Of a stretch of DNA of 64,000 nt, positions 1-64,000 are shown piece by piece. The notes below the pieces were generated by a model. It saw nothing but the letters and a program-made list of their open reading frames with translations. It searched no databases and was not told the DNA's origin. Location of the stretch: positions 124,001 through 188,000 of IMG/VR virus record IMGVR_UViG_3300008261_000001. One strand, written 5' to 3'. Both the position numbers and the translations under genes were made by a program. Numbering within the stretch: the stretch's first letter is position 1; every line of letters begins with the position of its first letter.

Positions 1-1255
1 CTTGATCCACTTGTACGCTCATAGACTGAAGTGGAGCGGCGGCGAGGGCGAGGTTAATGAAAGGTCTAACAAGTGGAGGGGTATTACTAGCAGGGTGATA
101 AAGCATAACCTGCTCTATAGCCGCCTTCATCCACGCCTCTGCCTTAGACTCTGACATTAGCTCCACACCCCTAAGAAAACCAGAATCGGTACAAATCTTA
201 TGGGAGATAGAGTGTGTCGTAGAGCCAATAAAACGACCAGAATCCGATGCTCCATTCGAGTACTTAGATGCCCTAGACTTCAACTCGTTAGAAGCCTCCT
301 TGCCGAAGGTCGTGGCGATTATCTGATCAGGGCTGGCACCTAACTCGTTAATGGTGTAGGCGATCTTAGATGCCAACACACGAGTCTTACCAGAACCTGC
401 ACCCGCAGCAATAATCGACTTACCCGTCACCATCATCGCTTCCTCTTGCTCTGGAGTGAGCCTTTGGATCTCTCCAGTTCGAGTTTGGAAACTTGTGTTG
501 GTGTTGATTACACGACCCGCCTCTGCCAACAAAGCCTGCCTGTCTTCCGAACCTTTCGTCATATCCAAGAGCTTGTCGTACAAAACCTCGCGGTTTTGAA
601 GCATCTTGATCTGCTCCCCTTCAGGCAAACCACCCGCCCTGATCCTCGCATCTAAGCTCTTAATCTCCCCCGCCAGCTTCGCTACCTCCCTTATGTCCCT
701 AAGGCTTTGCTCCACAGGGTTCGCTTGCTCCAATAGAGCACACGCATCAGCTATCCATTTCCCTATCGACTGTGCCTTGCTCGCCCTCTCGACTAAGAGT
801 AGACCGTTAAGATCCACCATAACATCAAGACAAGCATTGCTAACCCCAATCAAAGCTACTTGAGTCGGCTTATCTGTAAAAGCTGACTTCAAAAGAGGCT
901 GACGAGTTTTAAACCAACCAAAAACACTCTTATAAACACGGCTTACAGCCACCACACGCTTTATCGTGACTTGTGGCGTCCCGACCAACCTAGATAAATA
1001 AGCCACTAAACGAGGCTTACTCTTTAAACCGTCAAACGCCTGCCCCTCAAGCAAACTTAAAATAGACTTCTCAGTTTCGAGAAACTCCTCTTTGAAACGC
1101 CTCAAGAGAGCCTCCGCATCTCCCATTAAAGCAGAAACATCGACACCGCTCTCTACAGAAAGCTCCTCAACAGCCCTAACAGCTAGAGAAAACTTGATTA
1201 AATCAGCTTGAAGCCTTGTCTCAGGCAAGGGTCCAGTAGCGGTCTTTACTCTCAT
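1..1255 (-). CDS. UvrD/Rep (SF1A) helicase with ~280-aa N-terminal extension, runs off window edge
   Basis: Not in ORF track; my translation from ATG at 1255 (MRVKTATGPL...) stays open to LTPEQEEAM..IIAAGAGSGKTRVL (Q motif + Walker A) and IIATTFGKEASNEL; AGGAG RBS upstream. Confidence 0.9.
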   Translation of the reverse strand, partial: MRVKTATGPLPETRLQADLIKFSLAVRAVEELSVESGVDVSALMGDAEALLRRFKEEFLETEKSILSLLEGQAFDGLKSKPRLVAYLSRLVGTPQVTIKRVVAVSRVYKSVFGWFKTRQPLLKSAFTDKPTQVALIGVSNACLDVMVDLNGLLLVERASKAQSIGKWIADACALLEQANPVEQSLRDIREVAKLAGEIKSLDARIRAGGLPEGEQIKMLQNREVLYDKLLDMTKGSEDRQALLAEAGRVINTNTSFQTRTGEIQRLTPEQEEAMMVTGKSIIAAGAGSGKTRVLASKIAYTINELGASPDQIIATTFGKEASNELKSRASKYSNGASDSGRFIGSTTHSISHKICTDSGFLRGVELMSESKAEAWMKAAIEQVMLYHPASNTPPLVRPFINLALAAAPLQSMSVQVDQ

Positions 1256-1317
1256 AAGTAGCTCCTATGTGTGCTTAGATTATCCAAACACACATAGGGT
1301 TATAAACAAAGTATAAA

Positions 1318-2391
1318 TTATAAACCCTTTGCCCCAATCCTTACATACCCACGCCTAGAACCTAACTCCCAATCACTACTTCTTAACAAGAGCTTCTTCG
1401 CACTACCTCGCCCCAAAAATACCACCTGCTTAGTCGTGTTGTTCCTTAAGTCTACACTCGCACTCTTAAACTCATAACCCAACCTCAACTTGTCCAAGTA
1501 CTCCCCACGAGCCACCGACACAACATCACCACTTGGACTCACCAACAACACCGGCTTATCCGACCACGACTTCACCTGCCCTTCCGACTTCACTTGCTTT
1601 ACTCCCTCTAGATTGGAAATCACATCGTAGTTCACCCTCTCAAGTCCATAATGCGTCCCAAACTGAAAACCATGCTCCACCACCAAGTGCTTCACCACAT
1701 CATGCTGTCCACAGCTATACACACCTATGTCCGAGCGGTAAATGTTCACCACCCCCTTCGAACATAAAGACCAACCTAATCGAAAATAATCGGATAACTC
1801 ATCTCGGTTAATGGATAAAACCACTCCGTTTTTCTCTATCCTTATTGGCTTAACCATGTTGCTCCTTCTAAGGTTCTCTCTCCTAGAAGCACAGCGAAAC
1901 CTACCCCTCAACCACTCCATGAAAATCGGGTCCCTGAGCTTAATCTTATAGGCTTCTATCCTTTTAACAGCTACGGAACCTTGCCTAGACAAGAGTACTT
2001 TTGCTCGATACTTGTTGTCTGCCCATAAAGACTTTCCAATTTGCCTAGACCGCTCTATGTTGCTTGGGTTTTTGTAAAATGCCCGCATAAAGGAAGAAGA
2101 AACCCCACGCCCACCCGCGTCCATGTTCAAACACAAAAGGTCGTGTTCCGCACCACCTATGTACTTCTCACCTATAAGCTCTCTCTCATAGGCATAGGCT
2201 TCGCTCTCATCCTCGAAGTCCTTTAAGATTTCTTTCTCAAAGTCCTGTGGGTGAGCCCTGTACTTACGCAAGAATAGAATACCAGACCCAAGATACCTCG
2301 AACCATCTGGGTCTTTAGACGAGTAAGTACCCTTGCCTATGTAGTACTCCCCCGTAACCTTGTTTAACTGCCGATACACATACGATGCCAT
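1318..2391 (-). CDS. GIY-YIG homing endonuclease (Seg-like, free-standing)
   Basis: YVYRQLNKVTGEYYIGKG...RYLGSG...AYAYERELI...LNM motifs; start moved to ATG 2391 behind GGGAG. Confidence 0.8.
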   Translation of the reverse strand: MASYVYRQLNKVTGEYYIGKGTYSSKDPDGSRYLGSGILFLRKYRAHPQDFEKEILKDFEDESEAYAYERELIGEKYIGGAEHDLLCLNMDAGGRGVSSSFMRAFYKNPSNIERSRQIGKSLWADNKYRAKVLLSRQGSVAVKRIEAYKIKLRDPIFMEWLRGRFRCASRRENLRRSNMVKPIRIEKNGVVLSINRDELSDYFRLGWSLCSKGVVNIYRSDIGVYSCGQHDVVKHLVVEHGFQFGTHYGLERVNYDVISNLEGVKQVKSEGQVKSWSDKPVLLVSPSGDVVSVARGEYLDKLRLGYEFKSASVDLRNNTTKQVVFLGRGSAKKLLLRSSDWELGSRRGYVRIGAKGL

Positions 2392-2475
2392 TAAAGCTCC
2401 CTTCAAAGTAGTTCTTGAAGGGTAGCATATACAAACACCTCAGTCAAATAATACCTCTGTCAAAATAACCCTATT

Positions 2476-3447
2476 TTACGACACTTCTGACCAATCCCAA
2501 TCCCCTGTTAACCCGTTAGCAGAGTAGTCGCTCACCGTGCCTTCAAAGAAGTTCTTGAAGGAGTCTCCGCTAATGATCCAATCGAGCCAAGAGATGGGGT
2601 TATCTTTTTGCTTAAAGATGGGTTTAAGACCAAGCTGTAGGAGTCGTCTATCAGCGAGGTAGCGGATGTAGGTCTTGATGTCTTTAGAGGTGAGGTCGTT
2701 GATGGCACCGTCTTTTGGAAAGACGAGGTCAACGAGAGCGTCTTCGAGTTCGACTGCCTTTTCGTAGTTGGTGTAGATGTACGACTTGAGGTCGTCACGC
2801 ACAACGCGGGGAAACTGCTCAATGTAGGCGTGAAAGAGCTTGGTCATGCCCTCTACATGAAGGGTTTCATCACGGATGGACCATTCCACGATTTCGCACA
2901 TACCCTTCATCTTTCCAAAACGCTGATAGTTAAGGAGCATGACGAAGGCAGAGAACAAGCTCATGCCCTCATTACAGACGGAGCGGGCAAGCTCAAAGGC
3001 GAGGTGGGTAGCCTTACCGAGACCCTCAGGAGCTTGGGTCATAAACTCGATCTTTTCCCGCATCTGCTGAAACTCAAGGAAAGCTGAGTACTCGCTCTCA
3101 GCCAAACCAAGCGTATCGTTCAGTAAAGCGTAAGCCCGCTGATGCGTCCCCTCACGATTGGCGAAGGATAACAACATATTTCGGATTTCGTTGTTCTTGA
3201 ACGCCTTGATGAAGATGTCGCAGTAGTTGCCACCTACAGCCACATCGGACTGAGTAAATATCCTCAGTATCTGAGTGATGTGTTCTTTCTCAGTGGGGGA
3301 AATGACCCCACCTTTCCATTGGTTCACATCGTCTTGTAGCTTGGCTTCCCAAGAACCCCAATGGATTTTCTCATGTTCTTCCGCAGCTTGCATAGCCCAC
3401 GGATAGGTGAAGGGCTTATAAGTCTTACTTGGATCTACGAGGCTCAT
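2476..3447 (-). CDS. nrdB: Ribonucleotide reductase class Ia beta subunit
   Basis: YKPFTYPW, FTQSD, EGTHQRAY, EGMSLFSAF, WSIRDETLH, NFFEGTVSDY; start at 3447 after GGAG. Confidence 0.95.
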   Translation of the reverse strand: MSLVDPSKTYKPFTYPWAMQAAEEHEKIHWGSWEAKLQDDVNQWKGGVISPTEKEHITQILRIFTQSDVAVGGNYCDIFIKAFKNNEIRNMLLSFANREGTHQRAYALLNDTLGLAESEYSAFLEFQQMREKIEFMTQAPEGLGKATHLAFELARSVCNEGMSLFSAFVMLLNYQRFGKMKGMCEIVEWSIRDETLHVEGMTKLFHAYIEQFPRVVRDDLKSYIYTNYEKAVELEDALVDLVFPKDGAINDLTSKDIKTYIRYLADRRLLQLGLKPIFKQKDNPISWLDWIISGDSFKNFFEGTVSDYSANGLTGDWDWSEVS

Positions 3448-3567
3448 ATATGTCTCCGATAGGATAGAGGGGGGAGTACCATACCCTCCCCTATCTATGA
3501 GAGACACCTATACAAGATCTAGTTGCGTTTTACTAACGCAGACCCACTTAACGCTCCCTTGTTCTCT

Positions 3568-3747
3568 CTAGAGCCCTATCCTCTTTCCCAACGGGATCAG
3601 CATCCCCTTGTATTGCTTTTTCTCCGTTGGGGAGAGAGTCATGAAGATAGCCGAGGCTTCAGAGTAAAGGGCTACAGCCTCCCCTAGCTTGCCTTGATCC
3701 ATAGCGTCTATGCCGTCTAGGATTAACAATAAAAGTTTCTTAGTCAT
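3568..3747 (-). CDS. Small hypothetical protein (59 aa, MTKKLLLLILDGIDAM...)
   Basis: Own translation; start overlaps the end of the upstream ORF; below ORF-track cutoff. Confidence 0.5.
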   Translation of the reverse strand: MTKKLLLLILDGIDAMDQGKLGEAVALYSEASAIFMTLSPTEKKQYKGMLIPLGKRIGL

Positions 3748-3925
3748 CGTGAAGTGCTTCCTCTCTCTTGTCGTATGCCCACAACCAGTCTTCTCTGGAG
3801 GGGGCTTGTTTCATGGTGTCGCTGAACTCAGCGAGCGTCTTATCGAAATCGCTACCCGTCACAGCGAAGTATGTGAGGGTTATGGCGAGGTTCTCGATCT
3901 TTTGTCTAAAGGCTTGCTTATCCAT
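3740..3925 (-). CDS. Hypothetical protein
   Basis: 61-aa ORF with AGGAG RBS. Confidence 0.65.
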   Translation of the reverse strand: MDKQAFRQKIENLAITLTYFAVTGSDFDKTLAEFSDTMKQAPSREDWLWAYDKREEALHDD

Positions 3926-3999
3926 TTTTTTGGTTCTCCTTGTGTAGTTGTTTTTTCAGCGACATTGAGGGACTATCTACCCTATTCTCCACACGCTAG

Positions 4000-4401
4000 T
4001 TAGGAGAGGGCTGATAGATAAAAATACTTATTGTAGTTAAGGGCTGAGACAGGGACACGCTGTACGAGGGTGAACTGACACTCCTCGAAGAGCTTGAGGT
4101 CAAACTCGGTTGCGTTTCGGCTCGCGGTCGAGGGTAGCATAACAACCACAGCGTCCCAATCCTTGAGGGTCACAAACCCTCCCTTACACTCGGTGGTGGT
4201 CAAACCTTTAGCGAGGGCGGCGGTGGACGGATGAGCGGGATTGATAGCGTTCTCAAGAACGCCCTTCTCCTCCGCAAGAGCGATGACCTCCTTCGCTTGG
4301 TCCGCTGTGAGGTCTTGGAAGTGGGCGAACCCCTCGCCCTCGATCATGCGGTTGGTGAAGGCGGAGCTGAGAACAATGCGGTTGGTAGGGAACTTGATCA
4401 T
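4000..4401 (-). CDS. DUF1874 (STIV B116 / AcrIII-1 ring nuclease)-like protein, divergent
   Basis: RIVLSSAFTNRMI ~ family YLxNAFSxNML; ENAINPAHPSTAALA ~ SAIGHxSTAxL; VTLKDWDAVVV ~ IKLxxGDxLxV; right size; AAGGA RBS. Confidence 0.6.
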   Translation of the reverse strand: MIKFPTNRIVLSSAFTNRMIEGEGFAHFQDLTADQAKEVIALAEEKGVLENAINPAHPSTAALAKGLTTTECKGGFVTLKDWDAVVVMLPSTASRNATEFDLKLFEECQFTLVQRVPVSALNYNKYFYLSALS

Positions 4402-4447
4402 GTATGTGTCCTTCGGAGTGTGTTGGTTCTGTCGCTGTCCCCCCTAC

Positions 4448-4544
4448 TAATGAGCTAGTTCCCCACTTGGGATAAAAATGAGAAAAAAATCTTTTTTTGA
4501 AAAACCTTTCCACTTTTTATCCCAAGTGGGGAACTAGCTCATTA
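4448..4544. promoter_or_regulatory. Perfect 31-bp inverted repeat made of two divergent TATCCCAA-N12-CTCATTA promoter-like elements
   Basis: 4448-4478 TAATGAGCTAGTTCCCCACTTGGGATAAAAA is the reverse complement of 4514-4544; faces genes 4401(-) and 4583(+). Confidence 0.8.
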
Positions 4545-4582
4545 ATGGGTGCGTACACACCCACACAGCTAAGGAGTCCCGC

Positions 4583-4822
4583 ATGGGCTACTACGAGCTT
4601 CAGCAGACCACCAACGACTTTGTCCTCGACACCGCCATGTCCCTCGACGATAAGCCCCTCACGGAAGCACAGCTCACCAAGCTCGTCAACACCTATATCC
4701 GCAAGGTTGCCCGTACTAAGGAGGGCAAGCTCGACCTCGCTGATGTCCTCGGGCTCAAGAAGGTGGAGAACATCCTCCCCTCCCTCGTCCGTCGGGTGAA
4801 GAACACTCAGAAGATCAAGTAA
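4583..4822 (+). CDS. Hypothetical protein (TATCCCAA-motif gene)
   Basis: 79 aa, AAGGAG RBS, C-ending codon bias. Confidence 0.75.
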   Translation: MGYYELQQTTNDFVLDTAMSLDDKPLTEAQLTKLVNTYIRKVARTKEGKLDLADVLGLKKVENILPSLVRRVKNTQKIK

Positions 4823-4840
4823 GACCCACCCCCACTCCGC

Positions 4841-7516
4841 TCACCCCTGACAGCTAAGGCACTCGTCTACTTCTTTAAGTGCCTTACGCTCGACCTTTTG
4901 GGAGACTTTATCTGCCACCACACCTGCTGAGGTACGGAGGTAATAGAGTCCCTTAAGTCCCTTCTTCCAAGCGGACAAGTGAACAGCGTTGACATAGTTC
5001 ACATCTGACCCTGCTGGAAAGAACAAGTTGACGCTCTGACCTTGACATATCCATTCTTGGCGGACAGAGGCGTGTTCGACTATCCACATTTGGTCTAGCT
5101 CGAACGCGGTCTTAAATACCTGCTTGTCGTGGTCGGTTAAGAAATCCAAGTGCTGTACGCTCCCTTGTTTAAGGATAACAGATTGGATAGTTTCATTGAG
5201 CCAACCATCGGGATTCTCTTGGGATAAGCTGTGAGTTTTTAGTTTATCCAATAGGTATTTATTCACCTGTAGGAAAGAACCTGCCCTAGTTCTATGGGTA
5301 AAGGCGTTGGACTTCCACGGCTCAATAGAGGGTGAAGTATCCAAAATGATGGCGGAGTTAGCGTTGGGGGCGATGGCGAGGAGGTGCGAGTTCCTCATGC
5401 CTGTGCCGATGCCGTCTAGGTACTCACCTTTAAGCTGTGCTAGACGCTGAGAAGAAGCGACCGACTTATCTTTTATGTGGTTAAAGATTTTCCTATTGGC
5501 GATGGTAGCCCAGAGGGACTCGAAGGCGATGTTTTTCTTTTGTAGATAGGAGTGGAAGCCCATAGTGCCGAGTCCAAGCGACCGCTCGTGTTTAGCCGAG
5601 TAAATAGCTTTGGATAACTTAGCGGGTGCATGGTCTATGAAGTACTGAAGCACATCGTCTAGGAACTCAACCAAGTCCTCAACGATGGTGGTGTTTTCCC
5701 ACTCGTCAAAGTACTCTAAGTTTAGGCTGGAGAGACAACAGACAGCGGAGCGGTCTTTGGCTGTGGGAAGATGGATCTCGTTGCAGTTTCCTGTGAGAAC
5801 CCCATTGAAAACACCCATATGTCGTAGGGGCTCGTTAAAACAATAGGTGTCTGCATAACCGTTTTCAGTCACACTCTCGATCTTGACGAAGCGAGAGGCA
5901 GAGCGGGAGGGTGTATGTTGTTCGATGGTGAGTCGGTGTGTCTTCAGTCCAAGATTGAGGAGCTTTTGTGTGTCTACGGAGTTAATAAGGATACGCCACG
6001 CTTCACGACACCTATAAACGCCTCCGCCTCTGACTCCGAAGTCGATGTTCCTCTCGCCTGCGAAGTGGGAAATCTTCGGTTGTACACCAAGAGTGTTGAG
6101 CATGAGGCTCAAGTCGGTCAAGAAACCCCTATTTGTGGACACTAGCTGTAGTGACTGATTTTTACCATTTCTTGACACACAACCGTCAGCGTCTAAGAGA
6201 CCAGAGAGCCAATCCATTCTCGTCTTGAGAGATAGGTTCAAAGGCACCTGAAACTTGGGCTTAATGTCTGATTTTGGATATTTCACAACGAGTCGGTTTT
6301 GATCCTCGTTTCTGTAAACCTTAGCCTGTGGGGTAATCAACTTATCCAATAAGGAGGTCTTTGCTCCATAAAGATAAGTGATGGGTTGCTTCACTTGGTT
6401 GTATGTCCCGTCTCCTGTGAAAAATCCGCAAGCATAAGCATTTTCCCAATAGCCTTGTCCATCGACTGTAGGTAAATCAAACTTCAGTAGCTTGAGTCCG
6501 CTCTTGAGGTCTTTTGCTTCAAGGACTCTCTCATTTTCGTCATAAAACTTGTGATAAGGGGTTGTATTAAGGGTGACTCCATTAGTGAGTTTCACCTCCA
6601 AAATCTGTTGGTTTTCACCCGTCTTTAAGATCCGAGTTTGAGACCAAGTCTTTCCATTCCAAACCTCCACCTCACGCCCCACTAGAGACTCAATCGGAAA
6701 GTATCCATTTTTCGTTAAGATTTGTGTGTCGCCTCTAACGCACAGATTAGAGCCGTGTATTTCTAACCCTTTGTCTTTGAGGGCTTGGGGTAAATGGCGA
6801 TTAGCCGTATCTATGAAGTTCAAGTAAGGCTCACCTGTACGAAACCTTACCTCTAAGATTCTCTGCCAAAGGCTACGGGCATCTAGGGTGTCCCTCACCT
6901 CTTTGCTCTTAGGGTCGATCAAGTCCCATGTGCCTCCCTTGAACACCGCCTCCATGAACTTATCCGTGATGTTGATGGCGTTGTTGAGGGTGAAGCACTT
7001 TCTGTTCGTATCTCCACCTGTGGGGACACGGATATTTAAGAACTCTACGATGTCGGGGTGGGACACCTCCAAATAAGCCGCATACGAGCCTTTACGGGTT
7101 GAACCTTGCTTATAAGCACCCATGTCGGCATCGACCGTCTTTAGAAAGGGAATGGGTCCAGGGGCTTTATTGGATACCGAGCGTATATTTGACCAATGTC
7201 CACCTACACCACCACCCAAGACGCTCATCCACCGCAGTTCTTCGGAGTGAGAAATCAACCCCTCGATGGTGTCGTCCACATAGGTGAGAAAACAAGAGAT
7301 GGGCATCCCTTGTCCCTCAGCGTTGGATAAGATGGGTGAGGAGAACATGAACCAACCTTTAGAGGCGTAGTCGAATATCCTCTGAGCTAGTTCTTTGTTG
7401 GGCGTGTACGCATAAGCGGCTCTCTTAAAAGCGTCTAGGGGAGAGCTGTCTTCTCCCTTTAGGTAGTAGCTCTCTAATAAAGACTTGGCGTGGTCTGAAA
7501 AATGGAAACTATCCAT
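4841..7516 (-). CDS. nrdA: Ribonucleotide reductase class Ia alpha subunit (no ATP cone), intein-containing
   Basis: FSSPILSN, PISCF, GGGVG, GEPY, GSNL/CNEI, VCCLSSLNL, AIAPNANS, QGQSVNL, KGLYYLR, C-terminal CLSCQG. Confidence 0.96.
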   Translation of the reverse strand: MDSFHFSDHAKSLLESYYLKGEDSSPLDAFKRAAYAYTPNKELAQRIFDYASKGWFMFSSPILSNAEGQGMPISCFLTYVDDTIEGLISHSEELRWMSVLGGGVGGHWSNIRSVSNKAPGPIPFLKTVDADMGAYKQGSTRKGSYAAYLEVSHPDIVEFLNIRVPTGGDTNRKCFTLNNAINITDKFMEAVFKGGTWDLIDPKSKEVRDTLDARSLWQRILEVRFRTGEPYLNFIDTANRHLPQALKDKGLEIHGSNLCVRGDTQILTKNGYFPIESLVGREVEVWNGKTWSQTRILKTGENQQILEVKLTNGVTLNTTPYHKFYDENERVLEAKDLKSGLKLLKFDLPTVDGQGYWENAYACGFFTGDGTYNQVKQPITYLYGAKTSLLDKLITPQAKVYRNEDQNRLVVKYPKSDIKPKFQVPLNLSLKTRMDWLSGLLDADGCVSRNGKNQSLQLVSTNRGFLTDLSLMLNTLGVQPKISHFAGERNIDFGVRGGGVYRCREAWRILINSVDTQKLLNLGLKTHRLTIEQHTPSRSASRFVKIESVTENGYADTYCFNEPLRHMGVFNGVLTGNCNEIHLPTAKDRSAVCCLSSLNLEYFDEWENTTIVEDLVEFLDDVLQYFIDHAPAKLSKAIYSAKHERSLGLGTMGFHSYLQKKNIAFESLWATIANRKIFNHIKDKSVASSQRLAQLKGEYLDGIGTGMRNSHLLAIAPNANSAIILDTSPSIEPWKSNAFTHRTRAGSFLQVNKYLLDKLKTHSLSQENPDGWLNETIQSVILKQGSVQHLDFLTDHDKQVFKTAFELDQMWIVEHASVRQEWICQGQSVNLFFPAGSDVNYVNAVHLSAWKKGLKGLYYLRTSAGVVADKVSQKVERKALKEVDECLSCQG
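5786..6742 (-). mobile_element. Intein with LAGLIDADG endonuclease (319 aa) at the catalytic SNL/C site of NrdA
   Basis: Begins CVRGDTQILT, has TTPYHKF, GFFTGDG and LSGLLDADG, ends DTYCFNEP..GVLTGN followed by C+1. Confidence 0.92.
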
Positions 7517-7649
7517 TTTTTATTTCTCCGTAGTTTTTAAGTTAATGGGAGTCGTACCCTATGCGGGCAGGACTCCCATCTATTATAGTGTTGACTGAAC
7601 AGCTTGTGGTTTATTCAACCCTTCGCTGTGGAACGATAGTAGTGCTTAT

Positions 7650-8594
7650 CTAAACACTAAAAACTTTCACGACTCCTACCTTAAACTTTACCCACGGATC
7701 CCTAGCACCCATACGCACCGCATCCTCACATTCATAAAGATGTCTCAGTAGCTTTCTTATCCTCAACACACCTAAGGCTTTGACTTTAGGGATGAGCATA
7801 TTCTCCACAAACCACGGATTCTTACCTGTGTCTTCTGCGATCCTCTGTGGTGTGTGTTTCGCCTCTAAACGCAAACCTATATCTATCCATTGCACGAGGT
7901 TGTACAACAATAATCCGTTACACACAGCCATCGTTTGGTCTGTAGATGTTGTGTTCTCTATCTTCTGACAGAGTTTTAGAAACTCCACCATATTTCCACT
8001 CGCCACAGAATCCACCAACTCGGCTCCATGTATTTCGGATAGTTCTGAAATACAACCCTTCACTATAGGGGCGGTTATCTCTTTAGTACCTTGCTTATGT
8101 GGCACACAAGCCATGTACTTTTTAAGCTCCCACCTCAAAACACCCAAATCCGTACCCACTCGCTTCACTATGGCATCGGCTAAGTTAGCCTTAAGCTCAT
8201 AACCCTCAGATTTGACGAAATCTAAAACAAAGTCCACCGCCCATTTCCGCTTCTCATTGTCGTACTTGGGCTCGTCTAGCTTTAAAGACGGATAAGTCTC
8301 TAAAGCCTTTGGAAGCCTATCGTTACGCTGAACCACCAACATCTCAACACCTGTTAAGCTCTCCAACACATTGGATAGTTTCTTCAACTTGGTGGGGTTA
8401 TTTAAAACTACAAATAAGGGATCCGTATCGAACAAGCTCGATTCACAAGACGCTAAGACCTCTTGCTCGTTAAGGTCTTTGCAGTCAACTTCACGCACCT
8501 CAAACCCTTTTGCCCTTTGTTCCTCTAAGATTGAGGCTAACCTCAGATTTATCCAATCTTCTGACGACCCATAGATGGTTCTAATCACCTGCAT
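7650..8594 (-). CDS. holA: DNA polymerase III delta (clamp loader)-like protein
   Basis: IYGSSEDWI, SLFD..FVVL, AIVKRVGTDLGVLRWELKK, KNPWFV, LYECEDAVRMG match the delta-subunit layout. Confidence 0.7.
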   Translation of the reverse strand: MQVIRTIYGSSEDWINLRLASILEEQRAKGFEVREVDCKDLNEQEVLASCESSLFDTDPLFVVLNNPTKLKKLSNVLESLTGVEMLVVQRNDRLPKALETYPSLKLDEPKYDNEKRKWAVDFVLDFVKSEGYELKANLADAIVKRVGTDLGVLRWELKKYMACVPHKQGTKEITAPIVKGCISELSEIHGAELVDSVASGNMVEFLKLCQKIENTTSTDQTMAVCNGLLLYNLVQWIDIGLRLEAKHTPQRIAEDTGKNPWFVENMLIPKVKALGVLRIRKLLRHLYECEDAVRMGARDPWVKFKVGVVKVFSV

Positions 8595-8627
8595 TTGCCC
8601 CTTTGGGTTGTGGGTTAAGATTCACTC

Positions 8628-8669
8628 TCATTATAGGCTACTAGGGCTTCATTATAGGCTACTAGGGCT
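8628..8669. repeat. 21-bp tandem duplication containing TATAAT on the minus strand
   Basis: TCATTATAGGCTACTAGGGCT twice, just upstream of the holA-like gene. Confidence 0.85.
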
Positions 8670-9246
8670 ACAACCCTAAGAAGTACCCATAGAGGGCGAC
8701 TTGACTCATCTGTGGTCGCCTCAATAACGACTTCAACCCCTCCGTATAGAACCTCAAGTCTCCCCTCTTAACACTCACTTCCACTAACGCTTCTAAAATG
8801 CCCCTATAATCGTCTTTTGAGAGGCTACCCACTACCCCACATACCCCCAAGAGGTTATCTTGCAATAGAGCCTCAAATAAACGCTCTCCTTCCTCATAGA
8901 GTCGGTGGCGTGTAGGGGGAGCAAAGTGATAACGCTCCCCACAGCGAGAGCGGATGGTTTCTGGGACCGATCCAAAGTCGTAAGCCCAAAGGATAAGCTC
9001 AGGTGCTCCCACATAGGGTTCCTCGATACGCTTGAGGAGAATATCCAATGTAGAGGGGTTGGCTTCGTCTAGGGGTCCAGCGACTAGGGTTGGATTCTTA
9101 TGAGGCCAAGTTTGGCTGTAAGCCTCGACCAAGTCCCTTACAGCGTCTGCCTTTAAATCTCTGTAGGGTGGCTTCACTAGGGTCTTACCCTCTAGGAGTT
9201 CACCGAGTCCTGTCTCCACACCTAGTCCATGATGTATCAGTATCAA
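8668..9246 (-). CDS. DNA polymerase III delta'-like protein (shortened)
   Basis: LKADAVRDL, LDILLKRIEEP, VPETIRSRC (SRC motif of clamp loaders). Confidence 0.75.
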   Translation of the reverse strand: MILIHHGLGVETGLGELLEGKTLVKPPYRDLKADAVRDLVEAYSQTWPHKNPTLVAGPLDEANPSTLDILLKRIEEPYVGAPELILWAYDFGSVPETIRSRCGERYHFAPPTRHRLYEEGERLFEALLQDNLLGVCGVVGSLSKDDYRGILEALVEVSVKRGDLRFYTEGLKSLLRRPQMSQVALYGYFLGL

Positions 9247-9299
9247 AGTCCTCTACCCCTTCTCGGTCTTACTTTATGTGTGACCATCACATATAGAGC

Positions 9300-10960
9300 T
9301 TATCCCTGTGACGCTGTAAGGCGACGCTACCACAACCCCCATTATAAGCATTTAAAGGGGGTCTCCTAAGGGTTTTAACCCCTACCCCCTAGTGGGACAC
9401 AAAAAACTTGTGAAGACCCTTAGGGATGTCGTATAAGGGAGGTTGTTCACTCCATAGGCTTTAGAGCTTATAGAGGCGTAGCCAAGTCACGAGTGGCTAG
9501 ACTTCTTTGAAACCTACCAAACTCGACAACCTAGAGGGGGTGGATACCCTTTAGGTTTGACTAGGCTATGGGTAACACCCACTAAGAGGGATCTGTCGTT
9601 TACGATACGCTCTTAGCGAACTCACCCCATAATCTAACCTGTTCATACGCTGAGGCTTAAGGGTCTATCCAATAGAGAAGAAGGTTCTCTATCTACGATG
9701 ACCAAACAGCCCTAGAGAGATGGATGGCTCCAATCACTTCCGTTGGAGGTTCTGTCTAGTACCTCGTCTTTAAGGTTATCCTTAGGACTCGTACTAAACT
9801 CCTTCTAGTCTCCTACTCCGTATCTCTCTCTTATCCACCACTAGAGAACAACACCTAGAAATATTGTTCTTCTCTAGCTGTCCTTCAGTATCCAATCCTC
9901 TAGGTGTTAGATACTGAGTCCTCTTATCCTCTCTACTACTAGATATCTCTCTCTTAGTACTACTAGTAAGACATCTACTACTAGTAAGACATCTACTACT
10001 GAATAGGATAAGAACTTACTAACTACTAAGTAGTAAGTATTATCCCTCTCTTTGAACTAAGAGAGGGGATAGTGGATATAGGACATGAGAGGATACGAAG
10101 TATCGTCTAAGGACTATAGCCAATAACTAATAACCAACCTACTCCACCTACTACTACTCAACTACCAACTACTCTCACTCAACCTCTAACTACTCAACAA
10201 CCTCTAACTACAACTCCTACAACTACTACTAATACTCAACTAACTCCTACTGCTCAACTAACTATAACTCCTACTGCTCAACTAACTACACCTACTACTA
10301 CAACTACCCTTATGACTCCTTCTAATCCTACTGCTCTTACAACTCCTAATCCTACTGCTCCTACTACTACTAATATAACCAATACACCTACTATGAATCC
10401 TACTCCTACTACCCTTATGACCTCTACTACTGCTGCTCCTACTCGTAATATGGATACTTCTCTTAGTACTTCTAATCCTACAGCTAGATCTCTTATAGCT
10501 CCTACTACTGCTCCTACTACTGCTCTTACTCCTACTACTAGAGTATCTCTAACTGAGTAGAGTTATCCAATATCTCTTAAAATAGATAAGGTGTTGGTTG
10601 AAGTCCAACACCTACTAGAAATAAGAAATATCATCATCCTCTATCCGTAATGGATAGATAGAACTTATCAGTTCAGTAAGAGAGAGAAGGGAAGATAGTA
10701 GATAGAGAGATAGAACTTATCAGTAAAGATAAGATGGAAAGAGATAGAACTTACTAGAGGATAGAGAGAGAGGGATAGATAGAGAGAGGGATAGATAGAG
10801 AGAGGGATAGAGAACTTATCAGTAAGGAGAGTAAATAGTCACCTTACGGAGATAAATGGATAGTCACCTTACTGAGATAAATGGAAAGAATGGGTTTAGG
10901 TTAGAGCTTATAGGTCTTGGGGAGTGAGTTAATCTTATAAGGGTTGGTTGAGAAGAAAGG
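9300..10960. other. Long non-coding repeat-rich region, probable replication origin
   Basis: Gene orientation and C/G skew flip here; many hairpins; tandem repeats (18 bp ~9958-10000, 25 bp ~10835-10884, AGAACTTATCAGT x3, AGAGAGGGATAGA x3). Confidence 0.6.
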
Positions 10961-10963
10961 AGG

Positions 10964-13108
10964 GTGAACCCTATGTATTGTGTGGCTAAGATTTTAGGTT
11001 CTATTTACGCTAATCCCCCTTATCATGTACTTAGGTGCATGGTTGCAACTGAGAGGGAGACTTATCCTATTGTCGTTAAGGGTAAGATTGCTGGACCTGT
11101 ACCTATTGGTGGGGTGATGACTTTTTCGGCTCAGGAGGTTATGGATAAGAAGACCTTAAAGCCTGTGTTGGAGGTGGTGAGGAATCCGATCAATCCGAGT
11201 TACTTGAGGGGTTCAGCGTTGACCCAATGGTTGGAGTGGTCGGACTTGGGGCTAACGGAGAGCCTAGAGGTCTTATCTTGTTTAACTGAGGCGGGGGTTC
11301 CCTCTGCTATGTTGAACTCTATTTGGAAGGAGGTGGAGGCAGACCCCTCTATGATTAAGAGGAATCCCTGGTACTTGGTCCATAAGGGGATGGATTTTCA
11401 AGCGACTGACAATATCGCTAAGACTTTATTGGGGGATGCCTTTGACCCTCACTCTAAGAGTCGAATCGAGGGGGCGATTTTTTGGTCTCTGTTACAGGGT
11501 GTGGGAAATGGGCAGTCTTATTTAGATGCCAACGCGGTCTTTAGGGATGTGGAACTCTTAACGGGTGTGGGTGTTGCTCAAGATATCGCCTTAAGCGTAA
11601 AGGCTATGAAGGACTCTCAGCCCCCGAGGGTTGTCGTAGAGAAGCTATGTGGTTTAAGCAGTGGTAATGCCCTTTATTTGCCGTCTTATCACAAGATGGA
11701 GGTGGAGGTAGCCACTGAGGTTTTATCCCCGATTAGAAGGGATGTTTTAAGCGTTGCGGAGGTGATGGGGAACCGAGTGACTCGTTTAACAGATGACGAG
11801 ATAAGGGGGTACTCAAAGTTTGCGTTAACGGATAAGCAACTAGAGGCGGTGAGGTTGGGTTTGGAGTCAGCGGTGTCTATAGTGACTGGGTTGCCTGGGA
11901 CGGGTAAGACGACTATTTTATCCGTATTGTGTCGTTGTTTAGAGGCACAAGGGGATAGGGTGTTATTGGTAGCCCCCACAGGTATCGCCGCAAAGAGGGC
12001 GGGTGCTTTAACAGGTATGGAGAGCATGACGATACATAGGGCATTTGGAGCTGGCGGTACAGGTGAGGATAAAGGCAAAGTATCCGATTATGAGGGTGTG
12101 AAAAAGGTGGAGGGGGACGAGGTTATGAAGGGGTCTATATCTTCAAGCCTAGACCCATCATCGGAGGTGTGGAGGCACAATAGGAAAAATCCTCGTGGGG
12201 AGAGTGTGGTGATTATAGACGAAGCCTCTATGGTGGACTTACATCAGATGTGGCGTGTTATGTGTGGCATAACCGAGCGTACACGGGTTGTTCTAGTGGG
12301 AGACATCGCACAGCTTCCACCTGTGGGTGCAGGATTTGTGTTGGCAGACTTATTGTCCTCTACAGCCATACCCCGTGTGCATTTATCCGAGGTTTTTAGA
12401 CAAGGAGAGGGAAGCGGTGTGACGCTCGCCGCACATAGTATCCATGCGGGTAAAATCCCAGAGCAAGACTCAAACTTGGACTTCGAGTTTATCGAGCTAT
12501 ATCGGAGCCAAGACATATTGGATAAGATATTGGATATATCGAGGGAGCTTCATTTAGAGGGTGTGGACTTTCATGTAATGAGTCCGACCCATCATGGTTT
12601 ATTGGGTGTGACGAACCTAAACAAAGAGCTTAGGAGCGTGTTAAACCCCTCGACCAAGATGACGCAGTCTTTACAGATTGGGAGTGGTACTTATCGTATG
12701 GGCGATAAGATTATGATAACTCGAAACGATTACGACTTGGGTGTTTACAATGGGGACATCGGTCGTATTGTGAACATCAATAAAGCAAGCGTAGAGGTGA
12801 TCCTCAAGGGTGTTGTGGATCAGAGGCTCGACTTGCCCTTAGATGAGATCTCAAAGCTACTGAGACTCGCCTACGCGACCACCGTACACAAAGCACAAGG
12901 GCAAGAATATCACACGATAGTGATGCCCATGTGTATTGAACACGGAAACAATCTCTTATTGAGGAGCTTGCTCTACACAGCCGTTACGAGGGCTAAGATT
13001 AAGGTTTACCTTGTGGGTGAGCGTGAAGCCATGATTAAGTGCGTGTTGAACGCTAACACAAGCACAAGGTACTCACGCCTAAAGGATAGACTCGAAGCTA
13101 ATAAGTAA
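10964..13108 (+). CDS. recD2: RecD2-like SF1B helicase
   Basis: TGLPGTGKTT, APTGIAAKR, TIHR, IIDEASMVD, LVGDIAQLPPVGAG, VFRQ, NGDIG, LAYATTVHKAQGQEY, LYTAVTRAK. Confidence 0.93.
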   Translation: MNPMYCVAKILGSIYANPPYHVLRCMVATERETYPIVVKGKIAGPVPIGGVMTFSAQEVMDKKTLKPVLEVVRNPINPSYLRGSALTQWLEWSDLGLTESLEVLSCLTEAGVPSAMLNSIWKEVEADPSMIKRNPWYLVHKGMDFQATDNIAKTLLGDAFDPHSKSRIEGAIFWSLLQGVGNGQSYLDANAVFRDVELLTGVGVAQDIALSVKAMKDSQPPRVVVEKLCGLSSGNALYLPSYHKMEVEVATEVLSPIRRDVLSVAEVMGNRVTRLTDDEIRGYSKFALTDKQLEAVRLGLESAVSIVTGLPGTGKTTILSVLCRCLEAQGDRVLLVAPTGIAAKRAGALTGMESMTIHRAFGAGGTGEDKGKVSDYEGVKKVEGDEVMKGSISSSLDPSSEVWRHNRKNPRGESVVIIDEASMVDLHQMWRVMCGITERTRVVLVGDIAQLPPVGAGFVLADLLSSTAIPRVHLSEVFRQGEGSGVTLAAHSIHAGKIPEQDSNLDFEFIELYRSQDILDKILDISRELHLEGVDFHVMSPTHHGLLGVTNLNKELRSVLNPSTKMTQSLQIGSGTYRMGDKIMITRNDYDLGVYNGDIGRIVNINKASVEVILKGVVDQRLDLPLDEISKLLRLAYATTVHKAQGQEYHTIVMPMCIEHGNNLLLRSLLYTAVTRAKIKVYLVGEREAMIKCVLNANTSTRYSRLKDRLEANK

Positions 13109-13119
13109 GGTGTGGGGGC

Positions 13120-13854
13120 TTATGGGGCATCTGGGTTGTTGATTTTTCCGTACTCGACATAGTTAGCGTGAGCGTTCGGCCAGAGACTTCTAATCTGTCT
13201 GCTGATTTCTTTGGCGAGTAGCCTCATTTCCCATTGAGCGTCAGCGTGATCCCGCTTAGAGATGAAACCAATCCAGTTATGGAGGTTGGAGGTAGCCCAA
13301 TATGTCGTGTAGATGTTCTGAGGCAACACCATACGAGCTTGTTCTCGGGCTACGCCCTTAGAGATCATTTCTTCATAAAGGTGCTTACACACCTCGGTTT
13401 GATAATGGATAGCCATCGTGCTTGGGGTATTGGGCTGTAAAAATGGATAGTTTTCTAAGATAGGGTCGAAGGTTTGGTTTAGGCTTGCTTGGCGGTTTTT
13501 GGTGTCTTGCAGTCGTAGTTCTTTTGGAAAGTAGAACTCTAGCTTTTCGCTCGTGTATCTACGGCTGATTTCGTTATAGCTCATCGTGCGGTGTCTCATG
13601 TGTTGCCGAGCTACAAACATGGGGACTTTTATCCAAAAGGTCAGCACATTGTGTTCAGCGGTGGATGTGTGACCCTCTTTAACCAAGAACTTGGATAGTT
13701 TGATTTCTCGGTCTCCCATGTGGGTGGAGAACTGATCGAGGCTCGCTCTTGCTGCGTTTACAGGTGTGATGTCCTCACCCATAGACTGAATGACGGCAAC
13801 TCCACCTATCTCGTCTCCGTAAATATCAACCTTACGCTCTAAGAAGTTATCCAT
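13120..13854 (-). CDS. thyX: Flavin-dependent thymidylate synthase
   Basis: VNAARAS, GHTSTAEH, ARQHMRHRTMSYNEISRRY, REQARMVLP, AQWEMR. Confidence 0.95.
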   Translation of the reverse strand: MDNFLERKVDIYGDEIGGVAVIQSMGEDITPVNAARASLDQFSTHMGDREIKLSKFLVKEGHTSTAEHNVLTFWIKVPMFVARQHMRHRTMSYNEISRRYTSEKLEFYFPKELRLQDTKNRQASLNQTFDPILENYPFLQPNTPSTMAIHYQTEVCKHLYEEMISKGVAREQARMVLPQNIYTTYWATSNLHNWIGFISKRDHADAQWEMRLLAKEISRQIRSLWPNAHANYVEYGKINNPDAP

Positions 13855-13926
13855 TATTTTACCTACCTTACAGGGGTGGTGGGGTGTTGGTGGGGGGGTG
13901 TGTGACTTTACCCTTTAAAGTTTTTT

Positions 13927-13953
13927 TATCCCAAGCTCTGATTCGGCTCATTA
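13927..13953 (+). promoter_or_regulatory. TATCCCAA-N12-CTCATTA promoter-like motif
   Basis: Exact motif 45 bp upstream of the 13999 ATG. Confidence 0.75.
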
Positions 13954-13998
13954 GGGGGGGTAGGTATCATCCACAACCCATCAGACAAGGACACGCAC

Positions 13999-14898
13999 AT
14001 GATCGTTATCCTCAGCCCCAACGCCCAGCTCGCCTCACAAACCATCGACCTCCCCACCCCTCCCGTTGTGACCATCGAGGCGGAGTACGGCTCATATGTG
14101 GCTCAGGGTTCTATCTACACCGCCGCTCACCATCAGCCCGTGGGTTCTGAGTTCGCAGGTCGTCATATCGGTGGGTCACGCCCTGCCCCTTGCAACGACA
14201 GCAAGATTCCCGTTGTTGGGGATAACGATGTGGTTCTTATCAGCCACATTGACGCAGACACGCTTGGTGGGCTCATGAGGGCGAGTGGGCAGTACGCCCC
14301 TCTTTTCAACCTTGAGGGGTTTTGGGAGTTTGTGGAGTTTGTGGACACTCATGGTTGGCACAAGGCTGACCCCACACACCCGCATTTCACGCACCTCTCC
14401 GCTATCGGTGCATACCTTCAGTCTAATCGCCCCAATACGCCTCGTGACACGAACTCTGATGTGACGGAGTTCGTGGTGGGTGCAATGGAGTTTGTCTCTC
14501 GACTCCTTAAGGGAGGGCTTGAGGAGCTTCAAGTCGGTGTTAAGTTCGTTAAGGCTCAGGACGACTTGAACTTGTCCTCGTGGGTCACTACCACCCCCTT
14601 CAATGTCGTTGTCCGTAGGGCTACGACCTTCACCAATCACCTCTATCGTGACCCTAACGGCATGGTGGGTGTGGGCATCGTGGCTTACAATGACTCCCTC
14701 GGCTCTATCACTATTTCTCTCGCAGACCCTATCAAGGGGGTCTCTTGTCGTGAGGTGGTGCAGTCTCTTTGGGGTCAGCAAGCAGGTGGGCATGATGGCA
14801 TCGCTGGCAGTCCTCGTGGTCAGATTATGACCGAGTTGGACTTTAAGAACGCCATTAACGCCTTCTCACAGGCTGTAGCCTACGCTCTGAACGCTTAA
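13999..14898 (+). CDS. Putative DHH/DHHA1-like phosphoesterase
   Basis: TAAHH, ISHIDAD, FVDTHG, AGGHDGIAGSPRG; AAGGA RBS; fold call is inference. Confidence 0.5.
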   Translation: MIVILSPNAQLASQTIDLPTPPVVTIEAEYGSYVAQGSIYTAAHHQPVGSEFAGRHIGGSRPAPCNDSKIPVVGDNDVVLISHIDADTLGGLMRASGQYAPLFNLEGFWEFVEFVDTHGWHKADPTHPHFTHLSAIGAYLQSNRPNTPRDTNSDVTEFVVGAMEFVSRLLKGGLEELQVGVKFVKAQDDLNLSSWVTTTPFNVVVRRATTFTNHLYRDPNGMVGVGIVAYNDSLGSITISLADPIKGVSCREVVQSLWGQQAGGHDGIAGSPRGQIMTELDFKNAINAFSQAVAYALNA

Positions 14899-14950
14899 TC
14901 GTTTATGAAGGTTCGCCTTTTGGACTTAACTATCCAAAAGGCGAAGCACC

Positions 14951-15487
14951 ATGAGCGAAGAAGAAGTGAAGGTAGGGTCTTTAGAGGACAAGCTATCGGA
15001 TGAAGAACAACAACAAGAGGACAAAGTGTGGGAGGAGCTTGAGGAGCTTCTAGAGGGTGAGGGGGAGTACAACAAGGGGTTGATTTTGGTTATCCAAAAG
15101 GACGGAAACTTGTTGGCTTTATTGGATACGGAAGAGGAGTACACGGACGAGCAGATGGCTATGTTTGCTCGTGTGTATATGTTGAAAAATCCATCTTGGG
15201 TTTTATGGGTGGTTTTATTCATAGAGATTTGGTTTACGGAGGCGATGTTATTGTGGGAGGAAAAGAAGCCTGTCTTATTGGATAAGTGGAAGACTCTTAA
15301 AGACGAGGGTGTTCGTCTTATGGTTTTATTAGGGGCTTATTGGTCGTCTTTATGTGTATGGGCTAGGGTTGTATGGGCTAGGGTTGTAGCGGTAAAGGCT
15401 CGTCTGAGGCGTAGGGGATTGGATAAGAAGTGGGAGTGGGTAAAGAAGCAGTTGGGGAAGGTCGTGGGTAGTTTATTTGAAAAGTGA
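14951..15487 (+). CDS. Hypothetical membrane protein
   Basis: Acidic N-terminus, two hydrophobic stretches. Confidence 0.6.
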   Translation: MSEEEVKVGSLEDKLSDEEQQQEDKVWEELEELLEGEGEYNKGLILVIQKDGNLLALLDTEEEYTDEQMAMFARVYMLKNPSWVLWVVLFIEIWFTEAMLLWEEKKPVLLDKWKTLKDEGVRLMVLLGAYWSSLCVWARVVWARVVAVKARLRRRGLDKKWEWVKKQLGKVVGSLFEK

Positions 15488-15580
15488 GGGGGGAGCATTT
15501 GTATATAGGGGTGTATCGGGTGGGGTAAAAGTAGCCCTGCTCAATTCTTCAACCCCTTGTGAGGGAGTAAGGTTTTCGTT

Positions 15581-16045
15581 ATGGCGAACGACAAGTGGAA
15601 AGCAGGACCTGAGGTACAGGATAAGATTAACGAGTTGGTGGGCAATCATCATCCACATCTTGCCGACATCGTGTACGACATTGTGGTTATTTTTAAGGAT
15701 AAAGCCTCACGCAAGGGTGGTTATCCAGTTTTGGGTAAGACTTCTAAGGCACCTGCGATTTTGAGCGTTTTGGGTGAGCGTCAGTATCAGTTTGTTATCG
15801 AGATTGGAAACGATGTGTGGCAGAAGCTGTCTGTAGAGCAACAGCTTGCTTTGCTCGACCATTTGTTGTCGTTTATTCGTGGGGAGGAGGACGAGCAGAC
15901 GGCAGAGATGAAGTACAGCTTGGCGGAGCCTGATATTTATTACTTCACCGAGGAGGTTGCTCGTCACGGATACTGGCGTCCTGACCTTTCGGATAAGGAA
16001 GAGGAGGCTGAGGGCGAGGGGTTGTTAGACCCCCTTGACGATTGA
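15581..16045 (+). CDS. Phage metallopeptidase-like protein with degenerate HExxH
   Basis: HHPHL, VLGKTSK, FVIEI..DVW, LALLDHLLSFI, PDI..F.EEVARHGYW. Confidence 0.65.
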   Translation: MANDKWKAGPEVQDKINELVGNHHPHLADIVYDIVVIFKDKASRKGGYPVLGKTSKAPAILSVLGERQYQFVIEIGNDVWQKLSVEQQLALLDHLLSFIRGEEDEQTAEMKYSLAEPDIYYFTEEVARHGYWRPDLSDKEEEAEGEGLLDPLDD

Positions 16046-16074
16046 GCTTATCGGAGCGTCTAAGGGGTTAGGTT

Positions 16075-17385
16075 TTATAAGAGGTCGGCAGTAATATCGG
16101 AGAGGGTGGAGCGTTCGGATTTGTGGAGGCTAACACAGCCGAATATGGACTGCCCTCTCATTTTTTCAATGACATAGGTGAAGCCGTTGGAGCGTTCGGT
16201 GAGGTAGGGGTGGTCGATTTGGCTTGGGTCACCAAGCAGAACGACTTTGGTTCCTTCAGCGGCACGGGTAATGATGCTTTTGATTTCGTGTTTGGTGAGG
16301 TTCTGAGCCTCGTCGATGATCATGAAGGCGTTTTTGAGTGATCTGCCTCGGATGGAGTTTATGGGTTGGATTTCTATCCTATTTTTCTCTAAGAACGACT
16401 CTTTATTGTCTGAGCCGAGGGGTGTGGTGTCCCACATGGGGTTTATTTGGTCTAGGTTGTCGAAGAAGCTCTGCATCCACGGCTCCATTTTTTCGGATAG
16501 GGATCCAGGTAGGAAGCCTATGCCATTGCCGACATCCACAACGGGTTTGGATAAGACGACTCTGTGGTAGAGGTTGGACTGATGGATAGCGGAGGCTAGG
16601 GCGAGATAGGTCTTACCTGTACCTGCTTTTCCAACAAGGGCAACGAGTTGAACATCTTTATCTAATAAGAGGTCGAGTGCGGCTCTTTGTTCCATATTGC
16701 GGGGTTTGATTTCTTTGGTGCGTGTTTTTTCTTTGTCGATGGGGTAGAGGGTTCCCTCTTTGTGCTGAAACAGGTGTTGTTTATTGTTGAAGTCGTTGAA
16801 CCACACATACTGATTTTCGTAAAAGTGTTCGTAGGAAAAGTCAGCGGGGAGGCGTGTTGCACCTTTCCAATAGGACTCTTTGAGTTCTGCCTCTAGGTGC
16901 ATATCAGGAAAGAACTCTTTAATGGCTACGGACTCTAGGGTGTTATTCGAGCCTGTGTCGGAGGTGAAGTCCTCGTTCTTGATATTTACACAGCCCGCGA
17001 GGATACGGAGGTTAACATCTTTGGAGATGAGGGTTAGATCGTAGGTTTTGTTGTGGTGTATAGCGGTTTGTAGGATAAGGAGGTCGAGGTATCTGATTTT
17101 AGACGCTTGGTCGAGAGCCTTGAGGTTAAGTTCACCTTCGTTGGCGATGACGATGATTTCTTTTGTGGCTTGCATCTCTAGGATAAGTTTTGAGGCTTGG
17201 CGGGCGAGGTGAGCCACATGGGTTTTGTCTTGGCGTGTGGAGTCTTTTAGTACATCAAGCTCCATAATGACGAAGATGGGGATGAGAACTTGGGTGTTAG
17301 GTGGGAAGGACTGCACCGAGAGTGGGTCGTAGATAAGAACCGATGTGTCAAGGATAACAGCTTTGGGTAGGTGGCTAGAGGTCAT
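16075..17385 (-). CDS. phoH: PhoH-family ATPase with N-terminal PIN domain
   Basis: ILDTSVLIYDP, ISKDVNLRI, GKAGTGKT, IGFLPG, IRGRSL, IIDEAQN, GDPSQID, SERS. Confidence 0.93.
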   Translation of the reverse strand: MTSSHLPKAVILDTSVLIYDPLSVQSFPPNTQVLIPIFVIMELDVLKDSTRQDKTHVAHLARQASKLILEMQATKEIIVIANEGELNLKALDQASKIRYLDLLILQTAIHHNKTYDLTLISKDVNLRILAGCVNIKNEDFTSDTGSNNTLESVAIKEFFPDMHLEAELKESYWKGATRLPADFSYEHFYENQYVWFNDFNNKQHLFQHKEGTLYPIDKEKTRTKEIKPRNMEQRAALDLLLDKDVQLVALVGKAGTGKTYLALASAIHQSNLYHRVVLSKPVVDVGNGIGFLPGSLSEKMEPWMQSFFDNLDQINPMWDTTPLGSDNKESFLEKNRIEIQPINSIRGRSLKNAFMIIDEAQNLTKHEIKSIITRAAEGTKVVLLGDPSQIDHPYLTERSNGFTYVIEKMRGQSIFGCVSLHKSERSTLSDITADLL

Positions 17386-17524
17386 GGGGTTATCCTTTCA
17401 CAGAGGGGAGTGGTATTGACTACAACACCTAAGGACTCTCATTAAATAACTATGGAAGGATGTAGCTTTGAGTTTTATTAAGTGTTTATATTCAGAAGGG
17501 TGTTAGATTAAAAGGAGCTAACAT

Positions 17525-18130
17525 ATGTCTATTGCACCTTCAGCGGAAAAGGTGGCGAAGCAGTATTTATCCAAAACTGCATCTGAACCTAAGGGTAAGG
17601 GTATTGGAAAGACAGCGGGTGAGGTTAGGTTCATTAAAGACCACGGAGACGACTCGTCTGCGTGGGCGTGGGGGCAACACCCACCTAGTCAGAGAACAAT
17701 GGATAAAAACCATCAGTTCAATAAGAGGTGTAGTAAGGACATGGCTAGAGTTCTGAGGGCGACTTTATCCGCACTTGGTCATGCCATGAGTGCCTACAGT
17801 GTGTTTGCTAAGATTAAGAGCCGAGACATAAGTCCCGATGGGAACTTGGGTGGTCGAGGCTACATAATGGAAATCAAGGGTATGCGTAGGCAATACATGA
17901 ACATCGTGGAGGCTCTCTCCGCCTTATCCGATACGCTGTATGACGAAATGACAGCGGATCATTGGAAAGAGGTACAGGAGAAGATGGTTCAGAAGGTCAT
18001 GCAAGATATTGAGGAAATAAAGGATGACCCAGAGGGTTGGGCTATTCAAGAAGAGACTGAGACCGATGAAGAGGGGTTGCGTAGAGATTTAACCTCGCCT
18101 AGAGACGATGAGGAGATGCCAAATGAGTAA
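17525..18130 (+). CDS. Hypothetical protein, probable virion head component
   Basis: AAGGAG RBS; KVA/KTA motifs near N-terminus; first gene of the plus-strand head block. Confidence 0.7.
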   Translation: MSIAPSAEKVAKQYLSKTASEPKGKGIGKTAGEVRFIKDHGDDSSAWAWGQHPPSQRTMDKNHQFNKRCSKDMARVLRATLSALGHAMSAYSVFAKIKSRDISPDGNLGGRGYIMEIKGMRRQYMNIVEALSALSDTLYDEMTADHWKEVQEKMVQKVMQDIEEIKDDPEGWAIQEETETDEEGLRRDLTSPRDDEEMPNE

Positions 18131-20498
18131 GACTAAAACCGCTACAAGTTATCTCCCAAATGGGGGGTATTCACTTGAACATGGCTCTAACTATATGTTG
18201 GACGGTTTTCAGTTCGATACCGAGTATGGAGCTGGTCCATACGAAAAGGCTCGTCTGCCCGAGGCAAAAGGTTTATCCTCTTTGCCTAGTGGGATGATTC
18301 CTATGGATAGCTCAGGTGAGTCCTCTTTACCCGATGGGGTGGAGGTGGATTTGCAGTTAGACCTAGAGGAGATGACTAAGGATGCGAGTCAGAATATCGC
18401 TCTTGTAGATCACTCTTGGCTTGCTACACAGTCTGAGCCTGATTTGTCTGGGCAGAGGTCACTTGAGGATATTTACGAGCATTTGGCGAAGGGGCGTTTT
18501 GAGAACCCTGAGGTGAATCAGTTCAAAAATCTTCAAGACGCTTGGGGAACTGAGAGCACTACGGGTTTGGACATAATCCCTAATACTCAACGCCACCACG
18601 AAAAGTACAAGAACACCTATGAGGGCGTATCCAAAGTCCCTGGTGATGATGAGCGTCAAGAACTAGAGAAAATCCGTAGGAAGCTCGCCTATGGCGAACC
18701 TCTATCTCTTATCCTAAAAGAAGCCTCTGACCCTTTATCCATTAAGGGAGTTGTAGAGGCTGATTATGGATTATCGGGGAGGGTGTACATCAAGGAAGCC
18801 CATTTCCCTGGGTTGTTCAACGGTCGTTGGAACGAAGTCCTCACTAATAGGTGCAAGACAGCGATGTACATTGTGTCTGCACATAAGGATTGTGCGTTCG
18901 ATAGATTTTTGGGTATGGAGGTGGTGAAGTCTGTTAAGGATATTCCGTGGAGGAAGGTAGCCTCTGCTTTATTGCCGAGATTGGAAACTTACGGCATCCG
19001 AGTAGCGTCCGAGGTAAGCGATAAAGATAGAGTGCGTCTTGCCTTCATAGACTTGATTGAGGGCAGAGTAGCTCGTCATGAACCAGCTCAGTCTTGGTTC
19101 CCCACCCAGCGTGACGACACCGCTTTGATTTCTTTGGATCATGCAAGGAGGAAGCTCGAAGCCTCTCAAGTAGAACACACTTTCATAGCCTCTCAAGAGG
19201 TGGTGGAAGAGGGTAAAATCGCCAAGAGGCTTGATAGGATATCCAAGCAGATTGTCGAGCAAGGTTTATTGGATAAAGAGATAGTGGAGTCAGTTGTAGG
19301 TACAAATAAGACTGCACAACAAAAAATAGACAGACTGTATCAGTTATCCGCACAATCTTTAAACCCTGTTGTGGGTGACTATAAGGGTCAAGGTGTTGGA
19401 TTGACCGCGACCTCGACGAAGGTGTCTTCTTTTACAGAGGCGGATAGGCAGTCTTTAAGAGAAGCATCCGCTAGGGGAGATACACAGAGGAATACTAAGG
19501 CGATGGAGAAGATAGCACTTCTCATCAAGGCTGGGTTGATTACACACGACGAGGTTGCCGTGGCTATTAAGGGGGTGAAAGATCCTGATGGCAGAGTGGC
19601 GAGTGTATGCTCTTACATTGCCAAACCAAAAGTCGTGGGGACATATAACGACTACGACCTCAAAGAACACCGCATGGTGAAGCACTCCAAGAAGTTGGAT
19701 GAGCTTCCAGATATGGAAAAGAGGGCGAGTGCTAATCTATGGCGTGAGGCTCATGCTAAGGTGGATCAGCTTCTCAAGAGTGGTTTACTGAGCAAGCACG
19801 ACTTCGACTCTATCCAATCCATAGGTGACGCTAATGCGTATGTAAAGAAGGCATTTGACTTAGCTTCCAAGCCCTCAAGCGTGTCTACCTATGAGGGAAC
19901 AGAGACAGCCCACATCATCACCAAAAAGACATCGGATAAGTTATCCGATACGGAGTTAAAGGTGGCGACTTGGTTGCGTCAAAAGATGAGCGAGGGGTCG
20001 GCAGGTCAAGAACTCGATGTGTTGTTGAAGAGCAGATTCTCTGAGAAGGTATTGGATACTTACGGCACAAAGATAGCTTCTCTTAGGTCACAACACGAGG
20101 GTTTAGCGGGTCACGCTTATGTAGACGCAGGTGCTTACGCCACCGAGGGAGCCGATGGTTGTGAGAAGGGTGCTTTGCTCCACAGGGCGAATCAAGTACC
20201 TGTGGTGCTGATGGTGGATAAGTGTGCGTCTTGTGTGTTCAATGTGGAGGGTACTTGCCAAAAGTACAATAAGGCTCTCATTACCTCTCCTGTAGAGATA
20301 ATCGAGGACTTATCCGATTATCAGCGTGAGAACATACGGCTTGCGAACGGCACAGACGCGGACAGAACGGCTTCCCTTTTCGTGAACGACTATGATCCTG
20401 ATGAGTTTGGACTACTTACGCCCGACCAAGTAGAAATATCGGACGAAGTATCCAATAAGGCATTGGGGGATGTGTTGTTCGGTGGCTTTGAGGTCTAA
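18123..20498 (+). CDS. Large hypothetical protein, probable head component with internal repeats and Cys cluster
   Basis: Start MSKTKTA after AGGAG; repeats GLSGRVYI/GLAGHAYV and LIKAGLI/LLKSGLL; CxxC..C near C-terminus. Confidence 0.7.
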   Translation: MSKTKTATSYLPNGGYSLEHGSNYMLDGFQFDTEYGAGPYEKARLPEAKGLSSLPSGMIPMDSSGESSLPDGVEVDLQLDLEEMTKDASQNIALVDHSWLATQSEPDLSGQRSLEDIYEHLAKGRFENPEVNQFKNLQDAWGTESTTGLDIIPNTQRHHEKYKNTYEGVSKVPGDDERQELEKIRRKLAYGEPLSLILKEASDPLSIKGVVEADYGLSGRVYIKEAHFPGLFNGRWNEVLTNRCKTAMYIVSAHKDCAFDRFLGMEVVKSVKDIPWRKVASALLPRLETYGIRVASEVSDKDRVRLAFIDLIEGRVARHEPAQSWFPTQRDDTALISLDHARRKLEASQVEHTFIASQEVVEEGKIAKRLDRISKQIVEQGLLDKEIVESVVGTNKTAQQKIDRLYQLSAQSLNPVVGDYKGQGVGLTATSTKVSSFTEADRQSLREASARGDTQRNTKAMEKIALLIKAGLITHDEVAVAIKGVKDPDGRVASVCSYIAKPKVVGTYNDYDLKEHRMVKHSKKLDELPDMEKRASANLWREAHAKVDQLLKSGLLSKHDFDSIQSIGDANAYVKKAFDLASKPSSVSTYEGTETAHIITKKTSDKLSDTELKVATWLRQKMSEGSAGQELDVLLKSRFSEKVLDTYGTKIASLRSQHEGLAGHAYVDAGAYATEGADGCEKGALLHRANQVPVVLMVDKCASCVFNVEGTCQKYNKALITSPVEIIEDLSDYQRENIRLANGTDADRTASLFVNDYDPDEFGLLTPDQVEISDEVSNKALGDVLFGGFEV

Positions 20499-20509
20499 GG
20501 AGAAACGAT

Positions 20510-21175
20510 ATGCTTCCATCATATGTAAACCGTATAGCGACCTCCCAACGCTTTAAGATGTTGGTGGGGCATAATCTTCGACCCTCAGACCCCTCAAAAG
20601 GAGAAGCGGGTAATCCGATCCCAATAAGAAGGGCTTTCGAGACTCAAGTGATAACGACTCATATGGGGAACGCTGTATTAGCGATAGCAAACCCCAATCA
20701 GACGGGAGTTAGGATAGTCGTAAACTCGTTAGATTTTGGAAATGTGAACTTGGGTGGTGCAGTTAAGTACGACTATGACGAGATACAAGTGCAAGCCACG
20801 AATATGTTCGACCAAGACCGTGTACCTGCACTACAGATTGGAAATCACATCTCTCGTTTAATGGGCGAGGGTGTAGGGAATGTGAACGACTTGGCAGGAG
20901 AGTTAGCTGACGCTCTCAACGAGTCTGGTATGGGTTTGAAGGCTGTTGTAGACCCACTGAGCTTAAACGAAGTTATTTGTACGACTTTGGGGACGACTGA
21001 TTCTTTATTCGTAAAGGTTTTGTCTTTTAGTTGGGATTTGTTGGGTGGTACACCGCCTTTTGTTATCCAAGACTTAGATGGTAATGTTTTGTACGATCCT
21101 GCTACTGCCACAAATAGTGGGGCGGTAGCACTCGTAATAAACGCTAAAAGCACATCACCTATGACTTCAAGCTGA
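20510..21175 (+). CDS. Hypothetical structural protein
   Basis: AAGGAG RBS, in head operon. Confidence 0.7.
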   Translation: MLPSYVNRIATSQRFKMLVGHNLRPSDPSKGEAGNPIPIRRAFETQVITTHMGNAVLAIANPNQTGVRIVVNSLDFGNVNLGGAVKYDYDEIQVQATNMFDQDRVPALQIGNHISRLMGEGVGNVNDLAGELADALNESGMGLKAVVDPLSLNEVICTTLGTTDSLFVKVLSFSWDLLGGTPPFVIQDLDGNVLYDPATATNSGAVALVINAKSTSPMTSS

Positions 21176-21194
21176 TAGGAAAAGGGAGCTATCC

Positions 21195-21902
21195 ATGTCG
21201 AACATACCAATACCTGCTGGAGCGTCAAGGGTGAGGGTGGAGGACGAGTTCGGTAAGACGATATGGAGAAAACCATCGGATATACTCCCAACGGATGTAG
21301 TGCCTCTAAACCCTAAAACTGGGGAACCCTTTGTCATGCTGAGTAATCCTGGACGAGGGAGTCCGAGCTTAAGGGCTACGGCAGTGCCTGTACCACAATC
21401 GTCTACTTCCACATATCAGGCACCTGTTGTGGCTAATAACCCAGCTCTCGCTATCCAAAATCAAAATCAGAGGAAGTTGGGTAAGTTGGATACTGATCCA
21501 GTGTATGGTCAGTTGAGGCAAAATCCAGATTCTTCGGATGTACTTACGCGAGTAATAGAGGGCTTATCCGAAGAGGCTGCGAGCTTGGCTTTTGAGCGTG
21601 AAGAAGCAGAGCGTAAAGGGGAGCCCACTTCTCAAATATCCTTAAGGCGAGTGAACGCTTTAAAAGCAGTTGGAGACACATGGATAAAGAAGCGTGAGAT
21701 TTTATCCTCAAAGTCCATAGACTTGGAGTCGAAGGCATTTAGAAGATTATTTGGGCATATAGCCGAGACTTTCCGTAGGGCGTGTGACGAGTCTGGGTGT
21801 CGTCCAGAGCTTGCGGAGAGCATATTCGCCACCTTTGGTAAGTTAGTGGACGAGGCGGAGTGGATAGCCGATGCGAAAAAGACTATGGAAGAGGATAAGT
21901 GA
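21195..21902 (+). CDS. Hypothetical protein, candidate terminase small subunit
   Basis: Directly upstream of terL, helical C-half; function inferred from position only. Confidence 0.45.
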   Translation: MSNIPIPAGASRVRVEDEFGKTIWRKPSDILPTDVVPLNPKTGEPFVMLSNPGRGSPSLRATAVPVPQSSTSTYQAPVVANNPALAIQNQNQRKLGKLDTDPVYGQLRQNPDSSDVLTRVIEGLSEEAASLAFEREEAERKGEPTSQISLRRVNALKAVGDTWIKKREILSSKSIDLESKAFRRLFGHIAETFRRACDESGCRPELAESIFATFGKLVDEAEWIADAKKTMEEDK

Positions 21903-21909
21903 GGGGTGA

Positions 21910-23766
21910 ATGAGTTTATCTTCAGTAGCAATAGCTGCCAGTGCTAAGGCAGGTAAACAATCTGAACACAATGCGGATATTATTGAGTTTGTCGAAGCCT
22001 CTTGGGGGCTGAAGATGACTCTTTTCCCTGTGCAGAAGGTTATCCTAAAAGCCCACTATGGGTTAGAGTTGGACGACACCAAGAAGTTTACGATTACCGA
22101 TTGGAGGAGACAGAACGCCCGTCATGTCACTGAAAAGGAGTACTTAAAAATCCTCTTTGAAGAGGGTAGATGCAACATAGGAGAGGTCATCCCTGGCAAA
22201 CAAAGGCGAGAGATGATTTTGTCCATAGGTCGTAGATCTGGTAAGACGACTATTTCCGCGTGTATAGCCGCTTACGAGACATACAAGCTCATTAAGAAGG
22301 GCGACCCTCAGAGATATTATGGGTTGCCCGCCTCTAACAATATACAGATTATTTCTGTGGCTACGGATAAAGACCAAGCTGGATTACTTTATCAAGAGGT
22401 GTCAGGACACTATCGCAACTGCTCGTTCTTTGGTCCATACACAGCGAATAACACCCTAAGCTACGCTCGTTTCCAAACACCTGCGGATGTGGACAAATAC
22501 GGAAGGTACTTGGACGATCCTTCTGCTAAAGCCACTCTGAAAGTGACTTTTAGGTCGTGTGTGGCGAAGGGTCTTCGTGGTGCAGGTAATATCTGTGTGA
22601 TACTCGACGAGGTGGCTCACTTTACGGATAAAGGTCAGTCAGGTGCAGAGGAGGTGTACAACGCGGTAGTACCTTCTACTTCTGCATATTCACCCAAAGA
22701 TCCCGTAAATCCCACTAAACCTATCGGTGAGGTGGAGGGTCGAGTTATCCTTATTTCTTCACCTTTAGGGAAGCAAGGGCTGTTTTACAATCTGTTTCAG
22801 ATAGGTATGCAAGGTGGTGCTGCTTCGGATAATATTCTAGCTGTGCAAGCTCCTACATGGGAGGTGAACCCTACGGTACCTGCGAGCGAGTTCGAAAAGC
22901 ATTACCTCAAAAATGCCACCGTGTTCTTTACAGAGTATGGAGGCGAGTTTACGGATAGAACTCGTGGTTGGTTGGAGTCGGCAGAAGACCTTTATGCGTG
23001 TGTAGATCCTAAACTAAAGCCCTCTACTTCCGCACCAGCTAGGAAACCCCACTACATGGGCATCGACTTGGGTTTGGTAGGGGACGCAAGTGCTATAGCT
23101 ATTGGACACCTAGAGGGTGATAAGATAGTGTTGGACTTGGTAGATCAGATTAAAGCAGGCGAGGGTAAGTACAAGGACAAGGAACGCTTGGACTTTGATG
23201 AGGTGGCGGATTGGATACATGGATGGAGTAAGAAGTTTTACATATCCGAGGCTATCTTCGACCAATGGGTGGGCATCCCTCTACAGCAAGCCCTAGAAAA
23301 GAGGGGTCTGAAACAGATGGTGTCGGTTAATATGACAAAGCAGTTAACCTCACAGATGTTCCAAAACTTTAAGGATATGATGTGGGACAGCAGACTGAAA
23401 CTCTACGACAAGCCAAACCCAGAAGTTAACGGTCATGAGCCTTATCTCTTAGAGTTGTTGGAGCTACAAGCGACTGTACACTCTAAGAACATAATCTCAG
23501 TCGAAGCACCCCAAGTAGCTGGCAAGCACGACGATATGTCGGATGCCCTTGTGCGTATGATATGGGTAGCTTCTAACCATATAGGCACACAGAAGCATTT
23601 CGCCATATCAGGCGGATCTTATAGACACCCCTTAGCGGCGGGTTCTAAGGTACTAGCCCAAGCGAGCTATGTGAGAGGTGGTAGCGATGAGAGGCGTATG
23701 GCACCTAAAGCACCTCGTCCAACATTGAGGGACGCTATCAATAAACGCTTTGGTGGCGGTGTTTAA
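21910..23766 (+). CDS. terL: Terminase large subunit
   Basis: GRRSGKT, VILDEVAHF, LISSPLG, YMGIDLG, HDDMSDA. Confidence 0.92.
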   Translation: MSLSSVAIAASAKAGKQSEHNADIIEFVEASWGLKMTLFPVQKVILKAHYGLELDDTKKFTITDWRRQNARHVTEKEYLKILFEEGRCNIGEVIPGKQRREMILSIGRRSGKTTISACIAAYETYKLIKKGDPQRYYGLPASNNIQIISVATDKDQAGLLYQEVSGHYRNCSFFGPYTANNTLSYARFQTPADVDKYGRYLDDPSAKATLKVTFRSCVAKGLRGAGNICVILDEVAHFTDKGQSGAEEVYNAVVPSTSAYSPKDPVNPTKPIGEVEGRVILISSPLGKQGLFYNLFQIGMQGGAASDNILAVQAPTWEVNPTVPASEFEKHYLKNATVFFTEYGGEFTDRTRGWLESAEDLYACVDPKLKPSTSAPARKPHYMGIDLGLVGDASAIAIGHLEGDKIVLDLVDQIKAGEGKYKDKERLDFDEVADWIHGWSKKFYISEAIFDQWVGIPLQQALEKRGLKQMVSVNMTKQLTSQMFQNFKDMMWDSRLKLYDKPNPEVNGHEPYLLELLELQATVHSKNIISVEAPQVAGKHDDMSDALVRMIWVASNHIGTQKHFAISGGSYRHPLAAGSKVLAQASYVRGGSDERRMAPKAPRPTLRDAINKRFGGGV

Positions 23767-23819
23767 CGCTTTATACTCCCTCGTATTAACTATCCAATAT
23801 CTGATGGGAGTATAAAGCA

Positions 23820-24071
23820 ATGACCGAGCCCATTTATCCAAAGAGTCGTAAGAGGGCGGACTACAGGGTGATAGCGAGGATCTTGGAGTTAAGCCACGGT
23901 CAGAACCACCCAAGTGATGACTTGCTAGAGGAGATTTCCATTTTCTACAAGAGCAAGGGGGGGACTTGGGTAAAGTTTTTTGAGGGTAATCCGGATCATA
24001 ATAAGTTATTAAAAGCAGCGATCTCGTTTATAATGAAGCAAAAGAAGGAGCTGTATGATAGACGACAATGA
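23820..24071 (+). CDS. Hypothetical protein
   Basis: 83 aa, GGGAG RBS, between terL and portal. Confidence 0.65.
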   Translation: MTEPIYPKSRKRADYRVIARILELSHGQNHPSDDLLEEISIFYKSKGGTWVKFFEGNPDHNKLLKAAISFIMKQKKELYDRRQ

Positions 24072-25740
24072 TGAGATGGGTAAGCCTGTAGCCGAGATTA
24101 AACAGAAATCTAAGGTGAGCACGAGGAAGTTGTCTCCAACGGAGATGAAGTCCCGTGTTAAGGTCGCTATGACCACAGGCGGTTCGATGATGGGTAGCGG
24201 TGGAAACTTCTACTCACCTGAACTATCCACAGATTTCTTAGAGCTACCCCAAAGCCAAGACGAGCAAAGGAACTACTTTAGGTTCTTTTATCGCACGGAT
24301 CCCTTTGTGGGGCAAGCGGTGGACTTACACACAGAGTTGCCGTTATCCAAAATCCGCTTGGGGTTGCCCAAAGCTAAAAATAGGGATATGGCTTATGAGG
24401 CGTTGCGGTTTTGTGAGAAGTGGTCGAAGCGTGTGGGTTTGCTTCATAGGCTCATAGAGATACTGCACGAGTACAACCTTTTGGGTGAGGTGTTTGTTTT
24501 CTGTGAAGACAATAACCCCGATATGCCCAAGACGGTCACACACAAGAAGATCAATAAGCTCACTCGTGAAGGGGAAGCGATTGAGGATTGGGAGGAGTAC
24601 GAGGACTCTCTAGATAGAGCTTACAAGTGGCTTAAAAAGAACTATAAGGGTTGGACAAGCCTAAAGGTATTGCCACCCGAACAAGTACATATGGAGACTT
24701 TTCCATTTACATCCGAAAAGATCGTGGAACTGATTCCAGACTCCAAGACAAAGGCGGTGGTGGAGCGAGCTTCCATGCAAGACCCCTCTGCAATGAGGGT
24801 CGTAGAGTCAATGCCTTCTGATGTAGTGGAGGCACTAAGGGAGGGTCGCAACATCCCCTTAAACACAGATCCAGATGCTGGTAGCTTTGTGTACTTCATG
24901 GCTCGTAAGAAGTCTCAGTATGAGCCAAGAGGTCACTCTATCCTAGAACGCTGTCTGCGTATCCTTATTTACAGGGATAAGCTGAGGCAAGCCCAGACCT
25001 CGATAGCGTCTAGACACATGACACCCATACGCCTTGTCTATGCGGAAGACATGGACGCGGCTGATGTCGAGGCGTTGCGTGACCAAGTGGACTTAGCTCT
25101 GCAAGACCCAGATTACTCGATCATTGCTAACTTCCAAGTGTCTTGGGAGGAGATGGGTGCTGATTCGCGTCTATTGGACTTGAGCGGTGAGTACGATATG
25201 ACGGATAGACAAATGTACGCGGGCTTAGGCGTGACTGAGTCTCTGTTGTCGGGCGAGTCTAGCTACTCAGGCGATAGGATAAACCTAGAGGTCATTAACA
25301 CACGCTATATGCTCATGCGTGAAGTGCTTCAAGAGATGGTGGAGGAAAATATCCTAAAGCCCATGTGTAAGCGTATGGGCTTCATAGAGGAAGACGAGGA
25401 CGGAGAAGAGGTAGTCGTTCACCCAACCTTGAGCTTTACTCGCTTAGGGTTGAGGGATAACCAAGACACCTTTGACGCTCTCTTTAATCTCTATCAGAAG
25501 GGTTCTTTGGACATCGACATCATCTTGGAGTTGTTGAACATAGACCCACAGACGACCAAAGCGAAGCTAGAGAGGGATATGTTCACGCTGAACGACTCTC
25601 AGTTCAACGAGGTGTTGAGGGGCATTTATGGAGATGCAGGGTCTAAGCTGGCTGAAAACTCTGACGCGATAGAGCGTATCGCTAGAAATCTAGGTTTGAA
25701 GTACACACCTCCAGCGGATGAAGATGGCGGTCGGTTCTAA
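24055..25740 (+). CDS. Portal protein
   Basis: 561 aa after terL; FYRTDPFVGQAVDLHTELPLSK, RGHSILERC, GLGV..SLLSGESSYS. Confidence 0.8.
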   Translation: MIDDNDEMGKPVAEIKQKSKVSTRKLSPTEMKSRVKVAMTTGGSMMGSGGNFYSPELSTDFLELPQSQDEQRNYFRFFYRTDPFVGQAVDLHTELPLSKIRLGLPKAKNRDMAYEALRFCEKWSKRVGLLHRLIEILHEYNLLGEVFVFCEDNNPDMPKTVTHKKINKLTREGEAIEDWEEYEDSLDRAYKWLKKNYKGWTSLKVLPPEQVHMETFPFTSEKIVELIPDSKTKAVVERASMQDPSAMRVVESMPSDVVEALREGRNIPLNTDPDAGSFVYFMARKKSQYEPRGHSILERCLRILIYRDKLRQAQTSIASRHMTPIRLVYAEDMDAADVEALRDQVDLALQDPDYSIIANFQVSWEEMGADSRLLDLSGEYDMTDRQMYAGLGVTESLLSGESSYSGDRINLEVINTRYMLMREVLQEMVEENILKPMCKRMGFIEEDEDGEEVVVHPTLSFTRLGLRDNQDTFDALFNLYQKGSLDIDIILELLNIDPQTTKAKLERDMFTLNDSQFNEVLRGIYGDAGSKLAENSDAIERIARNLGLKYTPPADEDGGRF

Positions 25741-25902
25741 TAGATTATTTATACTCCAAGATAGCGGATAGGTTAACCCTTAACCCAACCCCTGTCTTGG
25801 AGTAATCAAGATGAGAACAGCATCGGAAGTATTAAGAAGCCTTGAGGCTCGTATCGCTCGTTTAGAGGGTCGCACAGCTTCTTCAAAGAGAAGTGCAAGC
25901 CT
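25725..25902 (+). repeat. Direct repeat copy 1 (portal 3' end + promoter + UTR hairpin + leader codons)
   Basis: Near-identical to 26380-26557. Confidence 0.92.
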
Positions 25903-26293
25903 TACCCCCCACCTTCGTAAAGTTTCTTCGATGATGAAATTAAACTTCAAAGTGTACACAGATGACTATGACCTTTCAGAGGATGATAGGGATATGCTCC
26001 TTGATTCCGCTGTTAAGCACCTAAGTAAAGTATTCGGTGGGAGGGTAAGTATTGATGGTGGTAGTTATGGAGAGTTTCATCTGTGCAGTATGGGTGTGAC
26101 TCTAAAAGAGGCAGGGGAGATTATGAGTCTTGTGGAAAGAAAAGATGTTGGTCATCTCACCATACCCGTAGGAATGGGAGCCTCCCCCGTTTACGCACAA
26201 GACTTCTATCTAAGTGATGTTCGTGGGAAAACTATTGCTGAGGGAGATGATCTGATTGAGTATCTTACTAATGCAGGTGTGATGATCAACTAA
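25811..26293 (+). CDS. MRTASEVL-leader cargo protein 1
   Basis: Shared 31-aa leader; GGAG RBS. Confidence 0.85.
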   Translation: MRTASEVLRSLEARIARLEGRTASSKRSASLTPHLRKVSSMMKLNFKVYTDDYDLSEDDRDMLLDSAVKHLSKVFGGRVSIDGGSYGEFHLCSMGVTLKEAGEIMSLVERKDVGHLTIPVGMGASPVYAQDFYLSDVRGKTIAEGDDLIEYLTNAGVMIN

Positions 26294-26379
26294 GCCTTAG
26301 TGCTAAGTTTATTAGTGGTTTTGACTCAATAAACCCTTTATGAACCAACACCCCTAGATTTATCGCCCATAATGAACCC

Positions 26380-26557
26380 TGGCGGTCGGTTCTAATAGAT
26401 TATTTATACTCCAAGATAGCGGATAGGTTAACCCTTAACCCAACCCCTGTCTTGGAGTAATCAAGATGAGAACAGCATCAGAAGTCTTAAGAAGCCTTGA
26501 AGCTCGTATTGCCCGTTTAGAGGGTCGCACAGCTTCTTCAAAGAGAAGTGCAAGCCT
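26380..26557 (+). repeat. Direct repeat copy 2
   Basis: Near-identical to 25725-25902. Confidence 0.92.
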
Positions 26558-26963
26558 CACCGCCCCCCATCGTAAATCTGCCTCTCATAACGATATGGAC
26601 TATAAAGTTTGGACATATGATTTGATGTTCACTCTTTATCAAGAAGGCAGCATCCTTTCAGATGACGAACTGGAAAAAATGCTCAGAGCGAGTGTTAATG
26701 ATCTAACAAAGATATTTGACGAAAAAGTATATATTGAAGATTATATGGATGGGAGACTTTCATGCGGTATTTCAAATTTGGATCTAGAATCCGTCCATCG
26801 GATTATGAAATATGTGGATAGATTTGCTGTAGGTCCTTACACCATAGAAACAAGACGGGGATCAGGTGTTTACGCAAATGGCTTTGTGCTGTTGGACGAC
26901 AACTCCGGTCGCCGCGTGGCGGAGGGGGACGAACTGATGGATTTGCTTGAGAGGTGGGCGTAA
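26466..26963 (+). CDS. MRTASEVL-leader cargo protein 2 (distant paralog of cargo 1)
   Basis: Identical leader; cargo aligns weakly with 25811 (VGHLTI/VGPYTI, IAEGDDL/VAEGDEL). Confidence 0.85.
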   Translation: MRTASEVLRSLEARIARLEGRTASSKRSASLTAPHRKSASHNDMDYKVWTYDLMFTLYQEGSILSDDELEKMLRASVNDLTKIFDEKVYIEDYMDGRLSCGISNLDLESVHRIMKYVDRFAVGPYTIETRRGSGVYANGFVLLDDNSGRRVAEGDELMDLLERWA

Positions 26964-27035
26964 ATAGCCAATCAATAAACCCTTTATGAACCAACACCCC
27001 TAGATATAACTATCCAATATCTAGGGGTGTTGTTT

Positions 27036-27647
27036 ATGAGTCAGCACGAAAAGGATATGGGCTTATTGCCCATAATGAACCCTTTGTTCAACCTGCGTGA
27101 GATATGTAAGCAGATGGTGTTGCTAGAAGACCATCTGAACAATCCGCGTAAGCGTTGTCCCGACTGCATCTCAAAGCACTTCATCACAATAGAGGCTTTC
27201 TTTGAGGAAGCTATCTCATTGGATAAGGATTTGAAGTACAGCAAGCTCCTAGACGGCAAGGCTCAGATAATGAGGGACTTGCAGGGGTTGTGGTTGAAAT
27301 TCAAGGATACGGATAAAGAGGACAGGGGTTATGCCTTAGTAGCTCAGTTCTTGAGGCGACTGCGTAAGGACATACTGCCCATGTCGTTTGATGTAAGGAA
27401 GATGGCGTGTTTATCCGTTTCTTGTCCTCATCGGAAGCGTGTTGCTACCTTGACCCAAACGGAAAAAGAGGAGCGTGAGGTGGAGTCTCTAATCAAGACC
27501 TCGCCTAAGAAGAAGCCCCCTCGTAAGGATAAGATGAGGCGTAGGGTGGATGTTGAGGATAAAGATTTGGGTGGGAATAAGACCGACCCAGACCTCAAGA
27601 AAGCCTCTCTTATTCAGCGTGTGGTTGATCGCTATTTATCCCATTAA
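27036..27647 (+). CDS. Hypothetical protein with Cys/His cluster and basic tail
   Basis: LREICKQMVLLEDHL..RCPDCISKH; AATA-N5-TTTAT upstream. Confidence 0.7.
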   Translation: MSQHEKDMGLLPIMNPLFNLREICKQMVLLEDHLNNPRKRCPDCISKHFITIEAFFEEAISLDKDLKYSKLLDGKAQIMRDLQGLWLKFKDTDKEDRGYALVAQFLRRLRKDILPMSFDVRKMACLSVSCPHRKRVATLTQTEKEEREVESLIKTSPKKKPPRKDKMRRRVDVEDKDLGGNKTDPDLKKASLIQRVVDRYLSH

Positions 27648-27665
27648 ACCTAAGGTTGTATCAGT

Positions 27666-30600
27666 ATGAATGTCTTTTCCTTATTGCGTGAAATAGAGGC
27701 TGTGGGCGAAAGGATTGAATCGCTCTCTAGGAGGGTGGGTTTAAATGTTCGCACAAGTGCTAAAAAGAAAAAGGATACCCCTCTCTCTGAACAAGCGAAA
27801 TCGAACTTAAAAGACAACACCTACAAGGATGTAGACACAAAAAAGGACATATCCTTTGGGACTGCTTTAAAGAAAGAGCACCCAAAGGCGGTCAAGGACT
27901 ACAAAAAGGAGTTGTCCAAAATAAAGGGAACGAAGAAGCCCCTAAAGAACTCAGAGTACAGATCGGGTGGTCAGTTTTCAGCCGATGTAAGAGTAGACCT
28001 TGAGGGGGCGTTCTCAAACGCGAGTGTAAGGGTGGATATTGAGAGCTTATCAATACCACAAGAAATGGGTATGAGAGCCGTTATAAGTGTTGTGGTTAAT
28101 GTGGCGACCGATATAGACGATGGCTATGAGTATGAGGAAAAGGAAAAAGGTGCTAGGAAACCTAAACAAAAGGGTTTGGATAAACAAAAGGGTTTGGATA
28201 AACAACAAGTCTTACCCAAAGACAAAAAGGCTCGTGTCAAAAAGATAAAAGATAAACTCGACGAGGTTTTACCCACACAGATAGATCTCCCCAACGGAGA
28301 AACCCTACCCGTTAATACGGAGGCTTTATCCAATATGACTACTGAGCGTCTAGAGGAGACACAAAAGACTCTAGACGCTCGTGCTGAGGAAAGGCAAGAA
28401 ACAGACTCCGAGTCTAAGGCTGATGAGAAGTCTTTATCCGAGCAGATAGAAAAGAAGATTTATTCGTCTAAGCTAAAGACAAGGGAAGAGCCAAGTGAGC
28501 TAGAGTCCGCGTTGAATCGGACAATAGATAAAATGTTCGAGGACGACGAGGGGTTTTTGAGTTCGGAGAAGGTACGGACTCAAAAGAGCGAGCTAAAGGG
28601 TCTTACGAGGTCGATTCAGTCGATGTCGCTCGAAGAGGCTGAGGAGGTGGCTAAGGCGTATGAGAAGCAAGGGGAGAGCCTCATAAACTCTTTTACGGGC
28701 AAAGACAGCGACTATGAGGGATTGAGTGAGCTTTACAAAGCCACACAAGAGGTTTTAAAAGCTGGGATACCTCAGAACCCTTTAGAGGATGAGGATATAG
28801 AGCATAAGCTCTTGGCGGAAGCCTCATTGGAAAAGTTATCCAAAGTCTCCAAACTCGATCAGCTAGAGACACTTAATGAAAAGCTAAAGGATAAGTCCCT
28901 TTCCAAAGAGGAAGCAAAAACCATTAAAGAGGAGATATCCAATATTGAGAAGGGAGCTAAAGCGTTATTGGAGGCAGAGGGCATTGATCCTTCAGCATAT
29001 AAAGCCTTCGTAGCGTACAGAAAGAATCCAGAAAAAGGGTTCAAAGATTTCGCCTCTGCTTTGGAAAAGTCCAAGTGGATGTCGGATAACTTAGAAGATA
29101 TACAAGGCGAGGTAGATCAAAAGAAGTCGGCTATAACCAAGCCCTACAGAGAGCAAGTTGGTAAGTATCTGGCGGCAAAAGCGATGGAGGAGGGATTTAT
29201 TCGAGATCCCATGTACGGAGTAAAGAGTATTGGAAAGACCGATATGAACGACTCTGATGTGGTAGCTCATCGCAGGCAGGTTAGGATAAACCAAGCTAGG
29301 CGATATAAGCAGATGAGTTCTGAAATACGCGATCTAGCCGTCCTAGAAACACAAGACTTATCCAATGACAACGCAAAGCTGATTGCAGAACTCGAAGAGA
29401 AACAATCTAAGGGTGAGGATGTATCCCAAGCCTTACAACAAGCGAGGGAGAAGCAGAATCAATATCAAGACACTCTTGCGGGCTTAAATACAGCAAGGCT
29501 TTTATTGGGTGAAAAGCCTATAGATGGTTTTCAAGAGGTCGATGAGAACCTCTTGAACTTAGCCAAGAGCGTAGACGACAATAATCTTTTAGAGGCGGTC
29601 TCCGTTTTAGGTTCACCCACAGGTGGGGGTAAAGACAGAGAACAAACACGGGAGGCTGTTAAGGGTGCCTTATCCGAAATGTCCTTAGATCGTTTTGGGC
29701 AGATCGTGGGAGATCAGTACGAGGATATGCTCGATGTCCTTAAACCCACTTACTGCCCATCTACACCAAAAAACGAAGCGGCAGGTTTAGCGGATAAACA
29801 TCTTACGGAGGGGCAGAAGTGTCCAGAGCCTTTAGACCCACGACTACATGACCTTATGCGTAGGTACATCACTGACTCGTATGCAGACACACAAAGCATA
29901 CGGAGTGAAGATAGGGGTGGTTTCGATGAAGGTAGATCGAAACAAGTATCCACTCAACAGCGTAAGGAGTTCAAAGAGCTTTGGGATAAAAGCAAAGAGG
30001 AAGTCCTAAAAGCCATAACCATGAGCGAGGACGACCCCGCATATGATGAAGACGCTGTGGTGAGTACCCTAGAGCTATTTGGGTTGGAACTGAGGATGAG
30101 GAACTATGAAACGCTGATGGTGGACGGCAAGAAGATAGTCGGTCATGAAGCCATCATGAAGTACATCCGCAAGGTTCAAGAAATGGATAAGAAGGAGCGA
30201 GAGAAAAAGGTAAAGGAGTTGGCGAAGCAGTTTGAAGATTTCTTAAAGCAGAATGAACCTGAGGCTTCTGAAACACCCCCTCGTACAGCAAATATATTTA
30301 ATAAATCTTTTATAGACCCACGCTTAAATATCGCAGGAGACTTTCTTATGAAGAAAAGTGCGACAACCTATGTGGACTATCAAGCTCTAGCCTCAACATT
30401 TGAGGTTGGGATGAGTGTATTTACGCATAGTGGTGGCGATCCTGCTCGATCAGGTGTTGTGGTTGCCGTATTTCCAGCTATTGGAATGGTCGATGTACAG
30501 TTTCCACACGGAAGCACTCGTCTCCCAGTAGAGGATCTTGTCATTGACCATACTAAAGAAATAGCACCACTACCGGATAGTTTGATATCCGTACCTGGCG

Positions 30601-30854
30601 GTGTGGGTACACAGCCTGTGTCTTTAGGTGTAAAGCGTGTAGCTTCAGCCTATATGGAAAAGACAGCACTTTATTGGTGGGCTAAAGATAGGGTGTACAG
30701 AAAATCGAAATCCGAGGTTAAACCATCGTGTCCTAAGTGCAAAGACATGATGAAGCCCTCGGTGTATAAGAGGCGAAATGGAAAGAGCGACAGACTTTTA
30801 GTTTGTACCTCTTGTGTTTTCGTCATAAAGACCACCGACATCGTGGAAGGATAA
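27666..30854 (+). CDS. Large charged helical protein with C-terminal Zn ribbon; probable head protein
   Basis: 1062-aa ORF; CPKC..CTSC at C-terminus; internal in-frame start at 30348. Confidence 0.75.
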   Translation: MNVFSLLREIEAVGERIESLSRRVGLNVRTSAKKKKDTPLSEQAKSNLKDNTYKDVDTKKDISFGTALKKEHPKAVKDYKKELSKIKGTKKPLKNSEYRSGGQFSADVRVDLEGAFSNASVRVDIESLSIPQEMGMRAVISVVVNVATDIDDGYEYEEKEKGARKPKQKGLDKQKGLDKQQVLPKDKKARVKKIKDKLDEVLPTQIDLPNGETLPVNTEALSNMTTERLEETQKTLDARAEERQETDSESKADEKSLSEQIEKKIYSSKLKTREEPSELESALNRTIDKMFEDDEGFLSSEKVRTQKSELKGLTRSIQSMSLEEAEEVAKAYEKQGESLINSFTGKDSDYEGLSELYKATQEVLKAGIPQNPLEDEDIEHKLLAEASLEKLSKVSKLDQLETLNEKLKDKSLSKEEAKTIKEEISNIEKGAKALLEAEGIDPSAYKAFVAYRKNPEKGFKDFASALEKSKWMSDNLEDIQGEVDQKKSAITKPYREQVGKYLAAKAMEEGFIRDPMYGVKSIGKTDMNDSDVVAHRRQVRINQARRYKQMSSEIRDLAVLETQDLSNDNAKLIAELEEKQSKGEDVSQALQQAREKQNQYQDTLAGLNTARLLLGEKPIDGFQEVDENLLNLAKSVDDNNLLEAVSVLGSPTGGGKDREQTREAVKGALSEMSLDRFGQIVGDQYEDMLDVLKPTYCPSTPKNEAAGLADKHLTEGQKCPEPLDPRLHDLMRRYITDSYADTQSIRSEDRGGFDEGRSKQVSTQQRKEFKELWDKSKEEVLKAITMSEDDPAYDEDAVVSTLELFGLELRMRNYETLMVDGKKIVGHEAIMKYIRKVQEMDKKEREKKVKELAKQFEDFLKQNEPEASETPPRTANIFNKSFIDPRLNIAGDFLMKKSATTYVDYQALASTFEVGMSVFTHSGGDPARSGVVVAVFPAIGMVDVQFPHGSTRLPVEDLVIDHTKEIAPLPDSLISVPGGVGTQPVSLGVKRVASAYMEKTALYWWAKDRVYRKSKSEVKPSCPKCKDMMKPSVYKRRNGKSDRLLVCTSCVFVIKTTDIVEG

Positions 30855-30858
30855 GCAC

Positions 30859-32244
30859 ATGGCTTTTTTAAGATATGCTAAGGCTAATGTGGTCAATCCT
30901 CAACTCAACTTTAAGGGTTGGGATAAGGTGCGTGTGGCGAGTGGTTCTAAATCTTCATTGGGTGGTGGATTGGTTCAGAAAGCCCAAGACATCTTGGGTG
31001 AGCCTTGCACACCTGAGAGGTTTTTACTTACCCACTCAACCATAGTCTGTTCAGTAGATGCGGTAACCGTTCCTAACTCCAAGACGGGTTCTATCGTAGA
31101 GCAAGGCTTAAAGATTAACCGCAAGTACGCTAATTGGCGAGTCACATCTGAAACGGATAAGTTCATAAATAACAACCTAGATTGTTGGTCTAGGGAGGTT
31201 ATTATGAAGTCCTACAAGACTTTCATTGGGGCTCAGAACTTTTTGGAGCATATACAGGTTGAAGAACTCTCTAAGGGTCGGATTATTGATGCTGTTCTTC
31301 GAGATGTTGGTGAATCTTTATATGTGGACATCTTGGTAGCCACTGACAGAAAACACACCGACTTGGTTAATCAAATAATCAAGGGCGAAATGAACGCCAT
31401 GAGCATGGGTTGTTCTGTAGAGGCGACCATATGCACCAAGTGCGGTCATGTGGCTGCGGATGAGACTGAGTTCTGTCCCCATGTGAAGTACGAAAAGGGA
31501 AATGTCTTTTATGACGAACAGGGTAATAAGCACCGAGTTGCAGAACTCTGTGGACATGAGGACATGGGCGAGACAGGTGGCGTGACTTTTATTGAGGCAT
31601 CTTGGGTGGCAACCCCTGCCTTTAAGGGTGCAGTCACTCGTAATATCCTTGAGCTTCCTCAGACTAAACAAGCCTCAGAAGCTATCCTAAATCAAATCCC
31701 ATCGGCTTGGTTATCCAAAGTGGCTGGTCCGTTTGATGACGAGGAAGAAGATGCAGGAGAGGAAGCTCCCGCTGAACCCCCCAAGTCACTTATGCAACAG
31801 CTAGAGGATGTGTATCAGACAGCTATCCTCGATAGGTTGCGTGTAAAGCTAGAGAACGAAATCAAAGAGGAACAGGCTAAGTTAGTCTTAAATCCTCCTA
31901 TTGATAAGTCCACGGCTGAACAGAACGACACCGTCATTAAAGAAGGGTCTCGTACTCTAAAGAAATCCTACTTAAAGGCATTAGAGTTAAGTATTAAGAC
32001 TGCCTCTAGCATAGACGAGGCAGTCTTGAACTTATCTTTGGTTAATAGCCATTATGGGGTAAAGATACCTGCTCACATTTATAAGCTCGCCCAAAAGCTA
32101 GGGTCGGCTTCTAACTTTAAGAGCGTAGACTCTTACCTCAAGCAAGCCAATGTTTTACATGGCTCAAATCTTTCTGAGTCGGATAAGGTAAAACTTATCC
32201 GATTTGCAAAGCTCCTCTCCCTCCACCAATCGGGCAGAAAATAA
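30859..32244 (+). CDS. Prohead (capsid maturation) protease with Zn-finger insert
   Basis: NFLEH, GRIIDA, MSMGCSV..ICTKCG..CPH, FIEASWVATPAF; upstream of scaffold and capsid. Confidence 0.75.
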   Translation: MAFLRYAKANVVNPQLNFKGWDKVRVASGSKSSLGGGLVQKAQDILGEPCTPERFLLTHSTIVCSVDAVTVPNSKTGSIVEQGLKINRKYANWRVTSETDKFINNNLDCWSREVIMKSYKTFIGAQNFLEHIQVEELSKGRIIDAVLRDVGESLYVDILVATDRKHTDLVNQIIKGEMNAMSMGCSVEATICTKCGHVAADETEFCPHVKYEKGNVFYDEQGNKHRVAELCGHEDMGETGGVTFIEASWVATPAFKGAVTRNILELPQTKQASEAILNQIPSAWLSKVAGPFDDEEEDAGEEAPAEPPKSLMQQLEDVYQTAILDRLRVKLENEIKEEQAKLVLNPPIDKSTAEQNDTVIKEGSRTLKKSYLKALELSIKTASSIDEAVLNLSLVNSHYGVKIPAHIYKLAQKLGSASNFKSVDSYLKQANVLHGSNLSESDKVKLIRFAKLLSLHQSGRK

Positions 32245-32272
32245 GTCCTGCCCCACTCGAAAGGAAATACCT

Positions 32273-33757
32273 ATGTCAAGGTATGGTCGTAGATTGAATC
32301 GTAGGGCTACCTCCGCTATGCCCGGTACTGATAACCTCGGTTGGGACAGCTTCGGTCACCCCGCCTCTTCCGCACAGCCCGAAGTCGATGCTTATGGTTT
32401 CGACGCTGAGTTTGGTGAGGGTGTTCGTAAGGGCCCTTATCGCTCTGGTCCTGCTCCCGCCTCTTATGGTTGGACACCTGATCATCCTGCCGCTAAGGAT
32501 ACTTTAGTTGAGGACTTTGCCTTAACTGAGGATCTTCGTAATGAGAACCTCAAGCTCGCTATGGAGCGTAAGGCGGCTAAGTGTATCCGTATTGCTGAGT
32601 CTCGTCTTGGCAAGAAGGCTTCTCCCCGTGAGATCGAGGAACTAGCCCTTCGTTTTATGGATCTCCCCAATCACACCATCAACGCTCGCGTTGCTTCTCT
32701 CTCTCGTAGGGCAGACAATGCAGTGCAAGTGAACACTGGCTATGATCAGGGTCTCGACTTCACAGGTCCTTTCAACGCAGAGGACGAGCTAGTCGCTGAC
32801 GATATGTGGGCAGACGACCTTGAGGCTGATGAGCTTGAGGCACATGGCATCTCTGACGAGTACGACTTCGACATGGACGGCATGGTATCGAGTGAGGAGT
32901 GGGGTGGCTCTGAGAGCGTGTTCGACTCTATGGACAGCGATGCAGACGGTTTCCTCGACCATGAGGAGATGTCGATGGGTCTTGGTGAGTCTTTTGCGGA
33001 AGACATGATGGGTTCACGCATGGCTTCAAGGCGTGTTCGTGCTCAAGAGACCACCGCTGCTGATTTACTTGCTGAGGAGCTTGCAATGCTCAAGGCGGCT
33101 AACGCTCGCCTCGCTCGTCAAGTCCGTAAGTTAGCGGACAACACCACACAGCAGAACACAGGCTACACTGTCGAAGACTTCTCTGAGAAGATTGAGACCA
33201 AGCCTGAGTTTGAAGAGGGTATGGGCGAGCCTACCCCTCGCCTTGCAAGTCGTAAGCCTAGCCTCAATCGTCTTGCTACTGCTCTTTCCGAGTACATGGC
33301 AGATCAAAATGATCCTCGTGCCTTCTATAGCAAGCCCTCTGAGAAGAAGGCTGACTTCATGGCTGACGAGATGGCTGAACTCATGGCTGAACTTGAGGAG
33401 ACCTCGGGTGAGGATGTCATGGGCTTAGACTCAAGCGAGGCTCAAGCGTCTGCAATGGATCCCAAGCTCGCCCGCATTTTCCAAGCCGCTGACGAGGCTG
33501 AGGAAGAGGCTGAGGAAGAGGCTCCTGAGGAAGAGGCTGAAGAGGAAGAGGTCAAGATGACCGATGACGAGGAGGAGGAAGAAGAGAAGCCTGCTCCTAA
33601 GAAGTCTGAGGCTAAGAAGGCTTCCTATCGTCCTAAGGCACCTGCTCGCCAAGCGTCTGTGAAGACCCTCGGCAACATCAGTCGTGAGGCATCAGCTTCC
33701 GATGAGCTTTCCAAGCTCTGGGAGACTGCTCCTGATGTGAGCAAGTTCTTTAACTGA
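32273..33757 (+). CDS. Capsid scaffolding protein (acidic, EF-hand pair)
   Basis: Very acidic with coiled coils; between protease and capsid genes; start at 32273 after AAGGA. Confidence 0.7.
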   Translation: MSRYGRRLNRRATSAMPGTDNLGWDSFGHPASSAQPEVDAYGFDAEFGEGVRKGPYRSGPAPASYGWTPDHPAAKDTLVEDFALTEDLRNENLKLAMERKAAKCIRIAESRLGKKASPREIEELALRFMDLPNHTINARVASLSRRADNAVQVNTGYDQGLDFTGPFNAEDELVADDMWADDLEADELEAHGISDEYDFDMDGMVSSEEWGGSESVFDSMDSDADGFLDHEEMSMGLGESFAEDMMGSRMASRRVRAQETTAADLLAEELAMLKAANARLARQVRKLADNTTQQNTGYTVEDFSEKIETKPEFEEGMGEPTPRLASRKPSLNRLATALSEYMADQNDPRAFYSKPSEKKADFMADEMAELMAELEETSGEDVMGLDSSEAQASAMDPKLARIFQAADEAEEEAEEEAPEEEAEEEEVKMTDDEEEEEEKPAPKKSEAKKASYRPKAPARQASVKTLGNISREASASDELSKLWETAPDVSKFFN

Positions 33758-33903
33758 TAGTTTCCAATAGGGTGTAATAGTTCTTTTATACCCTAACGCA
33801 TAATACACAAACCTAACTTGGGGCGGTTCATGGTGAACCACCTCTTAAATACAACACACTACTTCCTTGAAAACAGGGAGTACGAGAACATAGGAAAATA
33901 ACT

Positions 33904-34509
33904 ATGGCTCTACTTGGACAAGCTAGTGGTGGTTTTACTGAGTCAAGCTCGGCTCTCCGTATCCTCCATGTTGGTGTTCGTAACACCATCGGGCAGCTTA
34001 CGGCAGACAGCTTTACACAGGTGAACCCCCCCAATCCTAACGCTGTTGCAGGTGCGTCTGCCACACAAGCTCCCGGTCTTTTGACTAGCGTGTTTGGTGT
34101 ACTCAGCGGCTCTATCGCCTTCACCCGTGGTGACGAGGGTGCTTCCTTCCACGGTGGTCCTACAGCAGAGGCTGGTCGTGCTCATGCGGAGCGTGTACTA
34201 GGCGTTTATATCAATAACGCTGTTGGTAACGCTTTTGAGAATCAGCCTGGCGTAGCCTCAAACCGTGGTCCTTATGTATCCGCTCAAGGTGCATATGGCA
34301 ACCGTCTTTACGAGACTCGTGACATTGACGGTGGTGGTGCTCTCACCACCGCTTATGCACCTGGCGTAGCTCTCGTAGCTTCCGTTAACGGATACCTCAC
34401 CACCTCGGTGGATGCGGCTCACGATCACACGGACGACACCCTCATCGGCATTGTAACCATCGCTCCCGACTCCAACGATGATGAGTTGGTTTACGATCAG
34501 CGTATCTAA
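33904..34509 (+). CDS. Capsid decoration/cement protein
   Basis: G/A/T-rich 201 aa directly before MCP; same high-expression codon style. Confidence 0.6.
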   Translation: MALLGQASGGFTESSSALRILHVGVRNTIGQLTADSFTQVNPPNPNAVAGASATQAPGLLTSVFGVLSGSIAFTRGDEGASFHGGPTAEAGRAHAERVLGVYINNAVGNAFENQPGVASNRGPYVSAQGAYGNRLYETRDIDGGGALTTAYAPGVALVASVNGYLTTSVDAAHDHTDDTLIGIVTIAPDSNDDELVYDQRI

Positions 34510-34530
34510 TAGAAGGATAGGAGCAATAAA

Positions 34531-35409
34531 ATGAGCAATACCGTAGATAATGCAGTCAAGCAGAAGATCATTAGCGACTACATCAAGACCCCTCAAGGTC
34601 GTGCTAAGTTAGCCGCTTCGATGACTCAGCCTTTGCGTCTCCGCAGAGACTACACCTCTGTCGGTCGCAAGACTTTCCTTGTTGAGCAGTTGCCCGATGG
34701 TGCTCTGCCCATCTATGACAAGGATCCCGATGTGACCGCGTTCGTGGTTGGTGAAGAGGGTCAGAACATCCTCGCTATCACCAAGCCCCGCCGTGTGATC
34801 TTCCCCTTGTTCGAGATTGCCTCGAACCCTGAGATCCCCTTAACTCAGATTAAGGAGAGGCGTTTCGACCTCATCGAAAGGGCTCAGGATCTCGCAAGGG
34901 CTCAGATCCAAGCCGCTGAGGATGAGCGTGTATTCGCTATCCTTGACGCTGTGGCAACACAGGGCTTCGACAGCCTCCCTGGTCAGACCAACGCTGACAT
35001 CCCTGTCATCGCTCCCCTCAATGGTGCGGTGCTTGCGGATGCGTTCTCGCTCATCGAGCGTCACGACCTTCGCGTAGCTCGCGTGTTCATGAACGCTCGT
35101 GACTATGCAGACATCAGAAAGTTCGGTCGTGACATCCTCGACATCGAGAGCCAAGCGGCACTCTTAAAGACAGGTCTACAGGCTACCCTTTGGGGCTCTC
35201 AGATCATCACCTCACGCCTCGTGCCTGTTGGTACGGTGTATGTGTGCTGTGAGCCTGAGATGTTCGGTCGTATCCCTGTTCGTACAGAGCTTACCGTTCT
35301 CTCAGCGGACGATCCTAAGGCTCGTACCATCGGCTTCTCCGTGTTCGAGAACCTCGGTATCGGTGCATACAACCCCCGTGGTCTTGCCCGTCTCACCGTG
35401 ACCCGCTAA
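34531..35409 (+). CDS. Major capsid protein (HK97 fold, encapsulin-like size)
   Basis: GRAKLAASMTQPLR, FEIASNPEI, IQAAEDERVF, VFMNARDYADIRK, ENLGIGAYNPRG; strong RBS; terminator follows. Confidence 0.85.
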   Translation: MSNTVDNAVKQKIISDYIKTPQGRAKLAASMTQPLRLRRDYTSVGRKTFLVEQLPDGALPIYDKDPDVTAFVVGEEGQNILAITKPRRVIFPLFEIASNPEIPLTQIKERRFDLIERAQDLARAQIQAAEDERVFAILDAVATQGFDSLPGQTNADIPVIAPLNGAVLADAFSLIERHDLRVARVFMNARDYADIRKFGRDILDIESQAALLKTGLQATLWGSQIITSRLVPVGTVYVCCEPEMFGRIPVRTELTVLSADDPKARTIGFSVFENLGIGAYNPRGLARLTVTR

Positions 35410-35460
35410 GGGTAGCTGATTACTATCCCCTCGGTGCGTAGAGGGGCATAGTTAAGGCTA

Positions 35461-35519
35461 ACTAGAGCCTCTATTGAACCACCCATCCAAAAATGGAAAG
35501 GTTCGGTAGAGGCTCTAGT
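35461..35519 (+). terminator. Long hairpin after capsid gene
   Basis: ACTAGAGCCTCTA...TAGAGGCTCTAGT. Confidence 0.65.
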
Positions 35520-35524
35520 GCTTT

Positions 35525-35592
35525 AATAGGTTATTTATACTCCGAGATAGGGGATAGGTTTTAACCCTTAACCCAACCCCTATCACGGAGTA
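35525..35592 (+). promoter_or_regulatory. AATA-N5-TTTAT promoter-like motif plus RBS-occluding hairpin (third copy of cassette UTR)
   Basis: Homologous to 25739-25804; TACTCCGAGATAGGGG pairs with CCCCTATCACGGAGTA. Confidence 0.75.
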
Positions 35593-36261
35593 ATGAAGAT
35601 GATAAGATCAGCCAGTCTATCGCAAGAAGATCAAAGAGTGATTCAACTCTTTACCTATAGAGAAAAAGGTCAATCCAAAAGCATGAACTCTACGGGGGAT
35701 CGTTTAGATGGACCAGGACCAGAACTAAAGGGGGTTGCATTTTGGGAAAACGACCAAATTTGGTTTGTGGAAAAGGGATCTAGAACAGGACAACAAATCC
35801 ACAAATTGATTAAAAAGTTGAACCCTTATCCAGAGGTTTTGGGTGGTTATAAAAAGGAAGCACCCATGTTGGTTATGAGAAGATCAGCAAGCGAAGTATT
35901 AAGAAGTCTAGAGCAGAGAGTCGCATCCCTTGAGGCACAAGCGGCTCGCCTTGTTCTGCCTAGCAGGGCTAGGATGAAGGGCAAGAGGGTCGGTAAGAAA
36001 GACTTATCCGATTTGCTTATGGAGTTTATCAGTTCTGAGTACATGAGCGGGGGAGACGAGTTCTCTAGCTTTAACTTAGATGGCGATAAGTTCTCATTTC
36101 AGATCATGACAGACGATGGGGACGAGACTTTTTGGGCGGGCAAAATCATCGACAGAGGTGTTGCTCAGTCCGCACTCCTTAGCCAAGACAGCTATGCCCT
36201 AGAGGACGCTGTGATGGTTAAGCGTGATAGAAACCGAGACAGCGGTTTCGGTTATCGCTGA
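35593..36261 (+). CDS. Two-module cargo protein with internal MRRSASEVL leader
   Basis: N-terminal MKMIRSAS; internal MRRSASEVLRSLEQRVASLE at 35875. Confidence 0.8.
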   Translation: MKMIRSASLSQEDQRVIQLFTYREKGQSKSMNSTGDRLDGPGPELKGVAFWENDQIWFVEKGSRTGQQIHKLIKKLNPYPEVLGGYKKEAPMLVMRRSASEVLRSLEQRVASLEAQAARLVLPSRARMKGKRVGKKDLSDLLMEFISSEYMSGGDEFSSFNLDGDKFSFQIMTDDGDETFWAGKIIDRGVAQSALLSQDSYALEDAVMVKRDRNRDSGFGYR

Positions 36262-36290
36262 ATAGGTTCTAACCCCTACTCATTGGAGTA

Positions 36291-36686
36291 ATGAATATGA
36301 GAACTGCAAGCGAAGTATTAAGAAGTCTAGAGGCTCGTATTGCTCGCCTCGAAAGTCGCACCGCAGGTGCGACCAATAAGACTGCTAATGAGATAGCCAC
36401 TACTATCCTTCAACAGCTTGGTGGTAGTCGCAAGTTGCAGATGATGATTGGTCTCAAGCAAGTCATTAGTGATCCTCTAGGTGTCACGCTAGTGTTCCCT
36501 TTGCCTTCACATGAGGGTGCTGTAAATCGTGTCCGTATCACTCTTAATGGGCTTGATCTTTATGATATGGATTTTATCCGTACTAGAGGTACTAGCCAAA
36601 AGGTGGTTAAAGAGTTTGATAATGTCTATGCAGAGGACTTGAAGAGTATGTTTGAGAAAGGGACAGGTCTTTACATTAGGTTCTAA
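36291..36686 (+). CDS. MRTASEVL-leader cargo protein (IAxTILQQLGG...TGLY domain)
   Basis: Leader followed by a domain I recall as a common stand-alone phage hypothetical. Confidence 0.8.
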   Translation: MNMRTASEVLRSLEARIARLESRTAGATNKTANEIATTILQQLGGSRKLQMMIGLKQVISDPLGVTLVFPLPSHEGAVNRVRITLNGLDLYDMDFIRTRGTSQKVVKEFDNVYAEDLKSMFEKGTGLYIRF

Positions 36687-37144
36687 CCCCACACATACTC
36701 TAAGCCAGCTTCAACATCGGTGAAGTGGTGCTTGTAGTGGGAATAATCCTTTTCTAAGAGCTTAGACCTATGTGACCGATGGATAGCCTCCTTACCCCAC
36801 CAAGTGGGAGGCGACTTATCCGTATTGATGTTTATAAGCCTCCATGCTTCAAACCGAGGGAGCATGGTGTCTTTATAGCCCCGACTTATCCATTCTTTAC
36901 ATACGGCTTCAGCGTAGAGACAGAGAAACCACTCGTGTCCCTTCCACATGAGGACAGCAGGATGGCTTACCCAACCCCTCTTACGGAGAACACCATTTTT
37001 ATCCGTGATGTAAAGGTTTCCATTTTGGAGGCTTTCGAGGGTGTTGAGTATTTGCCAAGCCTCGACCCTTTGCTTACCGAGCCTCTTTTGATCGAGGGTC
37101 TTGGGTATAGCTTCTAAGTCGGCATACGGTACAAAAGTCTGCAT
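36683..37144 (-). CDS. Pyrimidine-dimer DNA glycosylase-like (MSMEG_6728 type)
   Basis: MQTFVPY, LDQKRLGKQRVEAWQIL, HPAVLMWKG, HRSHRSKLLEKD. Confidence 0.85.
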   Translation of the reverse strand: MQTFVPYADLEAIPKTLDQKRLGKQRVEAWQILNTLESLQNGNLYITDKNGVLRKRGWVSHPAVLMWKGHEWFLCLYAEAVCKEWISRGYKDTMLPRFEAWRLININTDKSPPTWWGKEAIHRSHRSKLLEKDYSHYKHHFTDVEAGLEYVWG

Positions 37145-37214
37145 TTTAAATCCTTTATAAGAGAAAGCAATCGTGTTCTAACCCCTCCAACCTCGCCACA
37201 TTATAGGAATCCTT

Positions 37215-37391
37215 ATGATGTCCATAATAGCTTGGGCGTTGATAATCGTGCATTCGATTTGGATCTTCGCTATGGTGTCTGTAGCCCTAGATAGAAACAT
37301 GAGTGACGACACCGAGCCTGGAATGATTATTGGCTCGCTTGCGGTGTACTTCTTACATTGGTACTTGTTCTTGTATTGCCCTGTATTGTAA
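37215..37391 (+). CDS. Small membrane protein (58 aa)
   Basis: Own translation MMSIIAWALII...; AGGA RBS; two hydrophobic segments. Confidence 0.5.
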   Translation: MMSIIAWALIIVHSIWIFAMVSVALDRNMSDDTEPGMIIGSLAVYFLHWYLFLYCPVL

Positions 37392-37440
37392 GGCGAAGGT
37401 GATGGTTCAGAAGGTTCTCCAATACACCATAGGCTCTGAT

Positions 37441-37734
37441 ATGTTAGAGGCATATAAAGATGGGTCTTTAAGGGTTAACGGAGACACTTATCTGTCCATA
37501 AGAGACTATGAGTCTAAAAATGGATTAATATTAGAGAAGACTTATCCATTTTGGCTTGTTGTTAACATGAAGAGGATGTTGGGTTGGAGGCTTCTGTGTA
37601 GGGGAGGTGTGTATTACGAACAGGCGTTTAAGGACTACTACAAAATACAAGACGGTTCTTTCTTACCATGTAAGAAGCCAAAAGGTGCTGTAGAGGTCGC
37701 ATGGGATCGACACCCATTTAAGGCAGATTTTTAG
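37441..37734 (+). CDS. Hypothetical protein
   Basis: 3' part of ORF 37330-37734; start uncertain. Confidence 0.45.
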   Translation: MLEAYKDGSLRVNGDTYLSIRDYESKNGLILEKTYPFWLVVNMKRMLGWRLLCRGGVYYEQAFKDYYKIQDGSFLPCKKPKGAVEVAWDRHPFKADF

Positions 37735-37778
37735 TGTTTTTATAGAGTGGTTTATCCATACAGAAATGGAAAAAAGAG

Positions 37779-38066
37779 ATGTTTTCACAATCCCACACGA
37801 ACTTCCCCTCTAGTTGGGTTTATGCGTTTTTTATTTTGGTTCTTGTTCTAACCTCTATCGGTTTGTTTTTATCGAAAACCACCTTGAATGTTGTCGTGTG
37901 TCATGATGCTAGGGGTTTATTATTTGTAGGGCATAAGAACTCTTATGTTAGTTTACTGAGCAATGGTTTTATTCCAACCAATGCGGTCTGTTCAGAGAAG
38001 TCTATAACGAGAAGTGATTGGGATTTTCTTTCCAAAACCCTTAGGGCAAAACCCCATGAGGATTAA
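37779..38066 (+). CDS. Hypothetical membrane-anchored protein
   Basis: N-terminal hydrophobic segment. Confidence 0.55.
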   Translation: MFSQSHTNFPSSWVYAFFILVLVLTSIGLFLSKTTLNVVVCHDARGLLFVGHKNSYVSLLSNGFIPTNAVCSEKSITRSDWDFLSKTLRAKPHED

Positions 38067-38069
38067 GAG

Positions 38070-38612
38070 ATGAGCAAGAGAGCGGATAGGATAAAAGAGA
38101 AGGTTCCTTTATTGGGTGTCTTAGCTTATTACGGATATGGTGTCGGTAGTTCATCGGATACTGAGTATCAGTTCCGTTGTGACTTACATGGTGATGGATC
38201 GGACAATGCACCTAGTGCAAGAGTCTATCCGTCAACGAACACTTGGTACTGCTTTGCCTGTGGAAAGATCCGAGACTCTATTTCTACGGTTATGGAAAAA
38301 GAGGGTTTAGATTTCTCTAGTGCTTGTAAGGCGTTGGAGTTGAAGTTCGGTTTGCCCGTGTGGACTTGGCAAGAAAAAGACCCCTTCGAGGAAACAGATG
38401 GGGGTGTTTCCAATGAGCAGAGTGACCTTGATCTTCTCAAAAAGCGGATAGGTCTAAAGCTATCTGATTTGATTAAGGCGAGGGTATTATCTAAAGAGCA
38501 GAGCCTCAAGTATTGGGAGGCTTACTCTATGTTGGAAACATTGGATAAAACCACCGAGGCTCAATGGATGAGGCTCTACTACTCGCTACAAGGGGCTGTG
38601 ACCCCTAAATAG
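38070..38612 (+). CDS. CHC2 zinc-finger protein (primase zinc-binding domain only)
   Basis: CDLH..DNAPSARVY..WYCFACG..DSISTVMEKEGLDFSSA; no TOPRIM domain. Confidence 0.85.
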   Translation: MSKRADRIKEKVPLLGVLAYYGYGVGSSSDTEYQFRCDLHGDGSDNAPSARVYPSTNTWYCFACGKIRDSISTVMEKEGLDFSSACKALELKFGLPVWTWQEKDPFEETDGGVSNEQSDLDLLKKRIGLKLSDLIKARVLSKEQSLKYWEAYSMLETLDKTTEAQWMRLYYSLQGAVTPK

Positions 38613-38622
38613 GGGATTGGAA

Positions 38623-38949
38623 ATGATAGAAGAACCTGATGGTGATGCTCTACTACATATGCTCAAACAGCTACTGATCGCCCTTGTGGGTAAAGACCCA
38701 ACAGACGAGCAAGTTATTCGTTTTTGGTTTCATCTTGGACACACCATCGGCATCGGCAATATCTTTCCTTACATGAAAGTTGTCGTGACTCCAGACCCAG
38801 AGCGTTCAGAAGACGACAATGCAGTGGTTGCCCTATTAGCTAGTCCATCAGAAGCCCTCGTAGAAGTTCTCTCCAGCCAAACCGTCTTTAAAGAGCGTGT
38901 AATGGATATCGTCTTAGAAGATTACAGGACTCAACGCAATAAGCTCTAG
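38623..38949 (+). CDS. Hypothetical protein
   Basis: ORF in operon context. Confidence 0.6.
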   Translation: MIEEPDGDALLHMLKQLLIALVGKDPTDEQVIRFWFHLGHTIGIGNIFPYMKVVVTPDPERSEDDNAVVALLASPSEALVEVLSSQTVFKERVMDIVLEDYRTQRNKL

Positions 38950-38961
38950 GGTTTCTTATCC

Positions 38962-39384
38962 ATGATGTTCAGAAGAGATGGCATGGTGTTCGTCACTTTT
39001 ACGGATAGTGTGTGGCAGAACCCCAAGTTCGCTCGCATACTGCCCACTAGCTCATCTTGGGGCATCTACGAGGCTTTATCCAATGACCCACTGTGGATAA
39101 GATTAATACCCCAAGTGTCTCTTGAGATATTGGATAGATCACACAGAGGCGATTGTACTCCCTTAATGAACTCAGGCGTGAGAGAGCCTTACGGATGTCT
39201 CAAGCTCTTGAATATCCCCAAGCCCTGTGCTGAGAAAAAAATCTGCCTCACACATAAGGATAACCTGTGTGTCTTAGGGCATAAAAATATGCCCGATTGT
39301 TTTGTACCCCAAGCAGATACCCTTATCACCCCTCTTATCAAAGCGTGGTATGATGGTTATCGGATAGTCCGCGAAGCCGATTAG
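38962..39384 (+). CDS. Hypothetical Cys-rich protein
   Basis: 140 aa with five Cys in the C-half. Confidence 0.6.
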   Translation: MMFRRDGMVFVTFTDSVWQNPKFARILPTSSSWGIYEALSNDPLWIRLIPQVSLEILDRSHRGDCTPLMNSGVREPYGCLKLLNIPKPCAEKKICLTHKDNLCVLGHKNMPDCFVPQADTLITPLIKAWYDGYRIVREAD

Positions 39385-39449
39385 TTTTAAGGGTTCTATG
39401 AGCCTATCACTATAGACACGCACCCCCTTCTTTGAGAGAGAGGTCACAC

Positions 39450-40100
39450 ATGAGAAATCTAATGTCACGCCCAACAGCTAGACGGGTCTATATGGACGAG
39501 AGTATTGAAGCTCTGTCTCCTAATATGAGTGACAGCAAGGATTATTATGGAGACCTTACAACTGCGGAAAACCACATTTACTTCTATCAAGAGGTGACCC
39601 CCAAGACCATCATGAAGCTTGGGCTTGCCATCAAGTCCATCGAACAACAGCTTATAAACCTCGCCACCAATCTGAGCTTATCCCAAGTCCCAGCTATCCA
39701 TTTACACATAAACTCAGGTGGTGGCTGTGCCTTTAGCGGTCTTGCAGGTGCAGGACATATCCTTAACTCTCAAATCCCCGTCTTCACCTATGTAGAGGGA
39801 AATGCCGCTTCAGCCGCCACGATCATGTCGTGTGTTGGTGCGAAGCGTTTCATCACCGAACATAGCTTCATGCTTATCCACCAAGTAAGTACAGACTTCT
39901 GGGGCACCTATGAAAATCTTAAAGATGAAAAAGAGTCGATGGATGCACTCATGGATATGGTGTCTAGCATCTACTTGAAGCACACAGGACTGAAAAAGAA
40001 ACAGCTCAAGGCGTTGCTCAAGCGGGACTTATTCCTTAACGCTGAGTCTTGCCTTGAGCTGGGTCTTGTCGATGAGGTTATGAACTTCGAGAGGGTCTAG
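39450..40100 (+). CDS. clpP: ClpP-like protease subunit
   Basis: LHINSGGG, GNAASAAT, MLIHQ, RDLFLNAESCLELGLVD. Confidence 0.88.
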   Translation: MRNLMSRPTARRVYMDESIEALSPNMSDSKDYYGDLTTAENHIYFYQEVTPKTIMKLGLAIKSIEQQLINLATNLSLSQVPAIHLHINSGGGCAFSGLAGAGHILNSQIPVFTYVEGNAASAATIMSCVGAKRFITEHSFMLIHQVSTDFWGTYENLKDEKESMDALMDMVSSIYLKHTGLKKKQLKALLKRDLFLNAESCLELGLVDEVMNFERV

Positions 40101-40115
40101 CCCTCTATCCCCCTC

Positions 40116-40631
40116 TTAGGGGAGGGTCTCCACCATCTCCCACGAGACCACAGGGATTGAGATCCACTCCGCGAAGTGGAGGTTCTGCTTCACCACATCC
40201 TTGAGGGCGGTGAGGTACTCCTTGTGCTTCTCCGCAGGGGGGTTGTTGGGGTCGAGAGGCTTCTTGCTGATGACAAGCCCCTTCACATAGTACTGCTTGG
40301 TCTTGTCGTTGATGTAGACCCCTTGAGCGATGAGGCGGAGGGGCTCTTCTTTCTTAGCCCTGGGGTTTCCGTTGGGGCTGATGGAGTCGGTGATGGAGGT
40401 GTAGATGCCCACACAGGGCTGGCCTCCACCGAAGATAGCCGCGTCCACCTCTTGGGGGGTGGCGTTCTCAAAGCCCTTCACAGAGCGGACGAGATTGGTG
40501 GCGGTGGTGAGGTCGAGGCGGCGGGTAAAGCTGTCGATCTTGTTGAAGTTCTGGATGAGGCAGTCGCGGTAGCTGACCTCAGGGTTGAAGATGTAGGTGT
40601 TGTTGTTGCTCTTGGCGATGATGTATGCCAT
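40116..40631 (-). CDS. Hypothetical protein, paralog of 43801-44397
   Basis: TATCCCAA motif upstream; GVYINDKTKQYYVKGLVI ~ GVVIHKTTGEIHIRGIIV. Confidence 0.75.
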   Translation of the reverse strand: MAYIIAKSNNNTYIFNPEVSYRDCLIQNFNKIDSFTRRLDLTTATNLVRSVKGFENATPQEVDAAIFGGGQPCVGIYTSITDSISPNGNPRAKKEEPLRLIAQGVYINDKTKQYYVKGLVISKKPLDPNNPPAEKHKEYLTALKDVVKQNLHFAEWISIPVVSWEMVETLP

Positions 40632-40690
40632 CTGTCGAAGCCCTTTCTCTAGGCGGTGTTTTTATCTGTCTCTGTCTGCTGTCCCCCTAC

Positions 40691-40717
40691 TAATAAGGGG
40701 GTGTGAGGTTTGGGATA
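40691..40717 (-). promoter_or_regulatory. TATCCCAA-N12-CTTATTA motif
   Basis: Exact motif upstream of the 40631 start. Confidence 0.75.
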
Positions 40718-40733
40718 ATCTTTTTCTCTATTT

Positions 40734-41117
40734 TTAGAAGTTCAGCTTCTGCCTCCAGACCCCATACGAGGTTGCCCCCGTGATGTCGTCAACGAAGCGG
40801 ATCTTGGTGAGGATGTACACCTCGCCTTTTGAGATACCCCTCTCAGGGTAGTCCTTACGGGCTCTGACCTCTTTCGAGGTACACTTAAAGTGGGTGTTGG
40901 TGTCTTGATCCCACACATAGTCGGAGAGGTATCTGTTCGGATCTCTCTCTACGATGCTCCCATAGGAGCGTGAGAAGTGGTACTCCGCATAAGTCCAGTA
41001 GTGGTTGTTTTCAACCTCAACCTCAACCGCTGTGGTCTTAGGAGTGGTGTTCACCGCCCAACCGATGATGGGCAGTACTTGGCTCTCAGCGGGAGTCTGA
41101 ATAGTGGTGTTCCACAT
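40734..41117 (-). CDS. Hypothetical protein
   Basis: ATG after AAGGA; motif at 41165-41191. Confidence 0.7.
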   Translation of the reverse strand: MWNTTIQTPAESQVLPIIGWAVNTTPKTTAVEVEVENNHYWTYAEYHFSRSYGSIVERDPNRYLSDYVWDQDTNTHFKCTSKEVRARKDYPERGISKGEVYILTKIRFVDDITGATSYGVWRQKLNF

Positions 41118-41164
41118 ATTGTGTGTTTCCTTATCGTTGGTGTAGTCTATCGCTTGCACCTCTA

Positions 41165-41191
41165 TAATGAGGTGCTTTGAGCTTTGGGATA
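41165..41191 (-). promoter_or_regulatory. TATCCCAA-N12-CTCATTA motif
   Basis: Exact motif. Confidence 0.75.
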
Positions 41192-41196
41192 AAGAA

Positions 41197-41736
41197 ATGC
41201 CGATTTACACAGAGAAAAATGATGTGGGTCAGAGAGTCCCTTGTCCAAGAACGGAGACATACATCACTTGGGCTTGGGTCGGCAGAAATATGAAGGGTTG
41301 TGTGCGTGTAGATTTCTCTACTTTGGTGTGCGAGTTCTTAGCCGAGATCGGCTTCTCACCGCCCCACATAGCTGACTTTCAGAATTCTTATCGTGAACTC
41401 AGACGAGCGAGTTTTAGTTTCCCTTCCGATTATCCATTTACGCTACAGCTTACATGGGACATACGGGGTAGGGTCTTATCCACAAGGACTTATCCAATAG
41501 ACGAAGAAGACGAGTTTTATGAAGCTCTGAGTCCTTACTTACCGCAGGTGCGTTGTGCCTTATGGAAAAATAACAATAAGGGTGTGTGCCACTATGGAAC
41601 CTATACACACCACCTTCAAGATTGGGAGTACGACCCCAAGAGCGTTGGAGATCTGTTAGATTTCTTGTTGAGTTTTATACGGAGTGGTTACGGAATAACA
41701 CACACCCTTATCCCAAACCCTAAAGCTCTTTATTAA
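41197..41736 (+). CDS. Paralog family member 1 (IRSxY end)
   Basis: QVRCAL...LLDFLLSFIRSGY; start uncertain. Confidence 0.65.
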   Translation: MPIYTEKNDVGQRVPCPRTETYITWAWVGRNMKGCVRVDFSTLVCEFLAEIGFSPPHIADFQNSYRELRRASFSFPSDYPFTLQLTWDIRGRVLSTRTYPIDEEDEFYEALSPYLPQVRCALWKNNNKGVCHYGTYTHHLQDWEYDPKSVGDLLDFLLSFIRSGYGITHTLIPNPKALY

Positions 41737-41793
41737 GAACCACACGCCAAACACAGACGGATTAAAAAATCTTGCTCGGCAAGGAGATAAATT

Positions 41794-42294
41794 ATGTGCT
41801 ACACCGAAATCGTAACTGGAAAGAGGTTTTTCACCTATGACAGTCTCCCCCTCACCGACTTGGGGGACATCACCCCATATTTGATGGGGGCTATGGAGGA
41901 GATGGGTTTCACCTATCTAATGGATAGGTTTTCAACCGACAAAACCTCTGGGGCGAGTGTTTTTGTCCTAGAGTTTAAGAGGGACGCTATGGTGGTGAAG
42001 GTGTGGTACTCGGTCGATGGGGTTAAAGACCTCACTTGGACAGATTGTGAGCCTGAGGATTGTGTACTCAACGAGTTTTCCAAAAGCACAAAACAACAAC
42101 ACATTAGGCAATCTGTTTACTTCGAAGACTCTATACGCCCTCTCGATTACACCTATTCCATAGACCTTAGAAGGTCTAGCTACCTAGAAGACTTCGAGGG
42201 GACTTTTACAGCAGATGAGGTAATGAACCCCATCATCGAAAATATCCGTAGAGCTTATTTCCAATCTATCCCAAACTCCCGAACCCCTTATTAG
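41794..42294 (+). CDS. Paralog family member 2
   Basis: HIRQSV...IIENIRRAY; AAGGAG RBS; motif at 41709-41735. Confidence 0.75.
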   Translation: MCYTEIVTGKRFFTYDSLPLTDLGDITPYLMGAMEEMGFTYLMDRFSTDKTSGASVFVLEFKRDAMVVKVWYSVDGVKDLTWTDCEPEDCVLNEFSKSTKQQHIRQSVYFEDSIRPLDYTYSIDLRRSSYLEDFEGTFTADEVMNPIIENIRRAYFQSIPNSRTPY

Positions 42295-42334
42295 TGGGAG
42301 CAGAATGCACTACCCAATAAACAGGAGTAACATC

Positions 42335-42838
42335 ATGCAGTTCACCCACATTGTAAATGGTAAGAGAGTCGCCACCCCCTCCCAGACGGGTCGTTTGACA
42401 GATCTAAATTTAACTTATTCCGTGGGGGAGTACATCCAGAGCAACTTCACATGGAATATGGTCGATAGCCTCAACGAAGCTAAAATAACCTATATTAATA
42501 GATTTGAGGTCGAGGGGGTGAAGATGTACTGCTATGAGAGAGAGGACTGCGGTCTCGAACTAAAGGTGTGGTGGGGTGTACCTACTAATAGCGACTTGAT
42601 AGACCTCAATGGGACAGACACTTACGGTGAGGACGAACACTTCACACCAACCGACACACCTTCTCACATGAGAGCTTGTGTAAAAGTAGAAGGTAAAGCC
42701 CACTATTACAGCTTGACCCTAGATCAGATGCCCCTTCCAAACTGGAAGACTAGATGGCCTTTGAAGGTTGCTGTGGAGTGGGAGACCATCTTGAACTTTA
42801 TTCTGAGCAGTATCCGAAGCTCCTTCCCTACCCCTTAG
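42335..42838 (+). CDS. Paralog family member 3
   Basis: HMRACV...ILNFILSSIRSSF; AGGAG RBS; motif at 42267-42293. Confidence 0.75.
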   Translation: MQFTHIVNGKRVATPSQTGRLTDLNLTYSVGEYIQSNFTWNMVDSLNEAKITYINRFEVEGVKMYCYEREDCGLELKVWWGVPTNSDLIDLNGTDTYGEDEHFTPTDTPSHMRACVKVEGKAHYYSLTLDQMPLPNWKTRWPLKVAVEWETILNFILSSIRSSFPTP

Positions 42839-43376
42839 GATGGGATTTAATGTAGTCTTCGTAGGAGCTACGGATAGATAAGAGGATATAGCTAACAATA
42901 TGTCCTAGTGATGTGGCGTAGCTCCAAGCCCTCCCCGCTGTCGGTACGCTGAAACCAAATGGATAAGTCTCGGAGGGGTAGCCAACACACACCCTAAGGT
43001 GATGTGGGTGCTGATGGCCCACTTGGTTTAGTTTCTTATCCTCTGGAAACACATCTACACTATCGAGAGATGTCACCTTTCCATTTTCATCTGGCGTAGC
43101 CCACCATGCCGAGAACTTGATTTGAGGTGTGCAATCTAAACGCTCGAAGTCTATCCTTTCGATTTTTAATCCAGCTCTAGGTGCGTTGTACAAGTCGTGT
43201 TTTTCGACCAGCACAAAACCTGCTTCTTTCATAACCTCTTCAAGTACGCTACTGAAATGAAGCGGGTTAGCGAACTTAGAACTAGTCGTATGGACTTCGT
43301 CTAGGTTTGTCATGGTATTTTTGGAAAACTCCGTTGGAGTTCTCTTTGACTGTTTGATTTCTGTCCATCTATCCAT
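42828..43376 (-). CDS. Paralog family member 4 (convergent)
   Basis: HLRVCV...IVSYILLSIRSSY. Confidence 0.75.
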   Translation of the reverse strand: MDRWTEIKQSKRTPTEFSKNTMTNLDEVHTTSSKFANPLHFSSVLEEVMKEAGFVLVEKHDLYNAPRAGLKIERIDFERLDCTPQIKFSAWWATPDENGKVTSLDSVDVFPEDKKLNQVGHQHPHHLRVCVGYPSETYPFGFSVPTAGRAWSYATSLGHIVSYILLSIRSSYEDYIKSHPKG

Positions 43377-43461
43377 ATGGTTATCCCCCTTCTTGAGTGC
43401 CTACAGCAAAACCCTATAGGGTTTTATAGGGAAGGGGGTTGTGGATCTCGTCGTGTGGGTA

Positions 43462-43632
43462 TTAAAGACCCTTTCTGAGCGGCCACTTCCCTGCTCGGAC
43501 ATCCATTTCACGGAGTAGATGAAACAGAGCCTCTTGCTCCTGCTGAGTCATTTTGGAGATGCCTTGCTCCAAAAGAGTCCTGTTGTGGCGATACTTGTGT
43601 GTGATGGGGAGGATGTACCGAAGCCAACTCAT
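43462..43632 (-). CDS. Small hypothetical protein (56 aa, MSWLRYILP...)
   Basis: Own translation; AGGAG RBS; motif at 43673-43700. Confidence 0.65.
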   Translation of the reverse strand: MSWLRYILPITHKYRHNRTLLEQGISKMTQQEQEALFHLLREMDVRAGKWPLRKGL

Positions 43633-43672
43633 ACTTCTTGCTCCTAGCGATTGGTGGGTTGTGCCCCTCCCC

Positions 43673-43748
43673 TAATGAGAGTGGACTCCGCTTTGGGATA
43701 AAAAATCTTTTTACTCGTTTTTATCCCAACCCTTAGTGACCCTTATTA
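43673..43748. promoter_or_regulatory. Second divergent pair of TATCCCAA-N12/13-YTYATTA motifs
   Basis: 43673-43700 (-) and 43722-43748 (+). Confidence 0.75.
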
Positions 43749-43800
43749 GGAGGGCAGAGAGAGAAACACACCCTAGAGCCTACAGAAAGGGCTTAGAGAC

Positions 43801-44397
43801 ATGGATACCATCATCAACATCAACACCCTCAACGGCAACATCACCTTCACCACCACAAAGAAGGGTATGGCGGATCTCAAGAAGGACGGTGGTGCGGTTC
43901 GTGGTCGCCACAAGGTGGCTGTGACGCTCCGCTCTAACCTTGACCACAAGGATCTGGCTGGGCTTGACCTTATCCGCCTTAAGAACGCTGACCTCAACGC
44001 TCTTCGCCTCAAGGCGGAGGAGAAGCTCGGCACTATTACCGATGACGATTGGGAGGACGCTCTCCGTGGAACCCTCCCTCGTAAGAAGGGCTTGATTATC
44101 AGCCTTCACGAGTCGAGCCTCGGTGATAATGAGGACAACAAGCATCTTGAGGCTTATGAGCCTCACCCTTGTGGGGTCTCAGGGGTGGTTATCCATAAGA
44201 CCACGGGCGAAATCCATATCCGTGGGATTATCGTGAAGGAGGAGATCCTTGAGGCAGACCCTCTTGGTGACGCTCGTAAGGTGGACAGTGGGCTTCATGT
44301 GAGGATTAAGAACTTTATTAGCAAGGACTTGGATCTCCACTCCTCAAAGTGGAGGCAGTATGCCCTGCCAGCTTCTGTAGAGGTGGTAGTGGGCTGA
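43801..44397 (+). CDS. Hypothetical protein, paralog of 40116-40631
   Basis: Shared C-terminal motif and shared UTR segment AGAAAGGGCTT. Confidence 0.75.
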   Translation: MDTIININTLNGNITFTTTKKGMADLKKDGGAVRGRHKVAVTLRSNLDHKDLAGLDLIRLKNADLNALRLKAEEKLGTITDDDWEDALRGTLPRKKGLIISLHESSLGDNEDNKHLEAYEPHPCGVSGVVIHKTTGEIHIRGIIVKEEILEADPLGDARKVDSGLHVRIKNFISKDLDLHSSKWRQYALPASVEVVVG

Positions 44398-44475
44398 CCC
44401 CAAAGGGTAGGGTAGGTTTGTGGGAGTTAATATCTTTTTTATGATTGGATAACCCTAAATAAAGGAGTTATCCAA

Positions 44476-44778
44476 ATGAGCGAACAGCAACAGAGCATAA
44501 TAGAGTGGGTGTTTAAAGGGCTATCTGCGGTGGTTTTACCTGTAGCTCTTTATGTACTCAATATGTCCACAACCATAGCTTTACAAGAGCAACAAATAAA
44601 GGCTCTTCAAGAGCAGGTGATGGAACATAAATCGGAGTTGAAAAAGGTTCAAGAGGGGATGGTTGCTGTTCAGTTATTGGGGCAAGAGTTGAAGCAGATA
44701 AAGGACGATCTTCAACGCAATAATCAAATGATGAAAGAAGTCTATGACCACATATTGAGATCGGGTAGCCCAAAATGA
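44476..44778 (+). CDS. Single-TM coiled-coil protein (holin-like?)
   Basis: N-terminal TM plus heptads; AATA-N5-TTTAT and AAGGAG upstream. Confidence 0.55.
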   Translation: MSEQQQSIIEWVFKGLSAVVLPVALYVLNMSTTIALQEQQIKALQEQVMEHKSELKKVQEGMVAVQLLGQELKQIKDDLQRNNQMMKEVYDHILRSGSPK

Positions 44779-45146
44779 AATCTTTGATTGTAGCTTGTTT
44801 ACTGACGGTGGGGGGAGCGGTTGCTCTAGCACTAAGTACACACGGTGTAGAACTAGAAAAGGGTGTTGGGGGGGTAGAAGTGTCCGAAAGGCTTAAAGAG
44901 CACTCGCCACCCAAAGTGAATATGGATAAGTCCTTTTTGCGTGGTATTAGGAAAGAGCGGGAGGAGTGGAACACTCGGACTCGCTGTTTAAGAGAACTAC
45001 TCATAGGAGACACAAAAGATGAGCGAGACAAATCAAGCACCTCAGCAAGTGGGACAGCTAACGGAGGAAGAGCTACAGGCGATTGCACAGCTAAGAAATC
45101 AAGCGACTCAGCTTCTAGGACTTCTAGGGCAGTTGGAAATCCGTAA
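44775..45146 (+). CDS. Possible secreted/membrane protein
   Basis: ATGA coupling and signal-peptide-like start, but overlaps the next gene by 128 nt. Confidence 0.35.
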   Translation: MKSLIVACLLTVGGAVALALSTHGVELEKGVGGVEVSERLKEHSPPKVNMDKSFLRGIRKEREEWNTRTRCLRELLIGDTKDERDKSSTSASGTANGGRATGDCTAKKSSDSASRTSRAVGNP

Positions 45147-45300
45147 GTCACGCCTTGTGGGACAGCTAGAGCGTAATGAGACACAAGCCCAACAGATTTT
45201 ATCCGAAGCTCGTAAGAAAGCTGGTGTGACTGACGATATGCCGTGGCAGATTCAAGAGGATGGGAAGATCTTAGCTATTCTGCCCAAGAGTGAGAGTTAA
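45019..45300 (+). CDS. Small coiled-coil protein
   Basis: AGGAG RBS; Q/L heptads. Confidence 0.7.
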   Translation: MSETNQAPQQVGQLTEEELQAIAQLRNQATQLLGLLGQLEIRKSRLVGQLERNETQAQQILSEARKKAGVTDDMPWQIQEDGKILAILPKSES

Positions 45301-45349
45301 ATAATCCATTTATGAGACAACCCTTTAGTACACAGCTAAAGGGGGTTGT

Positions 45350-46744
45350 ATGTCTCACGGATGGTATGACTCAAGGTCGGCTTATCCATTACCGCCAACG
45401 AATACCTCAGCGACTTCACCCTTTTTGAAGGGTGAAATGGATGTGAGGTGGGACAACCCTGCTCTCTTACATGGGAACGAGGGTTGGATACTTCGTGGGG
45501 TCAATATCTATCGGTCAGGCGACTCAGATAGAGGACCATATCGAAGGGTCAATATGACACCTGTCGGTGGGACTTTTTATCGTGACCGCGTGGACTCGTG
45601 GCTTGTCTATGAAGAACCCATACTTGCAGAGAGTTGGATAAGTAAGGGGGATCAGCCCGAGGATCCTTATCGTTTTAGGACTGAGTATCCAATAGCGAGA
45701 ATAGGTAGCCCCTCTGAGGCATCGTTTTCGGGTAGGGATGTGATAGTGACGATAGATGGGGAAGAAGTCCCTGTACTGAGAACGATGGGGCAGGTAAGAG
45801 AAGTTATCCTATTGTACACAGGGGTTTCCCTTGCCAAGCCTTTAGAGATGAGGGCGGTTAGTTATCCTCCACCGATAACTGAGGACTCGGTGGTGAAGAT
45901 CACCTATGTGGCTTATGACCCTTCATTTAGGTTGAGGGTAGGGACGGATAAGAGAGATTTCTATCGTGTGGCGAGTGTTGCGGAGGATCCAAAGACGGGA
46001 GAGTTGCATGAGACTCCTTTGGAGTATTGTCAGCCTTTTTCGGATAGAGAAGTAGAGCGTGTGGATTACATATGGCGAGAGGGCATGAGGAGGAACAATT
46101 GGATACTCGATCAAGGTGGTGAGCGGGTGAAGTTATTTACCAAGCGTGTGGTGGGTATCCCTTGTATTTGTGGAGCGTTTAATCGAGAGACGCTGATATT
46201 TGCAAAGCAACCTGACTCGTTGTGTTCAATCTGTTTTGGTACGGGCATACGAGGAGGTTATGACGGACCATACGACATAATCATAGGACCAGATGAGGGG
46301 GATAAGAGGGTAAGCCAAGATGTGAGGGGTAGGCGTAAGGAACATTCGTATGAGGTGTGGATAGGTCCTAGTCCGATAGTCTCTCAGAGGGACTTCATTG
46401 TGAAGATGAATAACGACCGCTATTCAATAGGCGGTGTTCGTTATCCATCTAACAGGGGGAATGTGCTTCAACAGCACTTCAACATCGCTTATTTAGACTC
46501 GCAGGACATACGCTATAAGGTTCCGATAGATGGGGTTCCTGTTTCATGGCCGAAGACAACCTTTGGATACTTGCCGTATAGAGACACCTATACGGCTCGT
46601 GGGGACTCTAACTTTCCAATCACACCTGATACGAGTTATCCGATGGACTCGGACAGACCCGACATACCATCAGCGTTGGAACAGAGGGGTCGTACAGCGA
46701 CATGGGAGAACCATCACGCTAATGGTGGTAAGAAGGGTTATTAA
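45350..46744 (+). CDS. Probable neck/head-closure protein with Zn finger
   Basis: FN3-like GVNIYRS start; CxC..CxxCFGTG..GGY; AATA-N5-TTTAT upstream. Confidence 0.55.
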   Translation: MSHGWYDSRSAYPLPPTNTSATSPFLKGEMDVRWDNPALLHGNEGWILRGVNIYRSGDSDRGPYRRVNMTPVGGTFYRDRVDSWLVYEEPILAESWISKGDQPEDPYRFRTEYPIARIGSPSEASFSGRDVIVTIDGEEVPVLRTMGQVREVILLYTGVSLAKPLEMRAVSYPPPITEDSVVKITYVAYDPSFRLRVGTDKRDFYRVASVAEDPKTGELHETPLEYCQPFSDREVERVDYIWREGMRRNNWILDQGGERVKLFTKRVVGIPCICGAFNRETLIFAKQPDSLCSICFGTGIRGGYDGPYDIIIGPDEGDKRVSQDVRGRRKEHSYEVWIGPSPIVSQRDFIVKMNNDRYSIGGVRYPSNRGNVLQQHFNIAYLDSQDIRYKVPIDGVPVSWPKTTFGYLPYRDTYTARGDSNFPITPDTSYPMDSDRPDIPSALEQRGRTATWENHHANGGKKGY

Positions 46745-46747
46745 AAT

Positions 46748-47272
46748 ATGGACGAGCGAGATCCTAGAAAGAAGTTCAACCTTAAAAAGTACAAGGTGGG
46801 TCGGACGACTTTTAAGTCTCCTGTACTAAGGAACACTAAGATTACGAAGCGTATGTTAGAAATCTTAGGTGAAGAGATGGTGAGGGGTGTCCGAGAGGAG
46901 GCATCTAGGGCATCAGGTTTGGGTACGGGTATTCCAAGCACGACTGAGTTTTTGGAAAGTTTTGGTTATGAGATAGTGAGTGGGGACTCAATAAGGATAA
47001 CTTCGGATTGGAAATGGGTCTCTGCGTACTTAAAGGCGAGGGCTCCTTTTAAGATGACTTGGCTTACTCAGCAGAAGGGAGCACCTAAGGTGATACCTTT
47101 AAGGGATAAGAACGGTGACATAGTGTTTAGGACAACGCCTCTGAGGTTGGCTGATGCGTGGGTTCACCCTGCCATTTACAAGTATAACTTCATAGATAAG
47201 GGTATTAAGCGTGGATTGACAAGGGCTACCACAAGGATACTTTTCGAACTCGGTTCGGATGTATTTAGGTGA
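46748..47272 (+). CDS. Probable neck/tail-completion protein
   Basis: Basic; WLTQ..VIPL..VFRT..WVHPAI..FIDKGI. Confidence 0.5.
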   Translation: MDERDPRKKFNLKKYKVGRTTFKSPVLRNTKITKRMLEILGEEMVRGVREEASRASGLGTGIPSTTEFLESFGYEIVSGDSIRITSDWKWVSAYLKARAPFKMTWLTQQKGAPKVIPLRDKNGDIVFRTTPLRLADAWVHPAIYKYNFIDKGIKRGLTRATTRILFELGSDVFR

Positions 47273-47324
47273 TTTGGTTTCGAGAATCCCATAAGGGGTT
47301 TGTACCTATCGAAAGGATGAACTC

Positions 47325-47612
47325 ATGAGTTGGCACTACGAGATGATTTTAGTTAAGAAAGCGGTTGAAGACTACGAGGAGGACGAGGGTCGTCTTGTGG
47401 AGATTTACCTAGAGGACGATGGATCTGTGTTGGGTTTTGCTTTTGCACACCTTGTGACGATTGGGGACTTGGAGCTTGCACATCAAGATGTGTTGAAACA
47501 AGGTGGGAAGCTCAACACATGGTTTTACGACAGAGGTAAGTTTTCATGGGAGAATGGAAAGTTGGTGTATGAGCCGAACGAGGATGGGATAGTGGTAATC
47601 AAGAGAACTTGA
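47325..47612 (+). CDS. Hypothetical protein
   Basis: AAGGA RBS. Confidence 0.65.
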   Translation: MSWHYEMILVKKAVEDYEEDEGRLVEIYLEDDGSVLGFAFAHLVTIGDLELAHQDVLKQGGKLNTWFYDRGKFSWENGKLVYEPNEDGIVVIKRT

Positions 47613-47711
47613 TAATCATCAATGCCCTTTAAACAATCACCTTGACTTATTTTAGACTGCTCCCTAGCGTATGGGTTATCCGTTAACTCAGAGGTGCTAA
47701 GGATGTAGCAG

Positions 47712-47960
47712 ATGAGAGATGAAGTAAAGATAGGTGAGATTGTGGATATTGTTTTACGCCCCGCCTCCCAAGAGCATGGGGCAACAATCGAAGAACACGA
47801 CGAGTGGCTTGACGGTGGCGAGGATTGGAAAGATTTCTCATTAGTTCACCAAGAGGTGAACTCAGTGAACATAATCGACTTGAAGGGTAAGGCGTTCAAG
47901 TTTACGGGTACTTATTTACTGAGCCTTGTGGGGGATAGCGTTTACCTTCGGGCTAAATAG
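47712..47960 (+). CDS. Hypothetical protein
   Basis: AAGGA RBS. Confidence 0.6.
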   Translation: MRDEVKIGEIVDIVLRPASQEHGATIEEHDEWLDGGEDWKDFSLVHQEVNSVNIIDLKGKAFKFTGTYLLSLVGDSVYLRAK

Positions 47961-48005
47961 TTCATTTATACCCATGAAGGGGTCAGGCACCCATTCATGG
48001 AGTAA

Positions 48006-48566
48006 ATGGATATGAGAACTGCAGGTGAAGTATTAAGAAGCCTAGAGTACAGAATAGCTCGTTTAGAGCGTCAGTCTGCTCGTGTTCGCCCACCAGCTCC
48101 ACAGCGTACTCCATCCACTAGGGGTCGTATGAAAGATCTGTCTGTACACTCAGACCTTCTAACTGCTTTGCAGTTGATCTATCATTACTCTGAAGCTGAC
48201 AGATTGGCTTTCACAAGTGAGTTGTCGAGTTATAAGGGTGTTTTTGAGGTTGGTGGGTGGCCAGGAACTCATTACGACTCAGCCACTAATAGTATTGTTT
48301 TCTACCTTACCCTAGAGGGCAATCCTAACACAATTCACCGTTTGGCTGATAAATATGGCATAAATATCATAGATGTTTCCATAAAGTTAGACGGACAGAA
48401 GAACGATAAGACCGTCTATGAGTTGGGTTTGAGCTTAGACTCGGCTAAATACAAGGGTGTTTGGAAGGAGTTTATGGGCAACGCTTCTATGCAGAACACC
48501 CTTCGTGAGCTTCCTGAAGCTGTAAGACGCTCGGAGCGTTTGTTCTTTGGTATCGACTTTAAGTAA
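48006..48566 (+). CDS. MRTAGEVL-leader cargo protein
   Basis: MDMRTAGEVLRSLEYRIARLERQSA leader; AATA-N5-TTTAT at 47956. Confidence 0.85.
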   Translation: MDMRTAGEVLRSLEYRIARLERQSARVRPPAPQRTPSTRGRMKDLSVHSDLLTALQLIYHYSEADRLAFTSELSSYKGVFEVGGWPGTHYDSATNSIVFYLTLEGNPNTIHRLADKYGINIIDVSIKLDGQKNDKTVYELGLSLDSAKYKGVWKEFMGNASMQNTLRELPEAVRRSERLFFGIDFK

Positions 48567-48625
48567 TCTGTTTTCCATTATCCTTTTATGAGTCTCTATC
48601 CTTAAGCTAATAAGGGGAGCGACTC

Positions 48626-50179
48626 ATGAGACACAAGAGATTTGCAGACTTCTATAGGGAGGTATCCCCTCCTGACTCGTTGTCTAGTTTATCCAATGGT
48701 TCAGCCGAAAAGGGTACTAACCCTGATGGCACAGCAAACCATAGTGCGTTGCCTAATGGGGATAGCTCTAGGAACATAGGTCGCCCAAGTCCTGACTCAC
48801 CCAACCTCAAGTATCGGAACTTGGATAGATCTGAGTCGTATGGGAGAACTCCAGCTAACAAGCTCGACACAGGGTATGTGCATGACAGCGGTAGTGGTTC
48901 AGCTAGGGTAATCCCTTATGACTCTGGGTTTTCCAATAACTCCTCATCTACTCGTGTTGGTAAGGCTAAGAATGTACCTGTAGATGAAAAGCTATGGGCG
49001 GAGATACAGGCTCTTGCTAAGGGTGAGTCGGATAAACCCGTCACAAGGGGAGATGAGACTGCTAACCCTGTTAATGACGGAAAGGGCTTCACGACTTTTC
49101 CGTCTGCATATGCAAATGGTTGGGCGTTGGCTCAGTATAAGCGTCTTGGGGGAAAATGGAAAAAAGAGGGTTCTGAGTACGAGATGCCTCGTAAGTGGGA
49201 CAAGGAGCATTGTGAGTCTAAGACTTGTGATGAGATGGGGTTTTCAGAAAAGGCATCGTGCAGACCCTACAAGGATTGCTACAGCAAGTCAGCAAGCCGA
49301 GTAGCGGAAAGGTACTCAGCCAAGAGGGACGACTCGAAGATGAAGAACACGGGTAAGGGTGGGTTGAGTACTTGGTTTGCGGGGCATGGTGGAGGAGATC
49401 CTGATGAGAGGGCTACATGGGGAGATTGGATAGCGGTCACCCCTGTGAAGCACACCGTCACGAAAGAGGATGGAGAGAAGAAGACCTATGAACCTGGAGA
49501 CATTGTTGGCCCATGTGCCGTATCTAGTGAGCCAGAGTGGGCGGATGTCACAAGTGGAGGAAAGAAGCCTCTCAAGTGTATGCCTAGAGAAAAAGCATGG
49601 GATATGCCCAAAGAAGACAGAGCGGAGCTTGCCAAAAAGAAGCGTAGGGAGGAGGCGAAGCATCGTGGGCAGAAACCTGTTAACACTCCGACTTTTAGTG
49701 AGGAAGCTAAAGAGGTCACTAAGAAGAAGGCTGTAGTTCAGTCTATGGCTCGTAGGGTGGCGTATTTGTACTTACAAGGTGCTTCTCAGCCAGCACAAGA
49801 TTTAGCTGGTGTTAAGACATGGGTAGAGAAGACACGGCAAGACCAAGTAGAGAGCGACACAAACCCCGAGAAGTCTAGAGAGGACTACGAGGACGGAAAG
49901 CCACAGCGAGATAGGGTGTTGCCTTTACCGAGTGGGCATCCTGAGGGCAGAGACGAACATAGGGTAGGACCACCTGTTTACAACACACCTTCAGATAGCT
50001 CAGGTGCTTCTACCTCTTATGGAAAACAGCCCAATCCAAACGCCATACCGAATCAGCCTGATGGGAAGCCCTTACATGAGCGTCCTCGTTCGAGTGGGTT
50101 GCCTGGAGATCAGTACGGTCATCCATACATAAACCAACAGAACAGCACAGGTATGAAGAGGCGGACAGATGACATCTGA
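48626..50179 (+). CDS. Modular hydrophilic protein, probable processed head polyprotein
   Basis: Modules FPSAYANGW..YKRLGGKW, CESKTCDEMGFSEKASC, GLSTWF..GPC..KCMP separated by KSA/RVA/KKA. Confidence 0.65.
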   Translation: MRHKRFADFYREVSPPDSLSSLSNGSAEKGTNPDGTANHSALPNGDSSRNIGRPSPDSPNLKYRNLDRSESYGRTPANKLDTGYVHDSGSGSARVIPYDSGFSNNSSSTRVGKAKNVPVDEKLWAEIQALAKGESDKPVTRGDETANPVNDGKGFTTFPSAYANGWALAQYKRLGGKWKKEGSEYEMPRKWDKEHCESKTCDEMGFSEKASCRPYKDCYSKSASRVAERYSAKRDDSKMKNTGKGGLSTWFAGHGGGDPDERATWGDWIAVTPVKHTVTKEDGEKKTYEPGDIVGPCAVSSEPEWADVTSGGKKPLKCMPREKAWDMPKEDRAELAKKKRREEAKHRGQKPVNTPTFSEEAKEVTKKKAVVQSMARRVAYLYLQGASQPAQDLAGVKTWVEKTRQDQVESDTNPEKSREDYEDGKPQRDRVLPLPSGHPEGRDEHRVGPPVYNTPSDSSGASTSYGKQPNPNAIPNQPDGKPLHERPRSSGLPGDQYGHPYINQQNSTGMKRRTDDI

Positions 50180-51296
50180 CAGCCTTGTACTAATGGATAG
50201 TTCAGAGGGTTGGTGGGATATAGACTCTGAAGGTTTATTGGTGCGTGTTGGTTCTGATGTGGTGCATTTGGGTGAGATAAGAGTTCTTCCACCTCGTAGG
50301 AGACAGCGTACACAAAAGGGGCAGGTTAAGAGGGATTACTTGGTGCGTAGGCGTAAGAACCGCAAGAACAAGTACAAGGTAAAGCTGAGGCGTAAGCGTT
50401 ATTACAGGCGTAATAAGAGGCGTATCCTCAGATACCAAAAGCAGTACAGAGAGAACCCCCATTTGTTTAAGAGGCTTGAGGGTGGTGGGGTGTCTACAAG
50501 AAAACAAAAGAACGACCGAGACGACAGAAAGAAGAGAGCTATGTTGGACTTGCACCTAGATGCTATCCGAAGTGTAATGGATAAACGCTATAGGGTTGCA
50601 GAAGAGCTTGAGGGGGATTTTGAACTAGAGGGGGCTCTAGCTCGTGCTCCTCGTGGTCCAATGAAGCGTATGAAGCAAAAGACTCGTGCGTTAAGGCGTA
50701 GACCCGACAATCAAAGGCGTAGGTTATTACGGAAAGTCTATCGGAAACGACTGAGGTCGGATGCGAGATTTAGGAAATACCGTAAGGACTATGCTAAGAA
50801 GTACTACAAGAAGAACAAAAGTAAAATCAGACAACGCAGAAAGAGAGGAACAGAAATGATGAATAAACTATCCGTAATGCAGGCATTGTTGGCAATCCTA
50901 AGAGCGGCACATTGGTCGCATTGGACTTCTCATTGGCAAGTAAAGGGTACAGCCTCTTATGGCGACCATTTATTGATGGAGAAGCTCTATGCGGGCTTGG
51001 TGGACGAGATAGACACCCTTGCAGAAAAGATCATAGGCGAGTTCGGTTCTGACGCACTTGACGCAGTAGACCAAGCACAGCTTATGACTTCGAACTTAAT
51101 CACGCAGAGTCAAGGTGAGAAATCGCCCTTGAAGCGAGCGTTGCATATCGAAGAGAACCTTCAGAAGACGCTGAAGGTGTTTTACGATATGTTAAAACAG
51201 CACGGGATGTTATCGTTGGGTTTGGACGATTATGTAATGAGCCTTGCGAACGCCCATGAGACGAACCTTTATCTACTGAGGCAGAGGCACAGATAA
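50169..51296 (+). CDS. Arg/Lys-rich (protamine-like) region fused to a Dps/ferritin-like domain
   Basis: Two long R/K/Y tracts; HWTSHWQVKG..YGDHLLMEKLY..IDTLAEK in the C-terminal ~145 aa. Confidence 0.75.
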   Translation: MTSDSLVLMDSSEGWWDIDSEGLLVRVGSDVVHLGEIRVLPPRRRQRTQKGQVKRDYLVRRRKNRKNKYKVKLRRKRYYRRNKRRILRYQKQYRENPHLFKRLEGGGVSTRKQKNDRDDRKKRAMLDLHLDAIRSVMDKRYRVAEELEGDFELEGALARAPRGPMKRMKQKTRALRRRPDNQRRRLLRKVYRKRLRSDARFRKYRKDYAKKYYKKNKSKIRQRRKRGTEMMNKLSVMQALLAILRAAHWSHWTSHWQVKGTASYGDHLLMEKLYAGLVDEIDTLAEKIIGEFGSDALDAVDQAQLMTSNLITQSQGEKSPLKRALHIEENLQKTLKVFYDMLKQHGMLSLGLDDYVMSLANAHETNLYLLRQRHR

Positions 51297-52415
51297 ATGT
51301 TCCACCATTTGACGCTTGCCGTGAGGGATAGGATAATCAAGGAGTTTAGGGAGTATTGGGCGGATCACCCTAGATATCCTGATTTGGCTCAGAACATACA
51401 AGGTAAGTATTCGTTTGATGAGCGTCCTCAGTTTGGCATGGTGGTCAAAACGGGTGGTGCAAGCAATGTGGTTTTATCCAATGATAACTACATGGGCATA
51501 ATAGAGGGCTATGTGTCATTGGCACAGGTTCCTCCGTACAAGGGTAAATCCATCGAGTGGGTTCGGGACGATATGATGAAGACTCCAGAAGAGGGGGTGT
51601 ACATCATATCCATTATTGAGCCGACTGTAGAGGTGGAAGACCCCTACATAAAGTATGCGGTTATCCAAAAGTACAGACGGGTTCATGAAACCTCTTTGAT
51701 TTTTAGCTCGCCTACGGAGATTTCCTTATTGGGTGAGCCGATAGAAAACTCGTTGAGGTTGATAGAGTATCCGTCAGGTAGGTTATTGAGTTCGTCCGAG
51801 TACACCTTAGATGGTTCTACGGTGACTTTAACGGAGGCGTTGCCCTCATCTAAGTTGAGGTTAGAGGCGAGGTACACCGAGCAAGACGCACAGACAGGTC
51901 CTTATGCGGTACAGCCAGCGTTGGCTTACAGAAATCTAATCAATGGTGTGGTGGTGGCTTTTGGTCGTGAGCTAGAGGCTGGGGATAAGATGGCAGTTTT
52001 GGTGGAGGGTACGAGGACACAAGTAAGCAAGGAATATGGTGGGCGGTGGGACATAAGCGTAGATGTAGATTTGGTAACGAGGGATGTCCACTCACAGGCG
52101 GACATAGCGGATAAGACGGTGGTGTGGCTGTGGTCTATTTTAAGACCGAAGTTATCCACTATGGGTCTGGAGTTATCGAATGTGTCGTTAGGGGGAGAGG
52201 GAGAGGAGGCGTATGACGACAATGGGGATGATTATTTCTACACAGCGTCTATATCTTTCACGATCCAAGCCGATTGGTTTATCCATTATCCGTTAGTTAT
52301 TCCGATCTTGTCGGTGTCTACAAACAATGTGGTGCCGATGGAGTTGATGCCTATGGGTCAACCGATAGTGGGTGTTGGAAACTCGGACAGCTTTAGACAG
52401 CGGATTATTGGATAG
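51297..52415 (+). CDS. Probable tail terminator/sheath stabiliser
   Basis: Just upstream of sheath; beta-rich; FYTASISFTIQADW. Confidence 0.5.
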   Translation: MFHHLTLAVRDRIIKEFREYWADHPRYPDLAQNIQGKYSFDERPQFGMVVKTGGASNVVLSNDNYMGIIEGYVSLAQVPPYKGKSIEWVRDDMMKTPEEGVYIISIIEPTVEVEDPYIKYAVIQKYRRVHETSLIFSSPTEISLLGEPIENSLRLIEYPSGRLLSSSEYTLDGSTVTLTEALPSSKLRLEARYTEQDAQTGPYAVQPALAYRNLINGVVVAFGRELEAGDKMAVLVEGTRTQVSKEYGGRWDISVDVDLVTRDVHSQADIADKTVVWLWSILRPKLSTMGLELSNVSLGGEGEEAYDDNGDDYFYTASISFTIQADWFIHYPLVIPILSVSTNNVVPMELMPMGQPIVGVGNSDSFRQRIIG

Positions 52416-52503
52416 TGCATAATGGATAAAAGAGGTGGGGTGGTTCAATAATCTATCTATGATAGATAGCTATATAAACGCATAGCTTTTACATGGAGTA
52501 TAG

Positions 52504-52935
52504 ATGCCCATCTTATCCTATCAGTGTCACGATTGTGGACTTTCCCAAAAGAAAAGGACTTCTAAGGAAGTTCAAGAGATCCGCTGTGAGTGTGGTGGTT
52601 CAGCCATGCTTGAGGTTGGGTCTCTAAGTATTGGGTTTAGCTCTGCTGTGAAGAACGATAGTGGTTTGGTGAAGGCACAAGATAGTGGCATCGAGTCTTT
52701 TGATTTGGATTACGACCGAGTCATAGGTGAAGACGCACAAGACAAGTGGAGTGTAATCTATTACCGCAAGCGGGCGAAAATAGACCTAGTGGATTCCACC
52801 GAGGGTGCGACTTCTAAAGATGTCATGAAAATGCCTGATGGGACATACGCTGTGAAGCCAAATGAGAGCGAGGCGTTTAGGAAAGAACGCTTACGCAGAC
52901 TCAATCTAACTAACACCCCCAATAAACAGGAGTAA
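52504..52935 (+). CDS. FmdB-like zinc-ribbon protein
   Basis: MPILSYQCHDCG...CECGG. Confidence 0.7.
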   Translation: MPILSYQCHDCGLSQKKRTSKEVQEIRCECGGSAMLEVGSLSIGFSSAVKNDSGLVKAQDSGIESFDLDYDRVIGEDAQDKWSVIYYRKRAKIDLVDSTEGATSKDVMKMPDGTYAVKPNESEAFRKERLRRLNLTNTPNKQE

Positions 52936-52939
52936 GAAT

Positions 52940-55900
52940 ATGGCTATCAGAGGTGGTTATGCTCCCCCAGGAGTTTACACGGAGTCTGTGTTTGACCTTC
53001 AAACACAACCCAATGTTGTAGTCACAGGTAAAGTACCTTTATTGATTGGCTCAGGTCGTGAGACAATCATCTCTAAAGGCAATACCCTTGTAAGAGGAAG
53101 CTCTGCTTCTGTAGACCAACGCATTGTGGAAGAAGATGCTACGGGTAGAGCACTTGTTTCTACAAACCCAGATGGTTCTTTTGAGCTTGGTGACTTTGAT
53201 GGGGAAATAACCTCCATTGTTGTCCGCAATCTCCCCATCGTAACTGGTGATGGCTCTGCTACCGTAGCGACCAATCCTACCTCGGTATCCGTTTTGATAA
53301 ACGGAACCAACACTGTTGTCCTCTCAGTGAATGGCACCACAGGTGTTGTCACCATCGCAGAAGCACCTTCTGCTGACGACGATGTGAGGGTATCTTACTT
53401 CTTCGACCGTAAAGACACGCTTGTGACTGACGAGGACATGAGTTCTCAAATCACTAGCACACAGACTGAGTTGTTGGGTTCAGCAGGCTCTTTTGCTTTT
53501 ACAGCAACCTCTAACACCTTTGTCGTCACCTGTGACCAAACCGTATATCAAGTGACTCTGCCCCTCTCCGATGGGACAGATCGTTTGGACAGCTTGGATC
53601 GCGTAGTCGGTGTCATTAATGCGGCTGAGATGGGTTCCCTCTCAGCTTCTACATATACGGATAACAATGGCTCTGTAAACCTCAAGCTCGTTGCCGATGG
53701 GTTTATCCGAATCGGCACAGGCACAGCTAATGGGGGTATGGGGCTTTACGAGAACCAAACAGGTTCAAGCCGTTCTGTTGTGTTTTACACCCAACACGCC
53801 CCCATTGTAGATGGGACTAATAGTGGTGTAACCACGACCGATGTCACCGATGTTATCGTGAAGATAGATGGTAGCCTTGTGACCCCTGCCTCTGTAGACG
53901 GGCAAACAGGTGCCATCACTCTATCCAATCCCCCAAGTGTGGGCTCCACCCTCTTGGTGTCTTACTACTTTAACTCGTTCAGAGATCAGTTCGACTTCAT
54001 CCCTGGACGCGACATTGTCTCCGTGGACAGAGTCTCTCTCGTGGCAAGCGGTGGTGGTGCTTCCGCTCAGTTCATCGAGGGTGTGGATTGGATACTTCAA
54101 GACGATAAGATTGTGTGGGGTACTGCATCGTTAGTTTCCAATGGCTCGGTGCAGAATGGAACAACACCTTTTGGAGAGATACAGGTATCCGCAAGCCTCA
54201 AAGACGAGAGAGCTTTCTTGGTGGAGTGTTCACCCGTGGTGAACACCTCTGTGGTTCCTCCTCGTGTCTTGGCTAACACCTTTCAGCTTCCTTATCAACC
54301 CACAGATGGAACAGGTACTGGACTCCCCACAAGTCGTACTGATCTTATTTCTGTTTACACTGGTACATCCCTATCCGATGCAATAGAGAGAGATCCAGTG
54401 AGTGTGGTGAGGCTTAACCCAACGAACTCACAAGTGACTTTGGGTTCCGCAGTACCTTCGAATCACAAGGTGTTCGCCACTTTCTACTATAACAACATCC
54501 AAGACCAAATCGCCTCTGTCGGTGGTGGTTATGTGCTGAAGGTAGAAACCGCAGGTACATCTGGAATCGGCACATACTCTATTACCAAAGAGGGTGTATC
54601 CCTTTATGGTGTGAGTTTTGAGGGCAAGGGTACAGACTTAGATGCTGTCACCCTTAACTTCCCCTCGGGTTCCGAAGCTGTTAGTGATGCCCGTATAGAG
54701 GGTGGCACACCTGTGTCCGAAAATGTGACGGTTGAGTTAATGGACTTCGACTCAACATCGGCTGTGTTCAGTTTCACAGGTACATCCCCTTACTTCCCTG
54801 TAAGTACCAAATCAGACACCCTTGAGCTAGAGGTGGATTCGACCTCGATCTCCGTGAGCTTGGGGGACACAACGGATACTAACCTCCGTCACCCTTTGAC
54901 TCAGTATGTGGGTGGTTTACTCCCCTACACTGAGTCGTCCAATAAGACCGACTTGGGCGAGGGCTTGGTTTCTAGCCTTAACCTTGTTGTGGATGGTGTT
55001 TCCATTACGCCCTCCATGAGCGGAGACAATTTGGACATTACAGATTGGGTAAGCTCCATCAACTTGGCGGCGGCATCCGCACCTCCTGTTTATGTGGGTA
55101 TGTCTCGTTTATCCACACTAGATATCGCTGCTGATTCGTACCAGCTATTCACTATGCACTACACAGGTAATGTGAATGGTCCTTCTGGAAATATCTCTGT
55201 CGGTATAACACCTGGTGCTTACGCTAATGCCTCAGCCCTCGCCTCCGCTATAGACACCGCAGTTTCCAATGCGGTCACCATCTTGGTTTTGGGACAGCCA
55301 GACTTCTCTGGCTTAACCTTTAGCGTAACCGCAGATGCGAGTGGACGCTTGGTGTTTACTCTAGAGAGCTTGCCTAATGGACTTGGCACAACAGATACCT
55401 ATGGTTATGTTGAGTTTATTGCTGCCGACGATACTTCTTTCTGTTCTATTGGTGGATTGGACGCAGACACCGCCACAGGTGGCACACAGACTAAGTGGGG
55501 CTTCTTACCTGTAGCCGCTTCTTCTGTAAAGACCACAGACTCACTTGAGTCTCAAGCTCGACTTATCCTAAAGAGCAGAACTCTTTGTGGTAACACTTAC
55601 TACCCCCAAACGGATGTGGGCTTGTCCCTTACAGGGGGTACTGACACAGCTAAAGCAGGATTACCTTCGACACTATCCAATTTAAATGCGAAGTGTGTGG
55701 TTTCTCTGCCTAGCTTGTTATTAAGCGTGGGTTGGACTGTGCAAGATGGTTCTCTCCCAGCTACTTTGTTCTATGATGGCACTGATGTGAACAACGCTGT
55801 TAACGATCAGCTTGTGTTATCCATTAATGGAGTGAGCGTCGTCACGAACTTCACTTCATCTGCCTCTGGTAGCTTGTTGAATCTCCAAGCCATTAAGTCG

Positions 55901-57757
55901 GAGCTAGAGGCGGCAATCCTCTCAGCCTCGGCAGACGCTGTGGTTTTGATTGAGGGTGCTGGACTGCGTGTTGTATCGACCAAAGAGGATACGAACGCGA
56001 GCATTGTAGTAGGTGCAGGTTCTGCCAACGACACCTTCAGCGTGAGTGAGGGTGCGATAAGCTCTACGAGTGTGGCGACTGCTCTCGGTGTTGTATCTGG
56101 ACTCATGTCCCATAATAACTCGGGTGCTAACTTGTCCTCGTTCTTGTTCTCTGAAGACCCTCAAGGGGATGCAGGTTTTGCATACTTCACAGAGACAGCA
56201 ATCGCCTACACCTTTACGGATAGTGTGGGTAAGACTTCTGTGATCTTAGAGAGCATGGGTTTCGGTTCCACCAGCTACATTTCCATTACTGGCGGCAACG
56301 CTGTCACCACTAAGGGTAATGGCTTTAAGTTGGCTGTGGGTGAGGGTGCTGTTGGTGAGGATTCTTATCAGGGCTTTGTGGTCACATCGGATAACCCCAA
56401 AGGTTCAGGTTCTGCGAATACCTCTAGTCTCAACGATGGTGTTGGACAAGATGGTGTAGTGGGACAGACTTATGTTGACACAGTGACAGGGTTAACCTTT
56501 ACGCTGTTGCCTAGAGAGGGCGGTCTCACCTATCCCACAGGTGGAGACGCAACGCTGTCCTTTAAGGTAGCTAAGGTCGTTAAGACCAACGCGAATGTCC
56601 CTGTGAACATGATTTACGGTGTGAGCCTAACGGTGTCCAATACCGTAGGTGCTGAGGTGGGCGATACAGCCTTAGTGGAGACCTTCTTTAAGGGTGGCAA
56701 GGAGCCGACCATAGGGCAGGTCTACTACATAGACTACACTCGCCAACGCACTCGTTTTGGTACGAGCGTATTCACCAATATGGCGGATGTGATCTCCACC
56801 TATGGAGAGATTAATCCTCAGAACACCTTGAGCTTAGGTGCTTATCTTGCATTTGCGAATGGAGCGAGGGCGGTCGCACTCCATCAAGTACCTTTAGAGG
56901 CTGGACAGACGACACTCACCGAGCAACAAGTCCTCGATGCGATTGTGGCTGTAGAGGGTGACATATCGGATGGCTTATCTCCCAATGTGATTGTTCCTCT
57001 TTTCCCTGCCACCTCGTCTATCCTATCTTCTCTCTCGAACCATGTGGATTTGCAGAGCAGTATCCGCTTCCGTTCGGAGCGTAGAGCGATACTTGGTTGC
57101 AGAGCTGGGACTCAACCTCGTGAGGTACAGGCTTTAGCTACCGCTACTTCTAATATGCGTGTGTGCCTTGTGTACCCTGACATCGGTCGTGTTTCTTTTG
57201 TAGACGCGAGCGGTGTGACACAGAACTTCCTAGTGGATGGTTCGTATTTTGCGGTGGCGTTAGCCGCCGCTACGACAAACAACACGGTAGACCCTGCGAC
57301 TCCGTGGACGAATAGGGCTATCCGTGGGTTTACTGCACTAGGTCGTGTACTAGACGCTGTGGACGCAAATCAGACAGCCAACGCGGGCGTGACTGTTCTG
57401 AAGTCGGAGCGTGGTGTTATTTCTGTGCGTCATGGTTTAACGACCAATATGACCTCAGTCTTAACCAAGACCCCCACCGTTATCCAAATCGCTGACGAGG
57501 TACACCTTAGGGCGAGGGATACACTGAATCAGTACATCGGTGTGAAGTTCTTGCCCAATGTGATCCCTCAGATAGAGGGCAAGGTCAACGCGATGTTCAA
57601 ACAGCTTGTGAGCGAGCAGTTAATCACCACCTACACAGGCTTGAGCGTCACACAAGACCCTAACGACCCTACTGGCTTATTGGTCGAAGCGTTTTACAAG
57701 CCTGTGTTCCCTCTGTTGTACATTCAGTTCACCTTCAATGTAAGAAGCTCTCTCTAA
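52940..57757 (+). CDS. Contractile tail sheath protein with large insertions (1605 aa)
   Basis: N-terminal YAPPGVYTE; C-terminal ERRAILG, VRHGLTT, IQIADEV, YKPVFPLLYIQFTF. Confidence 0.85.
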   Translation: MAIRGGYAPPGVYTESVFDLQTQPNVVVTGKVPLLIGSGRETIISKGNTLVRGSSASVDQRIVEEDATGRALVSTNPDGSFELGDFDGEITSIVVRNLPIVTGDGSATVATNPTSVSVLINGTNTVVLSVNGTTGVVTIAEAPSADDDVRVSYFFDRKDTLVTDEDMSSQITSTQTELLGSAGSFAFTATSNTFVVTCDQTVYQVTLPLSDGTDRLDSLDRVVGVINAAEMGSLSASTYTDNNGSVNLKLVADGFIRIGTGTANGGMGLYENQTGSSRSVVFYTQHAPIVDGTNSGVTTTDVTDVIVKIDGSLVTPASVDGQTGAITLSNPPSVGSTLLVSYYFNSFRDQFDFIPGRDIVSVDRVSLVASGGGASAQFIEGVDWILQDDKIVWGTASLVSNGSVQNGTTPFGEIQVSASLKDERAFLVECSPVVNTSVVPPRVLANTFQLPYQPTDGTGTGLPTSRTDLISVYTGTSLSDAIERDPVSVVRLNPTNSQVTLGSAVPSNHKVFATFYYNNIQDQIASVGGGYVLKVETAGTSGIGTYSITKEGVSLYGVSFEGKGTDLDAVTLNFPSGSEAVSDARIEGGTPVSENVTVELMDFDSTSAVFSFTGTSPYFPVSTKSDTLELEVDSTSISVSLGDTTDTNLRHPLTQYVGGLLPYTESSNKTDLGEGLVSSLNLVVDGVSITPSMSGDNLDITDWVSSINLAAASAPPVYVGMSRLSTLDIAADSYQLFTMHYTGNVNGPSGNISVGITPGAYANASALASAIDTAVSNAVTILVLGQPDFSGLTFSVTADASGRLVFTLESLPNGLGTTDTYGYVEFIAADDTSFCSIGGLDADTATGGTQTKWGFLPVAASSVKTTDSLESQARLILKSRTLCGNTYYPQTDVGLSLTGGTDTAKAGLPSTLSNLNAKCVVSLPSLLLSVGWTVQDGSLPATLFYDGTDVNNAVNDQLVLSINGVSVVTNFTSSASGSLLNLQAIKSELEAAILSASADAVVLIEGAGLRVVSTKEDTNASIVVGAGSANDTFSVSEGAISSTSVATALGVVSGLMSHNNSGANLSSFLFSEDPQGDAGFAYFTETAIAYTFTDSVGKTSVILESMGFGSTSYISITGGNAVTTKGNGFKLAVGEGAVGEDSYQGFVVTSDNPKGSGSANTSSLNDGVGQDGVVGQTYVDTVTGLTFTLLPREGGLTYPTGGDATLSFKVAKVVKTNANVPVNMIYGVSLTVSNTVGAEVGDTALVETFFKGGKEPTIGQVYYIDYTRQRTRFGTSVFTNMADVISTYGEINPQNTLSLGAYLAFANGARAVALHQVPLEAGQTTLTEQQVLDAIVAVEGDISDGLSPNVIVPLFPATSSILSSLSNHVDLQSSIRFRSERRAILGCRAGTQPREVQALATATSNMRVCLVYPDIGRVSFVDASGVTQNFLVDGSYFAVALAAATTNNTVDPATPWTNRAIRGFTALGRVLDAVDANQTANAGVTVLKSERGVISVRHGLTTNMTSVLTKTPTVIQIADEVHLRARDTLNQYIGVKFLPNVIPQIEGKVNAMFKQLVSEQLITTYTGLSVTQDPNDPTGLLVEAFYKPVFPLLYIQFTFNVRSSL

Positions 57758-57872
57758 TACCCACACTTATTCGAGGTTTTGCCTTTGGGTAGGCTCTTAA
57801 AACCTATACTTTTGTCAGCCCTACAAACCGTGTTGGTATTGTAGGGTAAACAAACGACAGAGGTATTAGTTT

Positions 57873-58412
57873 ATGAGCAAAGAGTGTAAAGTACAATGGA
57901 AGATAGAGTCAGATGGACTCACCAAGTCTTGGAGGTGCATGGCTCATTTAACCCCCACGATTTGGTTTAATGAAGCCTCAAAAAGTTGTTACTACGCAAA
58001 TTGTTGCGGTCGCAGTGATGCTGGAAAGCCTCTTAATCAAGAAGAACTAAGGGTACATAAACTTACGAAAACCCTAGAGAAAGAGTACTTGGATAATGGT
58101 GGTCTACCGCTAGTTAAAAACTCAGTTGTTTATTATTGTCTTTCACCCTTATGTGGTAAAGAAATCCCTAAAGGCAAAAACTCAACAAGGTACTGCTCAG
58201 AGAACTGCCGTAAGAACTACTCTCGCCACAAAATGAGGGCTATAAAGGCAGAAAAGCTCTTGGAGGATAAGATTCCCAAGTGCCAAGCTGTCGGTTGCCC
58301 TAATAAGCTATCCGATAAGAAGGGTGGTAAGGGGATAATGGATAAGAAGTACTGTTCAGAGAACTGCCGTAAGAGGGCTTATAGGCAGAGGAAGAGTTTG
58401 TCCGCCATTTAA
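57873..58412 (+). CDS. Multi-zinc-finger protein
   Basis: Two C..C...YCSENCRK repeats. Confidence 0.75.
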   Translation: MSKECKVQWKIESDGLTKSWRCMAHLTPTIWFNEASKSCYYANCCGRSDAGKPLNQEELRVHKLTKTLEKEYLDNGGLPLVKNSVVYYCLSPLCGKEIPKGKNSTRYCSENCRKNYSRHKMRAIKAEKLLEDKIPKCQAVGCPNKLSDKKGGKGIMDKKYCSENCRKRAYRQRKSLSAI

Positions 58413-59047
58413 AAGCCTGTGAAGTAAAGAACCCCACCCTTTACTTGAGCCTTGAGTCCTTTGATGTGGCTGTCACCCTTGCTGTCTGTCATTAGGTGGA
58501 AAATGGTTTCTGCTTGAGCCTCGGCTGTGAATGTGTCGTATCCAAACTCGCTACGGGTATCCTTAAAGACGACCTTGAGTATGGATCCCGTTTGTTGAAA
58601 CTTGTAGTCGAAATCCATTTCCACCGACACATCAGATATAGACTCTTTGAGTTCCTCTTTTGCCATCTCGAATAGTTGGGTATTGGCGGTTCTTCTCATA
58701 GAGTCTTCTACTATGGTGGGCTTTGGCTTAGGTACGAAGGTAGAGGCTTGGTCTACAAGTTCTCTGTCTTCATGAGTAAGCTGTTGTCTGTAGAAAGCGT
58801 CACCCATCGTAATCAGAGCGTAGCTAGTCCTATCCAAATCTCGCTCCATTTTGGATAAGTGTAGCTCCATATTAGAAAAGCTATCCCCACAGAGCGTATA
58901 GACGGCTTCTTTAACTTGGGGTTGGTCGTCAAGAGCAGATAGAACTTGGTTAAGTGCTGACCTAAGGATGTGAGCCTCGACCCTTGCTCCGCTTACACCC
59001 TCAGAAAGAAGCGACCAGCTCGCTTGGCTTGACGATTTCTTCTTCAT
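58409..59047 (-). CDS. Hypothetical protein, possible virion protein
   Basis: 212 aa; internal RRTA; TTTATA upstream. Confidence 0.65.
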   Translation of the reverse strand: MKKKSSSQASWSLLSEGVSGARVEAHILRSALNQVLSALDDQPQVKEAVYTLCGDSFSNMELHLSKMERDLDRTSYALITMGDAFYRQQLTHEDRELVDQASTFVPKPKPTIVEDSMRRTANTQLFEMAKEELKESISDVSVEMDFDYKFQQTGSILKVVFKDTRSEFGYDTFTAEAQAETIFHLMTDSKGDSHIKGLKAQVKGGVLYFTGF

Positions 59048-59146
59048 TACTAAACCCCATGTTTATGATCTGTGTAAAAGGCTCCCTATAAACAGAAAAA
59101 AACTTGTATATTATCCCTTATGTGTGGTATAAGGGTTTAGTTAGAC

Positions 59147-59221
59147 GCTCCCATCGTCTAGTCTGGCCTAGGACGCAGGACTTTCACTCCTGTAACACGG
59201 GTTCAAATCCCGTTGGGAGTA
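59147..59221 (+). tRNA. tRNA-Glu (TTC)
   Basis: GCTCCCA/TGGGAGT acceptor, CAGGA-CTTTCAC-TCCTG, GGTTCAAATCC. Confidence 0.92.
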
Positions 59222-59230
59222 CTCTCAACC

Positions 59231-59265
59231 GAACCCCCACTTAGCTCACCCCTAAGTGGGGGTTT
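59231..59265 (+). terminator. Hairpin after tRNA-Glu
   Basis: AACCCCCACTTAG...CTAAGTGGGGGTT. Confidence 0.6.
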
Positions 59266-59287
59266 CTCATTTAAGGGGTACACAAAG

Positions 59288-59485
59288 ATGAATCAGATAC
59301 ACAAGCGTGTTTGGGACTTTGTCAGTGAATCTCTTGGCACTAAAAAAAGAACCTTAAAGTCCCATATGGAAGGGAGCTTTAAAACCCCTTTTGGATACAC
59401 TCACGAGGCTTATACTGCGTTGCTTGAAGAAGAGATTTCTACGCTTGAGAAGATCCTAGAGAAGATAACTAACTTAGACGACTAG
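59288..59485 (+). CDS. Small hypothetical protein
   Basis: MNQIHKR start after AAGGGG. Confidence 0.55.
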   Translation: MNQIHKRVWDFVSESLGTKKRTLKSHMEGSFKTPFGYTHEAYTALLEEEISTLEKILEKITNLDD

Positions 59486-59624
59486 GCTCTTATAATGGAT
59501 ACCGAACGGAGGTGTCCAAGTATGAACGGAAACTTTAACTTTATGGTGTTCTACGCGGTGGTTTCTTTGCTTGTGTGGTTCTTTTGTGCGGACTATGAGT
59601 TCATAGCGTTTATGATATGCTTAC

Positions 59625-60497
59625 TCAGCGTTGGGCATTTCTTCGGTTGGATGCTTGACGAACTCGGTTATGAGTAGCTTGCCACCTTGAGGCGACCCGT
59701 TTGTGAGCGAGCTTTTGCTGTCCGAACTCTTTCTCGTACCAATCAAGATAACCTGGTGCATCCTCTGAAGACTCCGCCCCACTTATCCATTTTAAGTAGG
59801 CAGGTGTGAGTAGCTCGGTGATGGGGATTTGTGAAAGAGCCGCCGCCTTAGCGGGACCAATAAACTTAGAAGCCCAAACAGGCATAGAGTGCAATACCAC
59901 TTCCACAATCACGATGGGTAGTGCAGTCTTGATTCCGTACTTCTTAACCGCGTGTACGATTTGCTTTATGAGTTCAATGGGGTTGAGGGTGTGCAGTATA
60001 TCGCTTAGTTTAGTGGAAACCACCTTTTGACCTACAAGGTCACTCCACTCTCGTAATCCTTGCTCCACCACCATCTTTTGGAGTCTAGGACTCCAAGTAC
60101 TGCCTCTGTTCTCCTCGTAGTACATATATCCAGCGTTCCAATCCTCATTGCCCTTAGAGGGCTTGAGGTCAAGCTCGGCATAACCCTCTGAGAAGGTCAG
60201 CTCTTGTTGACGAGCCTCAAATCCTGCTTTCCATTCTTCCACATGGAGTTCTATCTGAGCCTCTCGGATAACCCTCGTCATCTCAGGGGCGAGGTGCTTA
60301 ATCGTGATGTCGAAGAGTTCCTCAAGAGGCTGACCCCACAGCTTCTTAGGCAGATCCACGAGTTTCATTGTGGGGTTTTTGATATAGTCAACGAAGAAGG
60401 TTTTGAGGCTGTCACCTACACCAGCTTCATGCTCAAGTAGAGCGACTTTTACTTGTAGTTCTGCGATACGCTTTAGCTGTGCTTGTCTATCCATCAT
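59625..60497 (-). CDS. Hypothetical protein with leader-like N-terminal helix, possible virion protein
   Basis: AGGAG RBS; RQAQLKRIAELQVKVALLE; C-terminal KRVASRW. Confidence 0.7.
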   Translation of the reverse strand: MMDRQAQLKRIAELQVKVALLEHEAGVGDSLKTFFVDYIKNPTMKLVDLPKKLWGQPLEELFDITIKHLAPEMTRVIREAQIELHVEEWKAGFEARQQELTFSEGYAELDLKPSKGNEDWNAGYMYYEENRGSTWSPRLQKMVVEQGLREWSDLVGQKVVSTKLSDILHTLNPIELIKQIVHAVKKYGIKTALPIVIVEVVLHSMPVWASKFIGPAKAAALSQIPITELLTPAYLKWISGAESSEDAPGYLDWYEKEFGQQKLAHKRVASRWQATHNRVRQASNRRNAQR

Positions 60498-60603
60498 GGT
60501 TAGTTCTCCTGTGTTGTTTAAGCCAATATGGGTTGGTCTATAAACAAATAAATAGTGGTATTATGGTGTGTGTTCTTAACCCCACCCTTAGGAGTGAGAA
60601 GCT

Positions 60604-60906
60604 ATGAGCGATTTTGAGACAAAGCAGACAGAACTTAAGTTGGAGAAGAAGCACCTTGATTTTGAAAAGAAGTGCCGTGAGGAGAGCTTGCGTTTTGAGG
60701 TGCTTCAGTTCGCACTAGAGGTCGCTCGTTTATCCAATACTGATTCGCCCATCTCTTACGACCATCTTTTGTTTATTGCTGAGGATATGCTCTCGTTTGT
60801 ACAGAACAAGAAGTCTAAGGCAGAGCCTATTGCAGTCGAGGTGGAAGCACCCAAGAAGAAGGTGTCCTCGAAGCTGAAGGCGAACCCTTCGAGCTTGCTT
60901 CCTTAA
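60604..60906 (+). CDS. Hypothetical protein
   Basis: AGGAG RBS. Confidence 0.65.
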   Translation: MSDFETKQTELKLEKKHLDFEKKCREESLRFEVLQFALEVARLSNTDSPISYDHLLFIAEDMLSFVQNKKSKAEPIAVEVEAPKKKVSSKLKANPSSLLP

Positions 60907-60953
60907 GATTTTTTTTAACACACCCTTTCATTTGGTATAAAGGGGTGTACTTC

Positions 60954-61027
<74 letters not shown>

Positions 61028-61034
61028 GCTCTTT

Positions 61035-61117
61035 GGGGGGATGTCCGAGTGGTCAAAGGAATCGGGCTGTAAACCCGACCTCGTTAGAGTTCGGAGGTTC
61101 AAATCCTCCTCCCCCCA
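61035..61117 (+). tRNA. tRNA-Tyr (GTA)
   Basis: TCGGG-CTGTAAA-CCCGA, long variable arm, GGTTCAAATCC. Confidence 0.93.
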
Positions 61118-61132
61118 CTCGTTTTAACTTAT

Positions 61133-61204
61133 GCGGGAATAGCTCAATGGTAGAGCGTCAGCCTTCCAAGCTGAATGTTGCGGGTTCAAGTCCCGTTTTC
61201 CGCT
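61133..61204 (+). tRNA. tRNA-Gly (TCC)
   Basis: TCAGC-CTTCCAA-GCTGA, GGTTCAAGTCC. Confidence 0.93.
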
Positions 61205-61248
61205 CTCTACAAGCACAAACCTCTTTGAAAGAAACAAAAGGACTTAAG

Positions 61249-61800
61249 GTGAGAAATCTTATTGTATCTTTATCTATCCTATTCTTGGGCATGAGCGTGA
61301 GCTACGCTGAAGTCCCTACTTGTGCAGGCTCTAAGTACTCTATCCCCTTTAAGGGGATAACCTTTGGCATGAAGCAAGCAGATGCTGTTAAGAAGTTGAG
61401 GGCAGACAATCCATCTCTGATTGTGACCGCAGACGCAGAGGGTGTTAAGATGAAATACCCTCTCTCTCAGCAACAGATTTTTGATGAGGTTCGCCTTCTT
61501 ATCCTCGATGGGTATGTACACGAGGTGCTTATTTCTTACAGCAACAGCTTCCAAGACGAGCAAGGCGGACCTGCGAAGGCAGCGTTGAATATCATTAAGA
61601 ACGCAAACGAGAAGTTCGGACTAGCCCTCGACAAAGAGCCTGTAGAGGGTGGTTTCCGATTCGTTTGGGCATCCGACAATGGTGCAGGCTTCCGAGTGAC
61701 AGCTAAAGACCCTTACACGATTGTGATGGGTTATAACTGCGAGCCCCTTACGGACTACCTCACAGAGAAGAAGCGTAAGACCACAAACTTCGGCTTCTAA
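61249..61800 (+). CDS. Secreted/periplasmic hypothetical protein
   Basis: GTG start after AAGGA; signal peptide MRNLIVSLSILFLGMSVSYA. Confidence 0.75.
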   Translation: MRNLIVSLSILFLGMSVSYAEVPTCAGSKYSIPFKGITFGMKQADAVKKLRADNPSLIVTADAEGVKMKYPLSQQQIFDEVRLLILDGYVHEVLISYSNSFQDEQGGPAKAALNIIKNANEKFGLALDKEPVEGGFRFVWASDNGAGFRVTAKDPYTIVMGYNCEPLTDYLTEKKRKTTNFGF

Positions 61801-61958
61801 GCTCCAATAATGGTTGCGAGGGCGAGGGCGATGAGGACATAGAAGGGTGCGGTTACAAGAGCGTTCATTAGTGCCATCCGAGGGTTGCCCTCGGAGTACT
61901 GAGCGGATTGGTAAAAGGCAAGGGTAGTAGCCCAACCGACAAGTAGTGCGTCTGTCAT
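61797..61958 (-). CDS. Small membrane protein (53 aa)
   Basis: Own translation MTDALLVGWATT...; ATGA-coupled to upstream gene. Confidence 0.55.
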   Translation of the reverse strand: MTDALLVGWATTLAFYQSAQYSEGNPRMALMNALVTAPFYVLIALALATIIGA

Positions 61959-62113
61959 TTTGTAATCCATAGGTGTATGCTTGTGAAGAGAAGCATATAG
62001 ATGGGTGAGAGGAGGGGCATGACGAATATCGTCCCGACAGCTTTTACGCTGTGGTATCCGCCTAAGAAAAATCCAAAGAGCAAGATGGCTAGTTGTTGTT
62101 CTTCGTGTGTCAT
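61955..62113 (-). CDS. Small membrane protein (52 aa)
   Basis: Own translation MTHEEQQLAILLFG...; AAGGAG RBS. Confidence 0.6.
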   Translation of the reverse strand: MTHEEQQLAILLFGFFLGGYHSVKAVGTIFVMPLLSPIYMLLFTSIHLWITK

Positions 62114-62220
62114 TTTATCTCCTTCTGTTGCCCACCTTATATGGTGGCTTCGAGGTTGACAATAACTTTCTTTATAGGAAAGTTGTGTAAACGATGGTAT
62201 AATCCCATCGATGGTTCTAT

Positions 62221-62293
62221 GCGACTATAGCTCAGTTGGTAGAGCATCGGTCTTACACACCGAATGTCACAGGTTCAAGCCCTGTTGGTCGCA
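62221..62293 (+). tRNA. tRNA-Val (TAC)
   Basis: TCGGT-CTTACAC-ACCGA, GGTTCAAGCCC. Confidence 0.92.
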
Positions 62294-62398
62294 GTCTGAT
62301 ACCCACAATCCCGTGGGTACAGAGCATACCCGCCTGGGTTGTGCGTGTTGTGGTGGGGGGTGGTGGGTTTGGTCGTACCTCGTGTTCGGTCAGACCCA

Positions 62399-62734
62399 TC
62401 ACCCCCCATGTCCTTTTATAAGTTTATTAAGCTCTTCTATTAAGACTGAGATAAGGCTGAAGTGTAGTTGAATCGTTTCTCCTCTGATTGTAATCACAGC
62501 CCTTTGGGTAGCGTGGTACAAACAGATACAATACTGCCCCTCTGCCATAACTTCCACATCGAAGTTGTTAAAGGACTTTTCACTTCGTTTTAAGCCTCTG
62601 TTAAGAAAACCTTCGATATTAGCAAGTTCTCTAGGCGAAACCTTAACCTGTAGGGTCTCTGGGCTTACGCATCCGTGGTCATCAAGGTAAGCGACTTGGA
62701 GGTACTCATTCTCTGTGATTCGACAAATAATCAC
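62399..62734 (-). CDS. Hypothetical protein
   Basis: 111-aa ORF with GTG start. Confidence 0.55.
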   Translation of the reverse strand: MIICRITENEYLQVAYLDDHGCVSPETLQVKVSPRELANIEGFLNRGLKRSEKSFNNFDVEVMAEGQYCICLYHATQRAVITIRGETIQLHFSLISVLIEELNKLIKGHGG

Positions 62735-62808
62735 TTTAGCCCCTTTGTTCTGCTGTTATAACACCCTCTCATGTTTATAGATTCAGCAGTAGGGCTACGA
62801 CAGCAAAA

Positions 62809-62881
62809 CGCTCTCTCTAGGACTTGAACCTAGAACCTATCGGTTAACAGCCGATTGCTCTGACCATTGAGCTAAGAGAGC
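62809..62881 (-). tRNA. tRNA-Asn (GTT)
   Basis: Reverse strand GCTCTCT acceptor, ATCGG-CTGTTAA-CCGAT, GGTTCAAGTCC. Confidence 0.92.
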
Positions 62882-62910
62882 TTATTTATATACCAAGTAC
62901 CCCTTAGCTT

Positions 62911-63363
62911 TTATTGGATACTTTTAAGCAGATTGGCTATTTCTTGTTGCTGATTGGATAAGTCGTATGTGGGAACACCAAATGCTTTTGCGGCTAGAAG
63001 GCACGCCCTAATATCTTCATCTTGTTCGTTGTCACAGAGGTAGATTAAGAAATCTCTACCCTCGACTAAAGCTACATGGCGTAGCCGATTGGATATTTCA
63101 ATGCCGATCATTTTCTCGATGCCCTCGTAGATATTACACCCCACATCGAGTACCGAGTCCTTAAATGGAAAGTGGTTTTCACCTTTGGGTAGGTTTACTT
63201 TATCTTCGTGGGCTGTGTTTATTATTTGCTCGGCAGACGAGTCACCCCGTGTCCAAAGGATGTACCCCTTATTGGATAAGTAGGCACCGATGCGTTCTAG
63301 GCGTTGGGACAGCTTACTTTCCAATAGGGTGTGTAAGTTGGAAACGAAGGCGTATGTTTTCAT
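62911..63363 (-). CDS. Degenerate DprA/SLOG-like protein
   Basis: IGAYLSNKGYILWTRGDSSAEQ ~ LAxxGYxLRSGGAxGAD; AAKAFGVPTYDL ~ AxxxGIPVFNL. Confidence 0.5.
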   Translation of the reverse strand: MKTYAFVSNLHTLLESKLSQRLERIGAYLSNKGYILWTRGDSSAEQIINTAHEDKVNLPKGENHFPFKDSVLDVGCNIYEGIEKMIGIEISNRLRHVALVEGRDFLIYLCDNEQDEDIRACLLAAKAFGVPTYDLSNQQQEIANLLKSIQ

Positions 63364-63559
63364 GACAGTATGATTTCCACCCATATGCAGAAGCAGAGGG
63401 CCATCTCTTCACTGTAATAGCATTCCCACATGGAAGCTCCTTTTGTCAGCTTATAGATTTCTAGGTACTTGTATAGTACGCTGTTGGTTAGATCTTCGAG
63501 CATAAGATACTGCCTTGTAGACACACAAGCGGTGGTTATAAAGAGGTTAGGGTTAGCTT

Positions 63560-63916
63560 ATGAAGACCATACACAGACAAGCGATGGTAGCAGCACTATC
63601 TAATGGGGGAAAGTACCATGTGGCTTGTGTTCTCTATAGACGAGGGAAGCCAGTTTATATAGGCATCAATACGGATAAGACACACCCACGATTTAGGCGT
63701 ATAGCGGCAGATGGTACAGAGGTGTGTACGCTTCATGCTGAGATGTCAGCGTTGAGGTTTAGCCAGCCTGGAGACTCGTTGGAGGTGATGAGGTTTTTAA
63801 AGGATGGGACAAGGACGATGGCACAACCCTGTGTTCATTGTATGAACCACATAAGGCGAAGTGGGCTGAGTCGCGTGAAGTACACGACATGGGATGGTAG
63901 TTGGGGGAGCCTATAA
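63560..63916 (+). CDS. Zn-dependent cytidine/dCMP deaminase-like protein
   Basis: HAE and PCVHC motifs. Confidence 0.85.
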   Translation: MKTIHRQAMVAALSNGGKYHVACVLYRRGKPVYIGINTDKTHPRFRRIAADGTEVCTLHAEMSALRFSQPGDSLEVMRFLKDGTRTMAQPCVHCMNHIRRSGLSRVKYTTWDGSWGSL

Positions 63917-63925
63917 AAATCGAAA

Positions 63926-63955
63926 CCCTAGTCTCCTATTCGGAGGACTAGGGTG
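63926..63955 (+). terminator. Hairpin after deaminase
   Basis: ACCCTAGTC...GACTAGGGT. Confidence 0.55.
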
Positions 63956-64000
63956 TCCGACAGCACGACTTTTGTTATTAGGGGTCTAAAAGCGAGAGGT

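What the first reader, a model, noticed from the sequence alone, without database searches (positions are those of the whole stretch)
17525..60497. [KR]-x-A motif pervades head-region proteins: putative basic-P3 maturation cleavage code
Seen: KVA/KTA (17525), KTKTA (18123), RIA (20510), KVA (portal N-region), RVA/KKA (27036), KSA/RVA/KTA (27666), RYA/RVA/KQA/KVA/KTA (protease), more than ten in the scaffold (RRA, KKA, RVA, RMA, KLA, RLA, RQA, REA), RFA/KSA/RVA (48626), RTA (58409), KLA/RVA/RQA (59625). They cluster near termini and in linkers and are often followed by S. Known: T4 gp21 and phiKZ gp175 cut after x-x-E motifs in many head proteins. Inference: the protease at 30859 cuts after [KR]-x-A, so the motif would predict which hypothetical genes are internal head proteins.
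Basis: partly seen in the sequence, partly recalled or inferred. Interest (0 to 1): 0.68.

Follow-up and report, generated by a model that had tools for sequence, protein, structure and literature searches.

The report
Head-protease cleavage code [KR]-x-A-S
A 290-kb uncultivated jumbo phage carries a strongly over-represented four-residue motif, Arg/Lys-x-Ala-Ser, in its scaffold, its head protease and many small proteins that share one N-terminal leader. The motif is most likely the cutting signal of a herpesvirus-like head protease and would mark which unknown proteins are packed into the capsid.

Summary
Across all 322 ORFs of the 290-kb genome, [KR]-x-A is only mildly enriched (731 vs 630). 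Most of that excess comes from [KR]-x-A-S: 120 observed vs 49 expected, z=10, reached by 0 of 1000 shuffles. R.AS is the top of about 8000 gapped tripeptides, and R.AS and K.AS rank 1 and 2 in two related genomes. Only Ala (P1), Ser (P1') and Arg/Lys (P3) are selected.

The sites concentrate in 24 genes:
- a scaffold-like protein (7 sites);
- a 796-aa head-module protein (10 sites);
- the protease itself (3 sites, flanking its catalytic domain);
- about 16 small genes scattered over the genome that share the leader M-RTAS-EVLRSLEARIARLE, about half of them with a second site just downstream.

The major capsid protein and portal have none.

The protease domain folds like herpesvirus assemblin and T4 gp21 (Z about 10). 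Assemblins cut Ala|Ser. The scaffold's best-conserved sites lie just before its conserved C-terminal tail, like the herpesvirus M-site.

Best reading: [KR]-x-A|S is the prohead protease's cleavage code, and the leader is a capsid-targeting propeptide. Cleavage itself is inferred, not shown. This is a new variant of the T4/phiKZ scheme.

The parts
30859..32244 (+). Prohead (head maturation) protease, 461 aa. The catalytic domain is about aa 36-270 (30964-31668) and carries an inserted Cys3-His/Cys zinc ribbon. [KR]xAS sites: RVAS aa25 (30931-30942), KQAS aa270 (31666-31677), KTAS aa380 (31996-32007).
   Evidence: phrog_18299 head maturation protease, E 5.5e-17. Domain model pLDDT 94.5. VIA-align Z 10.2 VZV protease, 9.9 PRV, 9.7 T4 gp21; the best unrelated fold scores <=6.5. 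The N-terminal site is kept in 26 of 28 orthologues and the aa380 site in 17 of 28; the linker after the domain holds a site in many, at shifting positions.
32204..33757 (+). Scaffold-like acidic protein (517 aa from TTG 32204; ATG at 32273 is the likelier start). It has 7 [KR]xAS sites at aa 137, 162, 272, 346, 471, 482 and 494, and a conserved C-terminal tail DELSKLWETAPDVSKFFN.
   Evidence: 7 sites vs 0.69 expected, p 8e-6. Orthologues are 28-78% identical but keep 3-10 sites (median 7). The sites at P1 139, 473 and 496 are kept in 26, 20 and 28 of 29 sequences, and the tail after the last site is nearly invariant. It lies between the protease and the MCP.
18108..20498 (+). 796-aa head-module protein of unknown family (likely start at M6, 18123) with 10 [KR]xAS sites. 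Predicted to be cut into many pieces, as a core, internal or ejection protein would be.
   Evidence: 10 sites vs 0.70 expected, p 4e-9. Orthologues in G002 (42% identity) and G003 (34%) carry 10 and 9 sites. Most positions differ; the KDAS (aa91), K/RIAS (aa655) and R/KTAS (aa753) positions are shared. No Pfam or PHROG hit.
25811..26293 (+). Small cargo candidate (160 aa). Leader aa 1-24 (25811-25882): M-RTAS-EVLRSLEARIARLEG-RTAS, followed by RSAS.
   Evidence: leader HMM E 3.5e-14. AATA-N5-TTTAT and a 5'UTR hairpin lie upstream.
26466..26963 (+). Tandem paralogue of 25811 (165 aa) with an identical leader (26466-26537) and 4 sites (aa 2, 21, 27, 37).
   Evidence: Its 90-nt upstream region is nearly identical to that of 25811.
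36291..36686 (+). Small cargo candidate (131 aa). Leader from aa 3 (36297-36368): MRTAS-EVLRSLEARIARLES-RTAG.
48006..48566 (+). Small cargo candidate (186 aa). Variant leader from aa 3 (48012-48083): MRTAG-EVLRSLEYRIARLE.
   Evidence: promoter-like motif upstream.
35593..36261 (+). 222-aa ORF with RSAS at aa 5 and an internal leader (ATG at aa 95; MRRSAS-EVLRSLEQRVAS, aa 95-112). Either a two-part cargo polyprotein or a second start.
   Evidence: Three sites vs 0.23 expected. The leader HMM hit lies at aa 97-119. The N-part matches a free-standing 69-aa gene in G003.
17525..18130 (+). 201-aa protein with one N-terminal site (KTAS, aa 17-20). A weak substrate candidate.
   Evidence: Its [KR]xA count is not above expectation.
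59625..60497 (-). 290-aa protein with two sites close to its C-terminus (RVAS aa267, RQAS aa280). Candidate for a C-terminal propeptide.
   Evidence: [KR]xA 10 vs 3.5, z 4.0. [KR]xAS 2 vs 0.18. Coordinates.
27666..30854 (+). 1062-aa protein upstream of the protease with one site, RVAS at aa 991, 70 aa from the C-terminus. Otherwise not enriched.
   Evidence: The site is kept in 9 of 14 orthologues. [KR]xA 10 vs 12.1.
34531..35409 (+). Major capsid protein (292 aa), with no [KR]xAS site. Context: it appears not to be a substrate.
   Evidence: phrog_2522, E 2.7e-51. 88-99% identical among relatives. The window copy has no site and only 4 of 22 orthologues have one.
24055..25740 (+). Portal protein (561 aa), with no [KR]xAS site. 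Context.
   Evidence: phrog_16240, E 6e-35. No site in 15 orthologues.

Best explanation
The window is the head and tail module of a 290-kb uncultivated jumbo myovirus. Its prohead protease (30859-32244) is a serine protease of the herpesvirus-assemblin / T4 gp21 fold. It most likely recognises Arg/Lys(P3)-x(P2, preferably Thr or Val)-Ala(P1)|Ser(P1') and cuts between Ala and Ser.

Inferred order of events:
1. The scaffold-like protein, the protease, the 796-aa protein and a set of small cargo proteins co-assemble inside the procapsid.
2. The cargo proteins are brought in by a shared N-terminal amphipathic leader ([KR]xAS + EVLRSLEARIARLE), acting as a capsid-targeting sequence.
3. The protease frees its catalytic domain by cutting after aa 27 and in the linker after aa about 270.
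4. It detaches the scaffold from the shell by cutting just upstream of the conserved C-terminal tail, and chops the scaffold and the 796-aa protein into pieces.
5. It trims the leaders off the cargo.

What is shown: the motif, its specificity profile, its distribution, its conservation across the clade, and the protease fold. What is inferred: that the motif is cleaved, that the scissile bond is A|S, that this protease does it, and that the leader targets proteins to the capsid.
For: 1. An unbiased scan of all X.YZ patterns puts R.AS first in this genome (70 vs 22, z 10.2), with K.AS at 50 vs 26. R.AS and K.AS rank 1 and 2 in the related genomes G002 and G003. All 40 related loci analysed (41 found; the 100%-identical L002 was left out) are above expectation, 1.6- to 8.8-fold and mostly 4- to 8-fold.
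2. The position scans are clean. Only A at P1, only S at P1' and only R or K at P3 deviate strongly. P2 prefers T and V.
3. All synonymous codons are used, including CGN and AGR for Arg and TCN and AGY for Ser, so selection acts on the protein and not on a DNA word.
4. The excess is concentrated. 24 genes hold 65 sites vs 5.7 expected; the other 298 hold 55 vs 42.
5. Site counts are conserved while most positions turn over: scaffold 7/9/9 and the 796-aa protein 10/10/9 in three genomes.
6. Anchor sites are conserved. The protease N-terminal site is kept in 26 of 28 sequences. The scaffold sites directly before its near-invariant C-terminal tail are kept in 28 of 29 and 20 of 29. This geometry matches the herpesvirus R- and M-sites, which are A|S bonds (PMC4498786).
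7. Protease fold: Z 10.2, 9.9 and 9.7 to the VZV protease, the PRV protease and T4 gp21. All top 37 structures are such proteases.
8. About 16 genes in this genome share the leader, at least 10 do in G002, and at least 11 carry a variant (MISQ-KLAS-LEARIAKLE) in G003. This parallels the T4 capsid-targeting propeptides (PMC9026906).
9. The MCP and portal carry no site.
10. In the cultured relative Tunturi_5, 10 of the 11 sites in a 40-kb head/tail region lie in the protease, the scaffold-like gp332 (one of them 15 aa from its C-terminus) and the annotated 'DNA ejection protein' gp328.
Against: - There is no protein-level evidence: no virion proteome or N-terminal data exists for this clade, and the Tunturi paper has none.
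- The genome-wide pairwise test found no better positional conservation of [KR]xAS sites than of control motifs. Retention was 33% to G002 and 10% to G003, and identity at the motif positions was not clearly above that of the flanks. About 40% of the sites are expected by chance, and most cargo genes lack detectable orthologues, so this test is weak.
- The only site present in nearly every leader is the one at the extreme N-terminus. Cutting there would remove just 4-7 residues and leave the helix attached. A site after the helix is present in only about half of the leaders.
- Docking the protease domain with a 45-aa cargo N-terminus gave no answer.
- The catalytic triad could not be mapped residue by residue.
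- The more distant family member Rhodococcus phage E3 shows no enrichment, so the code is not a property of the whole protease family.
Confidence: 0.65

Rival explanations
1. [KR]-x-A-S is a short docking or recruitment motif that binds a pocket of the procapsid interior, the scaffold, or the protease's substrate groove, and is not itself a scissile site. The multivalent scaffold, the 796-aa protein and the leader-tagged cargo would use it to be retained in the capsid.
For: The motif at the extreme N-terminus of nearly every leader is the best-conserved leader feature, yet cutting there would remove only 4-7 residues. Site number is conserved rather than site position.
Against: The sites flank the protease's own catalytic domain and sit exactly before the conserved scaffold tail. 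These are classical autoprocessing and release positions. The strict small-residue pair Ala-Ser matches the scissile bond of the structurally related assemblins. Docking and cleavage are not mutually exclusive.
Confidence: 0.12
2. The motif is cleaved, but by another enzyme (a host protease or a second phage protease), not by the product of 30859-32244.
For: No direct link between the enzyme and the motif has been shown. Only co-occurrence across the clade is established.
Against: The motif co-varies with this protease subfamily. In 91 representative homologues it occurs 212 times vs 38 expected, often at the same N-terminal position. It also occurs in Tunturi_5. Its substrates are head-module proteins, and the related fold cuts A|S. 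No other protease was looked for systematically.
Confidence: 0.07
3. The motif is a modification site, for example a basophilic Ser kinase consensus (R at -3 of Ser) or another Ser or Arg modification of virion proteins.
For: R/K-x-x-S is formally a basophilic kinase pattern.
Against: The strict requirement for Ala at -1 is not typical of such kinases. No Pkinase-family gene was found in the 290-kb genome, while the same search hit the control genomes. The distribution at domain boundaries, leaders and the scaffold tail fits processing better.
Confidence: 0.04
4. The enrichment is an artefact of amino-acid composition, coiled-coil periodicity, paralogous leaders or a DNA-level repeat.
For: Leaders are paralogous and inflate the counts. 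The scaffold is Ala-, Lys- and Arg-rich.
Against: - Within-protein shuffles keep composition, and none of 1000 reach the observed count.
- Neighbouring patterns ([KR]xA[not S], [not KR]xAS, [KR]xSA, [KR]xGS) are at expectation.
- Removing the first 50 residues of every protein still leaves 77 vs 38.6.
- The 796-aa protein has 10 non-repetitive sites.
- All synonymous codons are used.
- The result is replicated in two other genomes and in a cultured relative.
Confidence: 0.02

Closest known systems
Bacteriophage T4 gp21 prohead protease with the capsid-targeting sequences (CTS) of the internal proteins IPI, IPII, IPIII and Alt
   Same: - The protease fold matches gp21 (Z 9.7 to 5JBL).
- A short three-position motif is used on the scaffold or core, on the protease itself and on many internal proteins.
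- Unrelated small proteins share a short N-terminal propeptide, in T4 10-19 residues cleaved off after targeting (PMC9026906).
- The internal-protein genes are poorly conserved between relatives.
   Different: - The motif is [KR]-x-A-S, not L/I-x-E, with opposite charge at the key position and a P1' requirement.
- The leader is a roughly 20-residue amphipathic helix that begins with a copy of the motif. Only about half of the leaders have a second site behind the helix.
- The MCP appears not to be processed.
- The protease carries a zinc-ribbon insertion and a 190-aa C-terminal helical domain.
- There is no Pfam-level sequence membership.
phiKZ gp175 / Salmonella phage SPN3US gp245 prohead proteases of giant phages (S/A/G-x-E motif)
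   Same: A giant phage in which many head and ejection proteins carry N-terminal propeptides and several copies of the protease motif. The protease cuts itself (PMC10052503).
   Different: A different motif and a different, shared leader sequence. This is an unrelated phage clade; the nearest records are the uncultured huge phage LR745208.1 and Tunturi_5. Here everything is predicted from sequence alone.
Herpesvirus assemblin (HSV/PrV pUL26, HCMV UL80a) with its R- and M-sites
   Same: - This is the best structural match (Z 10.2 to 1VZV, 9.9 to 4V08).
- The herpesvirus scissile bond is Ala|Ser.
[quoted passage not shown] The conserved sites here sit in the same places.
   Different: - P3 is basic here and, from my recollection of the literature rather than a check made here, hydrophobic (V/L/I) in herpesviruses.
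- Protease and scaffold are separate, non-nested genes, and the protease C-terminal domain shows no similarity to the scaffold.
- Many more substrates and a cargo leader are present.
- Sequence identity is about 9%.

Membership tests
Assemblin / T4 gp21-like prohead serine proteases (MEROPS clan SH) | Characteristic assemblin/gp21 beta-barrel fold | tested here: met
   The domain model has pLDDT 94.5. VIA-align gives Z 10.2 (1VZV, rmsd 2.7, 115 aligned), 9.9 (4V08) and 9.7 (5JBL, 126 of 165 aligned). The top 37 rows are all such proteases, and the next fold scores Z<=6.5. The Foldseek top hit is 5JBL, probability 0.93.
Assemblin / T4 gp21-like prohead serine proteases (MEROPS clan SH) | Catalytic His and Ser (plus a third His, Asp or Glu) at equivalent structural positions | tested here: inconclusive
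   H59, S65, E130, H131, D144, D157, S182 and S248 are invariant in 79 homologues. No residue-level superposition was available, so the triad is not assigned; H59 and S182 are the candidates. Inteins in homologues insert at or near the SMGC (S182) motif.
Assemblin / T4 gp21-like prohead serine proteases (MEROPS clan SH) | Sequence-family membership (Pfam S77/S78/S21 or PHROG) | tested here: inconclusive
   There is no Pfam hit at E<=0.01. PHROG phrog_18299 'head maturation protease' scores E 5.5e-17. A PDB sequence profile search found nothing.
Assemblin / T4 gp21-like prohead serine proteases (MEROPS clan SH) | Gene sits in the head module next to the scaffold and major capsid protein | tested here: met
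   The gene order is TerL, portal..., protease, scaffold-like protein, 201-aa protein, MCP.
T4-type capsid-targeting propeptide (CTS) system | A short N-terminal sequence shared by otherwise unrelated small proteins | tested here: met
   About 16 genes match the leader HMM at E<1e-5. Their mature parts have no Pfam family (10 tested). Their mutual unrelatedness was judged from the sequences, not by pairwise comparison. The same holds in G001, G002 and G003.
T4-type capsid-targeting propeptide (CTS) system | The propeptide ends at a protease recognition site | tested here: inconclusive
   11 of 13 leaders in G000 begin with [KR]xAS; two have RTAG or RKAT. Only 6 of 13 (G000), about 3 of 10 (G002) and 4 of 11 (G003) have a site after the helix.
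T4-type capsid-targeting propeptide (CTS) system | The tagged proteins are found inside the head and the tag is removed by the prohead protease | not testable with these tools
   This needs virion proteomics or fusion-packaging experiments.
Herpesvirus-type R-site / M-site processing | A site between the protease domain and its C-terminal extension, and a site shortly before the scaffold C-terminus upstream of a conserved tail | tested here: met
   The protease linker has a site at aa 270-273, and many orthologues have one in that linker. The scaffold's REAS lies 21 aa from the end and is kept in 28 of 29 sequences, followed by the near-invariant tail DELSKLWExAPDVSKFF.
Herpesvirus-type R-site / M-site processing | Protease and scaffold are in-frame nested products sharing a C-terminus | tested here: not met
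   They are separate genes, and the protease C-terminal 173 aa show no similarity to the scaffold.
Herpesvirus-type R-site / M-site processing | Hydrolysis of the Ala|Ser bond | not testable with these tools
   Inferred only from the strict Ala-Ser pair and the shared fold.
Basophilic Ser/Thr kinase phosphorylation site (rival) | A kinase is available and position -1 is tolerant | tested here: not met
   No PF00069 match in the genome, although the same search hit the control genomes. Only Ala is accepted at -1.

The most novel reading that the evidence does not exclude
A widespread clade of uncultivated huge phages (2295 cluster representatives match the protease profile at E<=0.001; the motif itself was confirmed in three genomes, 40 related loci and Tunturi_5, but not in the distant member Rhodococcus phage E3) uses a previously undescribed two-part packaging code. 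The first part is a modular leader, '[KR]xAS + amphipathic helix', that tags about 10-16 fast-evolving cargo genes per genome for encapsidation. The second part is an assemblin-like protease with Ala|Ser specificity shared with herpesviruses, which would suggest that A|S cleavage is ancestral to the phage-herpesvirus protease lineage. The invariant motif copy at the very start of the leader may act as bait that docks cargo into the protease's substrate groove, making the protease itself the cargo receptor. If so, the whole injected proteome of these phages, which are candidates for anti-defence and take-over effectors, can be read from sequence.
Probability: 0.35. Interest if true: 0.78.

Novelty: new variant of a known kind. 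Interest (0 to 1): 0.66.

Why it matters
Prohead-protease specificities are known experimentally for only a few model phages, such as T4 and the phiKZ/SPN3US group. Here a specificity can be read directly from genomes because the motif is the single most over-represented gapped tripeptide in three huge-phage proteomes.

If confirmed, it would do three things:
- It would give a rule ([KR]-x-A|S plus a recognisable leader) for predicting which of the many hypothetical proteins of these uncultivated huge phages are packaged and probably injected. That class includes anti-restriction and host-takeover factors in T4 and phiKZ.
- It would supply a portable capsid-targeting tag for a new phage group.
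- It would link phage and herpesvirus maturation more closely, through the same fold, the same Ala|Ser bond, and the same release-site and tail-site geometry.

The cultured relative Tunturi_5 makes the prediction directly testable.

Tried and rejected
- Megablast of the protease-scaffold region against GenBank phages found no match.
- Pfam on the head proteins was largely empty.
- The full-length protease AF2 model with 17 sequences was poor (pLDDT 48) and not used for fold search; only its low-confidence and helix boundaries are quoted for site context. The domain-only model with 79 sequences replaced it.
- A PDB sequence-profile search found nothing.
- Complex prediction with the protease domain and a 45-aa cargo N-terminus scored 0.02, 'no answer'. 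This is not evidence either way.
- The leader HMM did not hit the scaffold or the protease, so a 'leader derived from the scaffold helix' idea is unsupported.
- The protease C-terminal domain shows no similarity to the scaffold.
- The genome-wide pairwise test of positional conservation of sites against control motifs showed no excess. I keep this as a caveat.
- The kinase idea: no Pkinase gene in the genome.
- Membership in the bS21-encoding freshwater huge-phage clades: no S21 gene.
- The 796-aa protein shows no similarity to the Tunturi_5 'DNA ejection protein' gp328.
- The distant family member Rhodococcus phage E3 shows no motif enrichment, so the code does not extend to the whole protease family.
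- Literature searches found no description of this motif or leader. Absence from the held library is not proof of novelty.

Full report
**What the window is.** The window is bases 124001-188000 of a 290,179-bp IMG/VR virus record (CheckV 93%). It holds:
- the large terminase (21910-23766) and the portal (24055-25740);
- a head maturation protease (30859-32244; phrog_18299, E 5.5e-17);
- a major capsid protein (34531-35409; phrog_2522, E 2.7e-51);
- a 1605-aa protein with a tail-sheath C-terminal domain just under Pfam's cut-off (26.2 vs 26.9 bits; 52940-57757).

This looks like a jumbo myovirus, on the weak sheath hit and the myovirus relative Tunturi_5. The nearest GenBank records are an uncultured 485-kb huge phage, LR745208.1 (TerL 64% identical), and, distantly, Tunturiibacter phage Tunturi_5.

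**Checking the observation.** I called 322 ORFs over the whole genome and compared motif counts with per-protein composition and with within-protein shuffles.
- [KR]-x-A is weakly enriched: 731 vs 630 +/- 23, z 4.4.
- Listing the contexts showed that the enriched proteins carry [KR]-x-A-S.
- An unbiased scan of all X.YZ patterns put R.AS first (70 vs 22.1, z 10.2), with K.AS at 50 vs 26.
- [KR]xA[not S] (610 vs 575) and [not KR]xAS (463 vs 438) are at background.
- [KR]xAS as a whole is 120 vs 48.8 +/- 7.0, and no shuffle out of 1000 exceeded 70.
- Single-position scans are clean. Only Ala at P1, only Ser at P1' and only Arg (stronger) or Lys at P3 deviate strongly. P2 favours Thr and Val.
- All synonymous codons are used at the three fixed positions, so this is selection on the protein, not a DNA word.

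Several of the proteins it listed (portal, 27666, 48626, 17525, 20510) are not enriched.

**Where the sites are.** The head region 17525-60497 holds 40 sites vs 9.0 expected, and the rest of the genome 80 vs 39. The excess sits in 24 genes (65 vs 5.7); the other 298 are near expectation (55 vs 42).

In the window the enriched genes are:

| Gene | Sites | Note |
|---|---|---|
| 796-aa protein, 18108-20498 | 10 | p 4e-9 |
| scaffold-like protein, 32204-33757 | 7 | |
| 26466-26963 | 4 | leader-bearing |
| 25811-26293 | 3 | leader-bearing |
| protease, 30859-32244 | 3 | |
| 35593-36261 | 3 | internal leader |
| 59625-60497(-) | 2 | near the C-terminus |

Sources. The MCP and portal have none, and the 1605-aa sheath-like protein is below expectation for [KR]xA (3 vs 6.5). 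Sites are twice as frequent as expected in the first 50 residues (43 vs 21). Even after removing the first 50 residues of every protein, 77 vs 38.6 remain.

**A shared leader.** Four window genes (25811, 26466, 36291, 48006) and at least nine genes elsewhere in the genome begin with M-(x0-2)-RTAS-EVLRSLE-x-RIARLE. This is often followed by G/R-[RK]xAS. An HMM of the leader finds about 16 genes at E<1e-5.
- The helix has an a/d hydrophobic pattern (L8, L11, I15, L18).
- The mature parts have no Pfam family; 10 were tested.
- The leader profile finds 16, 11 and 7 copies in the related genomes G001, G002 and G003.
- G002 uses MRRTAS-EILSDLEIRIARLE. G003 uses a shortened variant, MISQ-KLAS-LEARIAKLE-...-K[KQ]AS.

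In all three genomes the leader starts with a copy of the motif, with two near-miss variants (RTAG, RKAT). Only about half of the leaders have a second site behind the helix.

**Replication in relatives.** I found 41 related IMG/VR loci (protease 46-100% identical).
- All 40 loci analysed (the 100%-identical L002 was left out) are above expectation for [KR]xAS, 1.6- to 8.8-fold and mostly 4- to 8-fold, and most are near expectation for [KR]xA[not S].
- In the complete genomes G002 (275 kb) and G003 (316 kb), R.AS and K.AS are ranks 1 and 2 of all gapped tripeptides.
- Site numbers are conserved (scaffold 7/9/9, 796-aa protein 10/10/9), although most positions differ.
- Some anchor sites are strongly conserved in otherwise variable proteins. 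The protease RVAS at aa 25-28 is kept in 26 of 28 sequences. The scaffold KKAS (P1 139) is kept in 26 of 29.
- The pair RQA|S...REA|S is kept in 13 and 28 of 29. It lies directly before the near-invariant C-terminal tail DELSKLWExAPDVSKFF.
- In 91 representative homologues of the protease, the motif occurs 212 times vs 38 expected. About half carry it at the same N-terminal position; others have RTAA or RTAG there.
- In the cultured Tunturi_5, 10 of the 11 sites in a 40-kb head/tail stretch fall in three proteins. These are the protease gp331, the scaffold-like gp332 (4 sites vs 0.54 expected, one 15 aa from the C-terminus) and the 'DNA ejection protein' gp328 (5 sites vs 0.85 expected).
- Rhodococcus phage E3, a roughly 30%-identical family member, shows no enrichment.

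**A negative result.** A genome-wide pairwise test found that [KR]xAS sites are not retained at aligned positions more often than control motifs. Roughly 40% of sites are expected by chance, and the cargo genes mostly lack orthologues, so the test has little power. Still, the evolutionary signal is count conservation plus a few anchor sites, not general positional conservation.

**The protease.** The full-length AF2 model was poor. A domain model (aa 36-270) built with 79 homologues drawn from an exhaustive profile search (2295 relatives; alignment) reached pLDDT 94.5.
- Foldseek ranks T4 gp21 first, followed mostly by herpesvirus proteases.
- VIA-align gives Z 10.2 (VZV protease), 9.9 (PRV) and 9.7 (T4 gp21). 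All 37 top entries are such proteases, and unrelated folds score 6.5 or less.
- H59, S65, E130, H131, D144, D157, S182 and S248 are invariant. C192, C195, C206 and H/C208 form an inserted zinc ribbon.
- The triad could not be assigned without residue-level superposition.
- The three motif copies lie in the low-confidence N-terminus, directly after the last strand of the domain, and between two helices of the C-terminal domain.

**Interpretation.** Herpesvirus assemblins cut Ala|Ser at an R-site behind the protease domain and at an M-site shortly before the scaffold C-terminus, which frees the scaffold from the capsid-bound tail (PMC4498786). T4 gp21 uses the short motif L/I-x-E on the scaffold, on itself and on internal proteins. 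The 10-19-residue N-terminal propeptides of those internal proteins are capsid-targeting sequences (PMC9026906). SPN3US and phiKZ do the same with another x-x-E motif (PMC10052503).

The present system has the T4/phiKZ logic and the herpesvirus bond and site geometry, with a basic P3 and a new leader. I therefore take [KR]-x-A|S to be the cleavage code of the 30859 protease (confidence 0.65), and the leader to be a capsid-targeting propeptide.

Rivals:
- a docking motif that is not cut (0.12);
- cleavage by another enzyme (0.07);
- a modification site (0.04; no kinase gene);
- an artefact (0.02).

One puzzle remains. The nearly invariant motif copy at the very start of the leader would remove only 4-7 residues if cut. 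It may instead serve as bait for the protease groove.

**Novelty.** Searches of the held literature found no description of this motif or leader, and the Tunturi paper has no proteomics. I rate it a new variant of a known kind: proteolytic head maturation with targeting propeptides.

Noticed in passing
window 25721-25810, 26376-26465, 47940-48005; also upstream of leader genes elsewhere in G000 (genome 21486-21575, 21932-22021, 121823-121912, 212877-212966, 219746-219835): Most leader-bearing cargo genes are preceded by TTTAT(A) and then immediately by a strong 5'UTR stem-loop. Its 3' arm contains the Shine-Dalgarno GGAG (for example ACTCCAAGATAG...CTGTCTTGGAGTAATCAAGATG). MFE is -21 to -38 kcal/mol in 73 nt. 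The leader genes average -22.9 against -14.6 for all genes (Mann-Whitney p 8e-4). This may be a late-mRNA 5' stabiliser or a translational switch.
   Followed up: partly
Homologues of window 30859-32244 (P0002, P0028, P0051 and many others): Many protease homologues are 800-1850 aa, with the 235-aa domain split into 2-4 pieces. The insertions are inteins (Hint + LAGLIDADG, Pfam E down to 5e-22), up to three per gene, at invariant Cys/Ser motifs including SMGC (S182). The window's own gene is intein-free.
   Followed up: partly
window 31432-31560 (protease aa 192-233): A zinc-ribbon-like insertion (C192, C195, C206, H/C208; C231 in 75 of 79) lies inside the assemblin/gp21-type protease domain. 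It is conserved in 79 homologues.
   Followed up: partly
window 34531-35409: The major capsid protein is 88-99% identical among relatives whose protease is only 46-83% and whose scaffold is 28-78% identical. This is unusually strong constraint on, or recent exchange of, the capsid gene. At 292 aa it has no delta-domain-like propeptide.
   Followed up: no
window 25811-26963: 25811-26293 and 26466-26963 are tandem paralogues with nearly identical (88 of 90 nt) upstream regions and identical 30-aa N-termini but diverged bodies. This looks like a recent duplication of a cargo cassette.
   Followed up: partly
window 35593-36261: This ORF has a full leader internally (ATG at aa 95), flanked by motif copies. 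Its N-part matches a free-standing 69-aa gene in G003 (251245-251454). It is either a fused two-cargo polyprotein or two overlapping translation units.
   Followed up: partly
window 32204-32272: The scaffold ORF as called from TTG 32204 overlaps the end of the protease gene by 41 nt. The in-frame ATG at 32273 (MSRYGRRLN...) is the more plausible start. A weak EF-hand-like match lies at aa 238-257 (Pfam E 1.5e-5, below cut-off).
   Followed up: no
L086 (Rhodococcus phage E3, NC_021347.1 38464-41151): In this distant relative the protease domain is fused to a roughly 650-aa acidic, low-complexity scaffold-like extension (895 aa in total), a herpesvirus-like fused architecture. It shows no [KR]xAS enrichment.
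   Followed up: partly
G000 genome 45006-45497 (-), window coordinates -78994..-78503: A leader HMM hit (E 1.8e-9) lies at the C-terminal end (aa 142-161 of 163) of a crude ORF. It is probably a mis-called or frameshifted gene, or a remnant of a leader gene.
   Followed up: no

What the first reader, a model, noticed from the sequence alone, without database searches (positions are those of the whole stretch)
25725..27083. Tandem cassette array with near-identical flanks but highly diverged cargo
25725-25902 and 26380-26557 are near-identical and include the last codons of the portal gene (GGCGGTCGGTTCTAA). The downstream flank is also repeated (26326-26359 = 26972-27005), and 26360-26380 copies a piece of the next gene's coding start (27063-27083). 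Yet the two cargo domains share only scattered motifs. Inference: two distant alleles of one cassette slot were stacked by recombination through conserved flanks, as described for the T-even IPI locus.
Basis: partly seen in the sequence, partly recalled or inferred. Interest (0 to 1): 0.6.

Follow-up and report, generated by a model that had tools for sequence, protein, structure and literature searches.

The report
Stacked alleles of a leader-tagged phage gene
Just after the portal gene of a 290-kb uncultured freshwater phage, two very different versions of one small gene sit in tandem inside near-identical flanks, and both carry an N-terminal tag shared by at least 16 genes of this phage, which resembles the way phage T4 labels proteins for packing into its head.

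Summary
Three repeat pairs were found: 25725-25921/26380-26576 (197 nt, 95%), 26326-26362/26972-27008 (36/37) and 26360-26380/27063-27083 (20/21). They frame gene A (25811-26293) and gene B (26466-26963).

A and B are homologs. Their first 32 residues are identical. Their cargo domains are 36% identical, with synonymous sites saturated (dS 1.15). The novel joint at 26380 fuses codon 16 of the next gene to the last five codons of the portal gene. This is a head-to-tail duplication of the whole slot, made by an illegitimate join.

It is not an assembly artefact, because three separate contigs carry it. Close relatives carry A alone, B alone, a fused two-domain form, other genes, or nothing at this site.

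The main new result is the shared 5' flank. It is a promoter-like box, a hairpin holding the ribosome-binding site, and a 19-residue leader (MRTASEVLRSLEARIARLE). This module heads at least 16 otherwise unrelated ORFs in the genome and more in relatives.

I read it as an analogue, not a homolog, of the T4 internal-protein leader. Packaging and cleavage are inferred and untested.

The parts
24055..25740 (+). Portal gene. Its last 16 nt (25725-25740) open repeat D1.
   Evidence: phrog_16240 portal, E 6e-35. tblastn finds portals of LR745208.1 (66%) and Bacillus phage G (27%).
25741..25810 (+). 5' module, copy 1: promoter-like TTTATA box (25748-25753), hairpin 25752-25804 with the GGAG ribosome-binding site (25799-25802) in its 3' arm.
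   Evidence: RNA fold -29.6 kcal/mol, z -5.7. The same architecture, with arms that differ in sequence yet stay complementary, precedes other leader genes. No sigma-70-type promoter was found.
25811..26293 (+). Gene A, 160 aa: leader (residues 1-19/20), disordered Ser/Arg/Lys linker (about 20-38), alpha/beta cargo domain (42-154).
   Evidence: ORF. AlphaFold2 model: helix 4-18, pLDDT below 50 for residues 20-38, folded domain 42-154. Orthologs at 81-91% sit alone in the same slot in L060-L063.
26326..26362 (+). Repeat D2, copy 1: the left half only of the 3' hairpin. The 54 nt that follow in copy 2 (27009-27062: right arm and start of the next gene) are missing here.
26360..26380 (+). Remnant of next-gene codons 10-16 (repeat D3, copy 1), ending at the duplication joint. 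The T at 26380 is shared with the portal remnant.
   Evidence: 20/21 match to 27063-27083. Logan unitigs 26330-26409 (run X1) and 26330-26465 (run X4) span the joint.
26380..26395 (+). Remnant of the last 16 nt of the portal gene (GGRF codons plus stop), non-functional here.
   Evidence: 16/16 match to 25725-25740.
26396..26465 (+). 5' module, copy 2 (hairpin 26407-26459), 70/70 identical to copy 1.
26466..26963 (+). Gene B, 165 aa: same leader and linker as A, with a cargo 36% identical to A.
   Evidence: B is known only from this strain.
26972..27040 (+). Repeat D2, copy 2, with the complete 3' hairpin (26983-27040). Its right arm overlaps the start codon of the next gene.
   Evidence: RNA fold -30.8 kcal/mol, z -6.4. 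Conserved in the A-only and B-only relatives.
27036..27647 (+). Next gene (203 aa, function unknown), the right border of the slot. 27063-27083 is the source of D3.
   Evidence: Its homologs directly follow the portal gene in LR745208.1 and in L011-L013.
35878..36261 (+). Another leader-bearing reading frame, in the head module just after the major capsid gene.
36297..36686 (+). Another leader-bearing gene (129 aa) with an unrelated cargo.
48012..48566 (+). Another leader-bearing gene (184 aa) with an unrelated cargo.

Best explanation
The gap between the portal gene and the next gene is a variable accessory-gene slot in a clade of huge freshwater phages.

Shown: in the window's lineage the slot first held one gene (allele A), as it still does in the closest relatives. 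An illegitimate join between codon 16 of the next gene and the fifth-last codon of the portal gene then produced a head-to-tail duplication of the whole slot.

Inferred: the second copy carries allele B, a very divergent homolog that cannot have diverged in place. Either the join happened between two co-infecting near-identical phages that differed only in the allele, or an A-A duplication had one cargo replaced by homologous exchange through the shared leader (5') and hairpin (3'). The 100-197-nt direct repeats now allow loop-out, which gives the B-only and A-only forms seen in other samples.

Function, inferred by analogy: each gene is an autonomous cassette made of a phage promoter-like box, a hairpin holding the ribosome-binding site, a 19-residue amphipathic leader, a disordered linker and a small alpha/beta cargo. 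The leader heads at least 16 unrelated ORFs. It most likely directs proteins into the procapsid and is removed by the head protease after the invariant Leu-Glu, as the T4 capsid-targeting sequence is. The cargos would then be packaged, possibly injected, accessory proteins under an arms race.
For: Structure
- Repeats and joint.
- Identity runs 100% over 80 nt, then 95%, 92% and 85%, then drops abruptly to about 55-60%. It returns to 97% in D2.
- Cargo dS is 1.15-1.7, against 0 substitutions in the 86-nt non-coding stretch with the portal remnant.

Recency
- The two untranslated copies are identical to each other.
- They share derived states against the A-only relatives L060-L063.

Population forms
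- Tandem: the window's own record, L010 and L064, all 100% identical.
- A alone: L060-L063, with 98.4% identical portals.
- B alone: L066, another contig seen in 3 samples, and Logan contigs in runs X2 and X5. X2 has a SNP at 25765 and no joint contig.
- Empty: L011-L013 and LR745208.1.
- Other leader genes in the same slot: L023, L028 and L038.

Leader
- It stands at the N-terminus of 16-17 ORFs whose cargos are unrelated.
- Synonymous sites are near saturation (pS 0.62) while the peptide is kept (pN 0.23, concentrated at positions 13 and 20).
- It is present in relatives: 16, 7 and 3 matches in three genomes. Leader-only matches turned up in the 1.8-billion-protein search.
- The model shows helix 4-18, then a disordered linker, then a folded domain.

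Context
- The slot lies in the head module: terminase, portal, protease-like 461-aa gene, major capsid protein, and a ClpP-like head maturation protease.

Selection
- A alleles show cargo dN/dS of about 0.75-1.5.

T4 precedent for a shared leader on unrelated injected proteins: PMC12373910, PMC3012670, PMC5694885.
Against: - There are no virion proteomics. Packaging, cleavage and injection are all inferred.
- The leader has no sequence similarity to the T4 targeting sequence and is about twice as long.
- No protease of the T4 (PF03420) or HK97 (PF04586) type was found.
- Allele B was found nowhere outside this strain, so no donor lineage is known.
- The B-only contigs are short and otherwise identical to the tandem strain, so some may be assembler collapses across the 100-nt exact repeat.
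- The A-only structure could in principle also arise from the tandem by D2 x D2 deletion.
- The 54-nt gap after copy 1 is unexplained.
- dN/dS rests on few substitutions.
- The cargo fold (generic ferredoxin-like) gives no functional hint.
Confidence: 0.6

Rival explanations
1. An ancient duplication in place. A and B arose by one old tandem duplication and diverged where they are, while the flanks were kept near-identical by repeated gene conversion or selection.
For: A and B are true homologs of the same length and architecture. The leader is under strong purifying selection. Recombination between repeats clearly operates here, given the 655-nt loop-out form.
Against: The functionless remnants are also near-identical: 16 nt of portal at 16/16 and 21 nt of the next gene at 20/21. 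The untranslated 70 nt are 70/70. Identity drops abruptly rather than gradually. Four A-only lineages with cargo dS of only 0.05-0.15, and the empty-slot relatives, would each have had to lose B. Cargo dS between A and B is about ten times larger than among A alleles.
Confidence: 0.1
2. The tandem is an assembly artefact: two strains with different alleles were stitched together at shared flanks.
For: The samples contain mixtures. A-variant and B-only contigs co-occur in run X2, and assemblies break at the repeats.
Against: The joint sequence (next-gene fragment fused to portal fragment, 26360-26395) exists in neither single-allele form, so stitching cannot create it. It stands in three separate contigs (the window's own record, L010 and L064). 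It also stands in k-mer unitigs of two runs.
Confidence: 0.02
3. The evolutionary reading is right, but the leader is not a capsid-targeting propeptide. It would be a coiled-coil oligomerisation or docking helix for another structure (tail, baseplate, membrane or replication compartment), or a tag for regulated proteolysis by the ClpP-like protease.
For: Leu/Ile at positions 8, 11, 15 and 18 give a heptad-like amphipathic helix. Leader genes are spread over the whole genome rather than only in the head module. A ClpP-like gene is present.
Against: The leader is strictly N-terminal. Conservation ends sharply after Leu-Glu and is followed by a disordered linker. Several leader genes flank the portal and capsid genes. 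The only well-studied precedent for one leader on many unrelated small phage proteins is capsid targeting (PMC12373910, PMC3012670).
Confidence: 0.28

Closest known systems
T-even phage internal protein (Ip) loci with the capsid-targeting leader (Repoila et al. 1994, as cited in PMC2839356, PMC12373910 and PMC3012670)
   Same: One N-terminal leader is shared by small proteins with no other similarity. The genes are non-core and vary between close relatives. Several sit side by side in a hot spot. Promoter/stem-loop elements flank them. Alleles are swapped.
   Different: There is no sequence similarity (no PHROG or Pfam hit). The leader is about 19 residues of amphipathic helix plus a roughly 18-residue disordered linker, against 10-20 residues in T4 (PMC5694885). 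At least 16 genes are spread over the genome instead of two loci. The phage is unrelated to T4: distant phage-G-like portal, 292-aa capsid protein, ClpP-like protease. Packaging, cleavage and injection are untested.
PeSL promoter/stem-loop cassettes of T4-type phages (PMC2839356, PMC4122927)
   Same: A short conserved promoter-plus-stem-loop module precedes variable genes. It coincides with insertion, deletion and replacement differences between close relatives.
   Different: The module here has a TTTATA box, not a sigma-70-like early promoter. Its hairpin holds the ribosome-binding site. It continues into a conserved coding leader. The stacking joint itself lies outside the module. Circular intermediates were not tested.
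Segmental tandem amplification in T4 under selection by host defence (PMC9391042; the details are from my own knowledge of that paper)
   Same: A head-to-tail repeat of an accessory-gene segment, created by a join at minimal homology and unstable through repeat recombination.
   Different: The copies here are not identical. One holds a saturated-divergence allele, so this is allele stacking rather than dosage amplification.
Propeptide-bearing and paralogous head or ejection proteins of giant phages SPN3US and phiKZ (PMC5694885, PMC10052503)
   Same: Giant phages package many extra proteins, several of them paralogous, and process them with the prohead protease at N-terminal propeptides.
   Different: Those propeptides are mostly long (over 100 residues) and are not one shared short leader. 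The clades are unrelated. There are no proteomic data for this phage.

Membership tests
T4-type internal proteins with capsid-targeting sequence | One N-terminal leader shared by proteins that are otherwise unrelated | tested here: met
   16-17 ORFs carry the leader. Only A and B have similar cargos.
T4-type internal proteins with capsid-targeting sequence | Sequence homology to known Ip or targeting-sequence families | tested here: not met
   No Pfam, PHROG or NCBIfam family for A or B. No structural match in PDB or BFVD.
T4-type internal proteins with capsid-targeting sequence | Leader removed by the prohead protease at a consensus site | not testable with these tools
   The only observation is that conservation stops after an invariant Leu-Glu. 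Protease-like genes lie at 30859-32244 and 39432-40100.
T4-type internal proteins with capsid-targeting sequence | Protein present inside the capsid and injected with the DNA | not testable with these tools
   Uncultured phage with no proteomics.
T4-type internal proteins with capsid-targeting sequence | Genes lie in a hyperplastic locus that differs between close relatives | tested here: met
   The slot holds 0, 1 or 2 genes, or other genes, in relatives.
PeSL-type mobile regulatory cassettes | A repeated promoter-plus-stem-loop motif upstream of variable genes | tested here: met
   TTTATA box plus hairpin before leader genes, with arms that differ but stay complementary.
PeSL-type mobile regulatory cassettes | Sigma-70-like early promoter and G/C-rich stem | tested here: not met
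   No sigma-70-type site upstream of A or B. The stem is mixed in composition and holds the ribosome-binding site.
PeSL-type mobile regulatory cassettes | Indels between close relatives are bounded by the motif | tested here: inconclusive
   The 655-nt B-only deletion is bounded by the D1 repeats, which contain the module. The duplication joint itself lies in coding remnants outside it.
Simple tandem gene duplication (amplification) | Head-to-tail copies with one novel joint | tested here: met
   Joint at 26380, with next-gene and portal remnants.
Simple tandem gene duplication (amplification) | Copies diverged uniformly along their length | tested here: not met
   Flanks are 95-100% identical. 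The cargo is about 55-60% identical in nucleotides, with dS above 1.

The most novel reading that the evidence does not exclude
The 19-residue leader is a general capsid-loading and propeptide tag of a clade of uncultured freshwater huge phages. If so, sequence alone would define the set of at least 16 proteins per genome that are packed into the head and delivered to the host. The promoter-hairpin-leader module would also serve as the portable homology that moves and swaps these cargo genes between loci and between phages. The portal-proximal slot would be an arms-race hot spot where alternative anti-defence alleles are stacked.
Probability: 0.4. Interest if true: 0.7.

Novelty: new variant of a known kind. 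Interest (0 to 1): 0.55.

Why it matters
Huge phages are almost all uncultured, and most of their genes have no assigned function. A leader that marks packaged proteins would give a sequence-only way to list the candidate virion-internal, possibly injected, proteins of a whole clade. It would also supply a ready tag for loading foreign proteins into such capsids.

The locus is a clean natural example of how phage accessory genes diversify. The empty, A-only, B-only, fused and stacked states all co-exist in nature. The stacking joint and the loop-out products are both visible.

Tried and rejected
Searches that found nothing
- Pfam, PHROGs and NCBIfam gave nothing for A, B or the next gene.
- Rfam found nothing in 25400-27400.
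- Foldseek of the A model against PDB and BFVD gave no match at E <= 0.001.
- The ESM Atlas gave only generic ferredoxin-like look-alikes, TM 0.5-0.59.
- T4-type (PF03420) and HK97-type (PF04586) prohead protease families are absent from the genome.
- The word search and the full HMM search found no B-type protein outside this strain. They found only two further distant cargo relatives, P0011 and P0014. P0011 lies at a different locus in another phage.

Steps that could not be run
No verdict.
- Repoila et al. 1994 (PMC395341) is not held. Its content is cited only through later papers.

Limits of the data
- Read laying had only Logan contigs, no raw reads. Depths could therefore not be used to estimate the proportions of the forms.

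Readings considered and dropped
- Conservation of the leader as a purely nucleotide or RNA element: dropped because synonymous sites are near saturation.
- Targeted hypermutation of one copy: dropped because A and B differ by indels and at all base types.
- Integron-type cassettes: no recombination-site repeats flank the units. A recombinase was not searched for.

Full report
**Setting**

The window is bases 124001-188000 of a 290,179-base linear virus record. The finding lies in the head module, which reads in this order:
- large terminase (21910-23766);
- an 83-aa gene;
- portal (24055-25740; phrog_16240, E 6e-35);
- gene A (25811-26293, 160 aa);
- gene B (26466-26963, 165 aa);
- a 203-aa gene of unknown function (27036-27647);
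- a 1062-aa gene;
- a 461-aa gene with a head-maturation-protease-like region (30859-32244);
- an EF-hand protein;
- the major capsid protein (34531-35409; phrog_2522, E 3e-51);
- further on, a ClpP-like head maturation protease (39432-40100).

The portal is 66% identical to that of the 485-kb uncultured phage LR745208.1 and 27% identical to that of Bacillus phage G. The runs that hold the stretch are mostly lake, drinking-water and other freshwater or aquatic metagenomes, with a few lagoon, ballast-water and aquaculture samples.

**The observation**

All three repeat pairs exist.
- D1 is 25725-25921 = 26380-26576: 197 nt at 95%, with the first 100 nt identical.
- D2 is 26326-26362 = 26972-27008: 36/37.
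- D3 is 26360-26380 = 27063-27083: 20/21.

D1 starts with the last 16 nt of the portal ORF. D3 is part of codons 10-16 of the next gene. Apart from the leader-coding part of D1, these pieces occur nowhere else in the 290-kb genome: D2, D3 and the 70-nt untranslated stretch match nothing else, and the 16-nt portal remnant matches elsewhere only at 2-3 mismatches.

A and B align over their whole length. The first 32 residues are identical, and the cargo is 36% identical at E 2e-17.

**Anatomy of the joint**

The first unit ends with the left arm of a strong 3' hairpin, then the next-gene fragment, then the portal fragment. The T at 26380 belongs to both fragments. The array is therefore a head-to-tail duplication of the segment 'last 16 nt of portal to codon 16 of the next gene'. 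It was made by a join with 1 nt of overlap.

After copy 1, the 54 nt corresponding to 27009-27062 are absent. These would be the right arm of the hairpin and the start codon of the next gene. As a result only copy 2 keeps the complete hairpin (26983-27040; -30.8 kcal/mol, z -6.4).

**Age of flanks against cargo**

Identity between the two units is:
- 80/80 for the first 80 nt;
- 38/40, 37/40 and 34/40 for the next three 40-nt windows;
- abruptly about 55-60% across the cargo;
- 97% again in D2.

By Nei-Gojobori counts the cargo has dS 1.15 and dN 0.68. The first 32 codons have dS 0.30 and dN 0. The 86 non-coding or remnant bases upstream have no change at all.

Functionless remnants that are still identical beside a saturated cargo cannot result from divergence in place. 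The cargo of one copy must come from a different lineage.

The two untranslated copies are identical to each other and share derived states against the A-only relatives, so the duplication is recent in this lineage. B's linker codons 31-37 are closer to the relatives' A than the window's own A is. That places the 5' exchange point just after codon 37. On the 3' side, homology with the A-only relatives resumes at 26955, inside B's last codons.

**Relatives**

Fifty portal-bearing IMG/VR loci, LR745208.1 and contigs found through the proteins give every state of the slot.

| State | Where seen |
|---|---|
| Empty (portal to next gene 39-106 nt) | LR745208.1, L011-L013 (93% portal identity) and many others |
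| A alone, with the complete 3' hairpin | L060/L061 (A 91%), L063 (81%); portal of L060 98.4% identical |
| Fusion: leader + an unrelated ~120-residue domain + linker + A cargo in one ORF | L062 |
| B alone | L066 (the window minus exactly 25725-26379, otherwise 100% identical); a second contig seen in three samples; Logan contigs in runs X2 and X5 |
| Tandem A+B, 100% identical | L010 (81-kb IMG/VR contig), L064 (33-kb NCBI metagenome contig); unitigs spanning the joint in X1 and X4 |
| Other leader-bearing genes with different cargos | L023, L028, L038 |
| Unrelated genes | L032/L035/L043 and L052-L054 |

Two details matter for the B-only form. The X2 contig carries a SNP at 25765, and X2 shows no joint contig.

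Caveat: the B-only contigs are short, and an assembler can collapse a 100-nt exact repeat. The lack of any joint contig in X2 argues that at least that one is real. Only contigs could be laid on the stretch, not raw reads, so proportions cannot be given.

**Order of events (inferred)**

A alone is the older state. It occurs in four diverged lineages, whereas B is known only from the window's strain. The joint contains pieces of both slot borders, so it formed from single-cassette genomes.

There are two possible routes:
- One illegitimate crossover between two co-infecting, nearly identical phages that differed in the allele.
- An A-A duplication followed by homologous replacement of one cargo through the leader and the 3' hairpin.

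The data do not separate the two routes. Recombination between D1 copies then gives B alone (the exact 655-nt skip). Recombination between D2 copies would give A alone.

**The shared 5' flank is a dispersed module**

A search of the phage's own genome with protein A found the first 20-30 residues at the N-terminus of many ORFs. A small profile finds 16 strong matches and one weaker.

All matches start within a few residues of the ORF's first Met. They read M-R-(R)-T/S-A-S-E/D-V-L-R-S-L-E-x-R-I/V/L-A-R-L-E and then diverge completely. Outside A and B, the cargos show no similarity to one another.

Across the 16 copies, synonymous sites are near saturation (pS 0.62, including switches between the two serine codon families). 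Non-synonymous change (pN 0.23) is concentrated at positions 13 and 20. It is therefore the peptide that is conserved, not the DNA.

Most copies are preceded by a TTTATA box and a hairpin whose 3' arm contains the GGAG ribosome-binding site. The arms differ in sequence between copies but remain complementary. For A and B this hairpin folds at -29.6 kcal/mol, z -5.7. No sigma-70-type promoter is present.

Related huge phages carry the leader too: 16, 7 and 3 matches in three genomes. None was found in a fourth genome or in LR745208.1. The exhaustive profile search returned further leader-only matches with new cargos.

Among A alleles, the leader shows more synonymous change than the cargo. For the window against L060 the counts are 7.5 changes per 24 synonymous sites in the leader and 4 per 82 in the cargo. 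L060's variant shares a 15-nt run with another leader copy of the window genome. I read this as conversion between leader copies. That is an inference.

**What the proteins may do**

The AlphaFold2 model of A has mean pLDDT 71. It shows a helix at residues 4-18, a low-confidence linker at 20-38, and a compact alpha/beta domain at 42-154.

The fold is generic ferredoxin-like and matches nothing informative.

The combination of features matches what is known for the T4 internal proteins. These features are:
- a strictly N-terminal shared helix;
- a sharp end of conservation after Leu-Glu;
- a disordered linker;
- unrelated small cargos;
- a position in the head module;
- presence/absence and allele polymorphism;
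- cargo dN/dS near 1 (0.75-1.5, on few substitutions).

[quoted passage not shown] The T-even Ip loci are also flanked by promoter/stem-loop elements thought to drive their shuffling (PMC2839356).

I therefore propose capsid targeting, with removal of the leader by one of the two protease-like gene products. This is analogy, not homology.

**Verdict**

The repeats are real. The array is genuine and polymorphic in nature. The correction is that the stack was made by an illegitimate join, and the identical flanks are its product.

The more interesting result is the genome-wide promoter-hairpin-leader module. It makes this an independent analogue of the T4 Ip system in an unrelated clade of uncultured huge phages.

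I rate it a new variant of a known kind, with interest 0.55.

Noticed in passing
window 35593-36261: This ORF starts with the usual TTTATA-hairpin module and a decayed leader (MIRSASLSQEDQRV...). It then contains a second, intact leader at about residue 96 (MRRSASEVLRSLEQRVASLE). It looks like two cassettes fused into one reading frame, as in L062.
   Followed up: partly
L062:3823-4656: In this close relative the portal-downstream gene is 277 aa: leader, an unrelated ~120-residue domain, then the SSKRSASLT linker and the A cargo. This is a second way of stacking two cargos in the same slot.
   Followed up: partly
G000:C1:45009-45077 (outside the window, minus strand): A leader-only remnant: the leader peptide is followed by RRR and a stop, with no cargo.
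   Followed up: no
window 26330-26540, in run X4: Run X4 holds A at 100% identity and the duplication joint, but no contig covers the B cargo (26606-26940). Loose ends there continue into other leader variants (LEQRIARLEGRT). The second position may hold yet another allele in that sample, or paralogs from other loci were laid at 90% likeness.
   Followed up: no
window 25748-25804 and upstream of other leader genes genome-wide: The promoter-like TTTATA box directly abuts the 5' arm of the hairpin that sequesters the ribosome-binding site. Transcripts started at the box might lack the full 5' arm and be translatable. Read-through transcripts from the portal gene would fold and be silent. This logic is known for some T4 late genes (my own knowledge) and was not tested.
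   Followed up: partly
window 28163-28198: A perfect 18-nt tandem duplication inside the 1062-aa gene encodes a repeated KQKGLD.
   Followed up: no
L067:407-910: P0011, a third and very divergent member of the A/B cargo family, carries the same leader and TTTATA box. It lies at a different locus in another phage, next to an RNaseH-like gene and a homolog of window 51297-52109. The cargo family is therefore not tied to the portal slot.
   Followed up: partly
window 25811-25930: At least one public gene call starts A at Met41 (a 120-aa product), which misses the leader. Automatic annotation may systematically hide this leader family.
   Followed up: no

Follow-up and report, generated by a model that had tools for sequence, protein, structure and literature searches.

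A near-invariant N-terminal helix on unrelated proteins of phage-G-like giant phages, a candidate signal for loading the prohead

The 64-kb window, the whole stretch of DNA analyzed here, is part of a 290-kb contig from a relative of phage G, and in it genes that share a leader peptide lie among portal, terminase, capsid, sheath and other tailed-phage genes (Table 1), with gene E placed between the neck and tail genes. The original prediction located five copies of the leader, A to E, and all five are present at those coordinates. A 30-residue leader HMM, searched against the six-frame translation of the window, returned only these five matches, with E values from 1e-14 to 2e-19, and no sixth leader was detected in that translation (next-best match, E > 1). 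Two looser versions, proposed to begin at 27666 and 60497(-), were discarded as neither exceeded 1.6 bits against two leader profiles, with scores of at most 1.6 bits for the main profile and no match to the L055-type divergent-leader profile. Copy C lies inside an ORF that has its own promoter/UTR cassette and a degenerate leader stub, an architecture identical to that of the cluster representative P0012. A context look-up for P0018 returned 1-kb contigs only.

Table 1. Tagged genes, their 5′ cassettes and head-module genes in the window
Feature	Position	Strand	Remarks
portal protein	24055..25740	+	phrog_16240, E 6e-35; A and B directly downstream
gene A 5′ cassette	25739..25810	+	AATAG-N3-ATTTATA box, hairpin; GGAG RBS in 3′ arm; predicted MFE -27.1 kcal/mol
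tagged gene A, 160 aa	25811..26293	+	leader 25811-25882; cargo is a paralogue of the B cargo
gene B 5′ cassette	26394..26465	+	100% identical to gene A cassette
tagged gene B, 165 aa	26466..26963	+	leader 26466-26537
head maturation protease, 461 aa	30859..32244	+	phrog_18299, E 5.5e-17; candidate leader-processing enzyme
acidic scaffold protein, 494 aa	32273..33757	+	leader-like heptad helix 33068-33142; candidate docking partner
decoration protein	33904-34509	+	same operon as major capsid protein (33904..35409)
major capsid protein	34531-35409	+	phage-G-like; C and D downstream
ORF C 5′ cassette	35525..35598	+	box and hairpin, directly 3′ of capsid gene; predicted MFE -29.3 kcal/mol
ORF C, 220 aa	35599..36261	+	stub MIRSAS, ~90-aa N-domain, internal leader 35875-35949, then cargo
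tagged gene D, 129 aa	36297..36686	+	leader 36297-36368; cargo phrog_9437
ClpP-related protease	39432..40100	+	NF045542 'head maturation protease, ClpP-related', 100.8 bits vs cut-off 120
gene E 5′ cassette	47956..48011	+	box and hairpin of different sequence; predicted MFE -23.3 kcal/mol
tagged gene E, 184 aa	48012..48566	+	leader 48012-48083

The leader has 22-24 residues, with the consensus M-R-(R)-[TS]-A-S-E-[VI]-[LI]-R-[SND]-L-E-x-R-[IV]-A-R-L-E-[RGK]-[QRK]-[TAS]-A, and is almost invariant, its two heptads having a narrow hydrophobic stripe with the remainder charged. Across 135 tagged proteins, R2, L11, R14 and E19 are invariant and A4, S5, E6, E12, A16, R17 and L18 are at least 90% conserved; mean column identity in the remainder of these proteins is 5%. 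The expectation that the leader is also conserved as DNA is borne out by the core GAAGTNTTAAGAAGNCTNGAG, present five times in the window versus 0.01 expected. There are 68 synonymous and 45 non-synonymous codon differences between the window copies, and their serine codons vary (TCG, TCA or AGC); because synonymous differences are numerous and the serine codons differ, it is the leader peptide on which selection acts. Genes A and B have promoters and UTRs that are 100% identical, leaders that are 90-93% identical and cargos that are about 55% identical. In six tagged proteins the latter half of the leader, R[IV]A[RSH]LE[KR], turns up again where domains meet (chance expectation about 0.02, a rough estimate), two-domain proteins of the form tag-domain-tag-domain occur, and in three proteins the stub MRR[ST]AS alone precedes a domain.

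Upstream of the leader, an AATA-N5-TTTAT motif had been noted ahead of each site. In the refined form AATAG-N3-ATTTATA there are exactly four copies in the window versus 0.01 expected, positioned 57-74 nt before A, B, E and, in the case of C, before the true start of the ORF. The ribosome-binding sequence GGAGTAA, predicted before each gene, is indeed found for A, B, D, E and ORF C but is absent from the internal copy C. The box and a hairpin precede most tagged genes across the parent contig. Among the hairpins of tagged genes, stems differ in sequence yet still pair (mean z -2.3), and 23 of 46 have a fully paired ribosome-binding site. A promoter-like box, TTTATACYC, has seven matches versus 0.95 expected and also precedes the decoration/capsid and portal operons; the TTTATACCC box, as of tagged genes, is located at 33785, before the decoration/capsid operon.

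The proteins that follow the leader, here termed cargos, are very diverse. The A and B cargos share 36% identity (E 1e-18) and are homologous, and those of C, D and E have no similarity to one another or to A/B, consistent with the proposal that the window contains at least four unrelated cargos, A/B being one type and C, D and E three more. BLAST sorts the 135 cargos, whose lengths range from 40 to 389 aa, into 111 unrelated groups, and a second grouping placed 78 cargos in 62 groups. That all share one fold is not supported by these sequence groups and lengths, D being the only cargo modeled. Pfam domains were not found in the cargos, including Ig-like, lectin-like or other display-type domains. 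Basic DNA-binding cargos of the T4 type were considered and rejected, as the isoelectric points are mixed (median 6.0), whereas the T4 internal proteins are basic; this tells against T4-like loading. Cargo E is a near-orphan with only three homologues among 5.8 billion proteins. In 52 GenBank phages the D cargo forms an ORF by itself, about 95 aa long, and its family has tagged members of 121-144 aa and untagged members of 97-115 aa, 61-72% identical to each other, plus two-domain forms. In LR745208, the nearest GenBank relative, the D cargo is without the leader. Within the D family, then, the tag has been gained and lost naturally. A model of the D cargo (pLDDT 88) matched only uncharacterised viral proteins, with no PDB entry among the matches.

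A leader profile search identified 412 protein clusters that carry the leader, located at residue 1 in 140 of 148 readable matches. No copy was found in 185,579 bacterial and archaeal species genomes, a tblastn search of 50,697 GenBank phage records, T4 included, gave no match at E <= 1, and the cultured phages phage G and Tunturi_5 have no tag in their head regions or by tblastn. With 412 clusters, 111 groups among 135 cargos and a D family with both tagged and untagged members, the leader is, as had been proposed, a portable tag on unrelated cargo; it is under peptide-level selection, its cargo is hypervariable and its occurrence is confined to this phage lineage. Nothing relevant came out of literature searches for the motif letters or for comparable concepts in huge phages, and the tag appears to be so far undescribed. 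The original prediction placed the copies in the structural region, but they extend beyond it: the parent contig has at least 16 tagged genes, on both strands, and at least 11 of them lie outside the head module, some adjoining DNA ligase and homing endonucleases. An array of tagged genes within 4 kb downstream of the capsid gene is kept in five relatives, with 12 mutually unrelated cargos that differ among the five phages at this site.

Two proteins encoded in the window could act on the leader. The head maturation protease has a conserved KLE motif at 31834-31860, just past its catalytic part, and matched nothing in Pfam, NCBIfam or PDB sequences. It is not demonstrably a member of the gp21 family: hhalign against T4 gp21 gave 0.4% probability, and the AF2 model is poor (pLDDT 51). 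The ClpP-related protein is an alternative candidate for leader processing. As potential cleavage sites, the leader glutamates at positions 6, 12 and 19 are candidates at least as good as the proposed flanking R-x-A. A4-S5-E6 is present in about 130 of 140 leader sequences, and [SND]-L-E12 is also there. The P3 residues of the three glutamates are A, S/N/D and, for the most C-terminal, R, respectively, rather than L/I; this departure from the (L/I)-x-E rule counts against T4-like processing. As to a docking partner, the major capsid protein probably does not serve as receptor, since LR745208 has a capsid protein 90% identical but no tag. The leader-like helix of the scaffold is present in four tag-bearing relatives and absent from LR745208, and might be the site at which the leader docks. 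The helix is also present in the relatives L060 and L063, with no tag seen within 10 kb or elsewhere in the 14-21 kb examined there, so its correlation with the tag is not clean.

The explanation that we favor, at a probability of roughly one half, is that variable proteins dock and enter the prohead by means of the leader helix, in the manner of the T4 capsid targeting sequence. Tagged genes would be transcribed late, from the box common to the capsid operon, and the leader helix would then bind a conserved component of the assembling prohead, most likely the acidic scaffold core, so that docked cargo would be enclosed in the capsid. A head protease would probably then cut off or degrade the tag after one or more of its glutamates, and the cargo would stay with the DNA and be delivered at the next infection, possibly in an anti-defense role. 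Indirect support is available for late co-expression with the head genes, from the box shared with the decoration/capsid operon, and for proximity to them, from the post-capsid array kept in five related phages. Processing of the leader is consistent with the three glutamates, the fit of A-S-E and S-L-E to the A/S/G-x-E rule of giant-phage prohead proteases, the half-motif at domain junctions, the two-domain proteins and the KLE motif of the protease. Against prohead loading stand the tagged genes outside the head module, 11 or more of at least 16 on the parent contig.

That same distribution, with many tagged genes near replication and recombination genes, is what would be expected if the tag instead acts in the infected cell, gathering proteins into a hub or condensate, or marking them for a phage protease or unfoldase, and so giving them a common localization or lifetime. 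The phage does have a gene for a ClpP-related protease that could serve in this way. Degrons are, however, usually short and loosely conserved, whereas the leader is a near-invariant amphipathic helix of 22 residues, most tagged genes on the contig have the late-type box and hairpin of the head module, and the array downstream of the capsid gene is conserved; we regard an intracellular tag as improbable. The late box and the neighborhood of head, neck and tail genes, including the position of gene E, would equally accommodate a helix that anchors variable proteins elsewhere on the virion, on the capsid exterior, neck or tail, with the cargo displayed and the tag uncleaved. Two heptads with the R14/E19 pair are compatible with coiled-coil pairing and could join a decoration or fiber bundle and, under pure docking, internal tags would work as well as N-terminal tags. 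We give surface anchoring a small likelihood, given the absence of display-type domains from the cargos, their very small size and very fast turnover, and how unusual it would be for a virion to display 16 or more different proteins; processing also accounts better for the half-motif found between domains.

The gradient of identity between genes A and B, falling from promoter and UTR through leader to cargo, raises the further issue of whether the peptide is a functionless passenger of a mobile expression cassette, comprising promoter, 5′ hairpin, ribosome-binding site and first codons, that spreads by recombination or gene conversion. The cassette is repeated across the contig, three proteins retain only the stub, and mobile promoter/stem-loop cassettes of T4-type phages provide a precedent (PMC2839356). 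A passenger would not, however, keep its polar positions invariant, and the leader sequence is kept through synonymous changes and differing codons for one residue, across 140 clusters although the UTR hairpin sequences differ, and in internal copies without an upstream cassette, all of which makes this explanation very unlikely.

If prohead loading is correct, each tagged protein becomes a candidate for an injected effector, and such candidates can be listed straight from sequence. The orphan families, more than 400 in number and the majority of them probably directed at host takeover or counter-defense, would be a large untapped source of anti-defense proteins. The T4 internal-protein strategy would have arisen independently, on a far larger scale, in the phage-G lineage, and a short defined peptide might serve to carry foreign proteins into capsids. 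More tentatively, and at somewhat less than even odds, this clade of uncultivated freshwater giant phages may have an address-label system in which one helix loads dozens of rapidly exchanged effectors per genome, and over 400 families clade-wide, for injection with the DNA, with label, promoter and hairpin forming a recombination-prone cassette that recruits new genes as injected cargo. The label would then be what effector-secretion signals are in other systems, and offer a ready tag for filling HK97-fold capsids with proteins. Whatever its function, a 22-residue peptide that stays nearly the same on hundreds of unrelated phage proteins implies that a conserved receptor exists, one worth looking for.

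The closest known parallel is in phage T4, in which the internal proteins share only an N-terminal capsid targeting sequence of 10-19 residues that binds the core and is removed by gp21, the prohead protease, which cuts after Glu; as cargo it carries anti-restriction proteins of diverse kinds (PMC9026906, PMC3012670). As for IPI, IPII, IPIII and Alt, the leader is a short N-terminal peptide on otherwise unrelated small proteins of one phage, with cargos that vary between relatives and variable loci that have a conserved upstream regulatory sequence. The leader system, known here from sequence alone, differs in having no sequence similarity to the T4 peptide (tblastn, with T4 in the collection), a longer leader with a clear two-heptad helix, at least 16 tagged genes per genome versus about four in T4, more than 400 cargo clusters, no fit to (L/I)-x-E, and a protease not demonstrably of the gp21 family. 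The prohead proteases of the giant phages phiKZ, 201phi2-1 and SPN3US follow an A/S/G-x-E cleavage rule, and the propeptides of SPN3US gp225 and gp45 have 20 and 24 residues (PMC10052503). There too, many head proteins are encoded across the genome. Some of the propeptides are short and are cut after Glu, and the leader contains A-S-E and S-L-E as candidate sites, but those propeptides share only a cleavage motif, whereas the leader is near-invariant over its whole 22-residue helix, and they belong to a different phage lineage, the capsid protein here being phage-G-like.

A tailed phage whose capsid protein probably does not act as the receptor, and with no shell gene near the tagged genes (no encapsulin or microcompartment shell-family Pfam match among the 20 window proteins scanned), differs from the cellular systems that it otherwise resembles. 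In these, the encapsulation peptides of microcompartments and the cargo-loading peptides of encapsulins, a short amphipathic helix and flexible linker direct diverse cargo into a protein shell, which for encapsulins has the HK97 fold, as do phage capsids, and the peptides bind the shell protein and are uncleaved. Incorporation of the Dar anti-restriction proteins of phage P1 follows a hierarchy of protein-protein dependencies and is not known to use one shared leader, and no homology between these and the tagged proteins was detected. The Dar proteins enter the capsid during morphogenesis and are co-injected (PMC12810830), so that accessory anti-defense proteins are carried in the head, a role that tagged cargo may have here. 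In T4-type phages, promoter and stem-loop cassettes (PeSL) flank hypervariable ORFs and are thought to mediate their shuffling (PMC2839356, PMC4122927). The putative regulatory cassettes described here are likewise short, conserved and adjacent to variable ORFs, but have the ribosome-binding site inside the stem-loop and a box common to late structural operons, and they run directly into the coding leader.

The late structural genes of a giant tailed phage occupy positions 124001-188000 of the 290-kb contig IMGVR_UViG_3300008261_000001. The major capsid protein shares 90% identity with its homologue in LR745208, an uncultured 485-kb phage that is the nearest relative in GenBank, 47% with that of Tunturi_5 and 39% with gp27 of Bacillus phage G. 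Divergence from LR745208 is far greater in the portal, terminase and decoration proteins (67%, 64% and 52% identity, respectively), the protease (44%) and the scaffold (38%, at the ends only) than in the capsid protein, which is either unusually constrained or has been exchanged. Between the portal and protease genes, 27666-30854 encodes a 1062-aa Lys/Glu-rich protein, possibly an internal or an ejection protein; conservation in LR745208 is limited to its C-terminal ~170 aa, encoded there by a separate 193-aa ORF. At 41167-43376 there is a cluster of 3-4 diverged paralogues of ~170-190 aa (21-23% identity; E 1.5e-11 for the best pair). One of the genes is on the opposite strand, and all the products have a similar SIRS-like motif at the C-terminus.

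Features of the structural module and of the tagged genes, in window coordinates
Feature	Position	Basis or remark
Large terminase	21910-23766	PHROG profile
Portal	24055-25740	PHROG profile
Head maturation protease	30859-32244	PHROG profile
Acidic scaffold-like protein	32273-33757	between protease and capsid protein
Decoration protein	33904-34509	between protease and capsid protein
Major capsid protein	34531-35409	PHROG profile
Second protease, ClpP-related	39432-40100	best NCBIfam match 'head maturation protease, ClpP-related', 100.8 bits vs cut-off 120
Neck and tail genes, including 1605-aa sheath	45350-57757	match annotated genes of Tunturiibacter phage Tunturi_5
5′ hairpins	25741-25810, 26396-26465, 35527-35598, 47958-48011	also in related contigs L010, L039, L012, L009 and others

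The original prediction, that a helical leader is present in five copies, was borne out at all five positions, in genes A (25811), B (26466), D (36297) and E (48012) and within ORF C (35875). Across the six reading frames of the window, an HMM of 30 leader residues gave exactly these five matches, with E values from 1e-14 to 2e-19 and nothing further below E = 1, and a second profile, built from 140 database examples, recovered the same five. The looser copies proposed at 27666 and 60497(-) find no support in the leader profiles. The DNA core of the leader occurs five times in the window, with 0.01 occurrences expected. As most codon differences among the copies are synonymous (68, versus 45 non-synonymous), and serine is specified by unrelated codons, selection has acted on the peptide. 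The remainders of the tagged proteins, here termed cargos, are paralogous in A and B (36% identity), and pairwise comparison of the window cargos gave no match for C, D and E in one another. ORF C, which starts at 35599 and shares its upstream cassette with A and B, encodes the stub MIRSAS, then an unrelated 90-aa domain and then the full leader. Three proteins (window 35599-35616; database representatives P0057 and P0281) start with such a stub, M(I/R)R[ST]AS, alone, followed by an unrelated domain and a complete internal leader. R[TS]AS recurs at the 3′ end of the leader and at one domain junction (P0297); a scar left by recombination, a site of processing and a target of basophilic kinases are possible explanations.

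When 1.84 billion cluster representatives were searched with a leader profile, 412 clusters matched at E <= 1e-3; among the 148 best hits with a scorable leader, 140 are small proteins (median 136 aa) that begin with it. Its consensus is M-R-(R)-[TS]-A-S-E-[VI]-[LI]-R-[SND]-L-E-x-R-[IV]-A-R-L-E-[RGK]-[QRK]-[TAS]-A. Among 135 aligned tagged proteins, R2, L11, R14 and E19 do not vary and a further seven positions are >=90% conserved, with a mean identity of 5% over the remainder; L8, L11, I15 and L18 form a classical a/d stripe and the opposite face of the helix is charged. BLAST sorted the 135 cargos into 111 groups, essentially without annotation in Pfam and PHROG. The tag was not found in 185,579 bacterial and archaeal species genomes, nor in 50,697 GenBank phage records, phage G, Tunturi_5 and LR745208 included, and all placeable tag-bearing IMG/VR contigs belong to the same clade, with capsid proteins 94-100% identical to that of the window. 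No family in Pfam, NCBIfam or PHROG covers the leader, and neither its sequence nor such a tag in huge phages is described in the literature searched. The observation of the leader is solid, and much broader than the window itself could reveal. In a more distant relative (L055, 11070-16300), there is a tandem array of five paralogous genes (~300-358 aa), all with a diverged leader (…IRSLE-x-RIARLE-[KR]-EAG). Two genes in the portal-protease interval of LR745208 (13116-13751 and 15210-15875) share an N-terminal domain of ~45 aa unlike the leader, which could be an analogous but unrelated shared module.

The leader and the cargo are separable. The D cargo matches phrog_9437 from residue 33 on, is present as a stand-alone ORF of ~95 aa in 52 GenBank phages of many kinds, and the D homologue in LR745208 starts exactly where the D cargo starts. 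The 91 database homologues of D occur in tagged (121-144 aa), untagged (97-115 aa, up to 72% identity) and two-domain forms, the last with a second cargo inserted between the leader and the D-domain. D is the only cargo that was modelled well (pLDDT 88); in the model, the leader helix is continuous with helix 1 of an alpha/beta domain, confidence dropping where the two meet, and the structure matches only uncharacterised viral proteins. For the E cargo, a search of 5.8 billion proteins gave no more than three homologues. Directly 3′ of the capsid gene, five related phages have 12 tagged genes with mutually unrelated cargos. In the ~120 kb of the parent contig that were scanned, tagged genes number at least 16 and lie on both strands, several of them far from the head module and adjoining DNA ligase and homing endonuclease genes, and so confinement to the structural region, as originally envisaged, is too narrow a picture.

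The tagged genes also have upstream sequences in common. The window has four copies of AATAG-N3-ATTTATA (0.01 expected), one ahead of each of A, B, ORF C and E at a distance of 57-74 nt. The shorter TTTATACYC occurs seven times (0.95 expected) and, as it also precedes the decoration/capsid operon and a small gene before the portal gene, it suggests a shared, probably late, promoter. Immediately after the TTTATA box, a hairpin is predicted in which the GGAG ribosome-binding site is base-paired to a CUCC segment, with MFE between -23 and -29 kcal/mol for A, ORF C and E. In a set of 55 different upstream regions taken from related contigs, stems vary in sequence but retain their pairing (mean z -2.3), and 23 of 46 have a fully paired ribosome-binding site. 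The late promoter of T4 genes e and soc lies within a hairpin of this kind, which restricts translation to late transcripts; by analogy, the hairpin here could allow translation only of transcripts that start inside the stem. Identity between A and B falls from 100% in the box and hairpin to 90-93% in the leader and ~55% in the cargo, indicating that the cassette is homogenised or very strongly constrained. A mobile expression cassette with the leader as its passenger peptide is the weakest of the rival readings, since the amino acid sequence has been kept despite synonymous substitution and internal copies exist.

Surface display of the cargo on the virion, and a tag for intracellular assembly or turnover, are the other rival readings. 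We infer that the leader is most likely a docking helix that would carry its cargo into the assembling prohead, as does the T4 capsid targeting sequence, a plausible and directly testable mechanism. Otherwise unrelated T4 internal proteins have in common only an N-terminal peptide of 10-19 residues, which docks on the scaffold core and is cleaved off by gp21; their cargos are diverse anti-restriction proteins (PMC9026906, PMC3012670); an anti-defence role for the cargos here would be pure analogy. The leader may likewise be removed by the 461-aa head protease, with cleavage after Glu. Consistent with processing, Glu is invariant at positions 6, 12 and 19, the protease has a conserved KLE motif immediately C-terminal to its catalytic part, and polyprotein-like 'tag-domain-tag-domain' architectures occur. 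A-S-E and S-L-E in the leader conform to the A/S/G-x-E rule described for the proteases of giant phages, enzymes that also cut off propeptides of 20 and 24 residues (PMC10052503), and the half-motif R[IV]A[RSH]LE[KR] is present at domain junctions of six tagged proteins (chance expectation ~0.02, a rough estimate). The second, ClpP-related protease could equally be the processing enzyme. In the head protease gene of a related phage (L020, 2986-5598), an intein-like insertion of ~400 aa lies exactly at the invariant SMG|CS motif, at a site corresponding to ~31399 in the window, and P0239 has Hint/intein Pfam domains; this points to the motif as the protease active site.

The capsid protein is an unlikely receptor for the leader, since tag-less LR745208 has one 90% identical and differs in protease and scaffold. 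The scaffold has a leader-like heptad helix (33068-33142) that is kept in four tag-bearing relatives and absent from LR745208; as it is also present in two relatives with no tag seen in the limited DNA examined, it is only a candidate partner. At 32870-33004, the scaffold gene also encodes two paired loops of EF-hand type (Pfam EF-hand_5; E 2e-4, short of the cut-off), conserved in related contigs L030 and L061, and the protein may be a calcium-binding scaffold.

As far as genetics can show, the leader resembles the T4 targeting sequence. The two are, however, unrelated in sequence, and the leader is longer, clearly helical, used on a far larger scale and found in another lineage of phages, whose protease is unclassified.
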